Origin: a virus
Taxonomy: Duplodnaviria > Caudoviricetes
Virus record (IMG/VR): IMGVR_UViG_3300011115_000233
Span: 462-64,461 of that record
Reading direction: 5' to 3' (one strand)
DNA: 64,000 nucleotides
The translations under genes were made by a program, and so were the position numbers. Under the pieces are notes generated by a model. That model was not told where the DNA came from and ran no database searches. It was given only the letters and a program-made list of their open reading frames with translations. This document shows, piece after piece, positions 1-64,000 of the stretch. The number at the start of each line of letters is the position of its first letter. Positions within the stretch are counted from its first letter, which is position 1.

Positions 1-772
1 AGTAGCCAGCGCCATTGCGAATATTCATCACAAGGTCGTTATCGAAGTTGTCGAACCACCAGTCCCGTTGCGGGAGCAGAAGTGGCTTGCCTTTAGTACC
101 CACACCCCAAGCACTTGGAGGAGGTGCAGTAGGTGTAGCAGGAATATACCCGCCCCATGGGCCGACACCCCAACCATAACCACCTACAGCGATGGGGTTT
201 CCCGGCGAAATTTCAAACTGCACGGTGTACCCATCGCCACTTACAGAGGTAGGCGCTGTAGAAGTTGCCGTTGTCGTTGTGGTAAACGTAAAGGAATTAA
301 GCCCGGTTACCGTGACTTCGTGTATACCGTTAAGCTCCGCGATTGGAATGTCGCCAATGGGCACAGTGAAGCCAGCAATCTTTACCAGTTCGCCAGTGCT
401 AATGTATTCAAGGATTGCTGTCCCCGTGGTCACTGTAACTACCTTGGTACCACTTGCTGTTGCAAATGTGTTCGACCCACTCAGCGCCGTGTTGAACGGG
501 GTGATGTCGTAATAGTTACCACCAGCTTCGATGTAGACGCGCTCATTCGTACCCAGTGCGAGGAAGTTGTCGCTATAGGTCGTTATCCAATTCCACATCT
601 GGCGGCACACGCCGATGAATGCAGCAGGCGCAGCTTTTGTCCAGCCACCGATCTTCTGCGGGTAGCCGGAACGAAACCTGATCTTGTCGCACTCATACCA
701 GCCACCCTCGTTGGAGTAGTCAGTCTGGTCGCGGTTCACACCGGGCTTAAACTGGAGCTTGATAAACGGCAT
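1..772 (-). CDS. Tail/packaged-DNA stabilisation protein (P22 gp10-like), N-terminal part; runs off the window start
   Basis: Not in ORF track. ATG at 772 reads MPFIKLQFKPGVNRDQTDYSNEGGWYECDKIRFRSGYPQKIGGW... and ends ...RDWWFDNFDNDLVMNIRNGAGY at base 1, motifs typical of this podovirus family. The C-terminal part is at 63117-64000. Confidence 0.75.
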   Translation of the reverse strand, partial: MPFIKLQFKPGVNRDQTDYSNEGGWYECDKIRFRSGYPQKIGGWTKAAPAAFIGVCRQMWNWITTYSDNFLALGTNERVYIEAGGNYYDITPFNTALSGSNTFATASGTKVVTVTTGTAILEYISTGELVKIAGFTVPIGDIPIAELNGIHEVTVTGLNSFTFTTTTTATSTAPTSVSGDGYTVQFEISPGNPIAVGGYGWGVGPWGGYIPATPTAPPPSAWGVGTKGKPLLLPQRDWWFDNFDNDLVMNIRNGAGY

Positions 773-785
773 CAGCTATTTACCC

Positions 786-1400
786 CTAGGTATACGCAAA
801 TGTGATTTGGCCAGCAGCGCCTGCACCACCAGCACCTGATGTTTGACTACCTGAACCACCACCACCGGGTGCTGTACCAGCTACACCTGCGCCACCACCT
901 GTACCACCTGCTCCACCTCCGGGGGAAGCGCCAGCGCCACCCGCACCACCGCCCGCTGAGTTAGTGCCAGCGGTGCCTGTGGTATTTGTGTCGCCGCCAG
1001 CTCCAGTCCCGCCAACACCAGCAACGCCACCTGAGAAGCCATTCAGACCGGGACCGCCGCCGCCAGCATTTAGTGAGAAGGTGGTTCCAAATGTTCCATT
1101 TGATGAAGTGCTTGCGTTGCCCGCCCCTCCAGAGGAAGCGCTTGCAGCAACTGCGTAGTTAAGCGTCAGCCCCCCGCTACCAGCAACCGAAATAGTTTTT
1201 TCAACACGTGCGCCACCGCCACCGCCGCCGCCGCCGCCACCCGCATACGCACCGCCGCCGCCACCGCCGCCCCAGAGCGTCACGACAACCTGAGTTGCGC
1301 CCGATGGGATAGTGTCAGTGCCGCTGCCGGAGTTGTAAGTGTTCGTGACCGGTACAAAACTTGATCCCGCCGCCAGCAAAGCCATTTGAATACCGCTCAT
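786..1400 (-). CDS. Glycine-rich virion/fibre-associated protein
   Basis: Likely start MSGIQM at 1400, coupled to the upstream stop; VTLWGGGGGGG and many Gly runs, typical glycine-rich phage domain. Confidence 0.7.
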   Translation of the reverse strand: MSGIQMALLAAGSSFVPVTNTYNSGSGTDTIPSGATQVVVTLWGGGGGGGAYAGGGGGGGGGGARVEKTISVAGSGGLTLNYAVAASASSGGAGNASTSSNGTFGTTFSLNAGGGGPGLNGFSGGVAGVGGTGAGGDTNTTGTAGTNSAGGGAGGAGASPGGGAGGTGGGAGVAGTAPGGGGSGSQTSGAGGAGAAGQITFAYT

Positions 1401-2860
1401 TATGCCAAACCTCCGCCAGAAATTACGCAATCTGTTGCGCTATTAAACCAAATAGTAGCCATACCCCGCTGGGTTAGCGTCCTGTCACCCGTCGTAGCAG
1501 TGCCGACTTTGTACATGGTCAAGCCTGACCCCTGCGTGATTGTGATAGTTGAACCGCTGTTATTATAGATCGAGACCGCATCCCCACCCGCAAAGATAGA
1601 AGCAGGGATGGCGATGTTGGCAGAAACAGCAATGCACTTACCAACGTCAGCTATGTTAGCCGTGGTAGTCGTCGTAGAGCGTGGGATGCTCCGGTAGCCG
1701 ATAAGGACGCTGTTAATTGTAGCCGAAGCATTTACCGAAGTGATGTCACCACCCAGCGTCAGGCTACCTGTAGTAGTAACCGTGCCAGTAAGCGTAAGGC
1801 CGTTGACCGAACCTGTACCGTCAACCTGCGAGACTGTACCTGAGGACGAAGCAGATGACCAGATAGGTGCAGCGCCAGACCCCTGTGAAGTGAGGACCTG
1901 ACCAGTGGTGCCGAAGTTTGAACCGCCGACGCCAAATGCTCCCGTAGTGTTAAACCGAAGGCGTTCAGCATTGCTCGACCCAAGAAGAAGGGACCCTGCG
2001 GATGCCTGAATGAAGCCCTGCGCGCTGCTACCAGTGCTGGTGTACAGAGACACCTTACAGTCTGTAGTGCTGCTCTCAATAAGGGCAGGTACAGAACTTG
2101 CAGAAAGCACGGAAAATGTACGGGCAGGAGTAGGCGTTCCGACCCCTACGCTGCCGCCACCACGGGCCAAATATACGTTACCGCTGGTTATCGCCAAGTC
2201 CGCGCCATTGTCCGACTGGATTTGACCGTTGCCCGAGGTGGTTGTGCTGCCGATCAGGAGTTCGCCTACCGCCGTAAGCCGCATTTTCTCTACGTTGTTG
2301 GTAGCAAAGAGCATGGGGTATGCACCGATACTCGCCAGATACGGCGAGTTGGACGTAACTTGTAGCTTTAACTCGCCAGTACCGCCGGTTACCGAAACAT
2401 AGTTAGTTGCCGAAACAGAGTTGGCAGCGACTGCACCAGCAACCGAAAGCGACGTAAGGGCAGTCACTACATCGACGACATTGGTGCCGTTTGCGTAGAC
2501 CCACATGGTCTTGCCAGTAGGGACAGCGATGCCAGTACCCGTGGGGTGTTTTACCGTTATTGTTCCGCTAGTGGCGTTGTTGATGATATACGGCTTACCC
2601 CCCGTAATGACTGGGACAATAAGGTTAAACCCACCGGTACCAGTTAGGTTAAGGCGTAGGTAGCGAGCATCCTGCGCAGCGTTGGTATTCGTCCAGTCAA
2701 GAGTACGGTCAGCAGTGGTAAACGCAATATTAACCGAGCTAGCTATAGCTGCGCCCAGTGCTGCGCCGATATTAGTGTTAGTGACGTTACCCCATGTGGT
2801 CGCATTCTGGCCTGTCACCATAAGTTCGATTTTGAGGTCACTATAATTGCTGTCTGCCAT
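1400..2860 (-). CDS. Tail fibre protein
   Basis: 486 aa; N-terminal 'SDLKIELMVTGQNATTWG' anchor, 'NNVEKMRL/NAERLRF' repeats, 'GQVLTSQGSGAAPIW', C-terminal fibre domain. Confidence 0.75.
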   Translation of the reverse strand: MADSNYSDLKIELMVTGQNATTWGNVTNTNIGAALGAAIASSVNIAFTTADRTLDWTNTNAAQDARYLRLNLTGTGGFNLIVPVITGGKPYIINNATSGTITVKHPTGTGIAVPTGKTMWVYANGTNVVDVVTALTSLSVAGAVAANSVSATNYVSVTGGTGELKLQVTSNSPYLASIGAYPMLFATNNVEKMRLTAVGELLIGSTTTSGNGQIQSDNGADLAITSGNVYLARGGGSVGVGTPTPARTFSVLSASSVPALIESSTTDCKVSLYTSTGSSAQGFIQASAGSLLLGSSNAERLRFNTTGAFGVGGSNFGTTGQVLTSQGSGAAPIWSSASSSGTVSQVDGTGSVNGLTLTGTVTTTGSLTLGGDITSVNASATINSVLIGYRSIPRSTTTTTANIADVGKCIAVSANIAIPASIFAGGDAVSIYNNSGSTITITQGSGLTMYKVGTATTGDRTLTQRGMATIWFNSATDCVISGGGLA

Positions 2861-2874
2861 ATTTCGTTTCCAGT

Positions 2875-4536
2875 CTAAGAGCTGTTAACAGCCTGCCATA
2901 CCGGCGTTTGTGCATCATCTATATCAGACCATGTACCTGTTTGGCTATCATTAACCGCTTGCCAATTCGGGCTTTGCGTGGGGACGACTGGGGACCATTT
3001 AGGTACCTCTACATTGCCGATGTTTCCGGTCGCTGCTACACCTGTAACTGCAAGGATAACTTTGCCGCTGACGGTAACAGTGCCGACAGATGCAGCCGCA
3101 GAAACACCCGTTACCGACGTAAACTTACCTGTGACTACCTCCGCAGTACCTATATTTCCAGCAGCAGAAACACCCGTCACAGGGACAAATGTACCTTGGG
3201 CGATAACGTTTCCGGCAGCACCATCCGCAGATACACCTGTTACTGCTACAAACTTACCTGCAACAACACCTACAGTGCCAGCGCTACCAGTGGCAGGAAC
3301 ACCTGTCACAGAAACGGATTGCGAGAATATAACCGTGCCTACATAGCCCGTGGCTGATACACCAGTTACTACTGCTTCATACCGTTGAGGTGTTTCGACC
3401 CCTGAGAAGGGCACGACTGAGAAGCCAGAGAAGCCGAAGAGGCTCCCATTATATGTATTGCCTACACTCTCATTAACATCCCCAATGTAGCCGGTAGCCG
3501 AAACACCCGTAAGGTAGACGGCCTCTGTTGAAGTTCCGACCGTACCTACATAGCCAGTGGCTGACACGCCGGTTACTACGACGCCCTGACGGGGAGTAAT
3601 CTCTGCTCCAGCAAATGGGGCTGACGAAAAGCCTGAGAACCCAAATAGGTCTAGGCCACTTGCGTTGCTTACGGCTTCAGAAACATCACCGATATAACCG
3701 GTAGCCGATACACCAGTGACACTTACCCCCACATTCGGGAGTAGGATTGTACCGACAGAACCAGTGGCTGACACGCCATCGACTGAAACATTCAGGCGTT
3801 GAGCAATCTCTGCCCCGGCAAAGGGAGCCACGGAAAAGCCCGAGAACCCGAATAGGTCAAGGCCACTTGCGTTGCTTACACTCTCACTGACGTCCCCGAT
3901 ATAGCCGGTAGCTGAAACCCCGGTGACATTTACCCCATTACTAGGAATTATAACTGTTACTGTGCCAGTAGAACCAGTGGCTGTTACTCCTGTTGGGGAT
4001 ACGTTAGCTTTAGCTGAAACCGTAGCTGTGCCAATGGAACCAGTGGCTGAGACGTCCGTGACAAACACAGTCTCAACAGAGGTCCTAACAGTGCCAACTG
4101 CACCTGTGGCAGATACACCCGTAACGCTTACATTCGCATTTCCCGGAGGTGCAGTTTCAATCCCAGAGAATGGCACAACTGAGAAGCCAGAGAAGCCGAA
4201 GAAGTCTGTGTTGCTGGAGTTACCTACAGATAGCGTAATACTCTCAATAGCACCGGAAGCAGAAACGCCAGTGACAGCGTAGCTGGACTTGAATGTAGGT
4301 GTGCCGACAGAGCCAGTGGCTGAGACACCAGTGACCGATACGGGGATGACTAGCTGGGCCGTTACAGTCCCGATAGAACCAGTGGCAGAGACACCAGTAA
4401 TAGCAAACGAAGTTGGTATAGAAGCAACTACGGTGCCAATGGAACCAGTGGCTGAGACGTCCGTGACGCTTACGTTCTGGCGGGTTTCGGTAGTAGCACT
4501 GAAGGGTATCGTGGAGAGAGGGGTAAAACCGAACAT
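2875..4536 (-). CDS. Repetitive structural fibre protein (VTGVSATG and FGFSGFSxxPF repeats)
   Basis: 553 aa with ~20 VTGVSATGxxGTV units and 5 FGF..PF units. Confidence 0.65.
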   Translation of the reverse strand: MFGFTPLSTIPFSATTETRQNVSVTDVSATGSIGTVVASIPTSFAITGVSATGSIGTVTAQLVIPVSVTGVSATGSVGTPTFKSSYAVTGVSASGAIESITLSVGNSSNTDFFGFSGFSVVPFSGIETAPPGNANVSVTGVSATGAVGTVRTSVETVFVTDVSATGSIGTATVSAKANVSPTGVTATGSTGTVTVIIPSNGVNVTGVSATGYIGDVSESVSNASGLDLFGFSGFSVAPFAGAEIAQRLNVSVDGVSATGSVGTILLPNVGVSVTGVSATGYIGDVSEAVSNASGLDLFGFSGFSSAPFAGAEITPRQGVVVTGVSATGYVGTVGTSTEAVYLTGVSATGYIGDVNESVGNTYNGSLFGFSGFSVVPFSGVETPQRYEAVVTGVSATGYVGTVIFSQSVSVTGVPATGSAGTVGVVAGKFVAVTGVSADGAAGNVIAQGTFVPVTGVSAAGNIGTAEVVTGKFTSVTGVSAAASVGTVTVSGKVILAVTGVAATGNIGNVEVPKWSPVVPTQSPNWQAVNDSQTGTWSDIDDAQTPVWQAVNSS

Positions 4537-4557
4537 ATGTAAGCCCTCCTCTCTACG

Positions 4558-4905
4558 TTATTTTACAGCTACTGCGTCTTCCCATGCTTTAACCGTCAAG
4601 CGATGCTTTACACTACAATCCGTATATTTTGCAATGATATCGGCTTCCCAGATAGAGCGCTCAGGGTCGATTAAAGATATTGGTGGGGCTGGAAGTGTTG
4701 GACACTTCGCCGCTAGGTTTGCCGGTGGAAGCGGCATTGGCGTCACGGATACTGCCTTCGAGCAGCCTGCGCACAGAGTCAGGAGCAGAACAATCAACAG
4801 AAGCGGCAGGTAGCGTTTTATAAATCTCACGAATGGTGTTGATGCGCTCGGTTGCCACGACATCGGCTTGATCGCGTTCCGCTTCGTACGTTTGCGAAAT
4901 ATCAT
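4558..4905 (-). CDS. Outer-membrane spanin (Rz1-like lipoprotein)
   Basis: Hydrophobic stretch plus lipobox-like LCAGC, Pro-rich mature part, overlaps the i-spanin in another frame; true start may be 4863. Confidence 0.75.
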   Translation of the reverse strand: MIFRKRTKRNAIKPMSWQPSASTPFVRFIKRYLPLLLIVLLLTLCAGCSKAVSVTPMPLPPANLAAKCPTLPAPPISLIDPERSIWEADIIAKYTDCSVKHRLTVKAWEDAVAVK

Positions 4906-5068
4906 ATACTACCTCTTGCTTCTTGGCCCGAAGCTTCTCAGCCTTCTCCAGAGCCTTTGCATATGCAGCATCACACTGCCAGTCGCGGACCTTATACCCT
5001 GCGGCTACGCCAACAATAAGAGAGCCTGCCGCCACATACATCACCAAAGGGTTAGGGATCAGGCCCAT
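4661..5068 (-). CDS. Inner-membrane spanin (Rz-like)
   Basis: N-terminal TM helix then coiled coil, directly after the endolysin. Confidence 0.75.
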   Translation of the reverse strand: MGLIPNPLVMYVAAGSLIVGVAAGYKVRDWQCDAAYAKALEKAEKLRAKKQEVVYDISQTYEAERDQADVVATERINTIREIYKTLPAASVDCSAPDSVRRLLEGSIRDANAASTGKPSGEVSNTSSPTNIFNRP

Positions 5069-5670
5069 GTTGCGAACTTGTAGGTCTTGGTGCGCCGGTC
5101 ATCCAGACCATGCGTCCCGCCGTTGATGCGCTTTGTCAGCGCGAGGATGGCAGCGTCGTTGACGCCCTGATCGCAGATGCCCCAGAGTTTGTTCTTGTCG
5201 AAGAACCAGAGTGCGCTCTCAAAGCAGAGTTCGCCAGAAACCAGATCAGGGTTGTCCATGATGTCGGGACGACCGATGTAGTTTGCAAAGGCTTCGTAGT
5301 TGTCCTTGCCGGTCAGTTGGAGCGCGCCGCGCCCACGATACCTCCACCCATCGCCGCTGGACATGTCTCCGTTACCCATGCGATTGGCATAGACGCGGTT
5401 GGCTATTCTCTGTGGCTGGCGCGCACACATCTGCGCTTCCAGATCGGTCCTGAAATACTTGCCAAAGGTGCCGCGCAGGCCCTTGGCGCTGTAGTTAAGG
5501 TTCTCACTGAACGTCTTGAAGCCGCCGCTTTCATGCGCCGTTTGAGCAAAGAAATGCGCAGCCCGAGAAGGCGACAGCTTATAGAAAGACGCAGCGCGCT
5601 TATACGTGCCCGGACCAAACGCACCATCTGCCGTCACCCCGATCTTCTGCTGAAGGTTAATCAAGCTCAC
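5059..5670 (-). CDS. Endolysin, glycoside hydrolase family 19
   Basis: FFAQTAHESGGF, ENLNYS, YRGRGALQLTGKDNY and TKRINGGTHGLDDR motifs; N-terminal 'ADGAFGPGT' peptidoglycan-binding-like segment. Confidence 0.92.
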   Translation of the reverse strand: MSLINLQQKIGVTADGAFGPGTYKRAASFYKLSPSRAAHFFAQTAHESGGFKTFSENLNYSAKGLRGTFGKYFRTDLEAQMCARQPQRIANRVYANRMGNGDMSSGDGWRYRGRGALQLTGKDNYEAFANYIGRPDIMDNPDLVSGELCFESALWFFDKNKLWGICDQGVNDAAILALTKRINGGTHGLDDRRTKTYKFATWA

Positions 5671-5831
5671 TTGTCTTTTCCCTTATTCCAAAGCTCAAAG
5701 AGCGTCTTGATCTTTTCCTCAACCACAGCAAGGCGCACGTCCATCTTTGCGAGGATGATCGTCAGCGTAATGAATGCCAGAACGATGGGCCAAAGCTGGC
5801 CAATCAGTTCAACTGTGGAGAGTTCGCCCAT
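5667..5831 (-). CDS. Small single-TM protein, putative holin/lysis accessory (54 aa)
   Basis: Not in track; MGELSTVELIGQLWPIVLAFITLTIILAKMDVRLAVVEEKIKTLFELWNKGKDK, stop overlaps the endolysin start. Confidence 0.55.
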   Translation of the reverse strand: MGELSTVELIGQLWPIVLAFITLTIILAKMDVRLAVVEEKIKTLFELWNKGKDK

Positions 5832-5833
5832 CC

Positions 5834-6289
5834 TTATGCCTCCGGGTTGCGCCAGTCAGGGAAGTCAGCTTGGTCAACCACACCATCGCCGTTTACATCC
5901 CAGCGCAGGTCATGCCGATACTTCTCCCAAGGGGCCATGTCGTCATCGTCTTCGACCGGGGCAGCTACAGGCACAACAGGTTCAGGCTCCAGTTCAGGCG
6001 CAACTTCCGTCAGTTCCAAAGGCTCCTCTTTGTCCCGCGCATTGGCGTTCAGGCTCAAACCTCCAAGAAGACCGACGAACGCGCCGATAACGGTTTGGAA
6101 GGCAGGGTCGATTGTCTGAAGAATAGCAGTGCTATCCACCAACTCATTTGGCACAAAGAGGCCAACAACCAGTGCCAGAACCACCACAAGGATAACAGCG
6201 GAAAGCGTGACGATAGCCACGCGGATTACGAACTCGACGGTATCATTAACGCCGTCAAGTTTGCTTTCGAAGTCGCTCAAAAAACTCAT
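5834..6289 (-). CDS. Two-TM membrane protein with acidic tail and EF-hand/dockerin-like motif
   Basis: Two hydrophobic helices; C-terminal DVNGDGVVDQADF. Confidence 0.6.
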   Translation of the reverse strand: MSFLSDFESKLDGVNDTVEFVIRVAIVTLSAVILVVVLALVVGLFVPNELVDSTAILQTIDPAFQTVIGAFVGLLGGLSLNANARDKEEPLELTEVAPELEPEPVVPVAAPVEDDDDMAPWEKYRHDLRWDVNGDGVVDQADFPDWRNPEA

Positions 6290-6290
6290 A

Positions 6291-7022
6291 TTAGCTTAGT
6301 CCTGATCCAGATACAAACCAAGTGTCCGTGCCAACCTTAAGCCAAGTCGCCAAACCGCGAATAGCAAGCGTACCACCCGATGCCCATGCAGTAGACGTCC
6401 CCGCCTTATAGACCGTTGTTGATGTGGTCGTGAAGGTAATAGCCGTTGTGCCGTTGTTAACGACAGTGACTGAGAACCCGATAGGGAGGGAAACTGATGC
6501 GTTTGTGGGGACCGTAATGGTCTGAGCACCGCTGTTGGTTGAGTAGACATGCTTGCCGCCGTCAGTTGCAGCATACGTCATATTCCCACTCTGCGCGTTC
6601 TGCGGGATGTTCTTATACCCAACAGCGTCGGCAAGATTTGGAGATGTCACAACGCCTGTGGACGACAGCGTGAGGAGGCTGCTGCCAATAGTGATACCGC
6701 CCGTGGTATCAAGATTGATTGACTTACCGGCAGGGTAGGTGACGAAGACGTCCTTGGTACCCGCAGAGAACGTGACGAGCGAACCTGCTGCTGAAGAGGA
6801 AAGCACGGTAGTACGGGACAGCGTGGTGCCAGCAGAGGTGTAAGTACCAATGCCCACTTCCCATTCCGACCCAGCCGTGATGGTGTAGTAGGTGTTGTTA
6901 CCGTTACCGACAGCCGAACCAAAAGTCTGGTACCCAGTAGGCGCAGTGCCGCTAAGGGTGATCGTACCTGTACCAGTTGTCGTCGTTGTGTCTTTGACAC
7001 GATCTGCGAGTACAAATGCCAT
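6291..7022 (-). CDS. Virion fibre-related structural protein
   Basis: 'ADRVKDTTTTTGTGTITL...WEVGIGTY...GTKDVFVTYPA' N-domain; C-terminal domain resembles that of 1400..2860. Confidence 0.65.
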   Translation of the reverse strand: MAFVLADRVKDTTTTTGTGTITLSGTAPTGYQTFGSAVGNGNNTYYTITAGSEWEVGIGTYTSAGTTLSRTTVLSSSAAGSLVTFSAGTKDVFVTYPAGKSINLDTTGGITIGSSLLTLSSTGVVTSPNLADAVGYKNIPQNAQSGNMTYAATDGGKHVYSTNSGAQTITVPTNASVSLPIGFSVTVVNNGTTAITFTTTSTTVYKAGTSTAWASGGTLAIRGLATWLKVGTDTWFVSGSGLS

Positions 7023-7384
7023 TACATTAGGTTCCGTAGTTTGTAGATTGTGGTTAGGTACGTATCAGTAACGCTATCAACTAGATTGCCTACAGCCCGA
7101 TTACCCCGACAAATCTTCTCGTGGTTCTTCTCAATCCAGTCTGCATCTTCAGTTAGGACCAAGAGGATTTCCGAAGCCTTTGTCGGAGTTTTAGGGATCG
7201 TGCCAATCAGTTCAAACGCGCCTTGGTACGCTTCAACCAGCTTATCTATATTGTCGATAACGCCATCGTAGAACTCGCCAAGTGCAATATGCCGCGCATA
7301 AGCACCGACGCCATTGGCCCGCCAGTGCTCAAAATGCGCGAGATTACGAGCGTAAAACACCCGACTGACGAGTTCTTCGATCAT
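7022..7384 (-). CDS. Ferritin/Dps-like four-helix protein (DUF5856-like)
   Basis: AHFEHW...YARHIALGEFYD...DKLVEAYQG...TIYKLRNL pattern. Confidence 0.65.
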   Translation of the reverse strand: MIEELVSRVFYARNLAHFEHWRANGVGAYARHIALGEFYDGVIDNIDKLVEAYQGAFELIGTIPKTPTKASEILLVLTEDADWIEKNHEKICRGNRAVGNLVDSVTDTYLTTIYKLRNLM

Positions 7385-7857
7385 TACGAAATCCGGATGA
7401 TCGCGCTAGTTGCATCGGCTGTCGGGAAGATGATGGTGAAGTCACCCGCCGTCGAGGTCTTGTCCGAGCCGAAGTCCAATGCACATACCGCAGCGTTGGT
7501 CAGCGTAGCACCAGCATTTGAGGTAGCGGAAGGCGTGGTGTTATAGATCAACGCGCCACGGGCCGTGATTGTAGCTGCGGTAAACGTGAGGTCCGAGAAG
7601 TCGGTGAAACCCGTACCCGCTGAAGCGCTTGTGTTAGTCGTACCAACACCGAGACGCGTCAGTGTGCCGCCGCCAGCAGTGTAGTTCGTACCTGTGACTT
7701 CGTTAGTTGCGGTATACGCCGTTGTGTTCGCATCAATCGTAGCCGTGGAAGTATATAGCGCCAGCTTGAAAGTATCACCACTGGTAACCCGGAAATCATG
7801 GACAGCAAGGAGGATTTCCGCCTTAAAGCTGCTGCACATCGCTTGTGTAATAGCCAT
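7384..7857 (-). CDS. Virion structural protein
   Basis: MAITQAMCSSFK...DTFKLALYT...DFSDLTF...TARGALIYN...LDFGSDKTST family; RBS AAGGAGG. Confidence 0.65.
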   Translation of the reverse strand: MAITQAMCSSFKAEILLAVHDFRVTSGDTFKLALYTSTATIDANTTAYTATNEVTGTNYTAGGGTLTRLGVGTTNTSASAGTGFTDFSDLTFTAATITARGALIYNTTPSATSNAGATLTNAAVCALDFGSDKTSTAGDFTIIFPTADATSAIIRIS

Positions 7858-7867
7858 TATGGCCTCC

Positions 7868-8152
7868 TTACGTGTTTAGGATCGGGATCAACTCTGGATG
7901 CCCCGCCTGAGTGAATTTATTGACCAGAGTGACGTTATTAGACCGGATAGCCTCGTGCATGTAATGAACTAGCACCTGACGGATGTTGTCTTTGAAGGCT
8001 TCGGCCTGATCGCGGATAGCCGGATGCGTCTGGCTACCCACGTAGATGATTTTGTCGAGAGCGCGCTCAGCGATTTCTTCAGGCGTAAACCCACGGTGGT
8101 CCGTGGTCATAACCTTAACGCTGCCGATATCACCCATTGCTAAGTCTAACAT
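7868..8152 (-). CDS. Hypothetical phage protein
   Basis: 94 aa ORF in late operon (RGFTPEEIAERALDKII...IRDQAEAFK). Confidence 0.6.
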   Translation of the reverse strand: MLDLAMGDIGSVKVMTTDHRGFTPEEIAERALDKIIYVGSQTHPAIRDQAEAFKDNIRQVLVHYMHEAIRSNNVTLVNKFTQAGHPELIPILNT

Positions 8153-8153
8153 A

Positions 8154-8837
8154 TTACCTCACTGGGTACCGGGCCTGTGGAGTCCGGTACATGTCCTGAC
8201 GGTTCTTACCTTCACCAAGCTGTTTCAGCATAGCCAATGCTTCGCCATACCGCTGCTGGTAATTGTTAATAACGTCCTGTTCGCCCTTCATGAATGTATA
8301 CGCTTCAAGCAACGATCCGTAAAGTAGGACGCTATCGAAATTGTCCCCAAGCCATGTCGTACCAGCAGTTACAATCGACTCTGGATAATAGAAGTAGTGT
8401 AGCTCAACCCCGTAGCTCGAATCCGGTGTAGGACCAAGGATATACGAGTTCTGGTCAAAGAACGCATAATGAGTAGGGAGGCCCGTGACGCTTGGGTTCG
8501 GGAATGACTCGCGGATGAAGTTTACATCCTTGTCGAGCAGGTAGTGGTATTTCCCATCTGTATCAATCACAGCTATCGAGAAGTTGGCAAGCCAGTCTGA
8601 TGGTACCGAGAGATACTTATTCCCGGAGGTCAACGCCCCTGTAACGTTTTTGCGTAGGTCCAGAAGCTGGACCATGTTGAAGATGCGCTGCTCTGCCTGC
8701 TCAATGAACGTATTGATCTGTTCGGTAGACGTAAGCGTCACGGTCGCTGGTAACCCGGCAGGGGCACCCCACGTAGTATCGGGGAAGTCGTTTTCGACGT
8801 ACCCTTTAATGGTCTCGAACAGAGTAGCGTAGTTCAT
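8154..8837 (-). CDS. Head-tail adaptor / tail tubular A-like protein
   Basis: 227 aa; FIEQAEQRI, GPTPD..Y.VELHY, LLYGSLLEAY.FMKG motifs. Confidence 0.6.
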   Translation of the reverse strand: MNYATLFETIKGYVENDFPDTTWGAPAGLPATVTLTSTEQINTFIEQAEQRIFNMVQLLDLRKNVTGALTSGNKYLSVPSDWLANFSIAVIDTDGKYHYLLDKDVNFIRESFPNPSVTGLPTHYAFFDQNSYILGPTPDSSYGVELHYFYYPESIVTAGTTWLGDNFDSVLLYGSLLEAYTFMKGEQDVINNYQQRYGEALAMLKQLGEGKNRQDMYRTPQARYPVR

Positions 8838-9040
8838 TAGCCCATCTTCGTGCTGCTGCTGTTCCCACGGGTGGTGTTCTTAGTACCACGGGTACGCAGC
8901 GTTTGAGTGTTGGCGATCTTGTTCGGATAGCCGTTGTTGCCTAGATTAGCCTGCGTGTAGTCCATGGGCTGCTTTGCACGCGACGGCAGCGGGTTTTCAC
9001 CAGCGCCGAGAAACGGCCACGTTGCAGTATCATTAGCCAT
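8837..9040 (-). CDS. Small hypothetical protein
   Basis: 67 aa, translationally coupled to neighbours. Confidence 0.55.
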   Translation of the reverse strand: MANDTATWPFLGAGENPLPSRAKQPMDYTQANLGNNGYPNKIANTQTLRTRGTKNTTRGNSSSTKMG

Positions 9041-9161
9041 TTTTCACCACCTTTACTTCGTTCTTAGGAACCGAGCGCACGGGGCGCTTTTGGTTTGCAA
9101 CCTTAGCAAGATTGCGTCCCAGCTTGAGCATCTGCTCGTTGGTCTTACCACCCTTAGCCAT
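9033..9161 (-). CDS. Small basic protein (42 aa, MAKGG...)
   Basis: Not in track; RBS AGGAG; MAKGGKTNEQMLKLGRNLAKVANQKRPVRSVPKNEVKVVKNG fills the gap between ORFs. Confidence 0.6.
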   Translation of the reverse strand: MAKGGKTNEQMLKLGRNLAKVANQKRPVRSVPKNEVKVVKNG

Positions 9162-9170
9162 AACTTACTC

Positions 9171-9605
9171 CTATGTATCTACCGTTACCGTACCTACACT
9201 ACCTGTAGCTAATAGCGTATTTGGGAGGTCAGGCAAAGCTAAAGCGTTATTAAGCCCGACAGGTGCCCACCCCCACTGGATAATGCGGCTACCGTCAGAC
9301 GGTGTACCGAAGGCCAGCGAGTTACTTGATGGCACTTCCCCACGGATTAGCACCTTAAGCCCAGTCATACCTGCTTGCCAATAACTGACGTCAGGGCGTG
9401 GGTTACGCAGTGCCTGCGGGTCATCGACCGGGTACATACCGATCTGAAGCTGCGGCTGGTCAGGCTCCCAACAAGTCGGGCATACGAGGATATTCGTACT
9501 CTTGGTCTTGATGGTGAGCTTCTTAAGCTGCTTGAGTTTATACCTGAAGCCACAGCGATCACATTCCGCAATGGCCTTTTTACCTGAAGCATACGGATTG
9601 GGCAT
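9171..9605 (-). CDS. Zn-ribbon-containing phage protein
   Basis: CDRC...CPTC; RBS AGGAGG. Confidence 0.65.
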   Translation of the reverse strand: MPNPYASGKKAIAECDRCGFRYKLKQLKKLTIKTKSTNILVCPTCWEPDQPQLQIGMYPVDDPQALRNPRPDVSYWQAGMTGLKVLIRGEVPSSNSLAFGTPSDGSRIIQWGWAPVGLNNALALPDLPNTLLATGSVGTVTVDT

Positions 9606-9613
9606 CGTACCTC

Positions 9614-10327
9614 CTAGATAAACATCTGACGCGGAGCGATCCGCAGAGGAGCCTTTTCACGGTCTTCATCAGAAGCCTGCTGCCAAGCTTCATCATACAT
9701 CTGCTTAAGTAGCCCTACACGGTCCATAGCGTTCGGGAGTTTAAGCGCTAGATGGTACGCCAACCCAGCCACCATGCAGGGCAGGAAGCGGAACGGGATG
9801 TCCTGCGTGTTTATACCATCGCCTGTGTCTTGGATGCGGCGAAGCCGCCAGACAACAAGAGTATAATAGTTGTTCTGATCCGGCACAGGCCAGACGTTAA
9901 TCGTAGGATACTGCACACCACTGGGATCAGTCTGACCTCCAAGCCGATTATACCACAACTGGATCGGACGCCCCTGCGCGTTCTTGTTCGGTATCGTTGC
10001 GTAGGTATCGGCGCTGATGCGGTTGATGTTGATATCAAGCTGGTTTGAAGTCGTACCTGCATTCGTGCGCACTACGTGCTCAAATAGGTCAACCGTATCA
10101 ATGGGCATACCATATTGGCTAACTCCCTGAACCATTGGTATAGAGCCTTCATCAAGCGTCCATAGGTTGATGCCACGGTTTGCCCATTCAAGTGCCATCA
10201 AGTTGAGGCTACGCCGTGCAGTACGTAGGTCGTAACCCGTGCGAAGCTCAGCGCCACAGCGCTCGAATGCCTCTTCCACGATGGCATTCAGATCAAGGTT
10301 AAAACTTGTTAGCCCACTCGTGGTCAT
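9614..10327 (-). CDS. Head completion / adaptor protein
   Basis: 237 aa; EEAFERCG.ELRTGYDLRTARRSLN, RFLPCMVAGLAY; position in the morphogenesis cluster. Confidence 0.6.
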   Translation of the reverse strand: MTTSGLTSFNLDLNAIVEEAFERCGAELRTGYDLRTARRSLNLMALEWANRGINLWTLDEGSIPMVQGVSQYGMPIDTVDLFEHVVRTNAGTTSNQLDININRISADTYATIPNKNAQGRPIQLWYNRLGGQTDPSGVQYPTINVWPVPDQNNYYTLVVWRLRRIQDTGDGINTQDIPFRFLPCMVAGLAYHLALKLPNAMDRVGLLKQMYDEAWQQASDEDREKAPLRIAPRQMFI

Positions 10328-10353
10328 AAGGTTACGTCCTGCCTAATTGCTTG

Positions 10354-10382
10354 CACATACCATGCTACCATGGACACATCAA
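10354..10382 (-). promoter_or_regulatory. Putative internal sigma70-type promoter
   Basis: TTGATG-N17-TATGTG in the intergenic gap upstream of 10327. Confidence 0.35.
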
Positions 10383-10383
10383 G

Positions 10384-13300
10384 TTACTGCTGAATCCAGT
10401 CAGGCACCGCTATCTGGCTGTCTAAAGTGAAGTTCGGTGTCGGTGAGGTCGGTACCAGTGTCCAGCTAGGGTTAGCGATCATATCAATCCCCGCAAAGTT
10501 TTCGTCCCCAGCAGTTGCTTCGCGGTGCCAGTTGGGTGTTGGCGCACCCCGGTATACCACTGGTGAGAAAAACTGATTGCTGCTCGGTATAGTTCCGGGA
10601 AGCAGCGACCAGTACTGGTATGTGGAGGCTGTAAAGAACTGGTTTACATTCTGAAGCAGCGCAGGTGTAAGCGGATACGTCGATAAGGCAGTAGCCGCAT
10701 AGAACGCATTTTGGTTCGTAAATAGCGCAGGTGCGATATCAACTGAACCGGGGTCTACCGTAGTTGAATAGAACGTATTTTGGTTTACAAACAGCGCTGG
10801 GAATAGGGTAGCCGCAGTAGCAACCGTCGATGTGCCAATAGCACCAGTCGCAGACACACCCGTGAGCGTGACCGATTTAGGTATAGAAACTCTAACAGTG
10901 CCGACAGCACCAGCCGCAGACACACCCGTGGGCCTTACCGACGCGCCGAGGGCAAAGGTAACTGTACCGACAAAGCCAGTAGCAGAGACCCCAGTAAGTG
11001 TAACTGACGTAGGTATAGAAGCGGTAGCAGTGCCAACCGAACCAGTCGCAGACACACCCGTGAGCGTGACATTTGCCAGACCTGTAGTCGCAACTGTGCC
11101 TACGGTGCCTGTTGCCGCATTACCAAAAACATCAACGGAAATACTGCCACCAGCAGAGACACCGACGTCACCAATGGTAGCTATAGCAGACACACCAGTA
11201 AGCGTGACATTAGCCACGCCGGTAGTCGTAACTGTGCCTACATCGCCCGTTGCCGGGGGGCCTGTGGTTAGGATGTTTGCTGCTGCGGCTACTGTAGCCG
11301 TCCCTACGACACCACTGGCAAAGACCCCAGTTACATTGACGTTTACACCCCCACCGGGTGGCGCGGTGAAAATCCAGCCTGTGTTGCTACCGCCATTAAA
11401 GCTATTTGCGCCTGCGTACCAAGAGGCACCACCAGTGGCAGTGGAATTGGAAATAGACAGATAGTCGCACGAGACCGTGCCTGATGCCTTTGAAAGCGTA
11501 CCACCCAAAACAATAACTAGGTTGCCCGCCGTGCCGTTCAAATTGAAGTTATTGAACGTGGTCGTATAGCCCGTACAGGAAAACGACGTGGGCTGCACCG
11601 TGTTCGTGATGTTGTTGAACGTGTTTGATCCAGTGACCGAAAGGCCACCTGCACCGCCTAGGTTCAAGGTACAGTTGTATGTCGAACCACCACCCACAAA
11701 GGTTTTGGAGGTAGCAGCAGTCATGGAAATCGTGCCGGTGCCAGTGCCTGCTGTTGTCGTAAAGCCTGTCGGGACTGCGTTGTTGAATGCAGTTATTGAA
11801 GCCGTTGGGCAAACCAGCGTCCCGCCGTTGAATGTCAGGTTCTTGGTTCCAGTGGCAGTTGTATACGCAGTGCCAACAGTCAGCGTCTTACCATTGAGGT
11901 CAAGCGTACCATTTGCGTGCGTAAGTGTACGGGCCGACCCCATTGTTAGAGCATCTTGCAGCACCCATGACCCGCCGACACCATCGAAGGTCAATGGGAA
12001 GTCCATTGTTTTGGCGTTGGAGGTGATCGTGCGGGGTGTTCCCGACGTTGACGCAAAAATCCAGCCACTTGCGCCAGCGGTATACGTGGCGGTCGAACCC
12101 AAGTTCAGGTCGCCGTAAATCGTTTGTGACGTGTTGCTAACCGTACCAGCAAAGCCCGTAAAGTTTAGGTTACGTTTTGACCCAGCGTTGTGTGTGAGGG
12201 CATATGTCCCAGTGGTGAAGTTGAAGCTAATGGAGTTGGCTTCGGTGGGTGAACCAGACGAAACAGTTGTGGCTGTTGCAGAGTTGTTTGACACATTAAC
12301 AACTGGAGTACCAGTTACAGTTAGGTTTGTAAGGGTACCCGTATTCCACACAGTTCCAGTACCATTCACAGTGATGTTGCCGGTGCCAAAAGCAAGGGTG
12401 CGGGTATTTGTGCTGCTGCTGGTGAATATACCCGTCGTCAGCGTGTAGCTTTGAAGATCGAGCGTACCGTTGGTCAGGATGGACGTAACTGTGGAGGCAA
12501 TTGTAACCGCACCTGTGAGTTGTACTGTACCCCCGATATTTTGAACGGTTATGCCGTTTGGAAAAGTAGCGCCGTTACTAGCAATTTGCTGGGTATTTCC
12601 ACGCCCGACGAAGGTTATCGAAGCACTATAAGTAAGTGTCACCCCCGACCCTAAAAAGAAACTGCCATAATGGCCCGTAGGGTTTGAAGAGAAGGCCAGT
12701 GTCATGGCGGAAGTCCGCGCAGACATATCAATCGTACCAAGGTTCCATACCGCAAAAGACCCGCCGTTTACCGTCCCCGCTGCCCCTGTGTTATTGAAGA
12801 TGGCGGTATCTTGAGCCAAAGGAAAGTTGGCCGCAGCGGGTGTACCCCCGCTAGATGTTGCCCAGCCAGTCGCTGACCAGTTCTGCGTTCCCGCAAGGTT
12901 CCAATAGACCGTTTTGGGCGTAGAAAACGTAATGTTCGTATTACCGCCACAGTTTCCACCGCTACTTGTTGCAGTGATTGCATTGGTCGCCGCCGTGATA
13001 TCGCGGATGTCCACATTGCTTAGTGTGGTAGGGTTGGCGAGTGTGAGTGTGCGCGTGGTGCCAAGCGTGTCAGACCGAAGGAAGACACGGCGAATTTCAG
13101 TTGCGCCTGATGCAGACAGCGTACCATTAATGGTCTGGTTCGCGCTAAAAATGGCTGTTTGTACCGTGCTTATGCTTGGAGAAGCAAAGCTAAGGTTATT
13201 AAACAGGTTCACGCCAGTTATGGTCGCTGTTGTATTTGAGGCCCCGGAGCCGGTAAAAGCTACGTTATAAAACGTGCGACCCGACGATGAGAGTGAAGGG

Positions 13301-13944
13301 CTTGCTGTACTAGTAAAGTTGATCTGCGACGTGCCAGCATTAAGCGTAAGCCCTGCACCTGTAAAAGTAGATGCAGAAAAACTTGATATAGTTACCGTCG
13401 ATGCGTTTAAATTTAGCACACAAGTAGATGCACTGGCGCACAACATCTGAGTACAACTGACCGCATAACTTGAAGCAGCAGACGTATCAAACGTCCCCGC
13501 ATTTAGCGTAATTGTAAAAGTGCTGGTCAATGCACTGCCAAGTGTCCAACCGCCCCCAACACCGTTAAAAATGATAGCCCCGCCAATTGTTTGCCCTATT
13601 GTGAGCGTCTTACCTGTTGTCGTGGCTACGAATGTCATCGTACCATTATGCGTTCGCGTGATCCCCGTGGCAGCAACGGTCATGCTTCCGGCGACATTAA
13701 GCGCCCCAGCCCCCGCCCAAGTCACGTTACCAGATGCAGGGCCAGCCATCGTCATATCGGCGCAAGAAGCTGTACCAGTGACGGTTACAGTGTAGAGCGT
13801 TGCGTTCGATGCGCTGTTAAAGAATACGTTATCGGCTGTCGTAGGCGCAGACGCACCGCCAGCACCGCCAGAAGAAGCGGACCAGTTTGTCGTGGTTGTT
13901 GCGTCCCACGTCCCTGTTCCGCCTACCCAATAGCGGTCAGCCAC
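10384..13944 (-). CDS. Large adhesin-like fibre protein (beta-helix-like)
   Basis: 1186 aa, Thr/Gly/Ser-rich; 'RYWVGGTGTW', repeated 'NGTLDL', C-terminal VTGVSATG and PALFxNQN repeats; GTG start. Confidence 0.7.
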   Translation of the reverse strand: MADRYWVGGTGTWDATTTTNWSASSGGAGGASAPTTADNVFFNSASNATLYTVTVTGTASCADMTMAGPASGNVTWAGAGALNVAGSMTVAATGITRTHNGTMTFVATTTGKTLTIGQTIGGAIIFNGVGGGWTLGSALTSTFTITLNAGTFDTSAASSYAVSCTQMLCASASTCVLNLNASTVTISSFSASTFTGAGLTLNAGTSQINFTSTASPSLSSSGRTFYNVAFTGSGASNTTATITGVNLFNNLSFASPSISTVQTAIFSANQTINGTLSASGATEIRRVFLRSDTLGTTRTLTLANPTTLSNVDIRDITAATNAITATSSGGNCGGNTNITFSTPKTVYWNLAGTQNWSATGWATSSGGTPAAANFPLAQDTAIFNNTGAAGTVNGGSFAVWNLGTIDMSARTSAMTLAFSSNPTGHYGSFFLGSGVTLTYSASITFVGRGNTQQIASNGATFPNGITVQNIGGTVQLTGAVTIASTVTSILTNGTLDLQSYTLTTGIFTSSSTNTRTLAFGTGNITVNGTGTVWNTGTLTNLTVTGTPVVNVSNNSATATTVSSGSPTEANSISFNFTTGTYALTHNAGSKRNLNFTGFAGTVSNTSQTIYGDLNLGSTATYTAGASGWIFASTSGTPRTITSNAKTMDFPLTFDGVGGSWVLQDALTMGSARTLTHANGTLDLNGKTLTVGTAYTTATGTKNLTFNGGTLVCPTASITAFNNAVPTGFTTTAGTGTGTISMTAATSKTFVGGGSTYNCTLNLGGAGGLSVTGSNTFNNITNTVQPTSFSCTGYTTTFNNFNLNGTAGNLVIVLGGTLSKASGTVSCDYLSISNSTATGGASWYAGANSFNGGSNTGWIFTAPPGGGVNVNVTGVFASGVVGTATVAAAANILTTGPPATGDVGTVTTTGVANVTLTGVSAIATIGDVGVSAGGSISVDVFGNAATGTVGTVATTGLANVTLTGVSATGSVGTATASIPTSVTLTGVSATGFVGTVTFALGASVRPTGVSAAGAVGTVRVSIPKSVTLTGVSATGAIGTSTVATAATLFPALFVNQNTFYSTTVDPGSVDIAPALFTNQNAFYAATALSTYPLTPALLQNVNQFFTASTYQYWSLLPGTIPSSNQFFSPVVYRGAPTPNWHREATAGDENFAGIDMIANPSWTLVPTSPTPNFTLDSQIAVPDWIQQ

Positions 13945-13947
13945 CGT

Positions 13948-14112
13948 TTATGCTCCCGGTTCTGCGGGGTTCTCGATGATAGCAATCCAGTTGTCCAGAC
14001 GGCGCTGCTTCTCAGCCTCGACCTCTTCGTCCGTCATGGGCGCGTCGTCAGGAAACCAGATCGCGTCAGCGAACTTGCCATATTTGGTCTCAAATTCAAA
14101 GTCGATCTTCAC
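13948..14112 (-). CDS. Small acidic protein (54 aa)
   Basis: Not in track; GTG start with RBS AAGGAG; MKIDFEFETKYGKFADAIWFPDD...RRLDNWIAII. Confidence 0.6.
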   Translation of the reverse strand: MKIDFEFETKYGKFADAIWFPDDAPMTDEEVEAEKQRRLDNWIAIIENPAEPGA

Positions 14113-14124
14113 TGTGTTAGCTCC

Positions 14125-14529
14125 TTAGAGCGCAAAGATACCTGAACCGCTCCATGTGATCGTGATATTACCACCGTTAGGAGTAACAGGCAATCCAGTC
14201 ACATCAGAGTCGATGTACGCTACCAATGGTGATGTGGCGTCAGTGCCCGTGTCGATATAGATAATAAGGGCTTCGACCGAAGCGCCGCTAACCGAAGTAA
14301 ACGTAACATTGCTACCGCTGAACACGCCGTTGGTGAATGTCTTGGAGCCGATGGTCTGCGGCGTACCCACCACTGCGCTAACAGCAGATGACCAGAACTG
14401 GTTCGTGGAGTTATAGGTGTACGTGCCGGTGTCAATCAACGCGACTTTAACCGTGCCCGTGGAGAGGTCATTGTTCGCAGCGAACTGGAGCAGTTGCTGC
14501 TTCCACTTAGGGTAAAGTGCATTGGCCAT
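14125..14529 (-). CDS. Virion structural protein (distant paralog of 7384..7857)
   Basis: TVKVALID...NVTFTSV...EALIIY...LPVTPNGGNITITW. Confidence 0.6.
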   Translation of the reverse strand: MANALYPKWKQQLLQFAANNDLSTGTVKVALIDTGTYTYNSTNQFWSSAVSAVVGTPQTIGSKTFTNGVFSGSNVTFTSVSGASVEALIIYIDTGTDATSPLVAYIDSDVTGLPVTPNGGNITITWSGSGIFAL

Positions 14530-14538
14530 ATGGTATCC

Positions 14539-14937
14539 TTACCTGTAATTAGCTGTCTTCTTGGCGATGGTTTTAGGCTGCTTGACGAACTGTTTGCCCG
14601 CCTTTGTGCCTTCGCGCTTCGCCTTGGTTGTAGCAGCATATTCAGAAGATGTCAGTGCCTGCCGTGCCTTCTTTGGTAGGTAACGTTCACCAGTGGCCTT
14701 TGCCCCCTGCGTAGATGGCTTGCCCGACTTGGTTCCCCAGTCCTCCTTAGTCCACTTGGACAGGGATTTCTGCGCTTCAGTCTTCGGGCCGCTATAGCTA
14801 CCGCCAGACTTTTTGTACCGCTGGGTAGCAAGTTGAGCTTTACGTGCAGACCATTGCCCTGCGTCACCGCCCTTGGTTCCAGCTTTTACACTAGCTACAA
14901 TGCGCTTCCACTTGGGTTCGTCAGTGTGCCCAGCCAT
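14539..14937 (-). CDS. Lysine-rich conserved phage protein (DUF5872-like)
   Basis: GQWSARKAQL..QRYKKSGG.Y, SLSKWTKEDW, ERYLP motifs. Confidence 0.65.
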   Translation of the reverse strand: MAGHTDEPKWKRIVASVKAGTKGGDAGQWSARKAQLATQRYKKSGGSYSGPKTEAQKSLSKWTKEDWGTKSGKPSTQGAKATGERYLPKKARQALTSSEYAATTKAKREGTKAGKQFVKQPKTIAKKTANYR

Positions 14938-14938
14938 A

Positions 14939-15193
14939 CTACTTCTTCTTAAAACCCTTCAGGACTTCTGCGAAGCGGGCGCGCTGGCCCAGTTTACCGG
15001 GAGCCTTAGCAGCCTTAGCAAGTGCCTTGGCCGGGATTTTCTTACCCTGCGGGATACCCATCTGTTCGTGCAGGGCACCGGGCTTCTTGATGGCTTTGGC
15101 GATATTCAACTTACCGCCTTCGGCCATACCAATAGCTTCGCCCTTAGGCATCTTGGACTTCTTCATGTCCCCCATACCACGTGATGGACGCAT
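14939..15193 (-). CDS. Small basic putative core protein
   Basis: MRPSRGMG..MAEGG..AIKKPGALH. Confidence 0.6.
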   Translation of the reverse strand: MRPSRGMGDMKKSKMPKGEAIGMAEGGKLNIAKAIKKPGALHEQMGIPQGKKIPAKALAKAAKAPGKLGQRARFAEVLKGFKKK

Positions 15194-15606
15194 TAGCAGG
15201 AGCCGCCTTTTTTCATGGTGACTTGCTTACCCTTGGTCTTGCCCTTGACGGCGCAGCCGTCGATGGAACCGCCCTTGGCGAACTTCGGCATCGCACGGCC
15301 CTTGGTATCAGCCGACTTCTTCATCATGGCAGCGCCGAACTTGGTTGCTGCAAAGGGATTACCTTTACCCTTAGCTGCTGGCTTACCCTTAGCTTTTCCA
15401 CCCTTAGCCATACCCATATTCCCCATTTGATCTGACGTTGGCATTTCCTTCGTGACGCCGCCCTTGGCGAAGCGCTTGGCCCCACCCTCCGAACGGTTCG
15501 CACTATCGATGACCTTGCCTTCTTTCGGCGTGACCTTGGCCTTCTTGAGGCGTTCATCCTGTGCTTTAGATGCTGCACGTTCTGCTGCTGTTGGCTGAGG
15601 GGGCAT
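15193..15606 (-). CDS. Small basic putative core protein with AKGG repeats
   Basis: FAKGG x2, MAKGG, DGCAVKGKTKG. Confidence 0.6.
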   Translation of the reverse strand: MPPQPTAAERAASKAQDERLKKAKVTPKEGKVIDSANRSEGGAKRFAKGGVTKEMPTSDQMGNMGMAKGGKAKGKPAAKGKGNPFAATKFGAAMMKKSADTKGRAMPKFAKGGSIDGCAVKGKTKGKQVTMKKGGSC

Positions 15607-15607
15607 C

Positions 15608-16378
15608 TTACTTACCTTTCTTCAATGGGGCGCGGGTCTTGCCGCGCTGAGCAATACCGTCGATGGAACCGCCCTTGGCACGCTTCAGAGGGAACTTTAC
15701 AGTATCCTTCTTAGGTTCGTCACGCTTTAGGAGGAGTGAGCCGGGTTTTGGCTTAGGTGGCTCCGCACGCTTTACTGGTGCATTTGCAGAAGGCTTGTTT
15801 GCCTTGCTCCAGTCAACTTTTTTCGGGCCGAGATTCGCGGCTGGAATGTTAGGTTTTGGGGCCGCGAGTTTCGTAGCGGATGCAATACCAACGCGGCCTT
15901 TAGGCTTAGGAGCCTCAGTCTTAGTAGGTTTAGAAGCCGGAGTAGCCGATGTGCTCTTAGATGGCATCAACGGAAGCTTAGAAAGAAACTTGCTGGTATT
16001 TGCACTGACCGAGGGAGCCGCAGCCTTAACAGGAGCGGAAGCCTTAGAAGCCGGTGCGGGAGTGGAAGACTTAGCAGCCGTAGAAGAGCCAGTGCCGGAG
16101 CGGCCAGTAGAGACTGAGCGCTTTGCGCCTTCACCAGCAGTCTTAGTCGTGAACGTAGTGCCGGGTTTGCCCGCCCATGAGAACGTCTTCTCGCCCGCCG
16201 CACGGGCAGCTTTAAACGCTTCACCAAATGTCTGGGCTTTCTTAGGGGCAGTAGCCGCCTTTAGCTCTTCGTCGCCACCCTTCATGTCGAGCTTTGGTGC
16301 AGACTTGAGGATATTGTCGATACCCGCTTGGGTTGCTTCCATGGCCCTGCGGCCAATCTTATTCGAACTCATTACCAT
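15608..16378 (-). CDS. Basic Ala/Pro/Lys-rich putative core protein
   Basis: TFGEAFKAARAAGEKTFSW motif; C-terminal AKGGSIDGIAQRGKT. Confidence 0.6.
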   Translation of the reverse strand: MVMSSNKIGRRAMEATQAGIDNILKSAPKLDMKGGDEELKAATAPKKAQTFGEAFKAARAAGEKTFSWAGKPGTTFTTKTAGEGAKRSVSTGRSGTGSSTAAKSSTPAPASKASAPVKAAAPSVSANTSKFLSKLPLMPSKSTSATPASKPTKTEAPKPKGRVGIASATKLAAPKPNIPAANLGPKKVDWSKANKPSANAPVKRAEPPKPKPGSLLLKRDEPKKDTVKFPLKRAKGGSIDGIAQRGKTRAPLKKGK

Positions 16379-16381
16379 AGC

Positions 16382-16555
16382 TTATTCCTTACCCAACCAA
16401 CCCTGCACAGTGTCCGTCTCGTATATACGGATTCCCGTCCAGATAATAGTGAACAACGCTGCAACTGCGGGGAGCATAGAAGTGATCGTCCCAATGACCG
16501 TGAAGAACGACGCTGCGTCTACGATATACTTAAAGGTTTCGTCATGGTCAGTCAT
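16382..16555 (-). CDS. Small two-TM protein, holin-like
   Basis: Likely start MTDHDET; ...LPAVAALFTIIWTGIRIYETDTVQ. Confidence 0.5.
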   Translation of the reverse strand: MTDHDETFKYIVDAASFFTVIGTITSMLPAVAALFTIIWTGIRIYETDTVQGWLGKE

Positions 16556-16556
16556 A

Positions 16557-16811
16557 TTAGCAATCCCATGCCCGGAGTGATTTGTTGATGCGGCTGTTCG
16601 GATCATTTGCTGTCTTGGCCGAAGTCAGCTTCTTCTTCATGCCCGACATACGAGCGCAGAATGACTTCTTACGTGAGCCGCCTTCTGGTTGCGGAGCCTT
16701 AAGCCCCGGCTTCCCCGGATTGGCTTTGTTGTAGGACGCACGACCCTTGGCGTTCAAGCCGCCCTTGGGGTTCTTGCCTTCCTTACGTGTCCAAGCTGGA
16801 GATTTAGCCAT
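16557..16811 (-). CDS. Small basic conserved phage protein
   Basis: MAKSPAWTRKEGKNPKGGLNAKGRASY...RKKSFCARM...SLRAWDC. Confidence 0.65.
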   Translation of the reverse strand: MAKSPAWTRKEGKNPKGGLNAKGRASYNKANPGKPGLKAPQPEGGSRKKSFCARMSGMKKKLTSAKTANDPNSRINKSLRAWDC

Positions 16812-17137
16812 CAGACGAACTTCCCCTTGGTCTTCCCCTTGGTAGCGCAGCCATCAGCACGCTTGGAGGCAGTGGAGCCGCCCTTAGCCATCTTCTTGAC
16901 CTTGCCACCCTTCTTCTTGCTCATCATGCGGATGTCGCTTCCGGGGCCTGCGCGGCCAAAGCTACCATCTTCGTCCATTGGACGGCGTACTTCATCACGG
17001 CGCTTCTTTGCGGCAAGCATACCGACAAGACCGAGACCACCGTTACGGGCAATATCACCGAGGCCGACGCCCCCAGCTTTGGCAGCGCCAAGTAGGCCAC
17101 CGTTCAAGCCGCCTTTAAGAATTTTGCCGATGCTCAT
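16811..17137 (-). CDS. Small basic putative core protein
   Basis: MAKGG...RADGCATKGKTKG C-terminus. Confidence 0.6.
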   Translation of the reverse strand: MSIGKILKGGLNGGLLGAAKAGGVGLGDIARNGGLGLVGMLAAKKRRDEVRRPMDEDGSFGRAGPGSDIRMMSKKKGGKVKKMAKGGSTASKRADGCATKGKTKGKFV

Positions 17138-17158
17138 TATGCGGTTTCCTTCCGTATA

Positions 17159-17446
17159 TTACCCATAAAAGATAGTAATACCCGCACTAGCAGGAAGTAC
17201 TACATATGCACCGTTATAAAAAAGGATACCCTCTCCCGGAATTAGCGTAGAGATGATTGCAGTGTTTGTGCTGATATCAATCGACAAACGTGCAGTACCA
17301 CTATTGGTTGTACTATTATCGTAAAAATCAATCTGACCTGCGGTACCACCCGGTAGAATTTGGTAGCCCTTAATGCGAGTACGAGAAGGCACAGCTACAC
17401 CACTTGCATTGAGATGTGCTGATTTAACATCAGTTTGCGTAGCCAT
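17159..17446 (-). CDS. Small virion structural protein
   Basis: 95 aa; QTDVKS, IPGEGILF, TIFYG; RBS AGGAGG. Confidence 0.6.
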   Translation of the reverse strand: MATQTDVKSAHLNASGVAVPSRTRIKGYQILPGGTAGQIDFYDNSTTNSGTARLSIDISTNTAIISTLIPGEGILFYNGAYVVLPASAGITIFYG

Positions 17447-17472
17447 AGGAAGGCCCTCCTATTTAGCAGCTA

Positions 17473-18000
17473 TTACGAAGTGGCGAACGGAGTAGCCAGC
17501 GTGCCCGAACCGATCAACTTGCCCATAACCATATAGGTATTGGCAGCTACAGCAACGATGGTGACATACGTACCAGCGATACCACCAGTGGTCGTGCCGT
17601 TCAGATTGACCGAGCGAGTAGCCGAACCGTCAGCATAGAACATACTTGCAGCGCCGCCAGCGCTGGGGCCGAGGATAACCTGACCGAGCAGGAAGTCACC
17701 CGTGCCGGTGATGATCTTAACTGAAGTCGCCGTCGAAGGCAGGAAGAAGGTATAGCTAGCGCCGAAGTTATTCAGTGTGTTGGGGTCTTGGCCCGGACCC
17801 GAAGAAGTCGGGTTAGCCGAAGCGTTAACCGCAGGCAGCGTGATGACCGTCGTAGCGGCAGTGATCTTGGTGATCTTGCCAGCATAGTTAGCGACATCGA
17901 TGGTGGCCGTCGCGGTCGAAATCGTCGAAACGGCGTTCGGACCTTGCGAGATGAAGCCGCTCAGCGAACGGACGGGACCCTGAAAAGTGGACTGTGCCAT
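17473..18000 (-). CDS. Virion structural protein (capsid-associated)
   Basis: MAQSTFQGPVRSLSGF...LNGTTTGG...GSGTLATPFA; first gene after the MCP. Confidence 0.6.
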   Translation of the reverse strand: MAQSTFQGPVRSLSGFISQGPNAVSTISTATATIDVANYAGKITKITAATTVITLPAVNASANPTSSGPGQDPNTLNNFGASYTFFLPSTATSVKIITGTGDFLLGQVILGPSAGGAASMFYADGSATRSVNLNGTTTGGIAGTYVTIVAVAANTYMVMGKLIGSGTLATPFATS

Positions 18001-18009
18001 GTAATATCT

Positions 18010-18085
18010 CCGTGTAGTAGCACTAACTCACACCGTCTCTACTACGTCTGCTAGGTCAGTCGGTGTGAGTAAAACCCTAGTAGGT
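18010..18085 (-). ncRNA. Structured RNA downstream of the major capsid gene (Mu-gpT-DE-like candidate)
   Basis: 10-bp stem 18026-35/18061-70 plus two crossing pairings (18014-20/18039-45 and 18051-55/18076-80); lies 3' of a Mu-gpT-like MCP. Confidence 0.5.
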
Positions 18086-18102
18086 GTAAGCATACACCAG
18101 AT

Positions 18103-18137
18103 AAATAAAAAGGGGAAGAGGTTTCCCCCTTCCCCTT
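18103..18137 (-). terminator. Rho-independent terminator after MCP
   Basis: AGGGGAAGGGG-GAAA-CCTCTTCCCCT followed by TTTTATTT. Confidence 0.8.
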
Positions 18138-18145
18138 CTAGGTTC

Positions 18146-19054
18146 TTACGAACCCGATGAACCGAACATACCGAGCGGGTCAGACCAGCCGAACGAATAA
18201 CGTTCGCGGGCCTTGTAGCGCACGTTGCCAGTATCGAAGTCACCGTCCATGCCCGTGCTCATCGGAGTACGAACAAAGTGCTTCAGACCATTTGGCACGT
18301 CGGTGGTCAGGAACCAGCCGTTCGTGTCGGTCAAGAAGTGGTTAACGGTGTAACCTTCGGGGATCGAGCCGTTGTTCTTGATGGCGTTGATATCGTTATC
18401 TGCCGTACCGACGCGGAGTTCGGTTTCGAGCAGGCGAGTAGCAACGAACATCAGGTTCGGCGGAACGACCAGCTTACGCGGCTTCGCAGCGATGAGCAGA
18501 CCACGTTCGTCAGTCCAAGCAGCAATCTGGATGACTGCGGCTTCAAGCGACGTTTCGTTAAGGTCGGTATCCGTTGCGGGCTTGTTCGAGTTGACACCAC
18601 CGGAAACCAGCGGGTGCGTGGTCGAGAACAGCGGCTTGCCGTCGCCACCGAGGTAGCTGGTGCTGAAGCCGTTGTTGAGGACCGAAGCAGCCTTGGTCTG
18701 CTTGGTGTAGGACATCGCACGGGCAAGGGCCTTAGTATAACGAGCCGAGAGGCTGTCATACAGGTTGTCTTCAATGGCTTCTTCCGTGAGCGAGAACCCG
18801 AGGGCAATCGTTTCATGGGTGTAGCGGGCCGTGAAGACTTCCTGACCGTTGTCGTATGCGATGGCCGAACCTTCGTTCTTAACCGGAGCAGCGGAGAAGC
18901 CCGACAGCTTGGTTTCTTCTTCGAACGAACGTTCCGACGTTTCGGTGTCAAAGATTTCCTTATGCTCTTCGCCGTAGCGTGCATACTCCAGACCGAACAG
19001 AGCGTTCAGGCCGGGAAGGAGTTCTTTGAGGAGCTGTGCGCGTGAAATTGCCAT
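18146..19054 (-). CDS. Major capsid protein (Mu gpT-like, HK97 fold)
   Basis: MAISRAQLLKELLPGLNALFGLEY, ARYTHETIALGF.ITEEA.EDNLY, DFDTGNVRYKARERYSFG; followed by terminator. Confidence 0.9.
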   Translation of the reverse strand: MAISRAQLLKELLPGLNALFGLEYARYGEEHKEIFDTETSERSFEEETKLSGFSAAPVKNEGSAIAYDNGQEVFTARYTHETIALGFSLTEEAIEDNLYDSLSARYTKALARAMSYTKQTKAASVLNNGFSTSYLGGDGKPLFSTTHPLVSGGVNSNKPATDTDLNETSLEAAVIQIAAWTDERGLLIAAKPRKLVVPPNLMFVATRLLETELRVGTADNDINAIKNNGSIPEGYTVNHFLTDTNGWFLTTDVPNGLKHFVRTPMSTGMDGDFDTGNVRYKARERYSFGWSDPLGMFGSSGS

Positions 19055-19069
19055 GTGTTAATACTCCTC

Positions 19070-19693
19070 TTAGATGCCAGTCGCTTGGCGATACTGGTGA
19101 CCACCGGTAGCACCGGTCGTCGGCTCATTCCACTTAACGACAACTTCCGTGTACTGTACCGGAGATGCAGCCGCGTTTGCGGTTTCAGCGATGACGTCAA
19201 TGATGCGGATCGGATACGTGTTAGTCGTAGCCGTGGTTGCATTGATAGCAACACCGGAGTTACCCGTAGTGCTATTACCAGCGTTCTGGACCAGAGCAGC
19301 GTTTTCACCAACGTTTGCACGGGTGACATAGCTGATTGTGGTGCTACCGGCAGTGCAGACAGCGGCCTTAAACAAAGCGTCTGGGTCATCCTGCACGTAT
19401 GCAACGATGTCCGAAGCCACAGTGTTAGCCGTGTAGGACTGACGGAACGTCTTACCGTAGACCGGATCGGTATACGCACAACCAAGGAAAACACCAACCG
19501 GCGTTGCAGCAGTCGTACCAGTATCCTTAATCAGAGTACCATCGGTCGTCAGCTTAACAACATCGCCAAAAAAGACGTTTGCGCTGTATGCTGAAGCAAT
19601 AGGAATCTGACGTGTAGCACTAGCAAAAACCTGACCACCGATCAGGTTAATTGGGATGAGGCCATATGGCCCCGAAACAGTGGGGTATGCCAT
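19070..19693 (-). CDS. Capsid decoration/cement protein
   Basis: 207 aa between scaffold region and MCP; PYGL.P, GVFLGC.YTDP, DDPD..F motifs. Confidence 0.6.
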   Translation of the reverse strand: MAYPTVSGPYGLIPINLIGGQVFASATRQIPIASAYSANVFFGDVVKLTTDGTLIKDTGTTAATPVGVFLGCAYTDPVYGKTFRQSYTANTVASDIVAYVQDDPDALFKAAVCTAGSTTISYVTRANVGENAALVQNAGNSTTGNSGVAINATTATTNTYPIRIIDVIAETANAAASPVQYTEVVVKWNEPTTGATGGHQYRQATGI

Positions 19694-19708
19694 TATTAAG
19701 CTCCTAGC

Positions 19709-20158
19709 TTATTTGCCTGAACCAAATGACGTCTTAGACCTACGCTCCGAAAAGAGCGGCATCCTCGGGTCATTCTCTCGCATGAAGTTGCTATCCACGG
19801 ACTCATTCTGAGCTTGGGTCAGACGGTCGAAATGTGCTCGACGCTGATCCATAAAGTCAGAAGGAATCTTGCAAAGCAGCAGACCTGCGACTTCGATGTT
19901 ATCCTTATACCGGCTATCTGGGTCGGTCAGATTTTGGAACTTGGGTTGTTCCTCAATACGAACTGGTTCCCAGCCTTCACGGAAAGCCGATGAAGCATTA
20001 CGAGGGTCACTCTGTCCCAGTGTCGATACGCGTACCCAACGGTAGTTGTATCCGTCTAGCTTATCAGGCTCGGGCAGCGTTGAAGCTGGTTGCCAAGCCT
20101 TAGGCCGTTCGGCCAGTTCACGAGTTTCCATCTCACGTACGATACGATTCTCAGCCAT
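19709..20158 (-). CDS. Conserved head-module protein
   Basis: Likely start MAENR; YRWVRVS, REGWEPV, GLLLCKIP. Confidence 0.6.
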   Translation of the reverse strand: MAENRIVREMETRELAERPKAWQPASTLPEPDKLDGYNYRWVRVSTLGQSDPRNASSAFREGWEPVRIEEQPKFQNLTDPDSRYKDNIEVAGLLLCKIPSDFMDQRRAHFDRLTQAQNESVDSNFMRENDPRMPLFSERRSKTSFGSGK

Positions 20159-21089
20159 TTTTGTTCTCCTTAGCAACTTCACGAGCGTACTGCTCGGCGG
20201 TTAAACCCAACTTCTTGGCGATTGCCAGTTGGGACTGTCTCAACACGATCTTTTTGGAGGATGTGCTTCGTGACGCTGAGGCGACAACGGCGGATTTGTT
20301 TGTACGCGCAGCAGGTTTCGTGTCACTGCTAGCCTGTTCAGAATCCCCGAAATACTCAGGAAAACGACGACGCATCGTTGTGTCGATAGCGCCCCAATAT
20401 TCGTCAGTACCGATAAACTTGTTACCGTACTGTTTTTCGAGCTTCTGATGAAGCCCTAGAGCCGAGGCGGTCATTTCCTCATCCAGACCGTACCACTGAT
20501 TACGCTCTTGCCACGCAACCGTTTTCTGATCCGGACGCGGGATTTGAACCGCTTCTGGAGCAATTTGTACTTCAGTTTCTTGAGCTTGTAAAGTGGGTCG
20601 ATAGTCAGAAAGTTGTTCGAGCCTGTAAGCAGCCTTATTCAGCTTCTCTTGGGCTTCGAGTACTTTGTCCGTATCCCCCGCTTCATAAGCATCGCGATAA
20701 GCCCGACGAGCTTCCGCAAGTTCAAACTCTACGTTCTGCTTAACGCTGCCAACCAGCGACTCTCGCCCTTCAGCCATTGCTTTACGAAGCTGTTCGGCTT
20801 CTTGGCGGTAACGCTGTGCGGCAGTAAGAGCTTCGTTCTGTTCACGCTGATAGCGTTCTTTCTCACGGCGCTCGTCATGCCAGACCTTCTTCATCTGTTT
20901 CAGACGGAGTTTGACTTTCTCGGAATACTCTTCGAGTTCGTCAGCTTCGAGTTCGTCAACAATCTCCTTCGGCATCGGCTCACGGCCTCGGTCGGCCTCC
21001 GGAGTATCGTCTTCTACCTCAATCTCGGGTTTGCTGCTTGCAGCATCGTCTTCGACTTCCCACTGGAAATCGTCATTTTCTTCACTCAT
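20151..21089 (-). CDS. Capsid scaffolding protein
   Basis: Acidic N-terminus, coiled coils, C-terminal 'SQLAIAKKLGLTAEQYA'. Confidence 0.7.
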   Translation of the reverse strand: MSEENDDFQWEVEDDAASSKPEIEVEDDTPEADRGREPMPKEIVDELEADELEEYSEKVKLRLKQMKKVWHDERREKERYQREQNEALTAAQRYRQEAEQLRKAMAEGRESLVGSVKQNVEFELAEARRAYRDAYEAGDTDKVLEAQEKLNKAAYRLEQLSDYRPTLQAQETEVQIAPEAVQIPRPDQKTVAWQERNQWYGLDEEMTASALGLHQKLEKQYGNKFIGTDEYWGAIDTTMRRRFPEYFGDSEQASSDTKPAARTNKSAVVASASRSTSSKKIVLRQSQLAIAKKLGLTAEQYAREVAKENKNG

Positions 21090-21105
21090 TTGTGCCTCCT
21101 AGGCT

Positions 21106-21516
21106 CTATGCGCGCTTAATGCCGCGAGGGTCTTCAACCACCGCTTCGACAGCATCATCGTTAAGGATACGGAACTCACGCCCGTGGATTTTGACGCGGG
21201 TACCGGCGTGTGGGCGTACAAGGATGAAATCACCCTCTTTGCACCATGGGCCGCTTGGGAACCGTTTCTCGTCCTTGTAGCAGTCTGGACCCAGTTTCAT
21301 GACGAACAGTGTAACCGTCAGCAGTTCTTCGTGCTGGAGGGTGATGTCCGCCTTGATAATGCCGCCATCAGTAGTTTTCTCGACATCCGGAAGTGCACAC
21401 AAGATGCGGTATCCAGAAGGGTCAGGAAGCTGCTTAGGCCGCTCTTCGATGGGGATTTCAGACGCTGCACCCACTTTGGGGATGGGTTTGCCAGCTAGAT
21501 CAATAAGATTAGTCAT
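21106..21516 (-). CDS. groES: Co-chaperonin GroES (Cpn10)
   Basis: Start MTNLIDL; PSGYRIL, TDGGII, GPWCKEGDFIL, GREFRILNDDAVEAVV. Confidence 0.85.
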   Translation of the reverse strand: MTNLIDLAGKPIPKVGAASEIPIEERPKQLPDPSGYRILCALPDVEKTTDGGIIKADITLQHEELLTVTLFVMKLGPDCYKDEKRFPSGPWCKEGDFILVRPHAGTRVKIHGREFRILNDDAVEAVVEDPRGIKRA

Positions 21517-21700
21517 CGTCAGCCTCCATGCGTTCTGCGGTTTCCATGAGGATATTGTTGGCGATGAGAAGCCCACGGTAGATGCCGCAAGCATACTTAT
21601 AAGCCCCAAAATCTTCCGCATGGCCCATGGCCATATCTGACTCGATAATCTTCAACTCTTCCTGCATCTTTTTTGAGAGATGCCTGAGTAGGTCACTCAT
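21509..21700 (-). CDS. Hypothetical protein
   Basis: 63 aa coupled between portal and GroES. Confidence 0.6.
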   Translation of the reverse strand: MSDLLRHLSKKMQEELKIIESDMAMGHAEDFGAYKYACGIYRGLLIANNILMETAERMEADDD

Positions 21701-24195
21701 TTACTTTCCTCTTGCTTTGTAGGAGAAGCCGGTGCGGCTTCCTTTGGTTGCTGAGCTTGAGACATACTGTCGCGGGCAATTTCTATACCCATACGCAAGC
21801 CCTCAGCCTCTTGTTTGGCGTCCAAGTCATTCTTGGCCGTCGCAATCTTTGCACCGACCTGTAGGCCAGCGATTTCCTTCTGTGCTTCAATACGCGCCTG
21901 TTCGAGTTCAAGGCGGTCGTTCTTCTCGGCAGCGTCAACCTGAAGTTTCTGCTTCTTAAGGTCGAGTTCTCCCTGCTTGATCTCAAGCTCCTTCATCTGC
22001 ATCTGGACGATTGGGTCCTGTGCAGCCTGCTGGTTCTGTTGCTGTTGCGCCTCAGCCTGCTTCTTCTGTGAAAGCTGCTGTGCAGCGGCGGCTGCAAGGC
22101 GTGAAATCTGAAGCTCAATATCTTCGCTCATTGTGGCATCTGGCGGCGGAAGTGGGACGCCAGCCTGCTCTTCAATCTGCTTGCGGTACGAGAATGCCAA
22201 ATGTTCCTGCATATGGGCCTGCATAGCCGCCATGACAGCCTGACCCTGTGGGTTCTGACCAATCATCGCTGCAACCTGCGGGTCCTGCATCATAGTTGTG
22301 TGCACAGCTATATGTGCTTCGTGGTCTTGGTAGATAAACGCCTTGACCGGCTTACCATTGATGACATCCATGTTCTCGGACACAGGGTCACGTGGTTTCA
22401 TGTCGTCGCCGTCCTTGAGCGGGACAAGCTTCTCGGCGTTCTTAATACCCAATACGTCCAGCATCTGGCGGTGCAGATAGGGCAAATCGTAAAGCTGTGG
22501 CGCACCCTGAGCCAGTTGGAGAACTGCTTGATATTGCACGATTTTCTGTGCCATCGTCGCAGCGTTGGGGTCCGAAACCGGGATAACAGCGACCATATCA
22601 TAGTCAGCTTGCTTGGCTTTACGGCTACCTTCCACTGGGTCGTAGCTATATGTCGCTGGCGTATAGTCGCGGATGATGCCCTTGAGGAGTCGGAACTCCT
22701 GCTTCTGAGCGTAATGAACGCGTGCCTGAATAGCAGACATGGACTTAAGCGTACGCTCAAGGATCGCCAATGTGGTGCCGACAGGTGCCTGACCAGACAT
22801 ATCGCTGATCTTCATATCCGCTGCGCCAGCGAAACGACGGCCTTCCTCTACGATGGTACCCAGAAGGCTGTAGAGGACCTGTGACGGCTCCTTATAGGGC
22901 AACGGCATGATGTTGTCACGCATTGTCCCCGAGGCTACGTCTACATCGCGCCATTCAGCCGGAGCGATGGGTGTGTCGTCACCCTTTACACGAAGACCTT
23001 TAGTTTTAAACCCACCCGGTAGGTTAGATAGAGTACCAGCATCAACAAGCTGACGAATAAGACTGGTGCCAGACTTAGCAAAAGCACCAATAAGGTGAAT
23101 AAGGCCAAAAGCATAGAAGCCAAAGCCCGGAACATACGGATAATGTACGAAATGCTGGCGCTTAAGCTTTTTCTTGTCATCAGGGTCCCAGTTACGACGG
23201 ATAGACAGAATAGTCTGCGTCGATTTCTCAATGGTTACAATATACGGAAGGGCTATACCTTCATCATCGTCGTCGCGGAAATCGTCATCGTCAAGCTCAA
23301 GCTCGACCTGCATTTCGAGCAACTTGTACCGGTCGTCCGTCGAGGCCCTAAAGCCCATGCGTTCAGCGATGGCCGTCTCAATTTCGTCGAAGGAATCGAC
23401 TGGATCGTCAAGTTCGATATCACGGTAGAACCCCGCTGCCTGTAGTTTAGCGACCTCATTGGGCGTCTTGCGCATCACGTGGGTGACGCGGGGACTGGTC
23501 TCCAGATTAGAGGAACCGTAGGGCACCACAACGTCCTCAGCGGGCACGTACATGGATGTCTGGCGTCCAAGTGCCGGATCATAGTAGACCTTCTTAAATG
23601 CGTTCCCTGACAGCCCCAGACCCCACAGCATACGCTCATGCTCGGGGCGATATTCGATCATCACGTCGGTAAGCTGGTAGTTCATGTCCGCTTCGACACG
23701 CTGTGCAGCTTCTTTCTTCTCTGGCGTCTCTTTACCAATGATCTCCGTACGCACAGGCCCACGGGCCGGGAACGTCTCCATCATGGTCTCAGCTTGGAAC
23801 TTAACCAGCGCTTCGCTCAACAGCGGGTGGTATACACCGCACGCACCGGGCCACGGCTCAGTGCGGTCATCAACCTTCATACCCAGAAGCTCAAGGCCGT
23901 CTACGTAGGTCTGCATCCAATCCTTGCGGCTGGAGATATCTTCATCAAACTCACCAAGCAAATCACCGGCAAGCTCAGTAAGAGCGCCTTCATCCATGTC
24001 TTCTGCAAGGTTTTCAGAGAACTCGTCGTCCTCTTCCGCATCCGGATCAATTTCGATCTCGACGTCACCCGTGCGGAGCGTTACCTCTTCCGGGTCTTCG
24101 ATCTCAATCTCCAACGCAGGCTCGTCGTTGAGCATATCTTCATCTTCTGCGGAAAGGCCAAGCGGAGCTTGGTTCAAAGCTTTATCAACGGCCAT
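21697..24195 (-). CDS. Portal protein
   Basis: 832 aa after TerL; SRKDW, GNAFKKVYYD, GFYAFGLIHLIG, DAGTLSNLPGGFK; Gln-rich C-terminal barrel as in P22-like portals. Confidence 0.88.
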   Translation of the reverse strand: MAVDKALNQAPLGLSAEDEDMLNDEPALEIEIEDPEEVTLRTGDVEIEIDPDAEEDDEFSENLAEDMDEGALTELAGDLLGEFDEDISSRKDWMQTYVDGLELLGMKVDDRTEPWPGACGVYHPLLSEALVKFQAETMMETFPARGPVRTEIIGKETPEKKEAAQRVEADMNYQLTDVMIEYRPEHERMLWGLGLSGNAFKKVYYDPALGRQTSMYVPAEDVVVPYGSSNLETSPRVTHVMRKTPNEVAKLQAAGFYRDIELDDPVDSFDEIETAIAERMGFRASTDDRYKLLEMQVELELDDDDFRDDDDEGIALPYIVTIEKSTQTILSIRRNWDPDDKKKLKRQHFVHYPYVPGFGFYAFGLIHLIGAFAKSGTSLIRQLVDAGTLSNLPGGFKTKGLRVKGDDTPIAPAEWRDVDVASGTMRDNIMPLPYKEPSQVLYSLLGTIVEEGRRFAGAADMKISDMSGQAPVGTTLAILERTLKSMSAIQARVHYAQKQEFRLLKGIIRDYTPATYSYDPVEGSRKAKQADYDMVAVIPVSDPNAATMAQKIVQYQAVLQLAQGAPQLYDLPYLHRQMLDVLGIKNAEKLVPLKDGDDMKPRDPVSENMDVINGKPVKAFIYQDHEAHIAVHTTMMQDPQVAAMIGQNPQGQAVMAAMQAHMQEHLAFSYRKQIEEQAGVPLPPPDATMSEDIELQISRLAAAAAQQLSQKKQAEAQQQQNQQAAQDPIVQMQMKELEIKQGELDLKKQKLQVDAAEKNDRLELEQARIEAQKEIAGLQVGAKIATAKNDLDAKQEAEGLRMGIEIARDSMSQAQQPKEAAPASPTKQEESK

Positions 24196-24461
24196 TATTT
24201 AGTTCCCTTGAGCGTAGCCCGGTTGGTTTGGGGGTTATAAGTGTACTTCTTCGCGGGTTTGCCGCTTAGTTTAGCCGCCCGATCAATCGCACGCTCTTCA
24301 GCAGTCATAGCGTTACGCTCACGGCCCTTTGCAGTAAGTGTTCCGTCGGAGTTCATAAGGCCACGCTTCTTCAAAATCTCATGGGCAAGCTTCTCGCTAC
24401 CGACCTGTGCGGCCAGCCTGTCTACGATCTGATTGCGTCCCATGTGCTTCTGGGTAGCCAT
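24195..24461 (-). CDS. Hypothetical basic protein between TerL and portal
   Basis: 88 aa, coupled on both sides. Confidence 0.6.
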   Translation of the reverse strand: MATQKHMGRNQIVDRLAAQVGSEKLAHEILKKRGLMNSDGTLTAKGRERNAMTAEERAIDRAAKLSGKPAKKYTYNPQTNRATLKGTK

Positions 24462-26014
24462 TAATAATACCCTTGGTTGCGGTTACGCTTGAAATACTGG
24501 ATTTCCTCCGGTTCGTCTAGCATAGTAGTCACATAGCCTCCACGACGAAAACGGTGCATGGCCATAGACACCGTATCGACATAGTCATCGTTTTGACCGG
24601 CAGGAAACTCGGCTACTTCGTCAATCACCTCTTCGGCCCACCGAGAAGCAGGTGCCCAGACCCGACCGGAAGCGAAGAGGTCGGAGACCGCGTTGAGCCT
24701 GCTGATCTTGTCATTACCTCTGGTGGGAGTGAATTCCTGCACAGGAATACCCATGGCCCTCATCTCGTAGATCAAAGGCGCACCTGAAGCCTTTTTCTCG
24801 ATGATGACGCTGTCCGGTTCCCACTCGCGGTACTCCTCAATGGCCACTTGCTTCAGTTCCGGGAACTCCATGCGGTCCCGGAAGGCATTTAGGAGGATGA
24901 TGTTAGCCTGCTCAGTGCCCGTATCATCAGGATGGTAGAAGACACCCCACGTCGTACACGCCGAATAGTCAGCACGTTGCGTCTTTTCAAACGCCGTATC
25001 CCACGATTGAAGGATGAAATCACACTTCGGAGGCCGATCACTCTCCCATTCCTTCCACCATTCACGCTTAACAATAGCAGCGCTCTCAGAAATCGGGTTC
25101 TGCTGGTACTGCGCCATCCACTTGGAGTTCGGGACGTCGCGTTTGACCTTCTCAAGCTCTTCGAGCTTCCAAAATTCGGGCCAAAGTGGCTTTTCAGAGG
25201 GTAGAATGGCAGGAAATTCAATGACTTCCCACTCACTAAGGCTCTCGTTAGCCAGTGCATCCTTAAGGATTTGCCCCGTCAGGTCTCGCTTCGACCACCG
25301 TGTCATGACGATGACGATAGCACCCCCCGGTTGCAGACGCTGACGGGGACCGGAAGTATACCACTCGTACGTTTTGTCGTAAATATCTGGATTTACTTCC
25401 GCAATGGCAGCTTCCTGCTCTGAGTGCGGGTCATCAATGATGAGCACATCAGCGCCTTTACCGGTAACAGCACCGCCGATACCGATAGCAAAGTAATCCC
25501 CGCCCTTACTTGTGTTCCATCGGCCAGCCGCCTTGGAGTCCGAGGCCAGAACAAGGTCGGGGAAAATGTTGTGGTAGACCTCCGTATCGACGAGGTTACG
25601 CACTTTACGGCCAAACCCTACAGCTAGTTCAGCCGTGTGGGATGCCTGAATGATCTTCTTGCCGGGATATTTGCCTAGGAACCACGCTGGTAGCAGGTAG
25701 CTGGCGAACTCAGACTTAGTGTGTCGTGGCGGCATGTTGATGATGAGGCGCTTACAAGTACCATTAGCCACACGCTCAAACGCATCAGCCATTTTGGCAT
25801 GATGTCTTCCTCCGATGAATGATGGCCAGACTTCCTTAACAAAGCCAAGGAACTTGTTCTGCGCAAGGCTCTTCTTCTTAAGCTCTTCGAGCTTCTCAAG
25901 CTCAGCTAGCAGCTTTTCCTGCTCAGCTAGGCTGAGTTTGGGTAGCACCTTTGTGATATCACGGAGTGATATGTTGTTAAGGTTGATGCTTGTGGGGTTG
26001 GTCGGAGCGGCCAC
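24461..26014 (-). CDS. terL: Terminase large subunit
   Basis: INMPPRHTKS (Walker A variant), LIIDDPH (Walker B), VMTRW, SWDTAF, IEKKASG, DDYVD nuclease motifs. Confidence 0.93.
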   Translation of the reverse strand: MAAPTNPTSINLNNISLRDITKVLPKLSLAEQEKLLAELEKLEELKKKSLAQNKFLGFVKEVWPSFIGGRHHAKMADAFERVANGTCKRLIINMPPRHTKSEFASYLLPAWFLGKYPGKKIIQASHTAELAVGFGRKVRNLVDTEVYHNIFPDLVLASDSKAAGRWNTSKGGDYFAIGIGGAVTGKGADVLIIDDPHSEQEAAIAEVNPDIYDKTYEWYTSGPRQRLQPGGAIVIVMTRWSKRDLTGQILKDALANESLSEWEVIEFPAILPSEKPLWPEFWKLEELEKVKRDVPNSKWMAQYQQNPISESAAIVKREWWKEWESDRPPKCDFILQSWDTAFEKTQRADYSACTTWGVFYHPDDTGTEQANIILLNAFRDRMEFPELKQVAIEEYREWEPDSVIIEKKASGAPLIYEMRAMGIPVQEFTPTRGNDKISRLNAVSDLFASGRVWAPASRWAEEVIDEVAEFPAGQNDDYVDTVSMAMHRFRRGGYVTTMLDEPEEIQYFKRNRNQGYY

Positions 26015-26017
26015 GGT

Positions 26018-26650
26018 TTACTCTTCGCCCTCTTCGTCCCGGATGTCGTCGTCATCCGCTAGGGCGTCGTATGTTTCTTCTTCTTCCTCGTACGGGTTGA
26101 ATACCGCCAGTTCTTCCTCGATGGTCTGGCCAAGGGGTGTGATATCAATAATGTCGGCGTTCAGCAGGCGCTTGACGCGCTCCTTGATCGCATTCTCCAA
26201 CTCTTCGGGGTTCTTGTAGTTGATCGTGATCTCGGACTTGGAGGTGAACAGGCCAATGTCGCTGTGCTTACCGAGAAGCTCCAATGCCTTAAGCTCGTAC
26301 TTAGTTTCGCCACAATTGGCGATCTCCAGCAGCTTGAACGTAAGGGCTGCACGAACCTCGTTGGCATCAAGAGCCATACCTTGTCCGTACTGGCGCAGGA
26401 ACTGCGCTGCACCATAGGCAGTTGATACTTGCTTTAGGTTCTTAGTCTGTCGTTTAGATACGACATCGGCCAGCTTCTTGGCCTCTTTCTCTTCGCTCTC
26501 GGAAAGCTCTAGCGGAGCACCCATCTCCACGAGCAGTTCTGCGGTATTTCCTGCAATCGCAATCTCTTCAAGGAGCGAACTGGGCTTTGATTCCGCAGTG
26601 TCATAAGGCACTGGGTGTGCTTTAGTAGGCTCAACTTTGATTACGGGCAT
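26018..26650 (-). CDS. Putative terminase small subunit
   Basis: Directly upstream of terL; helical 'ELKALELLGKHSDIGLF' motif. Confidence 0.6.
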   Translation of the reverse strand: MPVIKVEPTKAHPVPYDTAESKPSSLLEEIAIAGNTAELLVEMGAPLELSESEEKEAKKLADVVSKRQTKNLKQVSTAYGAAQFLRQYGQGMALDANEVRAALTFKLLEIANCGETKYELKALELLGKHSDIGLFTSKSEITINYKNPEELENAIKERVKRLLNADIIDITPLGQTIEEELAVFNPYEEEEETYDALADDDDIRDEEGEE

Positions 26651-26733
26651 GTGGCGCAGCGTCCGGTTTGAGGGAGCAGGCGCACCTTATAAGCGTGTAG
26701 TAGGGTAGGAGTAAAGAGGGGAAGAACCTTTAA

Positions 26734-27087
26734 TTAGCCTCTATGCGTGTGCCCTGCATCTCGGTAGGTCTTTTTCCTGTGGCAGTTGGCACAGCGGACC
26801 TCGCACTTAGCCACTTCCAACTTCACGCGCTTCAGTGATGCACCGACGCTTGCGGCTTCCCCGACGTTGAACTCCTTATCCCGGAAGTGGTCAAATTCTA
26901 GAATTATGGGGTTGGTCTCGCCACAGTCTAGACAGGGGTGTTTGAGGAGGTAGTCGTGCAGCCATTCTCGGATGATGTTGCGCGTAGCGCGGGTGTGCGC
27001 ACGGGCCTTGGCTTTCACCTTATCCTTGTTCGCCTCATAATAGCGGCGCTTGGCTTCTTGCTGCTTGATTGGATCGCGGCCTGCCAT
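26734..27087 (-). CDS. HNH endonuclease
   Basis: CLDCG...LEFDH...CEVRCANCHRKKT; likely near-leaderless start MAGRDP at 27087. Confidence 0.85.
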   Translation of the reverse strand: MAGRDPIKQQEAKRRYYEANKDKVKAKARAHTRATRNIIREWLHDYLLKHPCLDCGETNPIILEFDHFRDKEFNVGEAASVGASLKRVKLEVAKCEVRCANCHRKKTYRDAGHTHRG

Positions 27088-27122
27088 GAGCGGCGCATAT
27101 AGCACAAATGCTATAGTTTAGT

Positions 27123-27277
27123 GAAACGTAAAGGGGGTGATGCAGCCGAGAACCCCCAACCCAAACACCACCCCCTTATCTACGTCGTGAACGACGTAAG
27201 GTGTAAAGACTCCCCCAGTGTGCTTCACTACTTGGTCGATCAAGCCTTTCACATCGAGAGGCCGGGGGAGTGCGATG
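27123..27277 (-). ncRNA. Putative structured leader/small RNA at the head of the late operon
   Basis: Three consecutive stems (27209-16/27264-71; 27181-27198; 27131-42/27167-78) directly downstream of a consensus promoter. Confidence 0.45.
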
Positions 27278-27282
27278 CATTT

Positions 27283-27311
27283 TTTATACCCCCCACCCTG
27301 TTTTGCGTCAA
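27283..27311 (-). promoter_or_regulatory. Sigma70-type promoter driving the late strand
   Basis: TTGACG-N17-TATAAA. Confidence 0.65.
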
Positions 27312-27567
27312 GGTACCATTGACGGGGGGTCTTCCTGAGTGGCGGCTAAGCGCATAGTGGCACAGAAAAATAGGGGGTACCCCTCCGCAATCCGACTTAA
27401 CCCTGCCGGGGGGGGTGTCTAATGACAGGGTTTTTTAAAACCACGTAATCGAATGTGCAAAATAGTATGTATGTAGGCGGACCTCCCCTTAATACCTGCT
27501 TTGGGGGGTCGGGGATAGGTGGGTTGGGAACAAATAGGGATCAAACCCCCCTCCCCTATCTTTTTGT

Positions 27568-27598
27568 TTGACATTCTAATCTTAGTGTGAGACATATT
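27568..27598 (+). promoter_or_regulatory. Early cassette promoter 1
   Basis: TTGACA...TGTGAGACA, same spacing as the copies at 28294 and 29322. Confidence 0.55.
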
Positions 27599-27639
27599 GA
27601 TCGTCGAAGAACGACACCACACACTAGGGAGTAACAAAC

Positions 27640-27861
27640 ATGAGCATGGTTTATCTGGCAAATGTCCAGAGCATCGAGACGAACAAGGGTCTCAACTTCT
27701 ACACAGTCAACGAGCACGTGGCTGTAGATTTCCCCACCGAGGATCGCCCCAACTACTTGGTCCTCTCGCTCTTCCATCACCTCGACCTCGTGGCAACCAA
27801 GGACTTCGCCACAGCGATGGACACCGCAGCCCGTTGGCTCAAGCAAGCCGAACCAGCCTAA
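27640..27861 (+). CDS. Early hypothetical protein
   Basis: 73 aa; RBS GGGAG, leader ACGACACCACACACTAGG. Confidence 0.6.
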   Translation: MSMVYLANVQSIETNKGLNFYTVNEHVAVDFPTEDRPNYLVLSLFHHLDLVATKDFATAMDTAARWLKQAEPA

Positions 27862-27909
27862 CAACCAAGGGGGAGCGCAAGCTCCCCCACCCAACCCAAG
27901 GAGCACACT

Positions 27910-28164
27910 ATGTTGTATCGTGTTAACATCTCGACTGACTGCGGCTTCGGCCTCCCAATCTACGGCAGGACACTCTTCGAGATAATGACTCTGGCATGGC
28001 CACTCATCCAGACATGGAAGCGCAAGTATAAGAAGGACAAGCCGCTGGCCCTGCTCCAGATAGAGTATCAAGGCTTGGTCATGGAGAACTACTTCCACCA
28101 CATCAAGCAGGACGATGTCTCTGACTTCCTCTTCGATGCCATGGGATACCAACGAGCAAGCTAA
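27910..28164 (+). CDS. Early hypothetical protein
   Basis: 84 aa; RBS AAGGAGCA. Confidence 0.6.
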   Translation: MLYRVNISTDCGFGLPIYGRTLFEIMTLAWPLIQTWKRKYKKDKPLALLQIEYQGLVMENYFHHIKQDDVSDFLFDAMGYQRAS

Positions 28165-28293
28165 GGCGGGACGGGGAGGCGGAAGCCTCCCCCAACGCTG
28201 CCCCGTCGATGATAGTAATTCCGTGCGGACCGCCTCTAGTTTCATCACGCGGACAGCTAAAAGCCTCTAACTTTGTTAGTATTACGATTTATG

Positions 28294-28322
28294 TTGACAT
28301 TCCGGTCAGATTGTAAGACAAA
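28294..28322 (+). promoter_or_regulatory. Early cassette promoter 2
   Basis: TTGACA...TGTAAGACA. Confidence 0.55.
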
Positions 28323-28374
28323 CAAGGGGTCAGCGGGACACACCGCTGGCAACCACACACACTAGGAGGCCATC

Positions 28375-28872
28375 ATGGCTGTTAAGACTGTTACTACTCC
28401 CGTTGCAAAAGCACGGGCCGCTTACCTCACCTCGACCGCTTCGACCTACGGCGCTCTGCGTAAGTATGCTGAGGCCCTCACGGACAAGTTTGGCGAAGGC
28501 TGGTGGAAAATCCCGATGAAGGGTCCGCTGTCTGGCAATCAGGCGAAGGTCCGCGACGATATCCGCGCCGAGAAGGCCCTCGTCAAAGAGGGTGCCGAGA
28601 AGAAGCAGAAGGTCAACCCCAAGTATAACATCTACAAGCCTTGGAGCGACGTTCTGGCCTACGTCGATGAGTCGAAGCAGAAGAAAGGGGCCGGTGCTAA
28701 TGCGGCCCGCGAAATCCGCGAGCGGCTCAAGGTGGAGCTTACCAAGCTCTACAAGGCGGTGAAGTCGGATGATGGCGCGGACGATGCCGACCTCGCACAG
28801 GCCAACTGGAATGTTGGCGCGGCTCTTACCGCCCTCGGTGTGGACCTCACCGACCTCAACATCGAAGCCTAA
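28375..28872 (+). CDS. Early protein, paralog A
   Basis: 165 aa; RBS AGGAGG; clearly homologous to 29394..29858. Confidence 0.75.
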   Translation: MAVKTVTTPVAKARAAYLTSTASTYGALRKYAEALTDKFGEGWWKIPMKGPLSGNQAKVRDDIRAEKALVKEGAEKKQKVNPKYNIYKPWSDVLAYVDESKQKKGAGANAAREIRERLKVELTKLYKAVKSDDGADDADLAQANWNVGAALTALGVDLTDLNIEA

Positions 28873-28925
28873 TCGGGAAGGGGAGGCGCAAGCCTCCCCG
28901 ACCTCCCAAACTGGAAGGAACCAAA

Positions 28926-29105
28926 ATGGAAGACACGCTCAACAAAATCGGCTTCACCGCCATGCAATTCGAAAACCTCATCCACGACCTCGCGATGGAG
29001 GCTTGCAAGAACCAGTCGCCAAGCAGCGTCCACTGGATCATGGCCGAGCACGACAAAATCCACCGCATCGTCCGCAGGCTCAATCAGGTGGCCACAGGCA
29101 ACTAG
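28926..29105 (+). CDS. Early hypothetical protein (59 aa)
   Basis: Not in track; RBS AAGGA; MEDTLNKIGFTAMQFENLIHDLAMEACK...; followed by terminator. Confidence 0.55.
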   Translation: MEDTLNKIGFTAMQFENLIHDLAMEACKNQSPSSVHWIMAEHDKIHRIVRRLNQVATGN

Positions 29106-29128
29106 CCCCTACCACATCCCTAGTAACT

Positions 29129-29154
29129 AGCCCCGCTTCGGCGGGGCTTTTTTT
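29129..29154 (+). terminator. Rho-independent terminator
   Basis: AGCCCCGC-TTCG-GCGGGGCT followed by a T run. Confidence 0.9.
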
Positions 29155-29321
29155 GTGCCTCGTTCTGGCCATGCCCCGTTTGGGTCGCACCTAGTTAAAT
29201 CGTCTAACAAAGTTAGGGGCGCTGATGATAGTTAATCCGTGCGGACAGCCATTAAGCAAGTAGGCGGATAGCCGCTAAGGCGACAGAAACGACGTAAATA
29301 CGTCACTTTGTTAGATTTATA

Positions 29322-29350
29322 TTGACTTACGCTTTAATATGTAAGACAAA
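29322..29350 (+). promoter_or_regulatory. Early cassette promoter 3
   Basis: TTGACT...TGTAAGACA. Confidence 0.55.
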
Positions 29351-29393
29351 GAGAGCGTCGGAGAACGACACCACACACTAGGAGTAACACGAA

Positions 29394-29858
29394 ATGCAGA
29401 ACGTATCTAAAGCCCGCGCCGCCTTCCTGACGGCTTCCTCCAGCACCTACGGTAAGCTTAAGGCCTACGCTCTCGCTCTGGAAGAACAGTTTGGCGCAGG
29501 ATGGTGGAACATCCCCATGAAGGGGCCGCTGTCGGGCAACGAAGCCAAGGTGCGGGAAGCCATCCGCATCGAGAAGGGACTGGTCAAGGAAGGGGCCGAG
29601 AAGCGCAAGCTGTCCAACGTCTACAAGCCATGGTCGGATGTGCTGGCCTACGTCAAGGGAGAGAAGAAGAAGGGTGCAGGTGCTAACGCACCACGTGACA
29701 TCCACGACCGGCTGAAGATCGAGTTGACCAAACTCTACAAGGCAGTGCGCAACGACGATGCTGCAGACACCAAGGTGCTGGCACAGACCAACTGGCACGT
29801 TGGGAAGGCACTGGAAGAACTGGGTGTCGATCTGACCGAACTCAACATCACAGAGTAA
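29394..29858 (+). CDS. Early protein, paralog B
   Basis: 154 aa; shares GWW.IPMKGPLSGN, YKPWSDVLAYV and ELTKLYKAV with paralog A. Confidence 0.75.
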   Translation: MQNVSKARAAFLTASSSTYGKLKAYALALEEQFGAGWWNIPMKGPLSGNEAKVREAIRIEKGLVKEGAEKRKLSNVYKPWSDVLAYVKGEKKKGAGANAPRDIHDRLKIELTKLYKAVRNDDAADTKVLAQTNWHVGKALEELGVDLTELNITE

Positions 29859-29949
29859 CCACAGGGACGGGGAGGCGAAAGCCTCCCCCAACCGCCCCGC
29901 CTTTCGTGATAGTAACTCCGTGCGGACAGCCTCTGACTTGAAGGCGTAA

Positions 29950-30360
29950 AGCTTACAATACCTACGTCGATAGGTCTAACTTAGTTAGAGGTTCTTATTG
30001 TAAGGAAACCATGCGGACAGCCACCCTCTGTAAGGGAATTTTGCTTTGTAAGGAAACTACCCCCTATTGTAAGAAAAAAACCCTAGGGTTTCTGCGCTTT
30101 GTACGGGTTGTAAGGAATGTAAGGCGTTTTTCTTACAGACTCGACCAAGCAAGCCTCCTCGCACATGCGTAACCAATGTCAGGAAATCCCTATTATTATT
30201 ATTATTTTTATTAACTTTCTTACACTACACCCCATTTTCCTTCCGAGACCCGCAGACTTCTGCCGTTTCCGATTGTAAGGTTTTACCCTAAATTTCCCTT
30301 ACAAAAGGCCCATTTCCCTTACATTGCCACCATTTCCTTACAGAGATTTCCCTTACAACC
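29950..30360. repeat. Iteron-like TGTAAG(G)/(C)CTTACA cluster around an AT-rich core; candidate replication origin
   Basis: ~7 forward and ~7 reverse copies flanking TATTATTATTATTATTTTTATTAA (30191-30214); non-coding. Confidence 0.6.
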
Positions 30361-30408
30361 CCCATGCCCTCTCACGCCTAACCAAGTTAGGTCTCGTTGC
30401 TCTCCTGC

Positions 30409-30458
30409 CCACATCGCTTGACATAAAGAGGTTTTTGTGCTACATTGAAAAGAAAAAA
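30409..30458 (+). promoter_or_regulatory. Sigma70 promoter
   Basis: CCACATCGC-TTGACA-N17-TACATT with extended TG; near-duplicate at 33317. Confidence 0.75.
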
Positions 30459-30528
30459 CTGCGACGACGGCCCCGCGCCCGACCCGCACGAGTGAGAAGC
30501 ACTAACAAAGTTAGAAGGAGCAGATCAT

Positions 30529-30774
30529 ATGACGCAGATTATCCAGACCACCCAACTCGACCATTGCGACCTGTGCGCTGTGCGCGATGCAATCCAAATC
30601 CGTCAGCTTGCCCACATCAATCGCCTTCGTCGCTTTGCCATTTCTGAAGTAGGTGTTGTCATCGACATCCTTGAGAGCGACCTGCCCAAAGACGCAGCCA
30701 TCGACTCCCTGCGCACCATCCTGCGCCTACTCGACAAGATGCCGACCGACCTCCAGCAGCCAAAGCAGGTTTAA
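30529..30774 (+). CDS. Hypothetical protein
   Basis: 81 aa; RBS GAAGGAGCA. Confidence 0.6.
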   Translation: MTQIIQTTQLDHCDLCAVRDAIQIRQLAHINRLRRFAISEVGVVIDILESDLPKDAAIDSLRTILRLLDKMPTDLQQPKQV

Positions 30775-30779
30775 CTATC

Positions 30780-30971
30780 ATGCGCTGCGATTGCGGAACC
30801 AAGATCAACCCTAAGCGCGTAGCCCTTGGCTACCAAACATGTCCTGTGTGTGGGGACTTGGAGGCGAGGAAGGTAGTCAGGTGCATAGCACCGCTCAACA
30901 AGAGCAACTACGTCCTCGTCTCCAACTACACCGAACTGAAACAACTGAACCCAAAGAACGTCAACGGCTAA
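30780..30971 (+). CDS. Small Zn-finger protein (DksA/TraR C4-like)
   Basis: CDCG..I..KR..LGY.TCPVCG...APLNKSNY. Confidence 0.6.
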   Translation: MRCDCGTKINPKRVALGYQTCPVCGDLEARKVVRCIAPLNKSNYVLVSNYTELKQLNPKNVNG

Positions 30972-31001
30972 TAGGCCTAACAAAGTTAGAAGGAGCAAAG
31001 C

Positions 31002-31088
31002 ATGACCAAGACCGACCTCATCTTCAACCTCGCCATGCGCGGTGGCCTCATCGCCGCAATCATCCTCTACGCCCTACTCGCAGCATAA
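31002..31088 (+). CDS. Small hydrophobic peptide (28 aa)
   Basis: Strong RBS GAAGGAGCAAA; MTKTDLIFNLAMRGGLIAAIILYALLAA. Confidence 0.5.
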   Translation: MTKTDLIFNLAMRGGLIAAIILYALLAA

Positions 31089-31099
31089 GGAGCAAACCA

Positions 31100-31288
31100 A
31101 TGCGTATCACCAGCAACACCTACTACAGCCACGTGAACTTCGTGAAAGGTGGACGGTGGCTGCAAGCCCACACTGCCACACCCGTGCTTAACTACGGCCC
31201 CTTGTGGATAACAGAGTTAGACGGCGAGGCGCTACTTGCCCACTCGCTCAAAGAGATCGACGACACCATCGCAGCCATAACAAAGTGA
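31100..31288 (+). CDS. Hypothetical protein (62 aa)
   Basis: RBS AAGGAGCAAAC; start MRITSNT. Confidence 0.55.
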   Translation: MRITSNTYYSHVNFVKGGRWLQAHTATPVLNYGPLWITELDGEALLAHSLKEIDDTIAAITK

Positions 31289-31302
31289 GAAGGAAACGCA
31301 GT

Positions 31303-31542
31303 ATGGATAAGCAAGCAGACACAGATACCATCGCGCTACTGCGCAAGGTGGAGGAGATGCGTAAGGAACTACGCACACTGGAGACCATGCTGTCTCATGC
31401 GTGTAACGAGTATGGCAAGCGGCGCGGTATGTCCCTGTTCCGCGAGTGGCACGTGAACAACCAGCATGAGATCGAAACCAAACAGATGGAGCGGCTCGAA
31501 GAAGCAGCAGACCGCGATGCGTGGGAGAAGGCCAATGCTTGA
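31303..31542 (+). CDS. Hypothetical coiled-coil protein
   Basis: Start MDKQADT with RBS AAGGA. Confidence 0.55.
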   Translation: MDKQADTDTIALLRKVEEMRKELRTLETMLSHACNEYGKRRGMSLFREWHVNNQHEIETKQMERLEEAADRDAWEKANA

Positions 31543-31598
31543 ACTGGGCATCGGGATGTTAGCCGCTACGTTTGCAGCCCTGCTGTGGGTATTGGAAG

Positions 31599-31871
31599 AT
31601 GAGTAAGGTGAAAGGCCCGCGCATCATTAGCGTGTTTGAGGCAACGGACTTTGGCGGTGGATACCTAGAGGACAGACCGAAGCAGTTTCACGTGACCATA
31701 ACGTTCAAGCAACTGCGCGCACTACCGGACTGGGTGCAGGAGCAACTGCACTGGGGTTACACATACACTAATAACAAACACTGCGAGATAATCATCCATG
31801 CCAAGGACGAACTGGAAGCAGCGATGCGCTTCAAGAAACTGTGGGCAGCAATAACAAAGTTAGGAGAATGA
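31599..31871 (+). CDS. Hypothetical protein
   Basis: Start MSKVKGP; 'AKDELEA' motif shared with 34502..34783. Confidence 0.55.
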   Translation: MSKVKGPRIISVFEATDFGGGYLEDRPKQFHVTITFKQLRALPDWVQEQLHWGYTYTNNKHCEIIIHAKDELEAAMRFKKLWAAITKLGE

Positions 31872-31872
31872 G

Positions 31873-32091
31873 ATGAGTAAGATGAAGCAGGTGTTCATTG
31901 CCTTTGGCAATTGCCCCGACCACGGGGCGCAGTATTTCTATGCGTTCGATGATCCCGACGAGGCTATGCTGTTCGTAGAGAAGGCAGAAGCCCACGACGA
32001 TGACGCAGTGAACGACTGGACTATCATCACACTAACCAACAAAACCGCAGAGGGAGCCTATGCCGAACACCGCGCATGGGTAGAGGAGTAA
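31873..32091 (+). CDS. Hypothetical acidic protein
   Basis: 72 aa; RBS AGGAG. Confidence 0.55.
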   Translation: MSKMKQVFIAFGNCPDHGAQYFYAFDDPDEAMLFVEKAEAHDDDAVNDWTIITLTNKTAEGAYAEHRAWVEE

Positions 32092-32095
32092 GCAC

Positions 32096-32269
32096 ATGGC
32101 ATCCGAATACAACCCGTTGCGGGATCGCAGCTACTACCGCATGATGACGGACGATGAACTGCTGGAACTGGCTAAGTCCGTGAAGACCACGGAACTGGAA
32201 CTGGTGCTGGCCGAACGCCTCAAGAAGGCGAAGAACGAGCAGATCGTGCGCGACTGCGACTGCTATTAA
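32096..32269 (+). CDS. Hypothetical protein (57 aa)
   Basis: Not in track; RBS GAGGAG; MASEYNPLRDRSYYRMMTDDELL... Confidence 0.55.
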   Translation: MASEYNPLRDRSYYRMMTDDELLELAKSVKTTELELVLAERLKKAKNEQIVRDCDCY

Positions 32270-32325
32270 AGAATCACAACAACTAGTCCTAACTAAGTTA
32301 GGCATATCAAAGAAGGAGCAAGACT

Positions 32326-33297
32326 ATGGCATGGGGTAACAGCCTTACATCATACCGCACATGGGGTTTTCCCACGATAACGGATTACGACCATGCGGCA
32401 CGCCGCGAAGCTGAGACTAAGCCTATCAGAGGAGACGCAAACGGCACAAAGCCGCTGGGTGACCGCAAGAAGAAATACGTCAACATCCGCACGGATGCAC
32501 CAGACCCCAACACCAAGAACCCCGACATCGTATGTCGCATGGGTAACACTGACATTGTGCGCTACAAGCCCAATGGGGATGTGGTGGTCAACATCGGCGG
32601 CTGGGCATCGGCTACGATCAACGACTTCCTGTGGCACCTGCTCGGCTTGCCCGCACGGACCTATGACAACAAGACATGGGTGAAGTGCTTCTACAAGGCG
32701 CTGCCCAACGAGACAGCCGTCAGTGGTGAGTATGTGCTGCCTAACAACAGGGACGTTACGTTCCGCAAGGATGAGGTCGCTCGTGTGTGGCTTTCGTGTG
32801 ACGTAGCACCAGCAATGACGCACAAGGTGATCCGTGAGAAGTCTAACTTAGTTAGGAAGTCCTACCCAGCCTTCACACAATACCTACGCAATATGGTCAA
32901 GCTGCGCACGGAGACCAAAGAGACCAAGCACTGGACGGGTGAGATCAATGTCGAGCGGGTTATTACTGTCACAGTGGATGAGATGAAGGCTTTGAACATC
33001 GACGCCCGCATACCCAATCTGGAGTTCCGCAAACGGGGAGAGCCTGCTGCTATGAACCTACGTGTAATGATGCTTAGCGACGATCCAGCGCAGCACTACC
33101 TCGCCTTCATCCTTATCATCCGTGGTGCTTACGCATGGAGTTACGTCCCTGCGGCTGGGCTTAGCGTCTTCGACCACGTGGTCACCGACTTCTATAACAA
33201 GCTGCTGTTATTCATCCACAAGAACGAGGTGCTTGAAGAAGTCCCAACAGACACCAACACGGCGAAGCGCGACACATATCGGCGTTGGTTCGAGTAG
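32326..33297 (+). CDS. Hypothetical protein
   Basis: 323 aa; RBS GAAGGAGCAA. Confidence 0.7.
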   Translation: MAWGNSLTSYRTWGFPTITDYDHAARREAETKPIRGDANGTKPLGDRKKKYVNIRTDAPDPNTKNPDIVCRMGNTDIVRYKPNGDVVVNIGGWASATINDFLWHLLGLPARTYDNKTWVKCFYKALPNETAVSGEYVLPNNRDVTFRKDEVARVWLSCDVAPAMTHKVIREKSNLVRKSYPAFTQYLRNMVKLRTETKETKHWTGEINVERVITVTVDEMKALNIDARIPNLEFRKRGEPAAMNLRVMMLSDDPAQHYLAFILIIRGAYAWSYVPAAGLSVFDHVVTDFYNKLLLFIHKNEVLEEVPTDTNTAKRDTYRRWFE

Positions 33298-33316
33298 AGG
33301 GTAGCCACCCGCCTGA

Positions 33317-33366
33317 CCACATCGCTTGACATGAGCATTACATTGTGCTATAACTAAAAGAAAAAA
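33317..33366 (+). promoter_or_regulatory. Sigma70 promoter
   Basis: CCACATCGC-TTGACA-N17-TATAAC with extended TG. Confidence 0.75.
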
Positions 33367-33437
33367 GAGCGGAAAACCGCCACTAATACCAAGCCTAACC
33401 ATCAACGTCTAACAAAGTTAGAAACTAGGAGCATACT

Positions 33438-34505
33438 ATGTCTATTGATTTCGGTTCAAACATCTCCCTTGACGAAGCTGCCAGCCTCATCGTTTCCATC
33501 CCCGACAACATCTTCCTGCTCGAAGGTGAACCCGGCATCGGCAAGTCCAGCATCATGAAGGCACTCAAGGCCAAGCTTGGTGACGGCTACGCCTATGCCT
33601 ACTTCGATTGCGCCCAGAAGGATTTGGGTGACATCGCAATGCCCAGCCCGAACCGCGACTTGCGGGTAACAGAGTATTTCCCCAACGCGGCGCTCCAACT
33701 GCAATCGGGCAAGCCCGTGGTCATCATGCTTGACGAGTTCGCCAAGGCTCCTCCGCCTGTGCAGAATATGCTGCATCCGCTGCTCGAAGAACACAACCGC
33801 CGCTTGGGTGACGTAGCTTTGACCGACGGGTCTATTGTATTCCTCACCTCTAATCTTTCGACTGATGGCGTGGGTGACGTAATCAAAGGCCATACACTCA
33901 ACCGCGTGACCAAGGTGCGCGTGTCCAAGCCGGATAGCGACCAGTGGCTGGGCTGGGCTGTCAACAACAACATCGACCCTGTTGTGATGGCGTGGGTGAA
34001 GCAGTTCCCTCAAGCACTATCATCATACACCGATGGGACGCAGACCGAGAACCCATACATTTATAACCCCAAGGCTATGCAGAAGTCTTACGTCTCGCCT
34101 CGTTCGCTGTCTCGCGCATCTAACATTGTTAGCAAGCGTGAGAATATCTCGTCCAACGCTCTTACTGCTGCGCTGTCAGGCACAATCGGTGAAGCGGCAG
34201 CCCGCGATATGCAAGCGTTCATCGCCTATCAGGACCAGTTGCCGTCGTGGGATAGCATCATCGCAAGTCCCAAGACTGCTGGGCTTCCGTCATCCGCTGG
34301 GGCGTGTGCCGTGTTGATCTTTGGTGCAATCGCCAAGGTGACTAAAGAAACGATGACCCCGCTGATGGCGTATCTCGACCGCTTCGAACCAGAATGGCAG
34401 GCGACCTTCGCCATCAACATTGCCAAGAACCCGCAGAAGCAGAGCATCGCCTTCACCTCCGCAGCATTTGGTAACTGGATGCAGGCGAACGAAGACCTGC
34501 TGTGA
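33438..34505 (+). CDS. MoxR/CbbQ-like AAA+ ATPase
   Basis: GEPGIGKS Walker A, IMLDEF Walker B, VSPRS sensor. Confidence 0.85.
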   Translation: MSIDFGSNISLDEAASLIVSIPDNIFLLEGEPGIGKSSIMKALKAKLGDGYAYAYFDCAQKDLGDIAMPSPNRDLRVTEYFPNAALQLQSGKPVVIMLDEFAKAPPPVQNMLHPLLEEHNRRLGDVALTDGSIVFLTSNLSTDGVGDVIKGHTLNRVTKVRVSKPDSDQWLGWAVNNNIDPVVMAWVKQFPQALSSYTDGTQTENPYIYNPKAMQKSYVSPRSLSRASNIVSKRENISSNALTAALSGTIGEAAARDMQAFIAYQDQLPSWDSIIASPKTAGLPSSAGACAVLIFGAIAKVTKETMTPLMAYLDRFEPEWQATFAINIAKNPQKQSIAFTSAAFGNWMQANEDLL

Positions 34506-34783
34506 GTATTGAAATATTGGGAGTGAAGCTGTGGGGGTTAGCGTCTCTGGATGAGACGCGCCTACGGCGATACGCAGTCTACTACAAACGTGAAGGGGCT
34601 ATGTGGCGTGGTCTCGTGGATGCCAAGGATGAGTTGGAAGCTTGGCAGAAGTTCCACGGGCAAGTCGATAGCGCCGCACGTATCAATTACCGCCTAACAG
34701 AACAGGAGCAAAAGCAACATGGATATGCAGAAAGCAGAACGCAAGTTGAAGAAGGTCAAGATCGGCCTGATGCGCAACCCTAA
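34502..34783 (+). CDS. Hypothetical protein
   Basis: GTG start overlapping the ATPase stop. Confidence 0.45.
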   Translation: MSIEILGVKLWGLASLDETRLRRYAVYYKREGAMWRGLVDAKDELEAWQKFHGQVDSAARINYRLTEQEQKQHGYAESRTQVEEGQDRPDAQP

Positions 34784-35933
34784 GTTTGCGCTGTGGTCCG
34801 GTGTCATGATGGTCGGCAAGACCAGCGTGGTCGAGGGTATTCCCACGGCTTGCACCAATGGCCGCGACGAGATGTATGGCTTGGAGTTCGTAACAAAGTT
34901 AGATGAGAAGACCCTTGGCTTCGTCATCCTGCATGAGAACCTCCACAAAGCCTTCCGTCATCTGACCACATGGGAGAAGCTGTATAAGGAGAACCCTCGC
35001 CTCGCCAACATCGCGTGTGACCATGTTATCAACCTCATGCTTGTGGATATGGACGCAGGTGAGACTATCATAGCATTCCCGCGCAACGACGATGGTTCCC
35101 GCATGGGCTGCTACGACCCCCGCTTCAAGGGGATGCACACCAAGCAGGTCTACGATCTACTCAAGAAGGAGCAGAAGGAGCGCGGCGATGAAGGCGGCGA
35201 AGGTAACGAGGGCTTCGACGAACACGACTGGGAAGGTGCCAAGGAACTGGACGCCGAGGAGAAGAAGGAACTCGAACGCGAGATTGACCAAGCGTTGCGT
35301 CAAGGCGTCATCGCAGACCAGAAACTGAATGGCAAGGGCGGGGGTAGCCTCAACCGTGAACTGGGCGACCTGCTTCAACCGCAGATCGACTGGCGCGAGG
35401 CGCTGCGTGAGTTTGTCTCGTCCTTCTGCAATGCCAAGGACACTTCGTCATGGCGCAGGGTCAATCGCCGGATGCTCGCACAAGATGTGTATATGCCTAG
35501 CCTAGTAGGTGAGAAGGTAGGCCACATCGCTATCGGCATCGACACATCCGGCTCTATCGGTGCGCATGAACTGAGCGTGTTCCTGTCCGAGGTTAAGTCT
35601 ATCGTAGAAGACGTTCACCCCGATGCGCTCGATCTTATCTATTGGGACGGCGAAGTGGCGGGGCATGAGGTCTACGACATGGCAACCATGTCTAACCTTG
35701 TTAGCTCTACCAAGCCAGTAGGAGGGGGCGGCACCGACCCCCGCTGTATGATGAAGTATCTCAAAGAGAAGCAGATCAAGCCAGAGTGCATCATTCAACT
35801 GACTGACGGATATATCGGGAGTGCATGGGGTGACGAATGGGAAGCGCCAATCATGTGGGTCATCACTGAGAACCGCTATAGCAGCAGCAAGATCGTCGCG
35901 CCTGTTGGCAAGACTGTTCACATCAAGGGTTAA
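34719..35933 (+). CDS. Metallopeptidase-VWA domain protein (DUF2201-like)
   Basis: HENLH (HExxH), DTSGS MIDAS, GGGGTD and LTDGY motifs. Confidence 0.85.
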   Translation: MDMQKAERKLKKVKIGLMRNPKFALWSGVMMVGKTSVVEGIPTACTNGRDEMYGLEFVTKLDEKTLGFVILHENLHKAFRHLTTWEKLYKENPRLANIACDHVINLMLVDMDAGETIIAFPRNDDGSRMGCYDPRFKGMHTKQVYDLLKKEQKERGDEGGEGNEGFDEHDWEGAKELDAEEKKELEREIDQALRQGVIADQKLNGKGGGSLNRELGDLLQPQIDWREALREFVSSFCNAKDTSSWRRVNRRMLAQDVYMPSLVGEKVGHIAIGIDTSGSIGAHELSVFLSEVKSIVEDVHPDALDLIYWDGEVAGHEVYDMATMSNLVSSTKPVGGGGTDPRCMMKYLKEKQIKPECIIQLTDGYIGSAWGDEWEAPIMWVITENRYSSSKIVAPVGKTVHIKG

Positions 35934-35943
35934 GGAGCAAGAC

Positions 35944-36189
35944 ATGACCAAAGCAATCGTTCGCATGGGCTACGACAAGTATGTCATGGACGCAGAGGAT
36001 GCACTGGCCATCCACGAAATTCTCGCCAAGGCAGAACACTATAGCAGCAAATACCAAAGCAAGGATGACGGCGGCACACTGCACTACGTCTACCCGCAGG
36101 ATGCAACCGACGAGATGCGTAGCTTCGAGTTAATGCCCGACGCCCTCTACCGCATGGCCAAGCTGGCGGGGAAACCCGACAATAAATAA
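35944..36189 (+). CDS. Hypothetical protein
   Basis: Start MTKAIV; RBS AAGGAGCAA. Confidence 0.6.
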   Translation: MTKAIVRMGYDKYVMDAEDALAIHEILAKAEHYSSKYQSKDDGGTLHYVYPQDATDEMRSFELMPDALYRMAKLAGKPDNK

Positions 36190-36251
36190 AAACCGGATAG
36201 CAAACCGGACGACCTAACTAAGTTACATATAGCAAAGAAGGAGCAATACTA

Positions 36252-37103
36252 ATGTCTATCTCATCATCCTCGGTTCTTGTCGAACTGAACATCTCCGTCT
36301 GGACCGCCAACAAGCTGGACAAGGACGCGACCAACAAGCTGACTGCTGATAACCGAGCAACCGTAGACGCAGCGCAGGTGCGTAAGAACCTGATGGCTGG
36401 CACCACACTCCGTAAGGACATCGCAGACTTCGCTGCTGGCTGTCGCCTGTGGCACAATGCACGGACATTGCCGTGGTCTGATCGTGGTCCTCGACTGCTA
36501 CCCACAAGCTTGTTCCTCCCATACAAGACAGAAGCCAATCAGCGGCGGGATACGTTCCTGCGGATGAAGGACAAGTTTCGCACGGAATACCCCAAGCTGC
36601 TGGAGACACGGGAACTGGCAATGGGCGACCTGCATAACCCCAACGACTACCCGCCTGTTGACGAGGTGATGGACAAGTTTGGCTTCCGCCTTGTGTTTTC
36701 CCCCGTCCCCGAATCCGGCGACTTCCGCTTGGACATACCGCAGCAGGAGTTGGAAGAAATCCGGCAGGAATACGATGCTAACTTTGTTACACGCATTGAG
36801 GAAGCCATGCGTTCCCCATGGGAGAAGCTGCACGATATGCTGGCGGGCATGAGTGCCAAGCTGACCGAGAGTGACGACGAGACCAAGAAGCGGTGGCACG
36901 ACACGTTCGTTACCAATGCGCAGGATATGTGCGCAATGCTGACCCATCTCAACATCACAGGCGACCCGAAGCTGGAAGCCGCACGGCGGCAACTGGAACA
37001 GGCGCTCATCAACATCGACATCGACGACATTAAGGAAGAAGTGGGTGTCCGCGTAGACCTAAAGCAGAAGGTCGATAACATCCTCAAGGGCTTTGACTGG
37101 TAA
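36252..37103 (+). CDS. Conserved phage protein (DUF3150-like)
   Basis: LVELNISVWTA.K.D, TLPWSDRGPRLLP and LNITGDPKLE motifs. Confidence 0.65.
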   Translation: MSISSSSVLVELNISVWTANKLDKDATNKLTADNRATVDAAQVRKNLMAGTTLRKDIADFAAGCRLWHNARTLPWSDRGPRLLPTSLFLPYKTEANQRRDTFLRMKDKFRTEYPKLLETRELAMGDLHNPNDYPPVDEVMDKFGFRLVFSPVPESGDFRLDIPQQELEEIRQEYDANFVTRIEEAMRSPWEKLHDMLAGMSAKLTESDDETKKRWHDTFVTNAQDMCAMLTHLNITGDPKLEAARRQLEQALINIDIDDIKEEVGVRVDLKQKVDNILKGFDW

Positions 37104-37115
37104 GGAGCAACTATC

Positions 37116-38009
37116 ATGATGGACTACAACAACTACGAATATATCGAACTCGTCGGCTACAAGAACGTATTCAGGCGTGAGCATAAGTCGATGGTTAACC
37201 CAAACGCGCAACCGGCTGTGCTGCATCCCATCCTTGTGCCGTTCATAGATGCGCTAATAGAGAAGCGCCCCAAGTGGAAGTTTGTGGCTACGCAGCGACA
37301 GGGTATGGTCAGACTCGACGACGGGACACCTGCGCCTTCGTATAGCTTTCTCAAAGTCTACGACAGCAACGAGATACTGGGGGAGATCGACTTCAGTTAC
37401 ACCTACCGTAACAACGAGAGCCAGACTAGCTACGCCTATGACAACGAGAGGCTGGCTGCGAAGCGGCAGCGTGGAAGCTGGACCAAGACGACAAAGCTGG
37501 ACAAGGCAGTCAAGGACGTTCTCAAGGCATTCCGCCCGAAGGACACAACCGAGATTGTGCGGGACCGGATGAAGCTTGTGGGTAGCACCGTGAACAATAC
37601 GGTGGATGCAGAAGCCCGCAACTTTGGCTTCGCGTATGGCAGGCTGAACGGGCAGATGACTAACTTTGTTATGTCTAACTGGGCGATGCTTTCCTCTATG
37701 ATGCTAGAAGCAGGTCTCCAATTCGACCCTACGCTACCTGAACTTTACGAAGCCGCCGAGGTGGCTAAGGCTATGGGGGAATCCATCGGGCAAAACGGAA
37801 GTGGCCTGTCCATAATCGTGCGACCCAACGATTATCTTGTAGTGCGCACATCTGGTGATGTAGAGATAAAGACATCGGAGGAACTGCCACCCGAAGTGCG
37901 ACGCAAACTGGGTATGCTCAAGCTGACGGAGGTTAAGCAGTATATCCCCGACATGGGTATCCGCTGTGCGGAAGACACCTACTTTATTACCGGAAAGGAC
38001 ATGATGTGA
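37116..38009 (+). CDS. Hypothetical protein
   Basis: 297 aa; RBS AAGGAGCAA. Confidence 0.7.
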   Translation: MMDYNNYEYIELVGYKNVFRREHKSMVNPNAQPAVLHPILVPFIDALIEKRPKWKFVATQRQGMVRLDDGTPAPSYSFLKVYDSNEILGEIDFSYTYRNNESQTSYAYDNERLAAKRQRGSWTKTTKLDKAVKDVLKAFRPKDTTEIVRDRMKLVGSTVNNTVDAEARNFGFAYGRLNGQMTNFVMSNWAMLSSMMLEAGLQFDPTLPELYEAAEVAKAMGESIGQNGSGLSIIVRPNDYLVVRTSGDVEIKTSEELPPEVRRKLGMLKLTEVKQYIPDMGIRCAEDTYFITGKDMM

Positions 38010-38182
38010 CTGAAGAAACAAAACGCTATCGCGGACAACGCGGGCCGGGCAAGCGCCCTGCCATGACCCTTACGAACTTGCGACTGCGGACGGATGTTCT
38101 CGACTTCTACAAGACGCACCCTAGCTACACGGCGAAGATGCGTGAAGTCCTAACAGAGTATGCAGAAGCCAACAAATCCTAG
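38006..38182 (+). CDS. BrnA-antitoxin-like ribbon-helix-helix DNA-binding protein (58 aa)
   Basis: Not in track; GTG start overlaps the upstream stop; RGPGKRPAM..TNLRLRTDVLDFYK....YTAKMREVL. Confidence 0.65.
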   Translation: MTEETKRYRGQRGPGKRPAMTLTNLRLRTDVLDFYKTHPSYTAKMREVLTEYAEANKS

Positions 38183-38211
38183 ACCCAGTTACTCCTAACT
38201 TGGTTAGAACT

Positions 38212-38240
38212 GACCGCCCTTCGGGGCGGTCTTTTTTTTG
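38212..38240 (+). terminator. Rho-independent terminator ending the early operon
   Basis: GACCGCCC-TTCG-GGGCGGTC-T8. Confidence 0.9.
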
Positions 38241-38249
38241 TTTTGACGT

Positions 38250-38277
38250 TTGACAATGTAAAAGTGCGGTGTATGTT
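38250..38277 (+). promoter_or_regulatory. Promoter of the replication operon
   Basis: TTGACA-N16-TATGTT immediately after the terminator. Confidence 0.55.
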
Positions 38278-38302
38278 GGGGGGCCTAACAAGGAGCAACC
38301 CA

Positions 38303-38623
38303 ATGGCAAAGACCCCTGAAAAAGTGGTCAAGGATAAAGTCGTCTCCGTTCTAAAGAGCGAGGGCGTCTACTATTTTTTCCCCGCAACGCACGGCTACGG
38401 ACGCAGCGGCGTCCCTGATGTTATCGCCTGTGTGAATGGCCACTTCCTTGCCATTGAGTGCAAGGCAAACGGTAACAAGCCGACCGCCCTTCAAATCCAT
38501 GAGATCGAAAAAATCCGTGCGTGTAACGGCGTAGCCGTGGTGGTCGATGAGACCAACTGGGAGATGGTGCGCGACCTAGTGCGGAAGCTCAAGGCGGTTA
38601 CTGTCATAGGAGAAATAATATGA
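38303..38623 (+). CDS. VRR-NUC domain nuclease / Holliday junction resolvase
   Basis: PEK.VK, GVPDVIAC, FLAIECKA, KPTALQ. Confidence 0.85.
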   Translation: MAKTPEKVVKDKVVSVLKSEGVYYFFPATHGYGRSGVPDVIACVNGHFLAIECKANGNKPTALQIHEIEKIRACNGVAVVVDETNWEMVRDLVRKLKAVTVIGEII

Positions 38624-38751
38624 AGAAATGGATCGCACAGCGCCTGATCCTTTTGGCAATCTGGCTCGATGTTGAGACGGTGGTTTACGCATCCATCGAC
38701 ATCTTCAAGGCGTTGCTCGAATACGCAGAAAAGGAGGAAGGTAATGGCTGA
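38620..38751 (+). CDS. Small hypothetical protein (43 aa)
   Basis: Not in track; ATGA overlap, RBS AGGAG. Confidence 0.45.
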   Translation: MKKWIAQRLILLAIWLDVETVVYASIDIFKALLEYAEKEEGNG

Positions 38752-38825
38752 CCTACCACTGTTCTTCGTAATCATCGCAATTGTGGTCACGACCGTCTAC
38801 CTGATCGTCACGAATGGAGATGCAA

Positions 38826-39089
38826 ATGACTGACACACCACCGGACTGGGTGCTGATCGAAGCCGCGAAGCGGTGCGGGTGGGAGTGTGGCACCGCCGAA
38901 CTCTACTATGATAACCCCGTATACGGCGCTCTCTGCGACATGATCGCCAAGCACGAACAGAAGCCGGTTGATCGCAAGCTGCTGTGTGTGGAGCAAGCGA
39001 GGCATGAGTTTGGGTGGGATAAGGGCTGGATGGGGACGAGTGCCTGCATCCGCGCCATCGAACTTTATTTGGAAGGATATGGAGAATGA
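38826..39089 (+). CDS. Hypothetical protein
   Basis: Coupled ORF (MTDTPPDWVLIEAAKR). Confidence 0.55.
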   Translation: MTDTPPDWVLIEAAKRCGWECGTAELYYDNPVYGALCDMIAKHEQKPVDRKLLCVEQARHEFGWDKGWMGTSACIRAIELYLEGYGE

Positions 39090-39385
39090 CTAAGAACTTT
39101 AACAATCTTATTGAGGCTCTTGAAGAACGCGCAGAGATTTTGCGTGCAGAAAATGAAGCGGATTTGCTTTGGGTGTTGCTGGATGACGCAGCAGATGCAC
39201 TTAAGATTTCGAGTGGCCAGCGGCATCTTGACCGCCTCTTGTCACATGGAACCGCTGACCGTCTCACTGAAACCCTTGACCGTTTAACATTCATCAACAA
39301 CATCATCGACAGCGACCCTGATGTGTCCCGTCAATGGATATATACCGAGATCGAACAGCTTTTGTCGGGAAAAAATAATGACTGA
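39086..39385 (+). CDS. Hypothetical protein
   Basis: Coupled ORF, RBS GGAG. Confidence 0.55.
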   Translation: MTKNFNNLIEALEERAEILRAENEADLLWVLLDDAADALKISSGQRHLDRLLSHGTADRLTETLDRLTFINNIIDSDPDVSRQWIYTEIEQLLSGKNND

Positions 39386-39659
39386 CGACGACAAGGCGCT
39401 GGTAGAGCGTCTGCGGGGCGACTTGCCCGATAAGAAGGTGGAGAGCCACTGGATTACGGATTACACCGCTGTTGAGATGCAGAACCGTGAAGCCGCCGAC
39501 CGCATCGAAGCCCAAGCGGCAGAGATTGAGCGGCTGCGGGAGCATTTGGAAATATGGATATTCCACAATCAGCGGGCGATGGGGCAGAAGCCTGACGATG
39601 CCCGCGCCTATGCCAAGGCTTGGCTTTTCCGCAATGCAGGTGGGGAGGAACCGGAATGA
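39378..39659 (+). CDS. Hypothetical protein
   Basis: LVERLR...EAADRIEAQAAEIERLR, a common phage motif. Confidence 0.55.
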   Translation: MTDDDKALVERLRGDLPDKKVESHWITDYTAVEMQNREAADRIEAQAAEIERLREHLEIWIFHNQRAMGQKPDDARAYAKAWLFRNAGGEEPE

Positions 39660-39985
39660 CCGACAGGACAAAAGCAATGGACAGCCTGATTGCACAGGAC
39701 GCAGACTTGATCGACGTACCATCAAGGGTGACGGAGGCAGATCGTGAAGTGCTTATCCGCCTCAGCAATCCAGATGACGAAACTGCCCAGCGTATTCGGC
39801 GCGGCCTGATCTATACGTGGGAGGCTAGGCAGATCGCCAATCACCGCGAACAGGCAGCAGCAGAGGAGCGCGCCAAGATCGTGGCGTATCTCCTGAACGA
39901 GCAGCGGGAATACCCCCGCACTGAATACTCAGGGTTCGCAGCGATGATCGCGGAAATGATAAGCGCAAAGGAGCATTTAAAATGA
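39656..39985 (+). CDS. Hypothetical protein
   Basis: ATGA-coupled ORF. Confidence 0.55.
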   Translation: MTDRTKAMDSLIAQDADLIDVPSRVTEADREVLIRLSNPDDETAQRIRRGLIYTWEARQIANHREQAAAEERAKIVAYLLNEQREYPRTEYSGFAAMIAEMISAKEHLK

Positions 39986-40164
39986 TGATCGAGATAGACC
40001 CATCCATGCTCGATGGTCTTGTCCGCGCATGGCTTAAAGATACGCTCAAGACGTTAGAGATGAACCTTGCCCATGAGTACGTTCACCCAGACGACGAGAA
40101 GATGTACAAGAAAGACATCAAGGCCATCAAGCGGGTGCTGGATTATGTGGGTGAGGCGATATGA
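39982..40164 (+). CDS. Hypothetical protein
   Basis: 60 aa; RBS AAGGAGCA. Confidence 0.55.
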   Translation: MMIEIDPSMLDGLVRAWLKDTLKTLEMNLAHEYVHPDDEKMYKKDIKAIKRVLDYVGEAI

Positions 40165-41981
40165 ACGTCATCACCATTGACTTCGAGACCTACTACGACC
40201 AGCAATACTCCCTGTCCAAGATGACAACGGAGGAATACATCCGTGACGAGCGCTTTGAGGCTATTGGCGTAGCGGTTAAGGTCAATGGTGGCGAGACGCA
40301 GTGGTTCAGTGGGACCAAAGTAAAAACCAAAGAGTGGCTGGACCAATTCCCGTGGGACGATGCCGTGGCCGTGGCGCATAACGCTGTGTTCGACATGGCT
40401 ATCCTTAACTGGCATTTCGACATCCGACCCAAGCGCATTGTGGATACTCTATCTATGGCACGAGCCATACACGGCACGGAAGTGGGCGGTAGCCTCAAGG
40501 CGCTGGCGACTCATTACCAGTTGGGAGCGAAAGGCACTGAGGTGTCCAACGCGCTAGGTAAACGGCGACTAGATTTCACACCGGAGGAACTGGCCCGCTA
40601 TGGGGAATACTGCGTCAACGATGTAGACCTCACCCATAAGTTATTTGAGCGGCTTGCTGCGGGCTTCCCGCTGCTAGAGTTGCGGCTGATCGACCTGACC
40701 ATACGCATGTTCTCTGAGCCTGTGCTGGAACTGGATAGGTGGTCATTGGTGGCTCATCTAGCCAAGGTGAAGGACACGAAGAACCAGCTACTGGGTAAGG
40801 CGCTAGTGGACAAGGCGGACATTATGTCCAACCCGAAGCTGGCCGACCTGCTGCGCAAATGTGGCGTGGAGCCACCGATGAAGATCAGCCCTACCACTGG
40901 CAAAGAAGCGTTCGCCTTCGCTAAGTCGGACGAGGCATTTAAGGAGTTATTGGAGCATGAGAACCCTGTCGTTCAAGCGATTGTGGCGGCGCGTCTTGGT
41001 GTCAAGTCTACGCTGGAAGAGACGCGCACTCAGCGGTTCATTGATATTGCCAACCGTGGGACCCTGCCCATCCCCCTACGTTACTATGCAGCGCACACCG
41101 GACGCTGGGGAGGCGACGACAAGGTCAACATGCAAAACCTCCCACGGAAGTCGCCGCTAAAGAAAGCTGTGCTGGCACCCAAAGGCTATACCTTTATCGA
41201 CTGCGATAGCAGCCAGATCGAAGCGCGCACCTTGGCGTGGCTGGCAGGGCAGAATGATTTGGTTGAAGCATTTGATAGGGGGGAAGATGTGTACAAGATC
41301 ATGGCGTCCGCTATCTACGGTAAGCCGGTCGAAGAAATCTCGGACGACGAGCGGTTCGTCGGGAAAACCACCATCCTCGGTGCCGGATACGGCATGGGAG
41401 CAGCAAAGTTCAAAGCCCAGCTAAAGACATTCAACGTCGATATGGAACTAGAAGAGTGTGAGCGTATCATTCGGGTGTATCGTGAAACCTACCCCAAGAT
41501 ACCAGAGTTGTGGCGTGAGGCTGGCGATGCGCTGGATGCAATGGCTAACAATCAGACGGCACCACTGGGACTGGCCGGTGTGCTTACGGTGTGCGGTACA
41601 GACGGTATCAAGCTGCCCAATGGGCTAAGCCTCAAGTACCCTAACCTGCGCTGGGTATATAACGAGAAGAACAAGCCGGAAATGCTCTACGATCAGAAGA
41701 AGGGCAAAGCCGTCATCCCTACCCGCATCTACGGTGGGAAAGCAGTTGAGAATATCTGCCAAGCACTGGCCCGCATCGTGATCGGTGAGCAGATGTTGAT
41801 GATCGCACGGCGCTACCGTGTGGTGATGACCGTGCATGACGCCGTGGGGAGCCTTGCTCCTACGGAAGAAGCTGAAGAGGCACGGAAGCATGTCGAAGCG
41901 TGTATGCGTATTCGGCCAAAATGGGCGGCGCAATTGCCGCTGAATTGTGAGAGCAAGATGGGAGCAAGCTATGGCGGGTAG
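40161..41981 (+). CDS. polA: DNA polymerase, family A, with 3'-5' exonuclease
   Basis: DFET (ExoI), HNAVFD (ExoII), YCVNDV (ExoIII), HTGRW, DSSQIEAR (motif A), KTTILGAGYG (motif B), TVHD (motif C). Confidence 0.93.
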   Translation: MNVITIDFETYYDQQYSLSKMTTEEYIRDERFEAIGVAVKVNGGETQWFSGTKVKTKEWLDQFPWDDAVAVAHNAVFDMAILNWHFDIRPKRIVDTLSMARAIHGTEVGGSLKALATHYQLGAKGTEVSNALGKRRLDFTPEELARYGEYCVNDVDLTHKLFERLAAGFPLLELRLIDLTIRMFSEPVLELDRWSLVAHLAKVKDTKNQLLGKALVDKADIMSNPKLADLLRKCGVEPPMKISPTTGKEAFAFAKSDEAFKELLEHENPVVQAIVAARLGVKSTLEETRTQRFIDIANRGTLPIPLRYYAAHTGRWGGDDKVNMQNLPRKSPLKKAVLAPKGYTFIDCDSSQIEARTLAWLAGQNDLVEAFDRGEDVYKIMASAIYGKPVEEISDDERFVGKTTILGAGYGMGAAKFKAQLKTFNVDMELEECERIIRVYRETYPKIPELWREAGDALDAMANNQTAPLGLAGVLTVCGTDGIKLPNGLSLKYPNLRWVYNEKNKPEMLYDQKKGKAVIPTRIYGGKAVENICQALARIVIGEQMLMIARRYRVVMTVHDAVGSLAPTEEAEEARKHVEACMRIRPKWAAQLPLNCESKMGASYGG

Positions 41982-42414
41982 ACCAAAATACGAAAGCGCG
42001 GCTGACCGTGGGAACCAGTATTATGTCCTTAGTAAGTTAGAACGAGCATTTGGTGTGGCAGCAGCGCACCTACCCACTGAGGAATATGCGTTCTACGATG
42101 GGGTATTCACCATTGGCGGTACCAAGTGCGTGGTCGAGGTAAAGGTTAGGAAGAACGAACGTAGCCGATACCCTACGTACATGCTTAGTAAGATGAAATA
42201 CGATACGCTGTGTAGTGTAACCAAGCAGGGGGCGGACGCCCTTTTAGCAGTCCAATGGACTGACCAGCTTGGTGTTATCCAACTACCAACTGAGCATACT
42301 GTTAGCACTGGTGGCCGGTATGACCGGAACGACCCACGGGATGTAGAACAGGTAGTCCTCATACCAGTTAATAAATTCAAACGAGTACCAGAACAGGAGC
42401 AAAACGATGAGTGA
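41971..42414 (+). CDS. PD-(D/E)xK nuclease-like protein
   Basis: YD...VEVKVR motif. Confidence 0.55.
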   Translation: MAGRPKYESAADRGNQYYVLSKLERAFGVAAAHLPTEEYAFYDGVFTIGGTKCVVEVKVRKNERSRYPTYMLSKMKYDTLCSVTKQGADALLAVQWTDQLGVIQLPTEHTVSTGGRYDRNDPRDVEQVVLIPVNKFKRVPEQEQNDE

Positions 42415-42895
42415 ACCACACGCGGTAGTAAAGCTACTGGTAGCGCGGATGGAAAGCCATCCAGAAGAATTTGAGCGTAGCTTGGAAAGCCGCTGGTATG
42501 ACACCATAGGTGAAATAAACGCATGGGGTAACGAGGCCGACAAGGCTGCAATTGCCGTAGGCCTACGCGAAATCCGGCTTAGAGAAGCCCATGAAGATGC
42601 GATGGACGAACTGCTCAACGGCCCCGAACGCCGCCGCAAGCAGGCGGAAGAAGCTGAGTACGAGCGTAACCTGATTATGCAGCAAGCAAGGGCGCAGCGG
42701 AACACATCCATTCAGCAGCAAGCAGCGCAGTCTTATGCACAGCAATATCAGAACGCCGCAAGGGCATTCACTCCGGGCTTTCCTATTACGCCGCTAACCA
42801 CCACGGGTACCACCTCGATGGCGAACGCCCTGCAACTGGGCAGCGAGAAGCTGGACGAAACCCTACTTAAGAAACTGAAAGGACTGATTAAATGA
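42407..42895 (+). CDS. Hypothetical protein
   Basis: LLVARMESHPEEF motif; RBS AGGAGCAAA. Confidence 0.6.
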   Translation: MSEPHAVVKLLVARMESHPEEFERSLESRWYDTIGEINAWGNEADKAAIAVGLREIRLREAHEDAMDELLNGPERRRKQAEEAEYERNLIMQQARAQRNTSIQQQAAQSYAQQYQNAARAFTPGFPITPLTTTGTTSMANALQLGSEKLDETLLKKLKGLIK

Positions 42896-43071
42896 TGGAC
42901 TATTTTATCGTGGCTGTGCTTGTCGCCATTTGTATGGCGTGTTTGATGGCCTCATGGATTATTAGTGAAGGGCGGCTTGCAAGCCTTAAAGCCGAAAACG
43001 AGCGCCTGAACCAGAAGCTGCAACGCCACAACCCCCGTGATGCACGTGGGCGTTTCACAAAGGATAAGTAA
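42892..43071 (+). CDS. Small membrane-anchored protein (59 aa)
   Basis: Not in track; N-terminal TM helix, coiled coil, PRDARGRF. Confidence 0.5.
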   Translation: MMDYFIVAVLVAICMACLMASWIISEGRLASLKAENERLNQKLQRHNPRDARGRFTKDK

Positions 43072-43232
43072 TGGGAAAGCCAAAGGGCAAAGCCAAGACT
43101 GCCGCTGGGCAGATCAAGGTCATTCCGAAGCGGGCACCGTTCCGCAAGGTGTGCAGCACCTGTCGCTCAAGCTGGCTGGGTGATCTAGTCTATAGCTGTG
43201 GTCACGATACAATCACAGAGCAGGACATCTAA
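43071..43232 (+). CDS. Small basic Cys-containing protein (53 aa)
   Basis: Not in track; CSTC...SCGH; TAATG coupling on both sides. Confidence 0.5.
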   Translation: MGKPKGKAKTAAGQIKVIPKRAPFRKVCSTCRSSWLGDLVYSCGHDTITEQDI

Positions 43233-43408
43233 TGCCATTCATAAGGAGGGGGGTGTTCAAGTGGACACCCGAACTGGAAGCCAAGCTGATCGGCCTGTTC
43301 GACTATGGTCTTAGGGCTACTGACGTAGCTGAACAGATGGGCATCACCATCGCTGCCGCCGAGGCGCGGTATCGCAAACTTAAGAAAGCACAGCAAAATG
43401 ACGGATGA
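43232..43408 (+). CDS. Small HTH protein, GcrA/Myb-like
   Basis: Not in track; WTPELEAKLIGLFDYGLRATDVAEQMGITIAAAEARYRKL. Confidence 0.55.
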   Translation: MPFIRRGVFKWTPELEAKLIGLFDYGLRATDVAEQMGITIAAAEARYRKLKKAQQNDG

Positions 43409-44159
43409 AATTAAACGCCCCAAGATCATGATCGCCACCCCTATGTATGGCGGGATGTGCACGGGGATGTATGTGATGGGCTTGCTTACCACCATGAGTA
43501 AGATGCGCGAACTGGGTGTCCAAGTGCGTTGGTCGCACATGACTAATGAGAGCCTTATCACCCGCGCACGTAACGAACTGGCCCGCGCCTTTTTGGCTAC
43601 AGATAACGATTACCTTATGTTCATTGACGCCGACATCGGGTTTGATGGGGAAGCTGTGGCTCAGTTGCTAGCTGTAGACGATGACATCGTGTGCGGCATC
43701 TACCCCAAGAAGGGCATTAACTGGGATAGCGTGAAGCGCGCTGCCCAATTGAACCAAAAAGACATCGCTGATTACGCAGGTGACTTTGTGTTTAACATGG
43801 TGGGGGACAAACATGCCGAGACTGACGAGCGTGGTGTCGTTGAAGTACGGCACGGCGGCACGGGCTTTATGCTCATCAAGCGTGGGGTATTCGATTACCT
43901 TGCGCCGCACGTACCGACCTATCGTGTTTCCTCAGAGCAAGACCCTGAAACTGGGGAATATGTGAAGCCGCTGACGCATGAGTTCTTTGCTACCAGCATC
44001 GACCATACCGGTGCTCTGCTGTCGGAAGATTACCACTTCTGCGAACTGTTTCGTAAACATGGAGGGAAGATTTACGCGCATCCCTTCGTAAAGCTGGAGC
44101 ATGTGGGCACACATGTCTTTGGCGGTGACATCCTAAAGTCGCGTAGCAATCTCAAGTAA
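43398..44159 (+). CDS. Glycosyltransferase-like protein (GT-A fold)
   Basis: IATPMYGG, NESLITRARN, FIDAD (DxD), GTGFMLIKR, LSEDYHFC. Confidence 0.7.
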   Translation: MTDEIKRPKIMIATPMYGGMCTGMYVMGLLTTMSKMRELGVQVRWSHMTNESLITRARNELARAFLATDNDYLMFIDADIGFDGEAVAQLLAVDDDIVCGIYPKKGINWDSVKRAAQLNQKDIADYAGDFVFNMVGDKHAETDERGVVEVRHGGTGFMLIKRGVFDYLAPHVPTYRVSSEQDPETGEYVKPLTHEFFATSIDHTGALLSEDYHFCELFRKHGGKIYAHPFVKLEHVGTHVFGGDILKSRSNLK

Positions 44160-44170
44160 GGAGCAACACA

Positions 44171-44674
44171 ATGGTTAAAAAGAAACTAGGATACGGCCAA
44201 AAGGCCACCGCTATCATGGAACTGCTGAATGCCGACCCTACGGCTACAGACAAGGCTATCGCTCGACGCCTTGGGTGCAACTCCAACTACGTCTACTCAC
44301 TGCGCAAGAAGATGGCGCACAGGGCGGCAGAGGAAACACCGCAGGCCAAAGTGAAGGAAGCATTTCCCGACTTCGCCCACATGCTATCGCAGGGTAAGGA
44401 GCGGAATGTCGATGCAATCCTCGATGAGCGCGCTTCCAGCTACGGAAGTTTTATCGACCTAGCGCGCATCGCACAGCGGTTGAAGAACACGGCGCATCAG
44501 TTTTGCTCAGACAATGAAAAGCGGTTTGATGTCGATCAGGCTGAGGCACTGGACATGATTTTCTCCAAACTTGCCCGCATCCTGAACGGCGATCCAAACC
44601 ATGCTGATAGCTGGATTGACATTGCTGGCTATGCTAAGCTGGTCTCTGATCGTCTAGAAGGAAAGAGCAGGTAA
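44171..44674 (+). CDS. HTH plus DUF6378-like protein
   Basis: N-terminal HTH; LDER...YGSF...KLARILNGDPNHADSWIDIAGYA. Confidence 0.7.
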   Translation: MVKKKLGYGQKATAIMELLNADPTATDKAIARRLGCNSNYVYSLRKKMAHRAAEETPQAKVKEAFPDFAHMLSQGKERNVDAILDERASSYGSFIDLARIAQRLKNTAHQFCSDNEKRFDVDQAEALDMIFSKLARILNGDPNHADSWIDIAGYAKLVSDRLEGKSR

Positions 44675-44675
44675 C

Positions 44676-45347
44676 ATGACAGCGTGGTCCTATAGTAGCA
44701 TTAAGACCTTCGACCAGTGCCCGAAGAAGTACTTTCACCTTAAGGTTGTAAAGGACGTTAAGGATACGCCGGGAGAGGCTGCTGACTATGGGACCGCAGT
44801 CCATGAAGCTGCCGAGTTGTTCATCAAAGATGGCACCCCGATACCGGCTAAGTTTGGTTACATGAAACCCATCGTGGAGTCTCTTGCCGGTATCGACGGT
44901 GAAAAGTACACCGAGTTGAAGCTGGGTGTCACCAAGACGGATGCTGGTTACGAGCCGTGCAGCTTCTTCGCCAAGAATGTCTGGTGGCGTGGCATCGTCG
45001 ATCTGGTCATCATCAATGGGCACAAGGCTTACATGGTGGACTACAAGACGGGTAAGAGCGCTAAGTATGCTGATACCAAGCAGCTTGACCTGATGGCGGG
45101 CGCGTTGTTCGTGCATTATCCGGGACTTAAAGTGATTAAGTCTGCTCTAGCATATGTAGTGAGCAACGAATTTATCAGAAAGGTCCATGTCCGAGAGGAG
45201 ATGGATACATACCTAACCGTGTTCGCCGACGAACTGGGCCGCTTGGAACATGCCGAACTCAGTGGCGTGTGGAACCCCAAGAGTGGCCCTTTATGTGGCT
45301 GGTGCCCTGTGGTAGAATGCGAACACCACCGCCCACGGAGACGATAA
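44676..45347 (+). CDS. Cas4/RecB-like PD-(D/E)xK exonuclease
   Basis: WSYS..F.QCP, GTAVH, GIVDL, VDYKTGK, QL, C.WCP..C. Confidence 0.85.
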   Translation: MTAWSYSSIKTFDQCPKKYFHLKVVKDVKDTPGEAADYGTAVHEAAELFIKDGTPIPAKFGYMKPIVESLAGIDGEKYTELKLGVTKTDAGYEPCSFFAKNVWWRGIVDLVIINGHKAYMVDYKTGKSAKYADTKQLDLMAGALFVHYPGLKVIKSALAYVVSNEFIRKVHVREEMDTYLTVFADELGRLEHAELSGVWNPKSGPLCGWCPVVECEHHRPRRR

Positions 45348-45625
45348 TGGCCCGCGACTATAAGAAGGAAGCCAAGTACGAAGCCCAGCCACAGCAGGTG
45401 AAGAACCGCGTGGCGCGCAACGCAGCACGGCGCAAGCTTATGAAGGAAGGCAAGGTTCACAAGGGCGACGGCATGGATGTCGCGCACGTAAAAGCTTTCG
45501 ATAAGGGTGGTAGCAATAAGAACGGAGTGCGTGTAGAAAGCGCCTCAGCCAACCGCTCGTTCAAACGGGACAGCAAGAAGAACCTTGTGTCTGAAACCAG
45601 CAAGCGGGAACGCAAAAAGAAGTAA
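45347..45625 (+). CDS. Small basic HNH-like protein
   Basis: MARDYKKE..RN.ARR..KGDG.DVAH...GGSN...NRS. Confidence 0.65.
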   Translation: MARDYKKEAKYEAQPQQVKNRVARNAARRKLMKEGKVHKGDGMDVAHVKAFDKGGSNKNGVRVESASANRSFKRDSKKNLVSETSKRERKKK

Positions 45626-45645
45626 CTCATAGGTGGAGATACACC

Positions 45646-47196
45646 GTGCAAATTATAGATAACAAAGCGCTGGTCGTAGAGACCAGCAACCCAAGCCTAA
45701 TTACCCAGAGCATCCAGAAAAGCACGATAATCGGGGAAAACCAAGTGGCCGTCAGGTGGGGGCTGCAAGAAGTGCAGACCCTTGCTAACCTAGGTTACAA
45801 GGACGCCCCGTCGCCTATCAAGCGTGACTATAAGTGGACCGGCAAGCATACGCCGTTCGCGCACCAAGAGACCACCTCATCCTTCCTTACAGCTAACAAG
45901 CGGGCCTTCTGCTTCAACGAGCAGGGTACGGGTAAGACGGCCTCAGTCATCTGGGCAGCGGACTATCTGATGAAGCTGGGTAAGATTAAGCGCGTCCTCG
46001 TGCTATGCCCTCTGTCGATCATGAAGTCCGCATGGCAGCGCGACCTGTTTACTTTCGCCATGCACCGCTCATGCAGTGTGGCTCATGGGGATGCCAAGGC
46101 CCGCAAGAAGATCATTGAGGCCGGTTCCGACTTCGTCATCCTAAACTTTGATGGTCTAGCTATCGTAGAGGATGTGATCCGTGACGGCGACTTTGACCTG
46201 ATCGTAGTGGATGAGGCTAACGCCTACAAGAACGCACAGACCAATCGCTGGAAGGTGCTGGCTCGTATGGTGAAGGACCTTGACCCTTACCTGTGGATGC
46301 TAACGGGTACACCCGCAGCACAAAGTCCTGTAGATGCCTTTGGTCTGGCAAAGCTGGTTAATCCCAACAACTGCCCAAGCTACTACGGCCTGTTCCGCGA
46401 TCAAGTCATGTTTAAGGTGACCCAGTTCAAATGGGCACCGAAGCCCAATTCAGATCGTGTCGTCCACCGTGTGTTGCAACCTGCTATCCGGTTTGAGAAG
46501 AAGGACTGCCTTGATCTACCGGAGGTCACGTTCACTGAGCGCGAGGCACCGCTTACAGCGCAGCAGAATAAGTACTACCTGCAACTTAAGAATGAGATGC
46601 TGATTGAGGCAGGCGGCGAAGAGATTAGTGCCGTCAATGCAGCAGTCAAGATCAATAAGCTGCTCCAGATCAGCGGAGGTGCGGTCTATTCAGATACTGG
46701 AGAAGTCATTGAGTTTGATGTCTCCAACCGCCTGAACGTGGTGCTGGAGGTCATTGAGGAGGCTGCAAACAAGGTGCTGGTCTTCGTGCCCTTCACGCAC
46801 ACCATCGAACTGTTGCGCGCCAAGATAGAGAAGGCTGGTGTCACCTGCGATGTCATCAATGGTAAGGTGCCACTGAATAAGCGGTCTGAGATCGTCGATA
46901 ACTTCCAGACTCGCAAAGACCCGCATGTGCTTATCATCCAGCCACAGGCTGCATCGCACGGGCTTACGCTTACGGCAGCAGATACAATCATCTGGTACGC
47001 CCCGGTAACGAGTGTTGAGACCTACCTACAAGCCAACGCCCGTATCAACCGTCCGGGCCAGAAAAATGCAATGACCATCGTGCACATCCGTGGCAGCGAA
47101 GTGGAGGACCGCCTGTTCTCCATGCTGCGGGGCAACATAAAAAACCACGAAAAGATTATTGATCTGTACCGGCAGATGATGATTGATGCTGCTTGA
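45646..47196 (+). CDS. SNF2-family (SF2) helicase
   Basis: EQGTGKT, VVDEA, LTGTP, HGLTLTAA, QANARINRPGQ. Confidence 0.9.
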   Translation: MQIIDNKALVVETSNPSLITQSIQKSTIIGENQVAVRWGLQEVQTLANLGYKDAPSPIKRDYKWTGKHTPFAHQETTSSFLTANKRAFCFNEQGTGKTASVIWAADYLMKLGKIKRVLVLCPLSIMKSAWQRDLFTFAMHRSCSVAHGDAKARKKIIEAGSDFVILNFDGLAIVEDVIRDGDFDLIVVDEANAYKNAQTNRWKVLARMVKDLDPYLWMLTGTPAAQSPVDAFGLAKLVNPNNCPSYYGLFRDQVMFKVTQFKWAPKPNSDRVVHRVLQPAIRFEKKDCLDLPEVTFTEREAPLTAQQNKYYLQLKNEMLIEAGGEEISAVNAAVKINKLLQISGGAVYSDTGEVIEFDVSNRLNVVLEVIEEAANKVLVFVPFTHTIELLRAKIEKAGVTCDVINGKVPLNKRSEIVDNFQTRKDPHVLIIQPQAASHGLTLTAADTIIWYAPVTSVETYLQANARINRPGQKNAMTIVHIRGSEVEDRLFSMLRGNIKNHEKIIDLYRQMMIDAA

Positions 47197-47220
47197 CATT
47201 GTCAAATAGCATTGTAAGAA
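47193..47220 (+). promoter_or_regulatory. Promoter whose -35 lies within the palindrome TTGACATTGTCAA
   Basis: TTGACA-N16-TAAGAA upstream of the SSB-like cluster. Confidence 0.5.
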
Positions 47221-47246
47221 TACCGGTGTCTAATAAGGAGCAACCT

Positions 47247-47651
47247 ATGATTACAGACAAATCCGTTGAGGATATGGTGGCTGCGTATCGCAAGATACGT
47301 GATGCTATATCGGAGAAAGAAGAGGCCCACAAAGCAGACGTATCTGGACTGCGTGAGCAACTCGATGTTGTCAGCGATGCACTGCTGGGGATTTGTAATT
47401 CCCTCCAAGCTGACAGCCTACGCACAGCGGCGGGTACAGTTAGCCGCCGTGTTACTACCCGTTATTGGACCACTGACTGGGAGAGGATGTATGAGTTCAT
47501 TCGTGAGAATGACGTACCGTTTCTCCTTGAGCAGCGCATCCATAACGGTAATATGAAGCAGTTTCTGGACGATAACCCAGAGATGCTTCCGGTCGGTCTT
47601 CAAGCTGATCGCAAGTTCGTCGTCCAAGTCCGTAAACCAACAGCAAAGTAA
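47247..47651 (+). CDS. Conserved replication-module protein
   Basis: Start MITDKS; RBS AAGGAGCAA; Y.KIRD, YWTTDW, LLEQRI. Confidence 0.65.
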   Translation: MITDKSVEDMVAAYRKIRDAISEKEEAHKADVSGLREQLDVVSDALLGICNSLQADSLRTAAGTVSRRVTTRYWTTDWERMYEFIRENDVPFLLEQRIHNGNMKQFLDDNPEMLPVGLQADRKFVVQVRKPTAK

Positions 47652-47663
47652 GGGGATATACCC

Positions 47664-48563
47664 ATGTCAAACGAAGTTTCTATCTTTAAGCAGTCCGGTG
47701 CCGTCTCGACGGCGGGTAAACGTGAACTCAGCGAACTCGCTAAGTCACTCGCATCTAGTGGCACCACTTCCCGCCGTATCCAGACCAACACCAATGGCAC
47801 GTTCAAGCGTCTCATCAACGGTGAGCAGGTCGGCAATGCCGTCCGTGGTGACATCAACGTCATCATCATTCACGCGCTGCCCAAGGTAAGCCGTGTGTTC
47901 TACGCTGGGGCTTATGACCCTAATGCAAAGCCCACCCTGCCCGATTGCTGGTCCAACGGCGGTGATAAACCCGAAGCATCTGCGGGCAACAAGCAATCCT
48001 CTAGCTGCGCAACATGCGAGATGAACGTAGTAGGCTCGGGCCAGAATGGTAAGGGTCGCGCTTGCCGCTTCCAGCGCCGCATCGCAGTTATGCTCGAAGG
48101 CGATATGACTGGTGAAGTCTACCAGTTCAACGTGCCAGCTAAGTCGCTGTTCGGTAAGGGCACTGGCAACGTGCACCCATTCGAAAGCTATGTGAAGTAC
48201 CTGCTCGGACATCACGAAAGCCCAGATACGGTGGTCACCAACATCAGCTACGACTTGAACGCTGACTCTATGGAACTTCTCTTCACGCCTATCCGTGGTC
48301 TGAACGACGATGAGTATGCTCTCGTGAAGGAAGCGCAGAAGGACCCAGCTACAAAGCGTCTGTGCGAACTGACCGTAGCCGCACAGGATGGGGCCAAGAA
48401 GCAGCAGGCGGCACCTGCCCCTGCCCCGCAGGTCACTCGTTCGGATGAACCCGACGAAGAGATCGAAGAACCCAAAAAGCGTGTTGCACCTAAGGCCGAA
48501 ACTGTGGCACCTTCGGCAAGCCTCGCGTCTGTTATCAGCGCATGGGGCGATGGGGACGACTAA
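47664..48563 (+). CDS. Putative single-stranded DNA-binding protein
   Basis: PDCWS..G..P, C..C, GRACRFQRRIAV, acidic C-terminus; sits between helicase and primase. Confidence 0.6.
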   Translation: MSNEVSIFKQSGAVSTAGKRELSELAKSLASSGTTSRRIQTNTNGTFKRLINGEQVGNAVRGDINVIIIHALPKVSRVFYAGAYDPNAKPTLPDCWSNGGDKPEASAGNKQSSSCATCEMNVVGSGQNGKGRACRFQRRIAVMLEGDMTGEVYQFNVPAKSLFGKGTGNVHPFESYVKYLLGHHESPDTVVTNISYDLNADSMELLFTPIRGLNDDEYALVKEAQKDPATKRLCELTVAAQDGAKKQQAAPAPAPQVTRSDEPDEEIEEPKKRVAPKAETVAPSASLASVISAWGDGDD

Positions 48564-48796
48564 TGAGTTACGGCTACAGCGTTAAGCTGGTAGAAGCCAA
48601 TCAACAGGCTGACGAGGCGCACTTGGGGGTGCAGCTAGGGAGGAAGTGCATTGAGCATGGTATCCCTGTGAGCAAAGCTGCCGATGACCTCGGTGCTACT
48701 CGTCAGACTGTATACAACTGGTTCTGTGGGGGTAGCATCCCACAGGGCGAGTTCGTTGGGCTGATCCATAATTACATCGCTCAACTGCCTAATTGA
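48563..48796 (+). CDS. Cro/XRE-like HTH protein
   Basis: IPVSKAADDLGATRQTVYNWFCG. Confidence 0.75.
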   Translation: MSYGYSVKLVEANQQADEAHLGVQLGRKCIEHGIPVSKAADDLGATRQTVYNWFCGGSIPQGEFVGLIHNYIAQLPN

Positions 48797-48851
48797 GCCT
48801 CCCAAGATGTAAGTTAATGGGCGGGTAAACCCCGCAACAGAGAGTGATGCC

Positions 48852-51704
48852 ATGGAGAACTTCGACCTATTATCCACTGTACAGCCACCTGATGGGTGGT
48901 TCGCAATCGTGGGTATCAAGGATGATATCGTAAAACAGACACTGGTTCAGACCCGCGAGGAAGCCGACCGTGTTGTAACCCAGTATCTAGCCCAAGAGCG
49001 TAACGTGTTCTTCGGGGTGGCTAAGTATAAGACCGATGCCGGTCGCACCAAGGATAACGTCCAGTCGCTTCGCGCCTTATGGCTCGACATTGATTGTGGT
49101 GAAGCCAAGGCTAAGCCGAATGAGAAGACCGGACGCCCAGATGGCTATGCCACGCAGCGTGATGGTGCCGTTGCACTGCTTGAGTTCCGCAACCTTGTCG
49201 GTCTACCCAAGCCTATCATCGTAAGTTCAGGACGCGGCATACACGCATACTGGGCGCTTGATCGGGACGTAACCCGTGAAGAGTGGGAGCCTGCATCCGA
49301 GCGGCTACGTGACCTGTGCTATACCCATAACTTCTACGTGGACCCAGCCGTATTTGATGCGGCGCGCATCCTGCGTGTGCCCGGCACTTTGAACTTTAAG
49401 GATGATCCTCCTAAGCCAGTAGAGGTAGCCCGACCCGCTGACCCAGTTAACTTCGAAGAGATCGTCAAGATTTTGGGTGTCAAACAGACGGCACCTAAGG
49501 AGAAGTGGGAGCCGACAGAACTTGGTAAGGCTATGATGGCCAGCACCCAGTTCAACTTCAGCAAGATCATGCAGCGCAGCGCCAAGGGCGATGGCTGTAA
49601 CCAGCTTCTTCATGCCTATACCAACCGAGCCACGCTGGACTATTACGACTGGTTCCACGCTATCTCGGTCGCCGCCATGTGCGAAGATGCGGACAAAGCG
49701 GTGCATATGATGTCCGATGGACACGCAGGATATGACCGTGACACAGTGGATGCCAAGGTAGCCACCATCAGGGGCGCAACTAGCTGCGCCAAGTTCGAGG
49801 GTAAAAACCCACCCTTGTGCCAAGGCTGTAAGTGGAAAGGGCAGATACTAGGCCCGAAATACCTAGGGAAAATTGTTAAGGAAGCGTCCTCCGAACTCGT
49901 TGATGTCATTCTAGATACGCCAGAAGGACCAAGGTCGGAGACGCTCACGATACCACAATACCCATTCCCTTATTTTCGCGGTGAGGGTGGGGGTATCTGG
50001 CGCAAAGGCGTAAAGGGGGAGGACGGTACTGAGGCAGACCCTACCCTCGTGTACCCTTATGATTTTTATGCTCTCAAACGTATGAAGGACGCGAAAAATG
50101 GTGAAATCATCGTCTTCCGTCGCCATCTACCACAGGATGGTGTGGAAGACTTCTTGGTGCCTCTCAATGAGGTAACGTCCAAAGACATGCTTCGTAAGGC
50201 TATCTCTACCTACAGCATCGTTGCTGCGGGTAAGACCTTCGACGTGCTGATGGACTACACCCTCAAATCAGTAATCAAAATGCAAGACAAAAGGAAAATG
50301 GAAATAATGCGTAACCAATTCGGATGGGCTGACAATCACAGCAAGTTTATCATCGGAGATCAGGAGATCAGCAAGGACGGGGTGCTCTATAGTCCTCCGT
50401 CGAACATCACGGCCAACATGGCAAAGCAGATGGGTCCTGTAGGCTCACTGGATAAGTGGAAGGAAGTCTGGGCACTCTATGGGCGTCCGGGCATGGAAGG
50501 CCACGCATTCGCCGCCTTGAGCGCATTTGGTGCGCCTCTGCTTCGTTTCCTGCGTCAGACAGGTGCAGCTATTAACCTTGTTAGCCCTGAGAGCGGCACG
50601 GGTAAGACCACCGCCCTGCGTATGGCCATGAGCGTATACGGACACCCCACGGAACTCATCGCCAAGAAGGCGGACACTCTGAACGCTAAGATGCAGTGGC
50701 TAGCCATCATGCGTAACCTGCCGTTCTGTGTGGACGAAATCACCAACATGCCAGCGGAAGAGTTCTCCGAACTGGTCTACGGTATGTCCCAAGGTAAGGG
50801 CAAAGAGCGCATGACAGCGGGGGGCAATGAACTCCGCATCAACGACACGACATGGCAGACAATCTCGCTCTGCTCGTCCAACGCTTCCTTCTACGAGAAG
50901 CTGACCACCTTGAAAGGCTCACCGGATGGGGAAATGATGCGTCTCATCGAGTACCGTATTCGCCCCACGGATGCGATCCCGACGGATGTTGGCAAGGCTA
51001 TGTTCGACCAGCAGCTTATGGAGAACTACGGCCACGCAGGTCCTATCTTCATCAAGTACGTACTGGAGAACTTGGAAGAGATTGAGGAAGCCTGCATGAC
51101 GCTCCAAGCCCGTCTGGACCGTGAGTTGCAGTTGACGCAGCGTGAGCGCTTCTGGTCTGCGGGTGTGGCGGCTAACCTCACTGCTGGCTTCGTGGCCAAG
51201 ATGCTCGGCCTTATCGACTGGGATATGAACCGCCTCTACCAGTGGGCTTGCAGCATGGTTGTCGGTCTGCGTGAGGAAATCGAAGCGCCAGCCACCAACA
51301 CGGCCCAGATCATCGGTGACTTCATCAACCGCTACATGCAGAACATCCTCGTCGTTGACGACGTAGTGGACCAGCGGAGCAACATGCAGACCATCCCGCG
51401 TATGGAGCCACGTGGGGAACTGGTGATCCGCTACGAGCCAGACACCAAGCTGATGTTCATCGCAGCCAAGAAGTTCAAGGAATACTGCGTTACCTACCAG
51501 ATCAACTACAAGGAAACGCTAAAGAAGCTAAAGAACGAAGGCGTCTTCCTGCGCTCTGACGTCAAGCGTATGACCAAGGGCATGAAGATCACTACCACTG
51601 GTGTGCAGGCGCTCATCTTCGATACGTCCATCGGTGGCTTCCTCGACATAGCCAACATCATCCCAGAAAAATCCGAGACAACTGATGTTGGTGGAGGGAG
51701 TTAG
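48852..51704 (+). CDS. Primase-helicase (AEP/RepB-like primase, DUF927, P-loop)
   Basis: WLDID, SSGRGIHAYW, RILRVPGTLN, C..C Zn site, SGTGKTT Walker A, VDEIT Walker B. Confidence 0.88.
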   Translation: MENFDLLSTVQPPDGWFAIVGIKDDIVKQTLVQTREEADRVVTQYLAQERNVFFGVAKYKTDAGRTKDNVQSLRALWLDIDCGEAKAKPNEKTGRPDGYATQRDGAVALLEFRNLVGLPKPIIVSSGRGIHAYWALDRDVTREEWEPASERLRDLCYTHNFYVDPAVFDAARILRVPGTLNFKDDPPKPVEVARPADPVNFEEIVKILGVKQTAPKEKWEPTELGKAMMASTQFNFSKIMQRSAKGDGCNQLLHAYTNRATLDYYDWFHAISVAAMCEDADKAVHMMSDGHAGYDRDTVDAKVATIRGATSCAKFEGKNPPLCQGCKWKGQILGPKYLGKIVKEASSELVDVILDTPEGPRSETLTIPQYPFPYFRGEGGGIWRKGVKGEDGTEADPTLVYPYDFYALKRMKDAKNGEIIVFRRHLPQDGVEDFLVPLNEVTSKDMLRKAISTYSIVAAGKTFDVLMDYTLKSVIKMQDKRKMEIMRNQFGWADNHSKFIIGDQEISKDGVLYSPPSNITANMAKQMGPVGSLDKWKEVWALYGRPGMEGHAFAALSAFGAPLLRFLRQTGAAINLVSPESGTGKTTALRMAMSVYGHPTELIAKKADTLNAKMQWLAIMRNLPFCVDEITNMPAEEFSELVYGMSQGKGKERMTAGGNELRINDTTWQTISLCSSNASFYEKLTTLKGSPDGEMMRLIEYRIRPTDAIPTDVGKAMFDQQLMENYGHAGPIFIKYVLENLEEIEEACMTLQARLDRELQLTQRERFWSAGVAANLTAGFVAKMLGLIDWDMNRLYQWACSMVVGLREEIEAPATNTAQIIGDFINRYMQNILVVDDVVDQRSNMQTIPRMEPRGELVIRYEPDTKLMFIAAKKFKEYCVTYQINYKETLKKLKNEGVFLRSDVKRMTKGMKITTTGVQALIFDTSIGGFLDIANIIPEKSETTDVGGGS

Positions 51705-51879
51705 TTATAACGTAAACTGGAAAACATTCAGGCGGGGGACGTCCATCTTCGTCCCCTGCTTGGACCCTAGACGCGCCAAGGCACAAGTCCTTGTGGTCAC
51801 CAACCGCCTCCGCATCAAGATATTGACAAAAGTTGTCATCGAGGATGGGATTAGGGGTTTACGTATTTGGTCAATATGA
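51685..51879 (+). CDS. Small hypothetical protein
   Basis: 64 aa; W..F..GTSIFVPC...GIRGLRIW; last gene of the replication operon. Confidence 0.65.
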   Translation: MLVEGVSYNVNWKTFRRGTSIFVPCLDPRRAKAQVLVVTNRLRIKILTKVVIEDGIRGLRIWSI

Positions 51880-51887
51880 TACTAATT

Positions 51888-51957
51888 GGAACGGAAGTTT
51901 GCTCCTTCCGGTTAGGCATCACTCGGCCCCCACCTCTCCGGTGGGGGCCTTTTTCTT
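51888..51957 (+). ncRNA. Putative anti-RBS small RNA
   Basis: Upstream TTTACG-N16-TACTAA with extended TG; hairpin CGGAAG-TTTGCTC-CTTCCG; terminator; seed complementary to the AAGGAGCAA RBS motif. Confidence 0.55.
51925..51957 (+). terminator. Rho-independent terminator
   Basis: GGCCCCCACC-TCTCC-GGTGGGGGCC followed by TTTTTCTTTT. Confidence 0.88.
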
Positions 51958-54900
51958 TTAGCGGTTGTCTTCTAACATCCCACGGACATACGGCGCGTAT
52001 TTATCCGGCACCCGCAGCCCCTGCATAGACCCAGCGCGGTCTTCTGCACGAGTCTTAAGGCTATCACCGACGTTCTCAAACTCAATCGTATGAATGTAAC
52101 CCGTCTGTTTGTGCCATTTATCAATATCACGCCAAATGGCATTGACCTTATCTTGGGCCTGCTCACCAGTGGTGCGGCCAAGGTCGATATCCCGATACGC
52201 CTTATCCAGCTTGTCGAGGTAGTCAGATCGTTCCTTTTCGATCTGTGTGACCACTTTCTTAGCAATGAGGTTGCTCTTCTGCATATCAGCCACGTCGGTA
52301 CGGCCAAAACCAGCAGCCTGACCGACAAGCAGACCCCATGTATACTCCTCCACTGGGGCGACAACATCCTGTGTGGTCGGCGTGACATAACCCTCGGACC
52401 CTAAACGCTTCGCTATAAGTACGTTGCGGAATGGAGCAGGGGTAATGTTCTCAGCAGCCCGCTGCCACTCACCATCGCGCATATATTGCCCACCGCGCAC
52501 TAAGTTTCGAACCACTGAACCGGTCGCACCGAGAGACATCGTGTACCACAACGACCGCAGAGCTTCCTCATCGGTATCCACTGGTGTGTCGTCGCGGAAG
52601 AACAGCCCATCAAGACCGACCGATGATCCGAAGTTCAACCCCGTAGCAGAAGAAATCGGACCCATCTTAACCGCACGAGTAAGTTCTTGTGCCTGTTCCT
52701 TGTCGAGACCCAAATCATTTGCGAGGTCGCTATCGGGACCAAAGTATTCTGGCAGGAACTTCTCACGGAACCATAGGTCGAGATTGCGTGAGTTCAGTGG
52801 GTTGTATTCGTCATCGTCGTCATCATCACCGAGGCCAGCCGCTGCAAGAAGCGACGTCATAAGCCCCATCATGAAGCTATAACCGGGCATACCTACAGCA
52901 CCAGCGAACATCCATGTCATACCGAGAGTGCCGAACAACTGCTTAGCTGCGACCTTGCGCTCTGGGTTTGGCATTAGCGATATAGTGCCCAGTGCAGTGC
53001 GGGTAAGCATCGACGTTATCTGGATCGGGAAAGACCAGAACTGAAGTGCAACACGACCAATCGGCCCCTTCATCGCACGTGGCTTACTGCTCTCAGCGTA
53101 GTCAAACATTACTTCAAGCGTCAGGTCAGCGGCGGTATCCGCAGCAATTGCCATAGCCGTTTTGGGGTCCATGCCACTCTTACGACGCTTAGCGTAGTCC
53201 AACTCAAATGCCGACATGTACGCAATTTCACGCGCAATGCGCTCCGCATGGTGGATACCGCCAGTGAAGAAGTCAAAGCCCCACTTAGCCATTCTCTGTG
53301 GGCGGGTCTTATACTTATCGCTAGGCCCTGACTTACGGTCCACCATCTCACCAGCATAGGTCGTGCCAAGGATGCCGCGCTCTTCAGCATCTTTCCAAGC
53401 GTACTGCAACGCGTCACGCATCTCGGGGTCTTTGTTCTCATTGATGTACTTACTGTCGCCCATGGTGGGCTGACCCCAGTTAGTGACGACATTCCCACCT
53501 TCATCGACCTTAGTGGTACCGAACTTATTACCAATGGTAGCCATATATCGAGCAGCCACAGCCGCTGTTTGAGGATACCCGTAACGTGCGCCTAAGGCGG
53601 GTAATGCAATGGTCGGAAGCTGGAAGAACTGCACCATGGCTGATTTGAGGGATGTCAGCAGGTAGAAGAACGTCGCCTTGTTTGCCAAGCGTGCCATCGT
53701 GTCCAGCTTACCAGTATTTGGGTTGAAAGTTTCAGCTACGCGGATAGCCATCTCATCAACATATGGCTGAAGCTGGTCACGATTCGGGTTCTTAGACATG
53801 AGGCCATACGCCTCACCAATGGTCCGACGGATATCTGAAGCATACTTTAAGTGCGTCAGACGGTTAATTGTGGACGTTTGGGTATCTACGTACGCACGTA
53901 GCGTATCCGCCGAATAGCCGGAAATATTTTGACGGTGTTGCCAATTCTCAAGGTTAGAACCCTTGGGAAGTGATGCGACATAAAGCTGAAAGACCATATC
54001 CTTGACCATCTTAGCATCAGCCATGCCGCCCTTATCAATCTCTATAAGTACGTTCTTCAGAACGGCAGAAGGCTCCGAACGCATGAAGTCAGCTTCCAAC
54101 CCTTCAATATCTTCGCCGTAGCTAAAGACACTATCATCTGCCCTAATCTCTTCAGCGCTGCGCTTGTCGCCACGCCGCTGTAGCTCCCTGATCCCGTCCT
54201 TAATAAGCTGTTGATAAGCAGCCCCATTTTCAACGCGCTTAACGTCACGGTTCTTACCCTTACCGATACGCACCCAATAGTTACCGGCACGGAATAGCGG
54301 GGCATACGGAGCATTCTTTTTAGCTGCGTCGTACCTTTTTTTGAGTTCATCGACAGCTTGCTTGATGCGATCCGCAGGCAAACCAGAGCTAGTAATGGTA
54401 GCCACCGTAGCGTTATACTCATTCTCGAACGAACGCTCGTAACCGCCCATCACCATTTCGTATAGGCGCTGGCCCTCACCGTTACCCATCTCAGGGGTAC
54501 CGAGTTTTTCGTACCTATCGTAAACACGCTTGATTGTAGCTTTACGGTTGTTAATCCTCTCGTCGGACGCACCTTCCTTGATTAAGTCAATAAGCTTAGG
54601 GTCAGCAGCCATTGCGGCTGCGAGTGATGGATGGCGTGGGTCCACCGAGTTTTCGGTAGAACTATTAATCAAATCAGCTAGTAGGTTGCCACCGTCCTTA
54701 AACTTAGCGTTAAACTTGGTGTAGCGCAGGTGGTTATAAGTTAGGTCCTTAAGCATCTTATTACGGAAGCCATCCATCCGGTTCAGAAGCTCGTTTATAT
54801 GGCTCAGCTTACGCGCAACAGGCGGCGACAGCTTGCTAACCATACGGATAAGGTCCCTACTGTAAGTAAGGTATCCCAGAATGAACCGACGCGATTTGTC

Positions 54901-57900
54901 CGTCATATTCTTCCAGTTAGAGTCTAGGGCATCAAGCTTACCCGCAATACCCCGAGCTTGGAAAAACATAGCTCCGCCCGTGATATTGATCTCAGCCGCC
55001 GTGTGGCTACTCGCCAGTTTCCGCTCCTCGCGCCTTGCGCTTGCCTCTTGACGCTTATTCTTCTTATTGGCCTTACCAGCCATGTACTTGTTAGGGACCG
55101 ATGGCATGTACTTTGACATGTCGGGTTGCGGGAATTTGATAGCTTCTGAACCCTCAGGTGCCCATGCAGCAAGCCTGCGGGACATGAAGTAGTCCATCCA
55201 CTCTTGGTCGATCCCAATGCGGCTTGCACGACTAGAAGCTTCATCGGGGTCCATGGCCATGAGTTCACGGTTGGTGTACAGACCGAGTTCTTTCAGGAAC
55301 GTCTTAGCCGCATCTGCGGGCACACGAATGCGGTCAAAGCCCGCCATGTAGCGCAGGCCCTTGATGACCGTGCTTTCGCGGTTTTCGTCTATAACGCGGT
55401 CATGAGCCATAGCCAGAATGGAGCGCACTTCGGCGTCGGAGTAGTCCAGCGTCATACCGATGCGGCGACCGAAGTCCTTGATGACAGCGGCGATCTTAGC
55501 CCAGACAGACGCATTTACACGGCCATCTTCCGACTGCTCTGCGAGCACTTCTTCCAACGCACGCAGGTTAGGGTTGCTATCGTTAGCGTAGACACCGGGA
55601 TTGTCCGCAAGCCACTGGTCAGCCTGCTCGCGCAGGGTCTTGTTACCCTTGTAAATCTGGGAGAGAACGTCGTTAAGGCGCGTGTTGAACAGCGCACGGA
55701 GGCCAAGGTGGCCCAGTGCCTCATGGTAGATAGCAGAGTTTGCATCTTCCAGCGTATCGATGTTGCTGGCGATGAAGTAGATTGTGCCATCTGGGGACAC
55801 AAAAGCAGGCACGCCTCCCATACCATCGCGCTCAAGCGCACGGCGCAGCTTCGCCGGAAGCTCGTCAATCGTACCAATAACCTTGGTACCGATCTTAGCG
55901 CGCCAGTTCTTCGTGATGCTCTTGATGTGATCTACAAGGGCATCGACGGCCATACCGGCAGTGGCCTTTCCACTGCGGCTGGCTTGGTAGACATTAGCGC
56001 CGATAGCTTCGTCTAGATCGTTCTCGATTTCCTCAAGAGTTCCGCGCTTAGTGCTAAGCTTAAACTTCAGTGCGTTATACGCAGCCTTAGTGATGGAGGG
56101 CTTAACCTGCTCCTCAGTATCTTCATCGAAATACCCCAGACCAGCACGGTCGATTTCAGCCTTTAGCTTGGCTTCCTTGTCTTCTGGTGCCTCTTCGAGT
56201 TCTCCCTCGGGTGCAGTTTCAACGGGTGCTGGCGCAGCTTCAGGCGCAGCTTCCGCTACCGCAGGCGCAGCTTCAGGCGCAGCTTCAGGCGCAGCTTCAG
56301 GCGCAGCTTCAGGCGCAGCTTCAGGCGCAGCTTCCGCTACCGCAGGTGCCCCTTGCAGGCTGCTTGCCCAGCCTGCTCCAGACTTATAGGCTTCAAGGAA
56401 TGCAGGACCTTGTTTCTCAAGGATCAACTCATCCGGCAGGAAGTCACGCCCCTGCATTACATCCCGTGCACCCTCAGTGAACATCCCATCATCGAGGCCA
56501 CGCTGAGCGGCTTCTTGCCGTGCAAATAGCATGGGGTTCGCCATGATCTCTTCACGTGTCGGCGCTGGTGCGGGCGTCGGTGCAGGTTCTACCGCGACAT
56601 CTTCGGGTGTAATGTCTGCTACAGTATTAGCAGGTAACGGAGGTAGCGGAGGTAGCTCTTCCGGCACAGGTGCAGGTGCAATGGTGGGTGCAGGTTCGGG
56701 AGCAATACCCAAGTCCTTGGCCGCAGCTTCTGCAACGGACGGCACCACACTAGCAGGGTCAGGCTGTACAGCAGCCTTGATAGCATCAGCCACAGGAGCT
56801 TTAGCTTGTTCCTCAACGGTTGGACCCGTAGGCGCTGCTGGCACGGGGGCGACGGTGGGAGCCGCCTTGGTTTCACCGCGCAGAGTTGCACCGCGCTGGA
56901 GAACATTGTCGATAGCGTCATAGGGATCAACTCCCTCAACTACCATCTTTGCAGCCTGCCTCTTCTGCACATCATTAAGTGCATCGACATTGTAATCTTC
57001 GAAGTCGAAGTAGTTGTCGGCAAACACTTTCTCGACGGTCGGGATAGCAGCCGTGACCTCTTTAGCGGTAGCCTTCTTCAGTGGACGCTGCTGAACTCCT
57101 TCGCCCCCAATATCTGGTCCAGCAGTAGTGTCACCAGCTCCCACTGGTCCAGTGTCAGTTTCCCCAACGCCTCCGGCCACATCAAGGGGTCCTGCCCCCA
57201 CACCACCAGAAACGCTTGGCTCAGCTCCTCCGGTGTTAGTTGTATCGTCTGTGCTAGGCTCATTGGTATTCCTCCGCGCTGCCATAAAGTCTTCGACATC
57301 TCGCCGTGCTTTTAGGTTAGCTTCGTTTTCGGATAAGCCTTCGGATTTATACCGTGCAACAGCCTTTTCATAAGCTTCCCCCACGCCACCGGAGGCAGCA
57401 TCGAACTCGGCATTACGGCGCTCTTCTTCGTCAATCCGCGCTTGGCGCTCGTCCGTAACTTGCCTACGCCCAGCCATGGCGTCAATACCGCCACCAAAGA
57501 TACCACCAAGCGTGCCTTCATAAGCAGCCTGTTCAAGCACACCCTTCCAAGTGTCGGTCGGGAAGCCAGCGCGCTCTTGAGCGAGGTTCTGTGCAAGCCG
57601 TTCCTGCCCAGCCTGAACACCTTCAGGGATACCTTCGACAATAGCACCTTCTGCTGTGCGGCGAAAAATACCCTTACCTGCTTCTTCAGCTACTTCCTGC
57701 CCTGCTGCCTTCGCAGCCACACGGGCCGCAGCTTGTTCAGCCAAATCTTTTGCAACCGTACCACCAAGCCACTTACCAAGAGCAGGACCGGCACCAGTTG
57801 CGTTAGCGATACCCCCGATGACACCGCCAAGGGCAATCATATCAAGGTTCTTGCCGCCGTAGGACTGTGCGTCATCTGCAATCTTTTGAGCCTGTGCATC

Positions 57901-58596
57901 GGAAAGACCAGCCTGTTTGGCACGTGCAAGCGTAGCGTCGTAGATGTCGCCCTTAATCATACCAGCGCCTGAGACGGCACCCACGGCTCCAAGTGCAGCG
58001 AGAGGAGCACCAGCGGCAGCGGCAGCGGCAAACGGAGCAGCAGTACCTAGCAAGTTAGACGCAACGTCAATAGGATGGCGCAAGAACGCCTTACCCGCAG
58101 CACCAGCGCTTTCGAAGAAGCCTTCGGCCTTAGCCATTTCCTCTGCGTCTTTGGCAGTATCTGCACGGGCTTCAGCGGAGCGCATTTCGTCTGCGGCTTT
58201 ACCAAAGTCAGCAATCCCACGGGACACGGCGTTGTTAGCACCGGCAACATCGCTGAAAGTCTTACCGATGGTAGCCACACCCGACATAAGACCAAGCGGA
58301 ACGTCCGCTATACCCGACAGCACACCCCCAACGACAGGGATTTCCTCAATCGGGCTAGGAGCAAACTTCTCCTCTTTTTTCTTCTGTTCAGGTGCGGGAG
58401 CAGGCGTAGATGCAGCCTCTACTGGCTTCCAGTTCTTCTGCTCGTTAGGGTCGCCACCCTTAAAGACATACCCACCCGAAACCGTACCGGGCTTAGGCAC
58501 AGGGACGGGAGCAATTTCCCAGTTCTTCTGGTCGTTTGGGTTACCACCTTTAAACCGGTATCCATCGACGACTGCGCCAACCTTAGGTACCGGCAT
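51958..58596 (-). CDS. Giant internal virion/ejection protein (large polyvalent-protein-like) with zincin-like domain
   Basis: 2212 aa; two N-terminal GYxFKGGxPNxQKNW repeats, Ala/Gly hydrophobic region, EAAP linker, HEALGH...LEEVLAE motif. Confidence 0.7.
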   Translation of the reverse strand: MPVPKVGAVVDGYRFKGGNPNDQKNWEIAPVPVPKPGTVSGGYVFKGGDPNEQKNWKPVEAASTPAPAPEQKKKEEKFAPSPIEEIPVVGGVLSGIADVPLGLMSGVATIGKTFSDVAGANNAVSRGIADFGKAADEMRSAEARADTAKDAEEMAKAEGFFESAGAAGKAFLRHPIDVASNLLGTAAPFAAAAAAGAPLAALGAVGAVSGAGMIKGDIYDATLARAKQAGLSDAQAQKIADDAQSYGGKNLDMIALGGVIGGIANATGAGPALGKWLGGTVAKDLAEQAAARVAAKAAGQEVAEEAGKGIFRRTAEGAIVEGIPEGVQAGQERLAQNLAQERAGFPTDTWKGVLEQAAYEGTLGGIFGGGIDAMAGRRQVTDERQARIDEEERRNAEFDAASGGVGEAYEKAVARYKSEGLSENEANLKARRDVEDFMAARRNTNEPSTDDTTNTGGAEPSVSGGVGAGPLDVAGGVGETDTGPVGAGDTTAGPDIGGEGVQQRPLKKATAKEVTAAIPTVEKVFADNYFDFEDYNVDALNDVQKRQAAKMVVEGVDPYDAIDNVLQRGATLRGETKAAPTVAPVPAAPTGPTVEEQAKAPVADAIKAAVQPDPASVVPSVAEAAAKDLGIAPEPAPTIAPAPVPEELPPLPPLPANTVADITPEDVAVEPAPTPAPAPTREEIMANPMLFARQEAAQRGLDDGMFTEGARDVMQGRDFLPDELILEKQGPAFLEAYKSGAGWASSLQGAPAVAEAAPEAAPEAAPEAAPEAAPEAAPAVAEAAPEAAPAPVETAPEGELEEAPEDKEAKLKAEIDRAGLGYFDEDTEEQVKPSITKAAYNALKFKLSTKRGTLEEIENDLDEAIGANVYQASRSGKATAGMAVDALVDHIKSITKNWRAKIGTKVIGTIDELPAKLRRALERDGMGGVPAFVSPDGTIYFIASNIDTLEDANSAIYHEALGHLGLRALFNTRLNDVLSQIYKGNKTLREQADQWLADNPGVYANDSNPNLRALEEVLAEQSEDGRVNASVWAKIAAVIKDFGRRIGMTLDYSDAEVRSILAMAHDRVIDENRESTVIKGLRYMAGFDRIRVPADAAKTFLKELGLYTNRELMAMDPDEASSRASRIGIDQEWMDYFMSRRLAAWAPEGSEAIKFPQPDMSKYMPSVPNKYMAGKANKKNKRQEASARREERKLASSHTAAEINITGGAMFFQARGIAGKLDALDSNWKNMTDKSRRFILGYLTYSRDLIRMVSKLSPPVARKLSHINELLNRMDGFRNKMLKDLTYNHLRYTKFNAKFKDGGNLLADLINSSTENSVDPRHPSLAAAMAADPKLIDLIKEGASDERINNRKATIKRVYDRYEKLGTPEMGNGEGQRLYEMVMGGYERSFENEYNATVATITSSGLPADRIKQAVDELKKRYDAAKKNAPYAPLFRAGNYWVRIGKGKNRDVKRVENGAAYQQLIKDGIRELQRRGDKRSAEEIRADDSVFSYGEDIEGLEADFMRSEPSAVLKNVLIEIDKGGMADAKMVKDMVFQLYVASLPKGSNLENWQHRQNISGYSADTLRAYVDTQTSTINRLTHLKYASDIRRTIGEAYGLMSKNPNRDQLQPYVDEMAIRVAETFNPNTGKLDTMARLANKATFFYLLTSLKSAMVQFFQLPTIALPALGARYGYPQTAAVAARYMATIGNKFGTTKVDEGGNVVTNWGQPTMGDSKYINENKDPEMRDALQYAWKDAEERGILGTTYAGEMVDRKSGPSDKYKTRPQRMAKWGFDFFTGGIHHAERIAREIAYMSAFELDYAKRRKSGMDPKTAMAIAADTAADLTLEVMFDYAESSKPRAMKGPIGRVALQFWSFPIQITSMLTRTALGTISLMPNPERKVAAKQLFGTLGMTWMFAGAVGMPGYSFMMGLMTSLLAAAGLGDDDDDDEYNPLNSRNLDLWFREKFLPEYFGPDSDLANDLGLDKEQAQELTRAVKMGPISSATGLNFGSSVGLDGLFFRDDTPVDTDEEALRSLWYTMSLGATGSVVRNLVRGGQYMRDGEWQRAAENITPAPFRNVLIAKRLGSEGYVTPTTQDVVAPVEEYTWGLLVGQAAGFGRTDVADMQKSNLIAKKVVTQIEKERSDYLDKLDKAYRDIDLGRTTGEQAQDKVNAIWRDIDKWHKQTGYIHTIEFENVGDSLKTRAEDRAGSMQGLRVPDKYAPYVRGMLEDNR
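56231..56346. repeat. 12-bp tandem repeat (GGCGCAGCTTCA) encoding an EAAP linker
   Basis: About 8 near-perfect units, with two PAVA-coding interruptions. Confidence 0.85.
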
Positions 58597-58599
58597 TTA

Positions 58600-60252
58600 C
58601 TACCCCCCGTAATTCTGTTCCCAAGGCTTACCGCCCTGTGCACCTGCACCTGCACCACCAGCACCGCTCTGCGCCATTTTCAGATATATCGCAAGGAGCT
58701 GATTTGCACGGTCTTGTAGCATCTTATCCTTAACGGCTTGATCCGGCTCTTCACGATACTTACCGTTCTGGACCAGTTCCGCTTGGGCAGACTCCCAAGC
58801 TTTTCCGACTGCTCCCTTATATATTGCATTTTCTTGTGCGCTGCTATTGGCCACGGCTGCGTCGTAGCCCTTATTTGCATTATAGACACTAGCGTCATAA
58901 GATAGCTTCTGACCACTGCGCTGCGTCTCGTCCTGCATCTTATTGGTAGCCCAAGAGAGGCCGCGTGTGAGGTCCTTATCCTTAAGGTCGAGTTCCGTCT
59001 TTCCAAAGTCGATCATGAACTTAACGCGTTCACGGGCTTCGGCGTTCTCGATACCTTCGATCTCTGCATACTGGGTAAGCAGCTTATCGGCACGTGCTTC
59101 ACGATCTTTCTTAGCCTGCCTAGCACCCGGAAGGGCGGCACTCGCAGCAGCACCAACAGCCTGCAAGAAGTTCGGTGAATTGGAGCCAGCGATGTTGAAC
59201 CCAATCTCAGCCAGAGTGGACCACTTGTCGTAGTCCTTTTCCTTCTTCTGGCTTTCTTCTGACATCTGCTCTTGGACACGTGCCTTCATCTTATCCCGAG
59301 CCTCGGTCTTGGGCTTAGGCATAAACTTGTCGTAGAACTCACCAGCATGTTCATATGCAAGGGGCATCTGGTCTGCAAGCTTACCACCGGGCACATCCAT
59401 AGGAGCTTGTGGGTTAGCTGCTTGTGCGGGATTAAGAAGCGTAGGACGACCGGACTTAGCTATCCCCGGACCCGGTTCAATATGCACATGGTCGCCTTCA
59501 TTAATGACGTCGTACTGCGAACCAAACTGGCCTTTAAGCTTACTATGCAGCGCAGCCATGCTCATGCCGGGAGGTGGCACAAAGTCACGGGCGTCATCCG
59601 TTAGGTGGTAGCTATTCGATGTTCCGCCTACTTCCGCATTTTTAGCAGCCGAGCGCTGGCGGCTTGTAACCCCAAGACCGGGAATAGCCTTAGTAGCTGT
59701 ATCTTCAAAGTAGCTACCAAAACCGCCGCCAGCAAAAGCAACGATACCGCCATTAGCATAGCTGCCGTTGTCAGGTTCATCGAACATACCTGACGGAATG
59801 GGGACATCAGAAAGCCCACCGCCCATAGCATATGGAGGGACCATACCACCTTCGGCCATACCCATCGGCGCTTCTTCAGCGGGCATCTCAGGCGCAGCCA
59901 TCTCAGGTGCGGGCATGTCGGGCATAGGAGCCATCTGCGCAGCTTCCGGCGTAGCGCCAAGACCAGCAGGAGCACCACCCATAGGAGGAGCACTCATGGG
60001 GGCAGGTGGAAGACCACCTTGCGGAGGTGCAGGCGGAGCGGGGGGTGCAAACGTCTTCTGGGCTACCGTCTGTTGAGGAGCCTGTTCTGCCTGCGCAGCC
60101 GACCGCATACGGTCAATAAACATACCCGCCAACGTGCCAGCCGTGGGGTCAATGATCCCCATCTGCATGGCTTCAGCGATCTTCTGCTTATTGCCCCCAT
60201 AGTCCTTGGCAATCTGCTCTGGGGACTGAAGGTTGTATGGCTTAGTTTCCAT
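58600..60252 (-). CDS. Ejection protein with peptidase M15-like peptidoglycan hydrolase domain
   Basis: VTSRQRS...N..VGG..NSYHLTDDARDF...EGDHVHIE. Confidence 0.7.
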   Translation of the reverse strand: METKPYNLQSPEQIAKDYGGNKQKIAEAMQMGIIDPTAGTLAGMFIDRMRSAAQAEQAPQQTVAQKTFAPPAPPAPPQGGLPPAPMSAPPMGGAPAGLGATPEAAQMAPMPDMPAPEMAAPEMPAEEAPMGMAEGGMVPPYAMGGGLSDVPIPSGMFDEPDNGSYANGGIVAFAGGGFGSYFEDTATKAIPGLGVTSRQRSAAKNAEVGGTSNSYHLTDDARDFVPPPGMSMAALHSKLKGQFGSQYDVINEGDHVHIEPGPGIAKSGRPTLLNPAQAANPQAPMDVPGGKLADQMPLAYEHAGEFYDKFMPKPKTEARDKMKARVQEQMSEESQKKEKDYDKWSTLAEIGFNIAGSNSPNFLQAVGAAASAALPGARQAKKDREARADKLLTQYAEIEGIENAEARERVKFMIDFGKTELDLKDKDLTRGLSWATNKMQDETQRSGQKLSYDASVYNANKGYDAAVANSSAQENAIYKGAVGKAWESAQAELVQNGKYREEPDQAVKDKMLQDRANQLLAIYLKMAQSGAGGAGAGAQGGKPWEQNYGG

Positions 60253-60255
60253 CTA

Positions 60256-61371
60256 CTATGGTCCCCCGAACATTTTAGCAGTGCTGTATATACCAAGCCC
60301 CGCACCCATAAGCTGCTGACCGATACCCGGCGCTGGCGCACTGGATGTTGCCGTACTGTTTGTAGCCTGCGGCACAGCACCTAGGATGTTCATATACTGC
60401 TGAAGCCGCTGGTATGGATCGTTAGCTGCCTTCTGGAAGTCTGCATAATCAAGATCGCGCTGCTGCTGGTTAAGTGCTTGTTCCTGCGCCGCCGTTGACT
60501 GCTGCATCCCAAGGCGCTGGGCATCCGCCTGCTGCTGGGCCGAACCAATGTTCGATAGTGTCTGAGCCATGTTACCCGCAGCTTCGTAACCCTTAAGGCC
60601 AAGCTCAGAACCGAACTGACGAGACTGCTCACTGAGGCGCTGCTGCTCAAGGTCAGTTTTCTGGTTGGCAAGGGCAGCTTCAAGACCCGACTTGGTCCCT
60701 AGCTCCTGCACACCAAGTGCTGCATTAAGATTAGCTTGGTTAACGTTAAAGCCCGCTGCGCGGTCACGTTCGAACTGCTGCTGCGCATTCTCGTACGCTT
60801 CTTGCTGGCCCTTAGCCTGAATGTCACCCATCAAGCGGCCAAGATCACGCTCACGACCAAGACCGGCAATAAGCTGACGGCTACCACCGTAGGTGCCCTG
60901 ACGTGCTGCACCCAAGTTCTGCATCAACTGGGTCTGCTGGGCATCTTCTTGGGCACGACGCTTTTGAACATCCAGAACATTCTGGAAGTAAGGCGACATA
61001 TACTGCTGGGCTTGGTCGTTACCGAACTTCTCAGCTTGGTTCATCTGGTACATGTTAAGGTTCGGGTTTTGAACCGTCTGCATGTTGAACTGCGTAGGGT
61101 CGTAGTTACCAGCATTGAGCGCCCCAACCCCAGCCTGATTTGCTAGGTTGGTAGCCGAACCAAACTGGCCCGGTGTCTGCATTCCAGCGACTTCGCCCTG
61201 AAGCTTCTTCTGCTGGTCTGTGAACCCTTCTAGACGATCACGGTCATAGATAGGCGTTGGGGCCGTGAGCAGCCCCTGCGCAGTCTGCATCGCAGTGTTA
61301 TAATATGGAAGCTGTGCCGCACCGATGTTCGATGTGGTCTGCGTTATCTGTTGTACTTGTGGCTTACCCAT
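60256..61371 (-). CDS. DNA ejection/pilot protein
   Basis: Gln/Ala-rich; YMSPY.QNV.D, G.YGGSRQ, C-terminal Gly-rich hydrophobic tail. Confidence 0.65.
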   Translation of the reverse strand: MGKPQVQQITQTTSNIGAAQLPYYNTAMQTAQGLLTAPTPIYDRDRLEGFTDQQKKLQGEVAGMQTPGQFGSATNLANQAGVGALNAGNYDPTQFNMQTVQNPNLNMYQMNQAEKFGNDQAQQYMSPYFQNVLDVQKRRAQEDAQQTQLMQNLGAARQGTYGGSRQLIAGLGRERDLGRLMGDIQAKGQQEAYENAQQQFERDRAAGFNVNQANLNAALGVQELGTKSGLEAALANQKTDLEQQRLSEQSRQFGSELGLKGYEAAGNMAQTLSNIGSAQQQADAQRLGMQQSTAAQEQALNQQQRDLDYADFQKAANDPYQRLQQYMNILGAVPQATNSTATSSAPAPGIGQQLMGAGLGIYSTAKMFGGP

Positions 61372-61413
61372 TACAAACCCCTACCATATGAGCGATAACG
61401 CGTCACTTACAAA

Positions 61414-62805
61414 TCACGCCAACCCGCGAACTAGCTTGGTGTCCTGCCCACGCCCTGCCTTCTTACGTGCCTTATGTGCTTTGTCCATAAGAGCGTAGAG
61501 CTTATCTGCACCACGCTGAGGGTTGCCTTTACCAATACGACGTACGGCATCTGCTGGCACAATCACTTCATCCCGAGCGACACGAGCAGGCTGATCCCTA
61601 CCAATACGAGCAGGTACGCTATCACTGACTCCATCGCCCTGACCTTGTACTGGGCGACCACCAATGCGACGGAGAGCTTCCATACCTGCATTGCTGCTAC
61701 CATTCCCGATTTCAGACACCGTGCGGGCGTCGAGCACAAAGGCTCCATCGGACAATTCAACTTCACCCCCATGGGCATAGCCAGTGTTGGGGTCAATGCC
61801 CCCCTGATACTCAACCGGCACATAGTTGTACATCGGCTGACCCTTCTTGGCCTTCGGGTTTAGCATAGGCTGCATGATCTGTGTGCCGCGCACGGTGTGT
61901 GACCCCGGCTGTACGACCTGACCCATAGTGTTATAGGTCTCGGGCATATCTACTTCGAAGAAACGACGCTGCTTCGACGAAAGAGGACCGTTAGGGTCCA
62001 TGATTTGCTTTCTATCCTGCGTGTAGTACGGACCCTGATAAGAGTTGTCGATTGCCTCAGACGACGTGCCGCCCGCACCGGGCCTAGACATTGCGCCACT
62101 CACACCCTGCATAAGCCCTGATGCAGCCAGCATGGGAGCGGCCTTGGAAATAAAGCCCGGAGTACCCGCAGGAAGGCCAGCACGAGCAGCCTGACCAAAG
62201 CGCTGAGCGAGACCAGCAAGACCAGTCTTAGCCGCAACAGTACTAGCAGCCGTGGCAGGTGCAACCGAAGCTGCAAGGCTAGGAGCCGCAGCACTAGCAA
62301 TGTTCATAGCCGCAGGCGCGGCATTAGCGGCAACACCCCCTGCAATATTTAGCGGAGCAGCGGCACCTAGACCCGCAGCAGTCGAAGTGGGAATTGCAGT
62401 AGCGCCAGCAGTCGAAAGCCCAGTAGCAGCAGTTTTGGCAAGAGCGCCCGTAGCCGTTGGGAACGCAGCGCCAGCGAGAGACGCGCCGCCATAAGCCTGA
62501 AGACCAGCCATCAGACCCTTCTTGAGGCTACCTGTGGCAGCGGTAGAGCCAGCAGCAACGAGACCCGCAGACAGAAGCGGTCCAACACCGGGGATAAAAT
62601 TAAGCCCAATACCAAGCAGTGTAGGTAGAAGCTTCTTAAGGAACCCGGCTTCTGGGAGACCCGTGTGCGGGTTAATAGTCAAGGAGCCACCATGCGCCAG
62701 AGCTAGACCCTGAAGGCTGTTCACCTCATTGGGTGTCATGTGCACGAGCATGGTATCTTCGCCGCGTCCCTGCGACTGGATATGCTGCGCCATCTGATGG
62801 TTCAT
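61414..62805 (-). CDS. Internal virion protein
   Basis: GRGEDTMLVHM...TINPHTGLPEA N-domain; GDGVSDSVPA C-domain. Confidence 0.65.
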   Translation of the reverse strand: MNHQMAQHIQSQGRGEDTMLVHMTPNEVNSLQGLALAHGGSLTINPHTGLPEAGFLKKLLPTLLGIGLNFIPGVGPLLSAGLVAAGSTAATGSLKKGLMAGLQAYGGASLAGAAFPTATGALAKTAATGLSTAGATAIPTSTAAGLGAAAPLNIAGGVAANAAPAAMNIASAAAPSLAASVAPATAASTVAAKTGLAGLAQRFGQAARAGLPAGTPGFISKAAPMLAASGLMQGVSGAMSRPGAGGTSSEAIDNSYQGPYYTQDRKQIMDPNGPLSSKQRRFFEVDMPETYNTMGQVVQPGSHTVRGTQIMQPMLNPKAKKGQPMYNYVPVEYQGGIDPNTGYAHGGEVELSDGAFVLDARTVSEIGNGSSNAGMEALRRIGGRPVQGQGDGVSDSVPARIGRDQPARVARDEVIVPADAVRRIGKGNPQRGADKLYALMDKAHKARKKAGRGQDTKLVRGLA

Positions 62806-62814
62806 CGTTAATTC

Positions 62815-63117
62815 CTATACCGAAGTCACGGTCTGCCAAGCAGAGCCACTATATACACAAAGTTTACCGAGGTCAGTATCAAAAACTACCCATCCCGCGC
62901 TAGGAGTAAGCGCGTTCTTTTCTACCGTGGTCACGTTCTTTGTGGCGGCAATACCATTGAACGTATCTGCTGTATATTTTTGAGCGTTGTTAGGTGTACG
63001 CGAGTCAAGCTGGGAGAAGTAGTTCTCTATAACGCGCAGTACCTGCCGCATATACTGTGCATCCCACTTGGGTGGTGGGTTAGGCAACGGCGGAAACCGG
63101 AACTTGTCCATAGCCAT
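62815..63117 (-). CDS. Small tail-associated protein
   Basis: Likely start MAMDKF at 63117, coupled to the upstream stop. Confidence 0.6.
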   Translation of the reverse strand: MAMDKFRFPPLPNPPPKWDAQYMRQVLRVIENYFSQLDSRTPNNAQKYTADTFNGIAATKNVTTVEKNALTPSAGWVVFDTDLGKLCVYSGSAWQTVTSV

Positions 63118-64000
63118 TAGCGGGTACCATCCTGACGGGCATCGAGACGTGGCGCACCAAGCTGCCATTGCACACCAAGCCCAGTAGACTGGATTTTAAA
63201 CGCCATCTGGCGCGCACGTGCGCGCATGAAGACCTGATCGGTATAGGTACCGAGCGTACTTTCAACAACACGCTGGCTATCCGCAGGGTCAGATTGGGCC
63301 GAGCCACCGGGGAAATTCCGTGGGACCACCGTAAGCGTAGCCGCTGCATCCGTTGCAGTAGATGTAGCAAAACTAACGTCTGGGATAATACGACGGATCA
63401 ACATGAAGTTATCGCCATCACCGAGATCAAACGGTGACGACTGAATGTAGCTGTCCATTGGGAGGACGTCGTCATCCAGACCATTCTCATGCTCATAAAC
63501 ATAGCCACTACCCGTAGTGGTCGCACCTGTGCTGATATCTACTGTAACCGGGGTATTAGCAGATTGGGGGAAATGCCGCAGTGGGGTGTCAAGCCAAGCC
63601 GTACGGTCAATGCTACCGTAGTACCAGATTTGCTCTAGGTGGTTATAGATCACATACGCATTGTTATAGCTGCTACCCGCTGTAGGATAAAACCACCATA
63701 TTTCATGCCATTGTTCGTTAGTCCCGCAGACAATCTGGTCAGACTGCTCGAAGTTAATATTCATAAACACATGGTCGCGCAGGGTGCACGGAAGCGTCTC
63801 GACGCGACCGGTATAAGCATAGAACTTATCCTGACCCATCCAGTAAACAACGTTGGACGCAGATGCCATGCAACGTGGCGAAGCCACAGAGATATTGTCC
63901 GCATACTCCTGAAGCCCGAACACATCTGTCGTGCCGAGATACTGGAGTGTGTAGAGGTTGGTGTCGGTCCAGACCAAGACATCCTGCCGGGTTGGTAACC
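63117..64000 (-). CDS. Tail/packaged-DNA stabilisation protein (P22 gp10-like), C-terminal part
   Basis: Open to the window end (...LPTRQDVLVWTDTNLY); EIWWFYP, RTAWLD, RIIPD, WQLGAPRLDARQDG. Confidence 0.75.
   Translation of the reverse strand, partial: LPTRQDVLVWTDTNLYTLQYLGTTDVFGLQEYADNISVASPRCMASASNVVYWMGQDKFYAYTGRVETLPCTLRDHVFMNINFEQSDQIVCGTNEQWHEIWWFYPTAGSSYNNAYVIYNHLEQIWYYGSIDRTAWLDTPLRHFPQSANTPVTVDISTGATTTGSGYVYEHENGLDDDVLPMDSYIQSSPFDLGDGDNFMLIRRIIPDVSFATSTATDAAATLTVVPRNFPGGSAQSDPADSQRVVESTLGTYTDQVFMRARARQMAFKIQSTGLGVQWQLGAPRLDARQDGTR

Follow-up and report, generated by a model that had tools for sequence, protein, structure and literature searches.

Many genes of the phage genome fragment studied here start behind the same non-canonical extension of the Shine-Dalgarno (SD) sequence, GGAGCA, which raises the question of what, if anything, reads it. 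The window, that is, the whole stretch of DNA analyzed, comprises 64,000 nt of an IMG/VR record assigned to Caudoviricetes (IMGVR_UViG_3300011115_000233). A sequence-only reading had placed GGAGCA upstream of 16 starts, all on the plus strand, and preferred to explain the CA(A) after GGAG as an address for a small RNA (sRNA) encoded at 51.9 kb, with a RegB-like endonuclease or another RNA-binding protein as alternatives. Here, we examine the distribution of the motif, its antisense copy and the same locus in related phages.

Distribution of GGAGCA ribosome-binding sites

All 16 GGAGCA sites were present on the plus strand, 4–10 nt before the ATG named for each. Fifteen precede open reading frames (ORFs) that reach 40 aa or more; the exception is the ATG at 31002, which opens an ORF of 28 aa. 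Over both strands of the window we found 56 copies of GGAGCA, compared with 38.9 ± 6.7 in shuffled sequences (56 was attained in 1 of 100 shuffles), and 33 copies of the longer AAGGAGCAA with at most one mismatch, compared with 14.5 ± 3.1 (33 was attained in 0 of 100). The 9-mer AAGGAGCAA is present in 10 exact copies, nine in plus-strand ribosome-binding sites (RBSs) and one in antisense orientation; simple arithmetic gives a chance expectation of ~0.5 copies per 128 kb.

The strands were compared in a gene model of 89 ORFs, in which start choice was blind to the bases following GGAG and GGAG was sought at positions -20 to -4. Among the 42 plus-strand genes, 25 had GGAG, 14 GGAGCA and 10 GGAGCAA, whereas the 47 minus-strand genes included 16 with GGAG and one with GGAGCA. 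A Fisher test by strand, which had been proposed together with the original claim, revealed a plus-strand excess of GGAGCA both in all genes (p=8.7e-5) and among GGAG-bearing RBSs (p=0.0021). The small ORFs at 31002 and 31100 are absent from this model and would add two plus-strand cases. The late-strand RBSs previously cited as having other extensions were confirmed (GGAGTA at 9161; GGAGCT at 19693 and 14112; GGAGG at 21089, 17446, 9605 and 7857). The start at 9161 had been mistaken for that of the MCP and opens a 42-aa ORF instead; the capsid gene lies at 18146–19054, and its RBS is likewise GGAGTA. A single minus-strand start (13944; GTG, 1186 aa) has GGAGCA, and the plus-strand genes at 27640, 28375, 29394, 40161, 45646, 47664, 48852 and 51685 lack it. 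GGAGCA thus marks a gene module and not the strand as such.

The antisense hairpin and the predicted operon of the 134-aa gene

The sole exact AAGGAGCAA copy in the window outside RBSs is the antisense one (51899–51907), which spans the loop and 3' arm of a plus-strand hairpin, GGAAG-TTTGCTC-CTTCC (51893–51909); within it, TTTGCTCCTT (51898–51907) is the complement of AAGGAGCAAA. The hairpin begins 14 nt past the stop of a conserved 64-aa ORF (51685–51879, plus strand; 60% mean column identity over 20 homologues). It is followed, after another 15 nt, by the strongest plus-strand terminator, an intrinsic terminator at 51925–51959 with a 10-bp stem (9 G-C pairs), a 5-nt loop and then TTTTTCTTTT. 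Hairpin and terminator together fold with a minimum free energy of -32.6 kcal/mol (z -3.1). Promoter-like boxes, TTTACG-16-TACTAA (51858–51885, plus strand), end 7 nt 5' of the hairpin and are weak here; the last codons of the 64-aa ORF (GGT TTA CGN ... TGG) contain the -35-like box of the putative RNA.

Of the 44 initiation regions on the plus strand, 14 contain a perfect complement of at least 8 nt to the 17-nt hairpin, compared with 0 of 46 on the minus strand, and the matches in those 14, of 8–11 nt, cover GGAG. The longest complements at GGAGCA sites, of 11 nt, belong to the 28-aa ORF (30992–30997, start 31002; GAAGGAGCAAA) and a 62-aa gene (31089–31094, start 31100). Complements of 10 nt were observed for a 323-aa gene (32315–32320, start 32326) and a 283-aa gene (36240–36245, start 36252), and complements of 9 nt for two 81-aa genes (30517–30522, start 30529; 35934–35939, start 35944), a 404-aa DUF2201 gene (34705–34710, start 34719), a 297-aa gene (37104–37109, start 37116), a 106-aa resolvase-like gene (38292–38297, start 38303), a 162-aa gene (42396–42401, start 42407) and a 167-aa DUF6378 gene (44160–44165, start 44171). 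Shorter complements precede an 84-aa gene (27900–27905, start 27910) and a 60-aa gene (39970–39975, start 39982), with 8 nt each, and a 355-aa AAA ATPase gene (33428–33433, start 33438) and a 147-aa PDDEXK gene (41961–41966, start 41971), with 7 nt each. The last site (47237–47242) belongs to a conserved 134-aa gene (47247–47651), the target common to the whole phage group; in the window, its RBS matches the hairpin over just 9 nt, with CAACC facing the loop UUUG.

Directly 5' of the 134-aa gene is a promoter-like sequence, TTGACA-17-AAGAAT (47193–47221, plus strand), whose -35 box lies within the palindrome TTGACAttGTCAA; a TTGAC box occupies the equivalent position in 21 of the 22 relatives shown. 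The predicted operon comprises this promoter, the 134-aa gene, a 299-aa gene, an HTH gene, a primase-helicase gene and the 64-aa ORF. A consensus scan of 47.2–51.9 kb detected no plus-strand terminator of comparable strength, so the putative RNA could also arise as the 3' end of the operon. According to consensus scans only, the anti-SD sequence and the SD of the 134-aa gene may share one transcript, between the promoter at 47193 and the terminator at 51925.

Conservation and loop–RBS covariation in related phages

As a cassette composed of the ORF end, promoter-like boxes, hairpin and terminator, the element recurs in ~65 distinct phage sequences of IMG/VR; a pattern scan of this database yielded 65 distinct hairpin-plus-terminator sequences. 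When loci were retrieved via the primase-helicase (44–91% aa identity), the hairpin was present in 12 of the 14 examined; of the remaining two, one carries a variant and the other stops too soon. The cassette is always ~4.65 kb (4.6–4.8 kb) 3' of the conserved 134-aa gene, of which IMG/VR contains more than 545 relatives, and in loci picked solely by homology to this gene the hairpin reappears 4.6–4.8 kb downstream. One locus (L212) has no anti-SD hairpin. Repeating the analysis in related genomes, as had been suggested, showed that RBS extensions matching the hairpin recur along with the cassette in related phage contigs.

Comparison of 51 loci revealed that the RBS of the 134-aa gene follows the hairpin loop: it is GGAGCA in 23 of 24 loci with loop TTT, GGAGCTAA in all 13 with TTA and GGAGCGAA in all 4 with TTC. 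Matched loop/RBS pairs for this gene include GUUUG/CAAAC, GUUG/CAAC, GUUUUG/CAAAAC, UUAG/CUAA, UUCG/CGAA and GAAUCG/CGAUUC, and the GUUG loop with a CAAC RBS occurs in two separate clades. The longest Watson–Crick match of each RNA averaged 9.9 nt with its own RBS vs 8.4 nt with the RBSs of other loci, a value attained in 0 of 10,000 permutations; because the loci in the Fisher and permutation tests are related, and the compensated variants represent only about six separate changes on a tree of the relatives, these p-values overstate independence. Pairing of the stem is also kept through double changes (n=53: GGAAG/CTTCC in 45, GAGAG/CTCTC in 5 and GCAAG/CTTGC in 1). Several loci are exceptions: L089 (loop TTT, RBS CTAAC), L052 (loop TCA, RBS GGAGGAAAT), L029, L050 and L221 (loop ATA, RBS CAGGA), and L165 and L057, whose loop and RBS mismatch. 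Changes in the two loop bases farthest from GCUCC (CU, AU, AUA, UCA) had no compensation in the RBSs.

The covariation extends beyond the 134-aa gene. Extensions of same-strand GGAG RBSs were counted over six whole genomes (chi-square p=3e-7). GGAGCA accounts for 30 of 72 in T-loop genomes, whereas GGAGCG accounts for 5 of 23 where the loop has C, compared with 1 of 134 in the remaining genomes (p=2e-4). Where the loop has A, GGAGCT (7 of 62) was no commoner than GGAGCA (6 of 62). The RBSs of two more orthologous genes, the 283-aa gene and a helicase gene, covary with the loop too; for example, an orthologue of the 283-aa gene has the RBS GGAGCGAACC in a genome with the hairpin loop TTCGCTC.

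These data bear on two explanations that do without an RNA. One is that CA(A) reflects a compositional or translation-efficiency preference for A/C-rich unstructured spacers, the antisense copy being a coincidence. The plus strand of the module is indeed A-rich (AT skew +0.12 to +0.19) and several leaders are CA-rich, but the exact 9-mer is restricted to RBSs apart from its one antisense copy, and the extensions vary among related phages (CAAAC, CAAC, CAAAAC, CTAA, CGAA, CGATTC), each fitting its own loop. The covariation already disfavours this explanation, which appears very improbable. The other is a protein that reads GGAGCA, either a RegB-like endonuclease or a repressor that binds RNA, with the hairpin unrelated or a mere decoy. 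T4 RegB, an endoribonuclease that cleaves GGAG in early RBSs, offers a precedent as a phage mechanism picking early-gene RBSs by an SD-overlapping sequence, and a reader could hide among the small plus-strand proteins, most of which have no known family. However, the transcribed strand of the hairpin bears the complement of the motif rather than the motif itself, a conserved copy for which a single-strand RNA-binding protein fails to account, and Watson–Crick covariation of loop and RBS is predicted by RNA–RNA pairing, not by protein recognition. A comparison of 47 window proteins with Pfam detected no family of the RegB, CsrA or Hfq type, and 42 proteins yielded no RegB PHROG, although many small proteins could be placed in no family. 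The protein options of the sequence-only reading thus gained no support, and there is very little probability that such a reader explains the motif. The RNA reading preferred there is supported by the unique antisense copy, the conservation of the cassette and the Watson–Crick covariation.

If an RNA reads the motif, it might act only in cis: the untranslated 3' end of the 47.2–51.96 kb mRNA would loop back to the first gene's RBS, in the manner of icaR, and the other GGAGCA RBSs would not be regulated by it. In every case the conserved target opens the predicted operon to which the hairpin belongs, at a constant distance of 4.6–4.8 kb, and the window has no comparable plus-strand terminator between target and hairpin. 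Moreover, the promoter of the RNA is weak in the window, where, as in its four nearest relatives, a strict -35/-10 consensus test near the hairpin failed. On the other hand, 31 of 51 unique relatives retain a strict -35/-10 pair at fixed spacing (6–7 nt, or 31–33 nt) from the hairpin, and the loop is followed by RBSs in other predicted transcription units, as seen in the 14 window regions, the GGAGCG sites of the C-loop genome and the 283-aa and helicase orthologues. Since many RBSs carry the address, one 3' end would not suffice to cover all of them in cis, and we consider action in cis alone unlikely.

Proposed RNA control and related systems

Taken at the level of sequence, it is probable that a phage RNA, either an sRNA or the 3' end of an operon, pairs with the extended RBSs and represses their translation. 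We infer a short plus-strand RNA at ~51.89–51.96 kb, consisting of the hairpin GGAAG-UUUGCUC-CUUCC, a linker and the intrinsic terminator, which would act in trans and could be produced from its own promoter-like boxes, by processing of the 3' end of the operon starting at 47.2 kb, or both. Its UUUGCUCCUU segment (loop and first 3'-arm bases) would pair with AAGGAGCAA(A), the extended RBS of 14–16 early or replication-module genes. As the duplex covers the SD, we propose that pairing hides it and lowers target translation, and that late genes on the other strand, with GGAGG, GGAGT or no SD, would escape. The seed lies partly within the 3' arm of the hairpin stem.

Covariation reveals pairing rather than its sign, and many of the targets are replication genes needed in quantity, so pairing might instead aid its targets by protecting them from nucleases or by opening inhibitory structures. 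In anti-SD sRNAs, a duplex covering the RBS blocks the 30S subunit. The predicted duplex here spans GGAG itself and the spacer, the kind of duplex that in c4 RNA blocks the 30S subunit as described in a review (PMC12197685), and the leaders are short with no inhibitory structure detected. An activating role therefore seems quite unlikely, and repression is the reading retained below.

The conserved core may be a feedback loop in which the RNA at the operon 3' end pairs with the RBS of the first gene, encoding the 134-aa protein; in the phage lineage of the window, the address would have spread to many further RBSs. More broadly, and as a possibility that falls a little short of an even chance, this large group of uncultured phages may run a private translational address code, with the RNA serving as a timer or copy-control brake on the replication module that leaves late genes translatable. 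In such a code, an anti-SD sequence would be extended by 2–5 bases and the phage would write the matching extension into chosen early or replication RBSs. Membership of the regulon would be fluid (1–3 genes in some phages, ~16 here), and the code would drift as loop and RBS co-evolve through U:A, A:U and C:G changes and matched insertions and deletions. The six paired bases CUCCUU fit any SD, and specificity rests on the 2–5 extension bases only.

Most regulatory RNAs known from phages either govern a single gene (c4, sar, OOP) or target the host. If the proposal is correct, a phage RNA addresses a set of the phage's own genes through an SD extension, and complementarity to the loop would account for the conservation of a non-canonical RBS extension. 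The comparative record is unusually clean, in that substitutions in the loop, like insertions and deletions of one base, have their counterparts in the RBS. It defines a candidate RNA–target pair in an environmental phage group without a cultured representative that carries the cassette. With three or more loop/RBS code variants in nature, the system is a possible case of natural orthogonal translational control. T4 RegB differs in being a protein enzyme, whereas the evidence from the window points to RNA–RNA pairing.

The window RNA would be a new form of anti-SD/antisense RNA control, with P1/P7 c4 and the icaR 3'UTR as its closest known counterparts. In c4 antisense RNA of phages P1/P7, loop bases are complementary to sequence around a phage gene's RBS, and their pairing blocks translation (Citron and Schuster, 1990; reviewed in PMC12197685). 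As this review presents it, c4 is likewise produced by the phage and encoded apart from a target that belongs to the same operon, and its specificity varies among related phages, with changes in the RNA matched by changes in the target; it differs in lying upstream of the target and in controlling one gene (the antirepressor) in temperate-phage immunity (PMC12197685). By contrast, the window RNA would lie at the 3' end of a replication operon and address ~16 RBSs by an anti-SD seed with a private extension; the Rfam C4 model had no match at the gathering threshold, at E≤10 (51600–52050) or at E≤1 (51860–51990). In icaR mRNA of Staphylococcus aureus, as described in PMC3868564, an anti-SD motif in the 3'UTR pairs with the SD in the 5'UTR; similarly, the 3' end of the predicted operon transcript may pair with the SD of its own leading gene. 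That account concerns a single-gene cellular mRNA acting in cis (PMC3868564), whereas the system proposed here has a distance of 4.65 kb, a putative promoter for a separate RNA in most relatives and addressed RBSs outside the operon. The RNA family is absent from Rfam 15, and the Betaproteobacteria toxic sRNA model (RF02278) gave a weak full-length match to the window RNA (22 bits, E 0.01–0.035, far below the gathering score of 50). Members of RF02278, an example of cellular sRNAs with anti-SD motifs in their loops, are similar in having ~60 nt and a CU-rich anti-SD sequence followed by an intrinsic terminator; their motifs are of the generic CCUCC type and PMC4603805 gives them no known function, whereas the window RNA would be phage-encoded, its specific extension evolving together with the RBSs of the phage.

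GGAGCA sites in the phage genome

The window, bases 462-64461 of a phage record of 64,461 bp, carries structural genes on the minus strand from 0.8 to 27.3 kb, early and replication genes on the plus strand from 27.6 to 51.9 kb and a further minus-strand block at 52 to 64 kb. The plus-strand module encodes an AAA ATPase, DNA polymerase A, a PD-(D/E)XK nuclease, an SNF2 helicase and a DUF927 primase-helicase. Cultured phages gave no megablast match to 15 kb of the window, and none is close at the DNA level. The capsid protein (gene 18146-19054, minus strand) is 73% identical to that of Planktothrix phage Pag-Yong1; because tblastn with the 134-aa gene that heads the predicted operon (47247-47651) found no match in the similar-capsid phages Pag-Yong1, MinM2, DSL-LC04 and HTVC023P, these could not be used for comparison.

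All 16 GGAGCA sites named in the sequence-only reading were present, 4-10 nt upstream of the corresponding ATGs. In an 89-ORF gene model with start sites chosen blind to the bases 3' of GGAG, the motif preceded 14/42 plus-strand and 1/47 minus-strand genes (Fisher test, p=8.7e-5), and among GGAG-containing RBSs it was found in 14 of 25 on the plus strand vs 1 of 16 on the minus strand (p=0.002). The small ORFs at 31002 and 31100, which are not in the gene model, would give two further plus-strand cases. With at most one mismatch, the longer AAGGAGCAA occurred in 33 copies, compared with 14.5 +/- 3.1 in shuffled sequences. The proposed strand specificity held as far as the plus-strand enrichment is concerned, but the minus-strand start at 13944 also has GGAGCA and several plus-strand genes lack it; genes without it include three promoter-proximal early genes (27640, 28375 and 29394) and the replication genes at 40161, 45646, 47664 and 48852. 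The motif is specific to a gene module, not to a strand. The late-gene RBSs cited for contrast all had the extensions claimed, but the start at 9161 belongs to a 42-aa ORF and not to the capsid gene.

A complementary hairpin and its covariation with RBSs

Exact AAGGAGCAA was present in ten copies in the window, nine of which were plus-strand RBSs. The tenth lies on the minus strand at 51899-51907, where the plus strand reads TTTGCTCCTT (51898-51907); these bases make up the loop of a plus-strand hairpin, GGAAG-TTTGCTC-CTTCC (51893-51909), and the beginning of its 3' arm. The stop codon of a 64-aa ORF (51685-51879, plus strand) lies 14 nt upstream, and 15 nt past the hairpin comes a terminator, the strongest on the plus strand in this region (51925-51949; 10 pairs, then TTTTTCTTTT). 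Perfect complementarity of at least 8 nt to the 17-nt hairpin was found in 14/44 plus-strand vs 0/46 minus-strand initiation regions. The possibility that the hairpin is itself a minus-strand RBS was rejected: no ATG, GTG or TTG occurs 4-12 nt downstream on that strand, the terminator U-tract is present only on the plus strand, and relatives share the upstream ORF but differ in the convergent downstream genes. Rfam gave no match at the gathering threshold, and blastn with the 261-nt region returned only chance terminator-like matches. On the minus strand, a 2212-aa ORF without a Pfam family (51958-58596) has a stop codon overlapping the U-tract of the plus-strand terminator, so that late read-through transcripts would be antisense to the hairpin RNA.

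Homology searches with the primase-helicase yielded 19 IMG/VR loci (44-91% identity), and a GGAAG...CTTCC hairpin preceded the terminator in 12 of 14 loci examined; of the other two, L014 had a variant and one ended too early. An IMG/VR pattern scan with GGAAGNNNGCTCCTTCC returned at least 117 stretches, and requiring a terminator-like sequence downstream left at least 65 distinct sequences, including the window and one locus (L076) without the usual context. Among the matches listed, nearly all hairpins were 3' of the conserved C-terminus (..G-L-R-I/V-W..) of the small ORF. In genome contigs, the same kind of scan gave 12 stretches with a true cassette only in L240, a metagenome-bin contig of 8 kb, and yielded neither a clue to the host nor a prophage copy. 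An anti-SD hairpin was absent at the syntenic place in Rhizobium phage RHph_TM3_14A and Pseudomonas phage Rollin, distant cultured relatives that have the 134-aa gene. The 64-aa ORF always adjoins the RNA and has 10 invariant residues across 20 homologues; its model is a confident small alpha/beta fold (pLDDT 89.4), the best fold match of which (Z 5.2) was not informative. The model of the 134-aa protein (pLDDT 86.8) matched nothing in the PDB at E<=0.001, and neither protein has a family in NCBIfam or Pfam.

The hairpin was always located 4.6-4.8 kb downstream of the 134-aa gene, and the RBS of this gene tracked the hairpin loop across 51 loci. Loop TTT was accompanied by GGAGCA in 23/24 loci, TTA by GGAGCTAA in 13/13, TTC by GGAGCGAA in 4/4 and a six-base loop with CT by GGAGCAAA in 5/5; loop ATA was accompanied by GGAGCT in 2/4, and the single TCA locus showed no match (0/1). 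A second set of loci, selected solely by homology to the 134-aa gene, added the matched pairs GTTG/CAAC (in two separate clades), GTTTTG/CAAAAC and GAATCG/CGATTC, in which the length of the loop U-run equals that of the RBS A-run. A quick tree built from the 134-aa protein placed these as about six separate compensated changes, with the TTC group nested within the TTA clade. The stem was also preserved through double changes across relatives. The longest Watson-Crick match averaged 9.9 nt when RNAs were paired with the RBS of their own locus, a mean lowered by five rows with a wrong start, vs 8.4 nt with the RBSs of other loci (53 unique loci); any Shine-Dalgarno (SD) sequence would pair with six of these bases. 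The observed own-pair value was not attained in any of 10,000 permutations, although p-values overstate independence here because the loci are related. Loop and RBS did not fit in L089, L052, L029/L050/L221, L165 and L057, the hairpin was absent altogether in L212, and changes were uncompensated at the two loop positions most distant from GCUCC. In addition, four loci (L182, L173, L225 and L211) have an AGAGGTA-type RBS at the 134-aa gene instead of GGAGC, and the pre-terminator RNA region of L182 contains TACCTCT, which is complementary to AGAGGTA, a hint of possible covariation in the SD core itself.

The sequence-only reading had also proposed a comparison with related genomes, and in six whole genomes the counts among same-strand GGAG-RBSs followed the loop. 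GGAGCA accounted for 17/37 and 13/35 in two T-loop (TTT) genomes, GGAGCG for 5/23 in the C-loop (TTC) genome vs 1/134 elsewhere (p=2e-4), and GGAGCT for 7/62 in A-loop (TTA) vs 1/72 in T-loop genomes (p=0.02), GGAGCT being no commoner than GGAGCA within the A-loop genomes. The 283-aa gene (36252) has GGAGCAA in the window and GGAGCGAACC in its C-loop orthologue, and the helicase orthologue has GGAGCAA in the second T-loop genome, GGAGCTAA in two A-loop genomes and GGAGAT in the window. Thus, orthologous RBSs track the loop without the same genes being involved in each phage: membership of the set changes, and the address, that is, the extension after GGAG, follows the loop.

Candidate mode of action and known systems

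Among the readers suggested for the extension, the putative small RNA at 51.9 kb is the best supported, as its complementary hairpin covaries with the extended RBSs, and RNA-RNA pairing between the two is the best-supported interpretation of these comparisons. The suggested alternative of a protein reading GGAGCA, either a RegB-like endonuclease or another RNA-binding protein, found no support in Pfam scans of 47 window proteins and would leave the conserved complementary copy unexplained. Since the duplex would cover GGAG and the spacer, the hairpin RNA would be expected to block the 30S subunit and hence to repress translation. The conserved core looks like a replication operon whose 3' end would supply an RNA that feeds back negatively on it. 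In the window lineage, where the address is on about 16 early or replication RBSs and absent from late genes, selective shut-down would be possible.

The main rival is a purely cis fold-back of the operon RNA. However, most relatives keep promoter-like boxes for the RNA and putative targets also sit in other predicted transcription units, both of which favour action in trans. A strict -35/-10-like pair at a fixed distance from the hairpin was identified in 31 of 51 unique sequences: the -35-like TTTACG comes from codons GGT TTA CG of the small ORF, and a TAtAnn box follows 16-18 nt on, ending 6-7 nt upstream of the hairpin or, in a second class, 31-33 nt upstream, which would give an RNA with a 5' extension bearing another CU-rich stretch. 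The strict test was negative in the window and its four nearest relatives, and thus most of the RNA in the window genome may come from the 3' end of the operon transcript. A promoter-like TTGACAnnGTCAA site precedes the 134-aa gene in 21 of the 22 loci listed. This conserved palindrome, at 47193-47205 in the window and present also in relatives, holds the -35 box and resembles an operator, perhaps for the HTH protein of the same operon (48542-48796).

Of the known systems, the c4 RNA of P1 and P7 comes nearest; it shares an operon with its target gene and pairs through loops around that gene's RBS (PMC12197685). The icaR 3'UTR-5'UTR anti-SD pairing (PMC3868564) and cellular anti-SD small RNAs such as Rfam RF02278 follow. 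The RNA of the window scored 22 bits against RF02278, below the gathering score of 50, and is therefore not a member; it also had no match to the Rfam C4 family. Literature searches for a phage RNA that targets phage RBSs through an anti-SD seed turned up no account of this element. We rate it as a putative phage RNA with a private, co-evolving anti-SD extension that would address a set of the phage's own genes.

Other sequence elements in the early region

The palindrome TAACNNNGTTA is present in 20 exact copies within a 10-kb stretch (28268-38206), with one more at 50573; allowing one mismatch, 48 copies were counted vs 17.4 +/- 4.6 in shuffled sequences. Several immediately precede an RBS (CTAACAAAGTTAGAAGGAGCA at 30503 and 30978), others are located within genes, and relatives also have GTTAG(A) beside the RBS. 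The palindrome could serve as a binding site for a protein or form a small hairpin in RNA. Of 14 TGTAAGG copies in the window, ten are clustered in non-coding 29999-30357, six on the plus strand (29999-30280) followed by four on the minus strand (30297-30357). The resulting array is inverted and resembles iterons; it may function as a replication origin or in regulation.

The early genes at 28375-28872 and 29394-29858 are paralogous, encoding proteins without a known family that are 68% identical. Each is preceded by a near-identical promoter-like TTGAC[AT]-17-GACAAA and a CACACACTAGGAG leader, and a third promoter-like site with a CACACACTAGGAG-type leader lies upstream of 27640. Finally, G+C-rich hairpins of the form GGGGAG(G)C-GNAA-GC(C)TCCCC, without a U-tract, occur 3' of each early gene (27866-27888, 28170-28192, 28875-28900 and 29862-29888) and may be RNA-stabilising or processing elements.

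Follow-up and report, generated by a model that had tools for sequence, protein, structure and literature searches.

The 78-bp gap between the stop codon of a 64-aa ORF (51877-79, plus strand) and that of a 2212-aa minus-strand ORF (51958-60) probably encodes a regulatory RNA of ~66 nt that would pair with ribosome-binding sites (RBSs), chiefly that of a 134-aa gene, and lower translation. The sequence evidence linking the hairpin loop of this element to the RBS is strong, since the two have changed jointly in several lineages; because hairpin and site changed together in relatives, a pairing that holds back translation is very probable. The element matches no Rfam family and belongs to a family without an Rfam model.

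Results

The gap contains a hairpin followed by an intrinsic terminator

Direct reading, a terminator scan and folding confirmed the hairpin, the terminator and the RBS complementarity described in the initial annotation (Table 1). The hairpin reads CGGAAG, TTTGCTC and CTTCCG in its 5' arm, loop and 3' arm, respectively. In the terminator scan, GGCCCCCACC-TCTCC-GGTGGGGGCC followed by TTTTTCTTTT was found to have the characteristics of an intrinsic terminator, with a stem of 10 pairs, 9 of them G-C, and a 5-nt loop; the layout is the same in relatives, with the T-run on the plus-strand side. The RNA of the gap (81 nt) folded with an energy of -38.9 kcal/mol (z -5.9; 0/200 shuffles equally stable), and in this context the hairpin stem lengthens to 51882-51915. 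The 69 nt from 51892 to 51960, comprising hairpin, linker and terminator, gave -32 kcal/mol (z -4.2). A covariance model, R1, detected a single copy in the window, the whole 64,000-nt stretch of DNA analysed, at 28.6 bits (E 1.7e-7), the runner-up scoring 11.6 bits. A strand test was ambiguous, the minus strand being better folded in 55 of 82 test windows and G-U counts being alike.

The YUNR U-turn is a motif of antisense-RNA recognition loops. Its proposed presence here holds for the loops with UUUG, UUAG and UUCG but not for UUGCUC, CUGCUC and AUAGCUC, and the motif is thus not universal. Counting against a small RNA, CUCCUU, half of the seed, is locked in the stem.

Table 1. Coordinates of the element, the promoter-like signals and the complementary ribosome-binding sites.
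Feature	Position	Strand	Remarks
AAGGAGCAG RBS	30515..30523	+	9-nt match GAAGGAGCA, start 30529
AAGGAGCAA RBS	30990..30998	+	11-nt match, start 31002
AAGGAGCAA RBS	31087..31095	+	11-nt match, start 31100
AAGGAGCAA RBS	32313..32321	+	10-nt match, start 32326
CAGGAGCAA RBS	34703..34711	+	9-nt match AGGAGCAAA, start 34719
AAGGAGCAA RBS	35932..35940	+	start 35944
AAGGAGCAA RBS	36238..36246	+	10-nt match, start 36252
AAGGAGCAA RBS	37102..37110	+	start 37116
AAGGAGCAA RBS, Hjc-like nuclease gene	38290..38298	+	start 38303
CAGGAGCAA RBS	42394..42402	+	9-nt match AGGAGCAAA, start 42407
AAGGAGCAA RBS	44158..44166	+	start 44171
Sigma-70-type promoter, primase operon	47193..47221	+	TTGACA, 17 nt, AAGAAT, with TG
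AAGGAGCAA RBS of 134-aa gene (47247-47651)	47235..47243	+	complementary to 51899-51907, 9 contiguous nt
64-aa ORF, last gene before element	51685..51879	+	found by tblastn in 159 loci
-35-like TTTACG	51858..51863	+	within Gly-Leu-Arg codons of 64-aa ORF
Alternative -10 hexamer TATGAT	51874-79	+	
Extended -10-like TG-n-TACTAA	51877..51885	+	overlaps stop codon of 64-aa ORF
Stem-loop	51892..51910	+	5' arm 51892-97, loop 51898-904, 3' arm 51905-10
Seed GUUUGCUCCUUC	51897-51908	+	loop and 3' arm
Linker	51911..51924	+	unpaired between hairpin and terminator in fold of 51892-51960
Intrinsic terminator	51925..51959	+	stem-loop 51925-49, then T-run

The element is conserved in a large family of uncultured phages

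The element 3' of the primase and 64-aa genes is conserved across a large family of uncultured phages whose genomes measure ~60-65 kb. Public viral contigs hold more than 575 relatives of the primase, of which two sets of 80 plus a further 19 were examined; R1 hits fell where the element was expected in 46 of 78 and 21 of 80 loci. The stems change by compensatory double substitutions (GGAAG/CTTCC, GAGAG/CTCTC, GAAAG/CTTTC, GCAAG/CTTGC, GTAAG/CTTAC and GGATG/CATCC), with both-sided changes in three of the five core stem pairs, but the motif U[U/C/A]GCUCCUU is retained. Because the stem alignment (A4) admitted only sequences with a perfect 5-bp stem, its 100% core pairing is by construction; the stem covariation score was 0.233 versus 0.077 after shuffling (0/500). 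In three relatives (L157, L177 and L018) the entire motif lies inside a larger loop whose closing stem is unrelated.

A megablast search with 50500-53500 found no match among cultured phages, and the best protein relative of the primase, from Pseudomonas phage Rollin, is 28% identical. Whole-phage contigs were binned in unrelated MAG taxa, from which no host could be inferred. Rfam 15 gave no match at the gathering score, either in the window or in the loci of 20 relatives (110,619 bases).

The seed is complementary to early/middle ribosome-binding sites

All twelve sites listed in the initial annotation were recovered at their claimed lengths (11, 11, 10 and 10 nt, and eight of 9 nt). Contiguous complementarity of at least 9 nt was present at 12 of 27 plus-strand (early/middle) starts versus none of 43 minus-strand (late) starts, and of at least 7 nt at 15 of 27 versus 1 of 43, in start lists compiled for this analysis, the plus list partly from a GGAG-anchored scan and the minus list from the longest ORFs with the first start of each. 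On the plus strand, exact TTGCTCCTT occurs once, in the hairpin, and its complement AAGGAGCAA nine times, always directly ahead of a start codon. When up to 2 mismatches were allowed, GAAGGAGCAAAC had 21 matches versus 5.2 expected (0/100 shuffles), and GGAGCAA had 22 in the window versus 9.4 expected. Late genes carry RBS extensions other than the GGAGCAA tag. Duplex energies separated early from late starts weakly (-16.8 versus -14.3 kcal/mol, p 0.019).

The loop and the ribosome-binding site change together

The initial annotation had proposed looking for covariation of the loop with the RBS extension; loop and 3' arm were seen to covary with an RBS, as base pairing predicts. Orthologs of the 134-aa gene carry the RBS/loop pairs GGAGCAA/UUGCUCC, GGAGCGA/UCGCUCC, GGAGCUA/UAGCUCC and GGAACUA/UAGUUCC, the GGAGCGA/UCGCUCC pair being found in three lineages (L053 and kin; L015/L017/L193; L254/L262) and L141 being a natural U-to-A loop variant; GGAACUAA/UUAGUUCC is seen in L235 and L238, and UGGAGCUAAC/GUUAGCUCCA in L251, L253 and L261. 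The variable base was complementary in 65 of the 68 distinct rows carrying both elements, and hairpin and tag were both absent from 44 of 124 rows. Exceptions are L035 and L170, where a U loop faces a U-type RBS, L177, which has no matching RBS, and the closest relatives (the L002 group), in which the loop CUGCUC stands alongside GGAGCAA sites.

Independent pairs on the tree went the same way three times for A/U (none opposite, one tie) and three times for C/G (none opposite). The phylogenetically independent changes, all toward the predicted base, number only ~6-7, and each sign test alone was not significant (p 0.25) and underpowered, with 2-4 pairs per trait. An unbiased test scored the longest complement between the RBS (-22..-1) and the 3' region: own pairs averaged 8.47 nt and permuted pairs 6.85 nt (0/10,000 permutations as high). 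With one representative for each of 22 clusters the means were 8.30 and 7.22 nt, respectively (median p <0.001, worst p 0.012).

Compared with ~20 other starts, the RBS of the 134-aa gene was the best or tied-best seed match in 52 of 65 loci; the early region is only partly covered by these loci, 33 of which lacked a second start matching over at least 9 nt. When the 134-aa gene was excluded, CAA followed GGAG-type starts in 59 of 182 cases in UUG-loop genomes versus 7 of 110 in UCG- and UAG-loop genomes. The RBS at 36238 has an ortholog reading GGAGCGA in UCG-loop genomes. Counting against a wider match, other starts carried the matching tag in 5 of 65 cases in UCG-loop and 3 of 45 in UAG-loop genomes, and the 299-aa neighbour retains GGAGCAA in both.

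Promoter-like signals precede both the operon and the element

A conserved promoter precedes the 134-aa gene, with which the primase operon opens. This promoter has 10 of 12 consensus matches, with its -35 inside the palindrome TTGACAnTGTCAA; of 127 unique relatives, 109 share TTGAC[AT], and in 90 of the 109 a -10 follows at a 16-17 nt spacer. The leader around the 134-aa RBS is not notably structured (z -1.3). The terminator scan listed no plus-strand terminator-like site from 47247 to 51925. The hairpin follows the stop codon of the operon's last gene and precedes the only terminator, which it shares with the upstream mRNA.

Small RNAs that derive from 3' UTRs and have their own internal promoter are known, of the DapZ/MicL kind. 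The letters of the small-RNA promoter put forward in the initial annotation are present and their register is conserved family-wide, but the -10 of the window is non-canonical: TACTAA lacks the final T, and a consensus promoter scan of the window did not list this promoter. The -10 degenerates further in the closest relatives, which counts against a small RNA. Across the family, the Leu codon at the -35 site is TTG (59) or TTA (55) in 114 of 126 unique sequences; the background frequency of TTR, taken from 440 Leu codons in 16 plus-strand genes of the window, is 12.5%. The spacer between the -35-like and -10-like boxes is 17 nt in 53 of 72 sequences, and the TG-n-TACTAA register (16-nt spacer) is the same as that of TATACT in L053, L179 and L181. 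Of 140 unique relatives, 99 have a TANNNT box (at least 4/6 matches) that begins -3 to +8 nt past the stop codon; control windows gave 0-16 of 140. A conserved promoter-like -35/-10 straddling the stop codon of the 64-aa ORF supports an independent RNA of ~66 nt, and the family-wide register makes its independent transcription, as first proposed, plausible.

Proteins encoded at the two ends of the operon

The 134-aa protein was predicted at pLDDT 52 from its single sequence and at pLDDT 91 from an alignment; the alignment-based fold had no match in the PDB at E <=0.001, and a PDB sequence search found none. Its look-alikes are weak and only viral (Gp157-like and 'host-nuclease inhibitor', E ~1e-4), and PHROGs labels the family 'minor head protein'; none of these names was relied on. 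For the 64-aa protein no Pfam (E up to 0.01) or PHROG family was found, and its Atlas look-alikes are viral hypothetical proteins only.

Discussion

We propose that the RNA is most likely driven by its own promoter, with a -35 at 51858, a -10 at ~51877-85 and a start near 51892, and that its 3' end would be the intrinsic terminator. The same sequence would double as the 3' UTR of every primase-operon mRNA starting at the 47193 promoter. The 7-nt loop and the 3' arm (GUUUGCUCCUUC) are predicted to pair with the Shine-Dalgarno (SD) sequence and 3-5 bases beyond it, the main target being the 134-aa first cistron; its AAGGAGCAA (47235) is ~10 nt away from the predicted 5' end of the mRNA. Pairing would begin in the open loop, extend into the 3' arm and block 30S binding, resulting in lower translation and probably lower mRNA stability. 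The operon giving rise to the RNA would thereby be delayed or placed under negative feedback. In the clades of this phage, 11 further early/middle genes carry the GGAGCAA tag and may be repressible in trans. The sequence data show a conserved, single-copy structure that covaries with the RBS and is flanked by conserved promoter-like and terminator signals; a discrete RNA species, pairing in vivo and a repressive outcome are inferred.

The initial annotation had proposed a temporal switch of a whole regulon. This was supported only in part: the tag tracks the loop type, but the conserved target turned out to be one gene and the dozen-gene tag to be specific to certain clades. A tentative reading is that the RNA serves mainly to shut off early/middle genes in a timed, global manner, through a private RBS extension that spares late and host mRNAs. 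The long matches confined to early/middle starts, the CAA tag on GGAG-type starts of UUG-loop genomes beyond the 134-aa gene and the different extensions of late genes speak for it; the abundance of the tag in some clades only, the partial loci in which no second start pairs over at least 9 nt, the GGAGCAA retained by the 299-aa neighbour and the weak early/late discrimination by duplex energy speak against it. A broader, somewhat doubtful idea is that of a phage-private translational address code, in which the bases after the SD tag early/middle genes and one RNA from the end of the replication operon reads the tag. Such an RNA would appear after 4.7 kb has been transcribed, giving a built-in timer; its own operon would be throttled first, a third of early genes would be shut down simultaneously where the tag has spread, and late and host messages would be left alone. 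The element could instead act in cis only, as an icaR-type 3' UTR folding back on the first-cistron RBS 4.65 kb upstream, with no separate small RNA and with the GGAGCAA tag elsewhere reflecting a translational preference unlinked to the hairpin. We regard this as rather unlikely. In its favour, the predicted transcription unit starting at the 47193 promoter meets no terminator-like site ahead of 51925, the RBS nearest its 5' end is the conserved target and gives the best match in most loci, and the -10 available to a separate RNA in this window is a poor one. Bacterial mRNAs in which an anti-SD-like sequence pairs over a long range with the molecule's own RBS have also been demonstrated (PMC3868564, PMC12697547). 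A pure 3' UTR element needs neither the conserved promoter-like -35/-10 with its 17-nt spacer nor the strong codon bias, and the RBS tags of other genes also follow the loop type.

Two further explanations dispense with RBS pairing by a plus-strand RNA. The hairpin might be an ordinary 3' structure that stabilises the mRNA end or assists termination, its anti-RBS likeness being due to chance and shared ancestry. The strong terminator directly downstream, the frequency of pyrimidine-rich stretches in the 3' regions of the family and the small number of independent covariation events are in line with this view, which we nonetheless find improbable: the loop is kept while stems change and the motif also occurs in loops with unrelated stems, the excess of own over cross complementarity survives the use of one representative per cluster, in each of the 6 informative independent pairs the change is toward the complementary base, and hairpin and tag are jointly absent in 44 rows. 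Alternatively, the minus strand might be the active one, late-operon read-through yielding an RNA whose hairpin carries an RBS look-alike, GGAAGGAGCAAAC, and serves as a decoy for a factor recognising the tagged RBSs, or the hairpin marking a DNA site. The terminator has no U-run on that strand, so that late transcripts may read through, and the minus strand folds at least as well. This explanation is very improbable, given that the look-alike is not followed by a start codon in the window, that comparison with L002 shows no conserved ORF, that all terminator T-runs and the conserved promoter-like signals are on the plus strand, and that the covariation would require a third partner. A small minus-strand ORF after the look-alike was also considered and rejected; no start codon lies at a workable distance, and the open frame of L002 is stopped in the window.

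The element described here resembles several known regulators. The c4 antisense RNA of phages P1 and P7 is encoded in the operon it controls and occludes an RBS, and in T4 the RegB nuclease and the RegA repressor are proteins that shut off early mRNAs via RBS regions. All share with the role proposed for the present element the phage-encoded control of the phage's own early genes at RBSs; unlike c4, the element lies at the 3' end rather than in a leader, and unlike RegA and RegB it is an RNA element rather than a protein. The Rfam C4 model (RF01695) gave no match. The toxic small RNAs of RF02278, from Betaproteobacteria, act via RBS binding. RF02278 was the best sub-threshold Rfam match (22 bits versus a gathering score of 50), and membership was rejected: 4 pairs of the first helix are broken and the alignment rests mainly on the terminator. 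The likeness lies in a length of ~60 nt, CUCC-rich stretches and an intrinsic terminator (PMC4603805).

The icaR mRNA of Staphylococcus aureus carries an anti-SD motif in its 3' UTR, which impedes translation initiation by pairing with the SD at its 5' end, the duplex being cut by RNase III (PMC3868564). Both systems have a short pyrimidine-rich 3' UTR motif able to pair with the SD region at the other end of the (here predicted) mRNA; in contrast to icaR, the two sites here are 4.65 kb apart in a four-gene phage operon, the motif is in a hairpin loop that would read 3-5 bases past the SD, the presence of a conserved promoter points to a separate small RNA, and the same site is present on up to 11 other genes. 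In Bacillus subtilis mRNAs, according to a preprint, distant aSD-like 8-mers pair with the mRNA's own RBS, promote decay and inhibit initiation (PMC12697547). Those share with our element a far-downstream pyrimidine-rich sequence complementary to the RBS of the same mRNA, but they are described as accidental and selected against, whereas here the sequence is conserved, structured and covarying with its target (PMC12697547). The Cuckoo/CcsR1-4 small RNAs of Alphaproteobacteria consist of 2-4 adjacent hairpins, each with CCUCCUCCC, and are located 3' of DUF1127 small-protein genes; the CcsR RNAs originate in the 3' UTR of ccaF1, which encodes a small protein of 71 aa (PMC4615179, PMC8034643). 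Variable stems with a constant pyrimidine-rich loop motif are common to both, and the present element follows a 64-aa gene. It differs in having one hairpin before the terminator, with loop UUUGCUC and motif U[U/C/A]GCUCCUU, in an adjacent ORF with no DUF1127 or other Pfam match, and in being phage-encoded and apparently directed at the phage's own genes. A CcaF1-like role of the 64-aa protein is only an analogy. The Rfam model ar14 (RF02344) scored 14.4 bits, versus a threshold of 58.8.

The RNA we favour would account for the odd RBS common to a block of genes. Three natural compensatory variants (A:U, G:C and U:A) make the model directly testable even though phage and host are uncultured. 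The element would offer a simple and portable means of repressing a chosen set of genes, with orthogonal pairs of RBS tag and mirror RNA. The timing of phage gene expression is usually credited to promoters, sigma factors and a few RNA-binding proteins. The present element points to another layer, in which an RNA may recognise the phage's own RBSs by a short private extension.

Hairpin and terminator in the convergent gap

Almost the entire record of an uncultured virus, 64,461 bases long, is covered by the window. A Megablast search returned no close cultured phage, and the best primase relative among cultured phages was 28% identical. Whole phage-sized contigs of the same family (L273-L276, 61-64 kb) have been assigned to MAGs with the labels Caulobacteraceae, Actinomycetota, Sericytochromatia and a betaproteobacterium, apparently through mis-binning of phage sequence, and point to no host.

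A gap of 78 bp separates the stop codon of a 64-aa ORF (51877-79) from that of the convergent 2212-aa ORF (51958-60), and its folding was much stronger than that of shuffled sequences (z -5.9). RNA beginning at 51892 folded into a hairpin, a 14-nt linker and a terminator (z -4.2). On the plus strand, TTGCTCCTT occurs exactly once, within the hairpin, and its complement AAGGAGCAA nine times, every one an RBS. At least 9 contiguous complementary bases were found at 12/27 plus-strand starts vs 0/43 minus-strand starts, both lists having been compiled within this analysis rather than taken from annotation. The extensions of late genes were mixed, GGAGG, GGAGCT and GGAGT among them. The hairpin, plus-strand terminator and RBS complementarity described in the initial annotation are thus all present. 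An 11-base copy of the seed (loop plus 3' arm, 51897-51908), AGTTTGCTCCT, lies on the minus strand at 58357-58367, within the 5' region of the late 2212-aa gene and on its coding strand (11.6 bits, E 0.15), probably by chance.

The 64-aa ORF (51685-51879) has a 20-base overlap with the primase stop and is kept in 159 loci; no known family was found for it. Its position just 5' of a 3'UTR RNA resembles that of ccaF1/CcsR, to which a search found no sequence link.

Coordinates of the main features of the window
Feature	Position	Strand	Remarks
Minus-strand genes	1-28250 and 51958-64000	-	Including structural genes and a 2212-aa DarB-like protein
Plus-strand genes	28375-51879	+	Including DNA polymerase, helicase and 950-aa primase-helicase; last is the 64-aa ORF
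Sigma-70-type promoter	47193-47221	+	TTGACA, 17 nt, AAGAAT, with TG
Hairpin CGGAAG/TTTGCTC/CTTCCG	51892-51910	+	Direct reading
Strong terminator, then T-run	51925-49	+	Terminator scan

Conservation of the element in relatives

Primase searches of public viral contigs yielded more than 575 relatives, from which sets of 19, 80 and 80 loci were examined. The arrangement of a hairpin and then a terminator behind the primase/64-aa genes extends to relatives whose primases are only 45% identical. The covariance model R1, built from 43 hairpins, scored a single window copy at 28.6 bits (11.6 for the next match) and gave a match at the expected place in 46/78 and 21/80 loci. Changes on both sides were seen in three of the five core stem pairs, GGAAG/CTTCC being replaced by GAGAG/CTCTC, GAAAG/CTTTC, GCAAG/CTTGC, GTAAG/CTTAC or GGATG/CATCC; since the rows of this stem alignment had been preselected for a perfect 5-bp stem, the evidence lies in the variety of pair types and not in the 100% pairing. 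In three loci (L157, L177, L018) the motif is contained entirely in a larger loop, the closing stem being unrelated; this points to selection for its single-stranded display. No Rfam family matches the element. Judged from these comparisons, it is a real, conserved, unannotated RNA element.

Related motifs were observed elsewhere. A hairpin CGGAAG-TGCAAA-CTTCCG, whose opposite strand is similar to the 3' hairpin (R1 19.2 bits), precedes the primase start codon by ~12 nt in L123 and L125 (9967-9994) and L159 (6206-6233). Relatives of the L195-L250 group without the GCTCC hairpin still have, in the interval from the small ORF to the terminator, pyrimidine-rich stretches of the UCUCCUUG type; RBSs of their 134-aa gene are of types such as TTAGGAGAATCAG. 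Within this group, L211 has an 11-nt complement, TCTCCTTCAGT, and the loop TTATCTGC of L241 mirrors the spacer GCAGATAA, not the SD.

Covariation of the loop with one RBS

Comparison of orthologous gene starts over 13 long early regions showed that the loop type is tracked by a single gene's RBS, that of the 134-aa ORF at 47247. In G015, which is without the hairpin, the RBS of the ortholog is without GGAGC. Among 124 distinct rows, both elements occurred in 68, neither in 44 and only one in 12.

Loop types and matching RBSs of the 134-aa gene (DNA letters)
RBS	Loop	Genomes or loci
GGAGCAA	TTGCTCC	Window, c814, G010, G013
GGAGCGA	TCGCTCC	L053 and kin; L015/L017/L193; L254/L262
GGAGCTA	TAGCTCC	G011, G012
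GGAACTAA	TTAGTTCC	L235, L238
TGGAGCTAAC	GTTAGCTCCA	L251, L253, L261

The covariation that the initial annotation had proposed to look for was seen for this RBS: the variable base was complementary in 65 of the 68 rows with both elements (T/A 35, A/T 25, C/G 5), a count whose weight is limited by phylogeny, with minima of five loop and six RBS changes on the tree. Independent pairs agreed with the predicted direction in 3/4 (A/T) and 3/3 (C/G) cases and none was opposed, each sign test alone being underpowered. As an unbiased measure, positions -22 to -1 of the RBS were compared with the 3' region for the longest complementary stretch, which averaged 8.47 nt for own pairs vs 6.85 nt for permuted partners (0/10,000), and 8.30 vs 7.22 with one representative for each of 22 clusters (worst p 0.012). 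Among ~20 other starts, the 134-aa gene was the best or tied-best seed match in 52/65 loci. Exceptions were L035, L170 and L177; in the nearest relatives of the window the loop is one base shorter (CTGCTC) and the sites are still GGAGCAA. These comparisons lend good support to pairing between the element and an RBS.

Predicted target operon and promoters

In relatives, the -35 of the operon promoter reads TTGAC[AT] in 109/127 unique sequences, 90 of which also have a -10 separated from it by 16-17 nt; this box mostly ends 25-31 nt upstream of the ATG. No plus-strand terminator-like site was found in 47247-51925, so the predicted unit comprises promoter, 134-aa gene, 299-aa gene, primase, 64-aa gene, hairpin and terminator. 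The target RBS lies near the predicted 5' end and the leader structure is unremarkable (z -1.3); repression, not activation, is the expected effect of pairing at this site. The -35 is also half of a palindrome, TTGACAnTGTCAA (47193-47205), kept in 74/127 unique relatives, which yields a promoter-like match on the minus strand as well and is likely an operator for a dimeric repressor.

The 134-aa protein was modelled as a long N-terminal helix plus a small beta-sheet (pLDDT 91 with alignment). It gave weak viral fold matches, Siphovirus Gp157-like and 'host-nuclease inhibitor' (E about 1e-4), and none among solved structures; in PHROGs the family carries the label 'minor head protein'.

A TANNNT box begins -3 to +8 nt from the 64-aa stop codon in 99/140 unique 3' regions (69 at +2), compared with 0-16/140 in control windows; its commonest forms are TATACT (23), TACACT (22) and TAGACT (12). 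A -35-like TTTACG or TTGCGN precedes the box by 17 nt in 53/72 cases, within Gly-Leu-Arg codons of the 64-aa ORF. The Leu codon is TTG/TTA in 114/126 sequences, against a TTR share of 12.5% among the Leu codons of genes in the window, which points to constraint at the DNA level. For the promoter proposed earlier (TTTACG 51858, 16 nt, TACTAA 51880), the register is conserved family-wide and the -10 is degenerate in the window and its nearest kin, where the 3'UTR route may be more important. Initiation near 51892, the first hairpin base, would give an RNA of ~66 nt. In the UAG-loop clade (L134, L138-L149 group) a -10-like box lies ~31 nt before the hairpin, and the interval carries a second small hairpin, CGAGC...GCTCG, and a further anti-SD-like stretch, UUUCUCCUC; this lengthens the predicted RNA and gives it two pyrimidine motifs.

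Proposed mode of action and extent of the putative regulon

A plain structural hairpin would leave the loop-RBS covariation unaccounted for. A decoy made from the minus strand requires a third partner and is contrary to the plus-strand promoter and terminator signals, although the folding test does not tell the strands apart. A purely cis contact, like the icaR 3'UTR/SD pairing (PMC3868564), is a possible alternative. Relatives in kind include that system, the long-range aSD-like sequences of B. subtilis mRNAs (PMC12697547) and the betaproteobacterial toxic small RNA (PMC4603805; the best, sub-threshold Rfam match). The titles and abstract openings of the phage small-RNA papers listed hold no description of the element.

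The temporal switch of a whole early/middle regulon, put forward in the initial annotation, is kept here as a hypothesis. We tallied the GGAG-type starts, other than that of the 134-aa gene, by the base triplet that follows GGAG. Genomes with a TTG loop (7) had CAA 59, CGA 3 and CTA 0 among 182 starts; those with TCG (2) had 4, 5 and 0 among 65, and those with TAG (2) 3, 0 and 3 among 45 (Fisher p 5e-8 for CAA, 0.03 for CGA and 0.007 for CTA, kinship uncorrected). By this count, tags of other genes do track the loop, but are abundant only in some clades; the neighbouring 299-aa gene keeps GGAGCAA under every loop type, and duplex energies separated early from late starts weakly.

These data are best explained by a base-pairing RNA that is transcribed from a promoter of its own and occurs in addition as the 3' UTR of the operon mRNA. 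Its loop would nucleate on GCAA(A), after which the 3' arm would open onto AAGGAG and the RBS of the first operon cistron would be occluded. In this phage its reach would extend to 11 other tagged genes.
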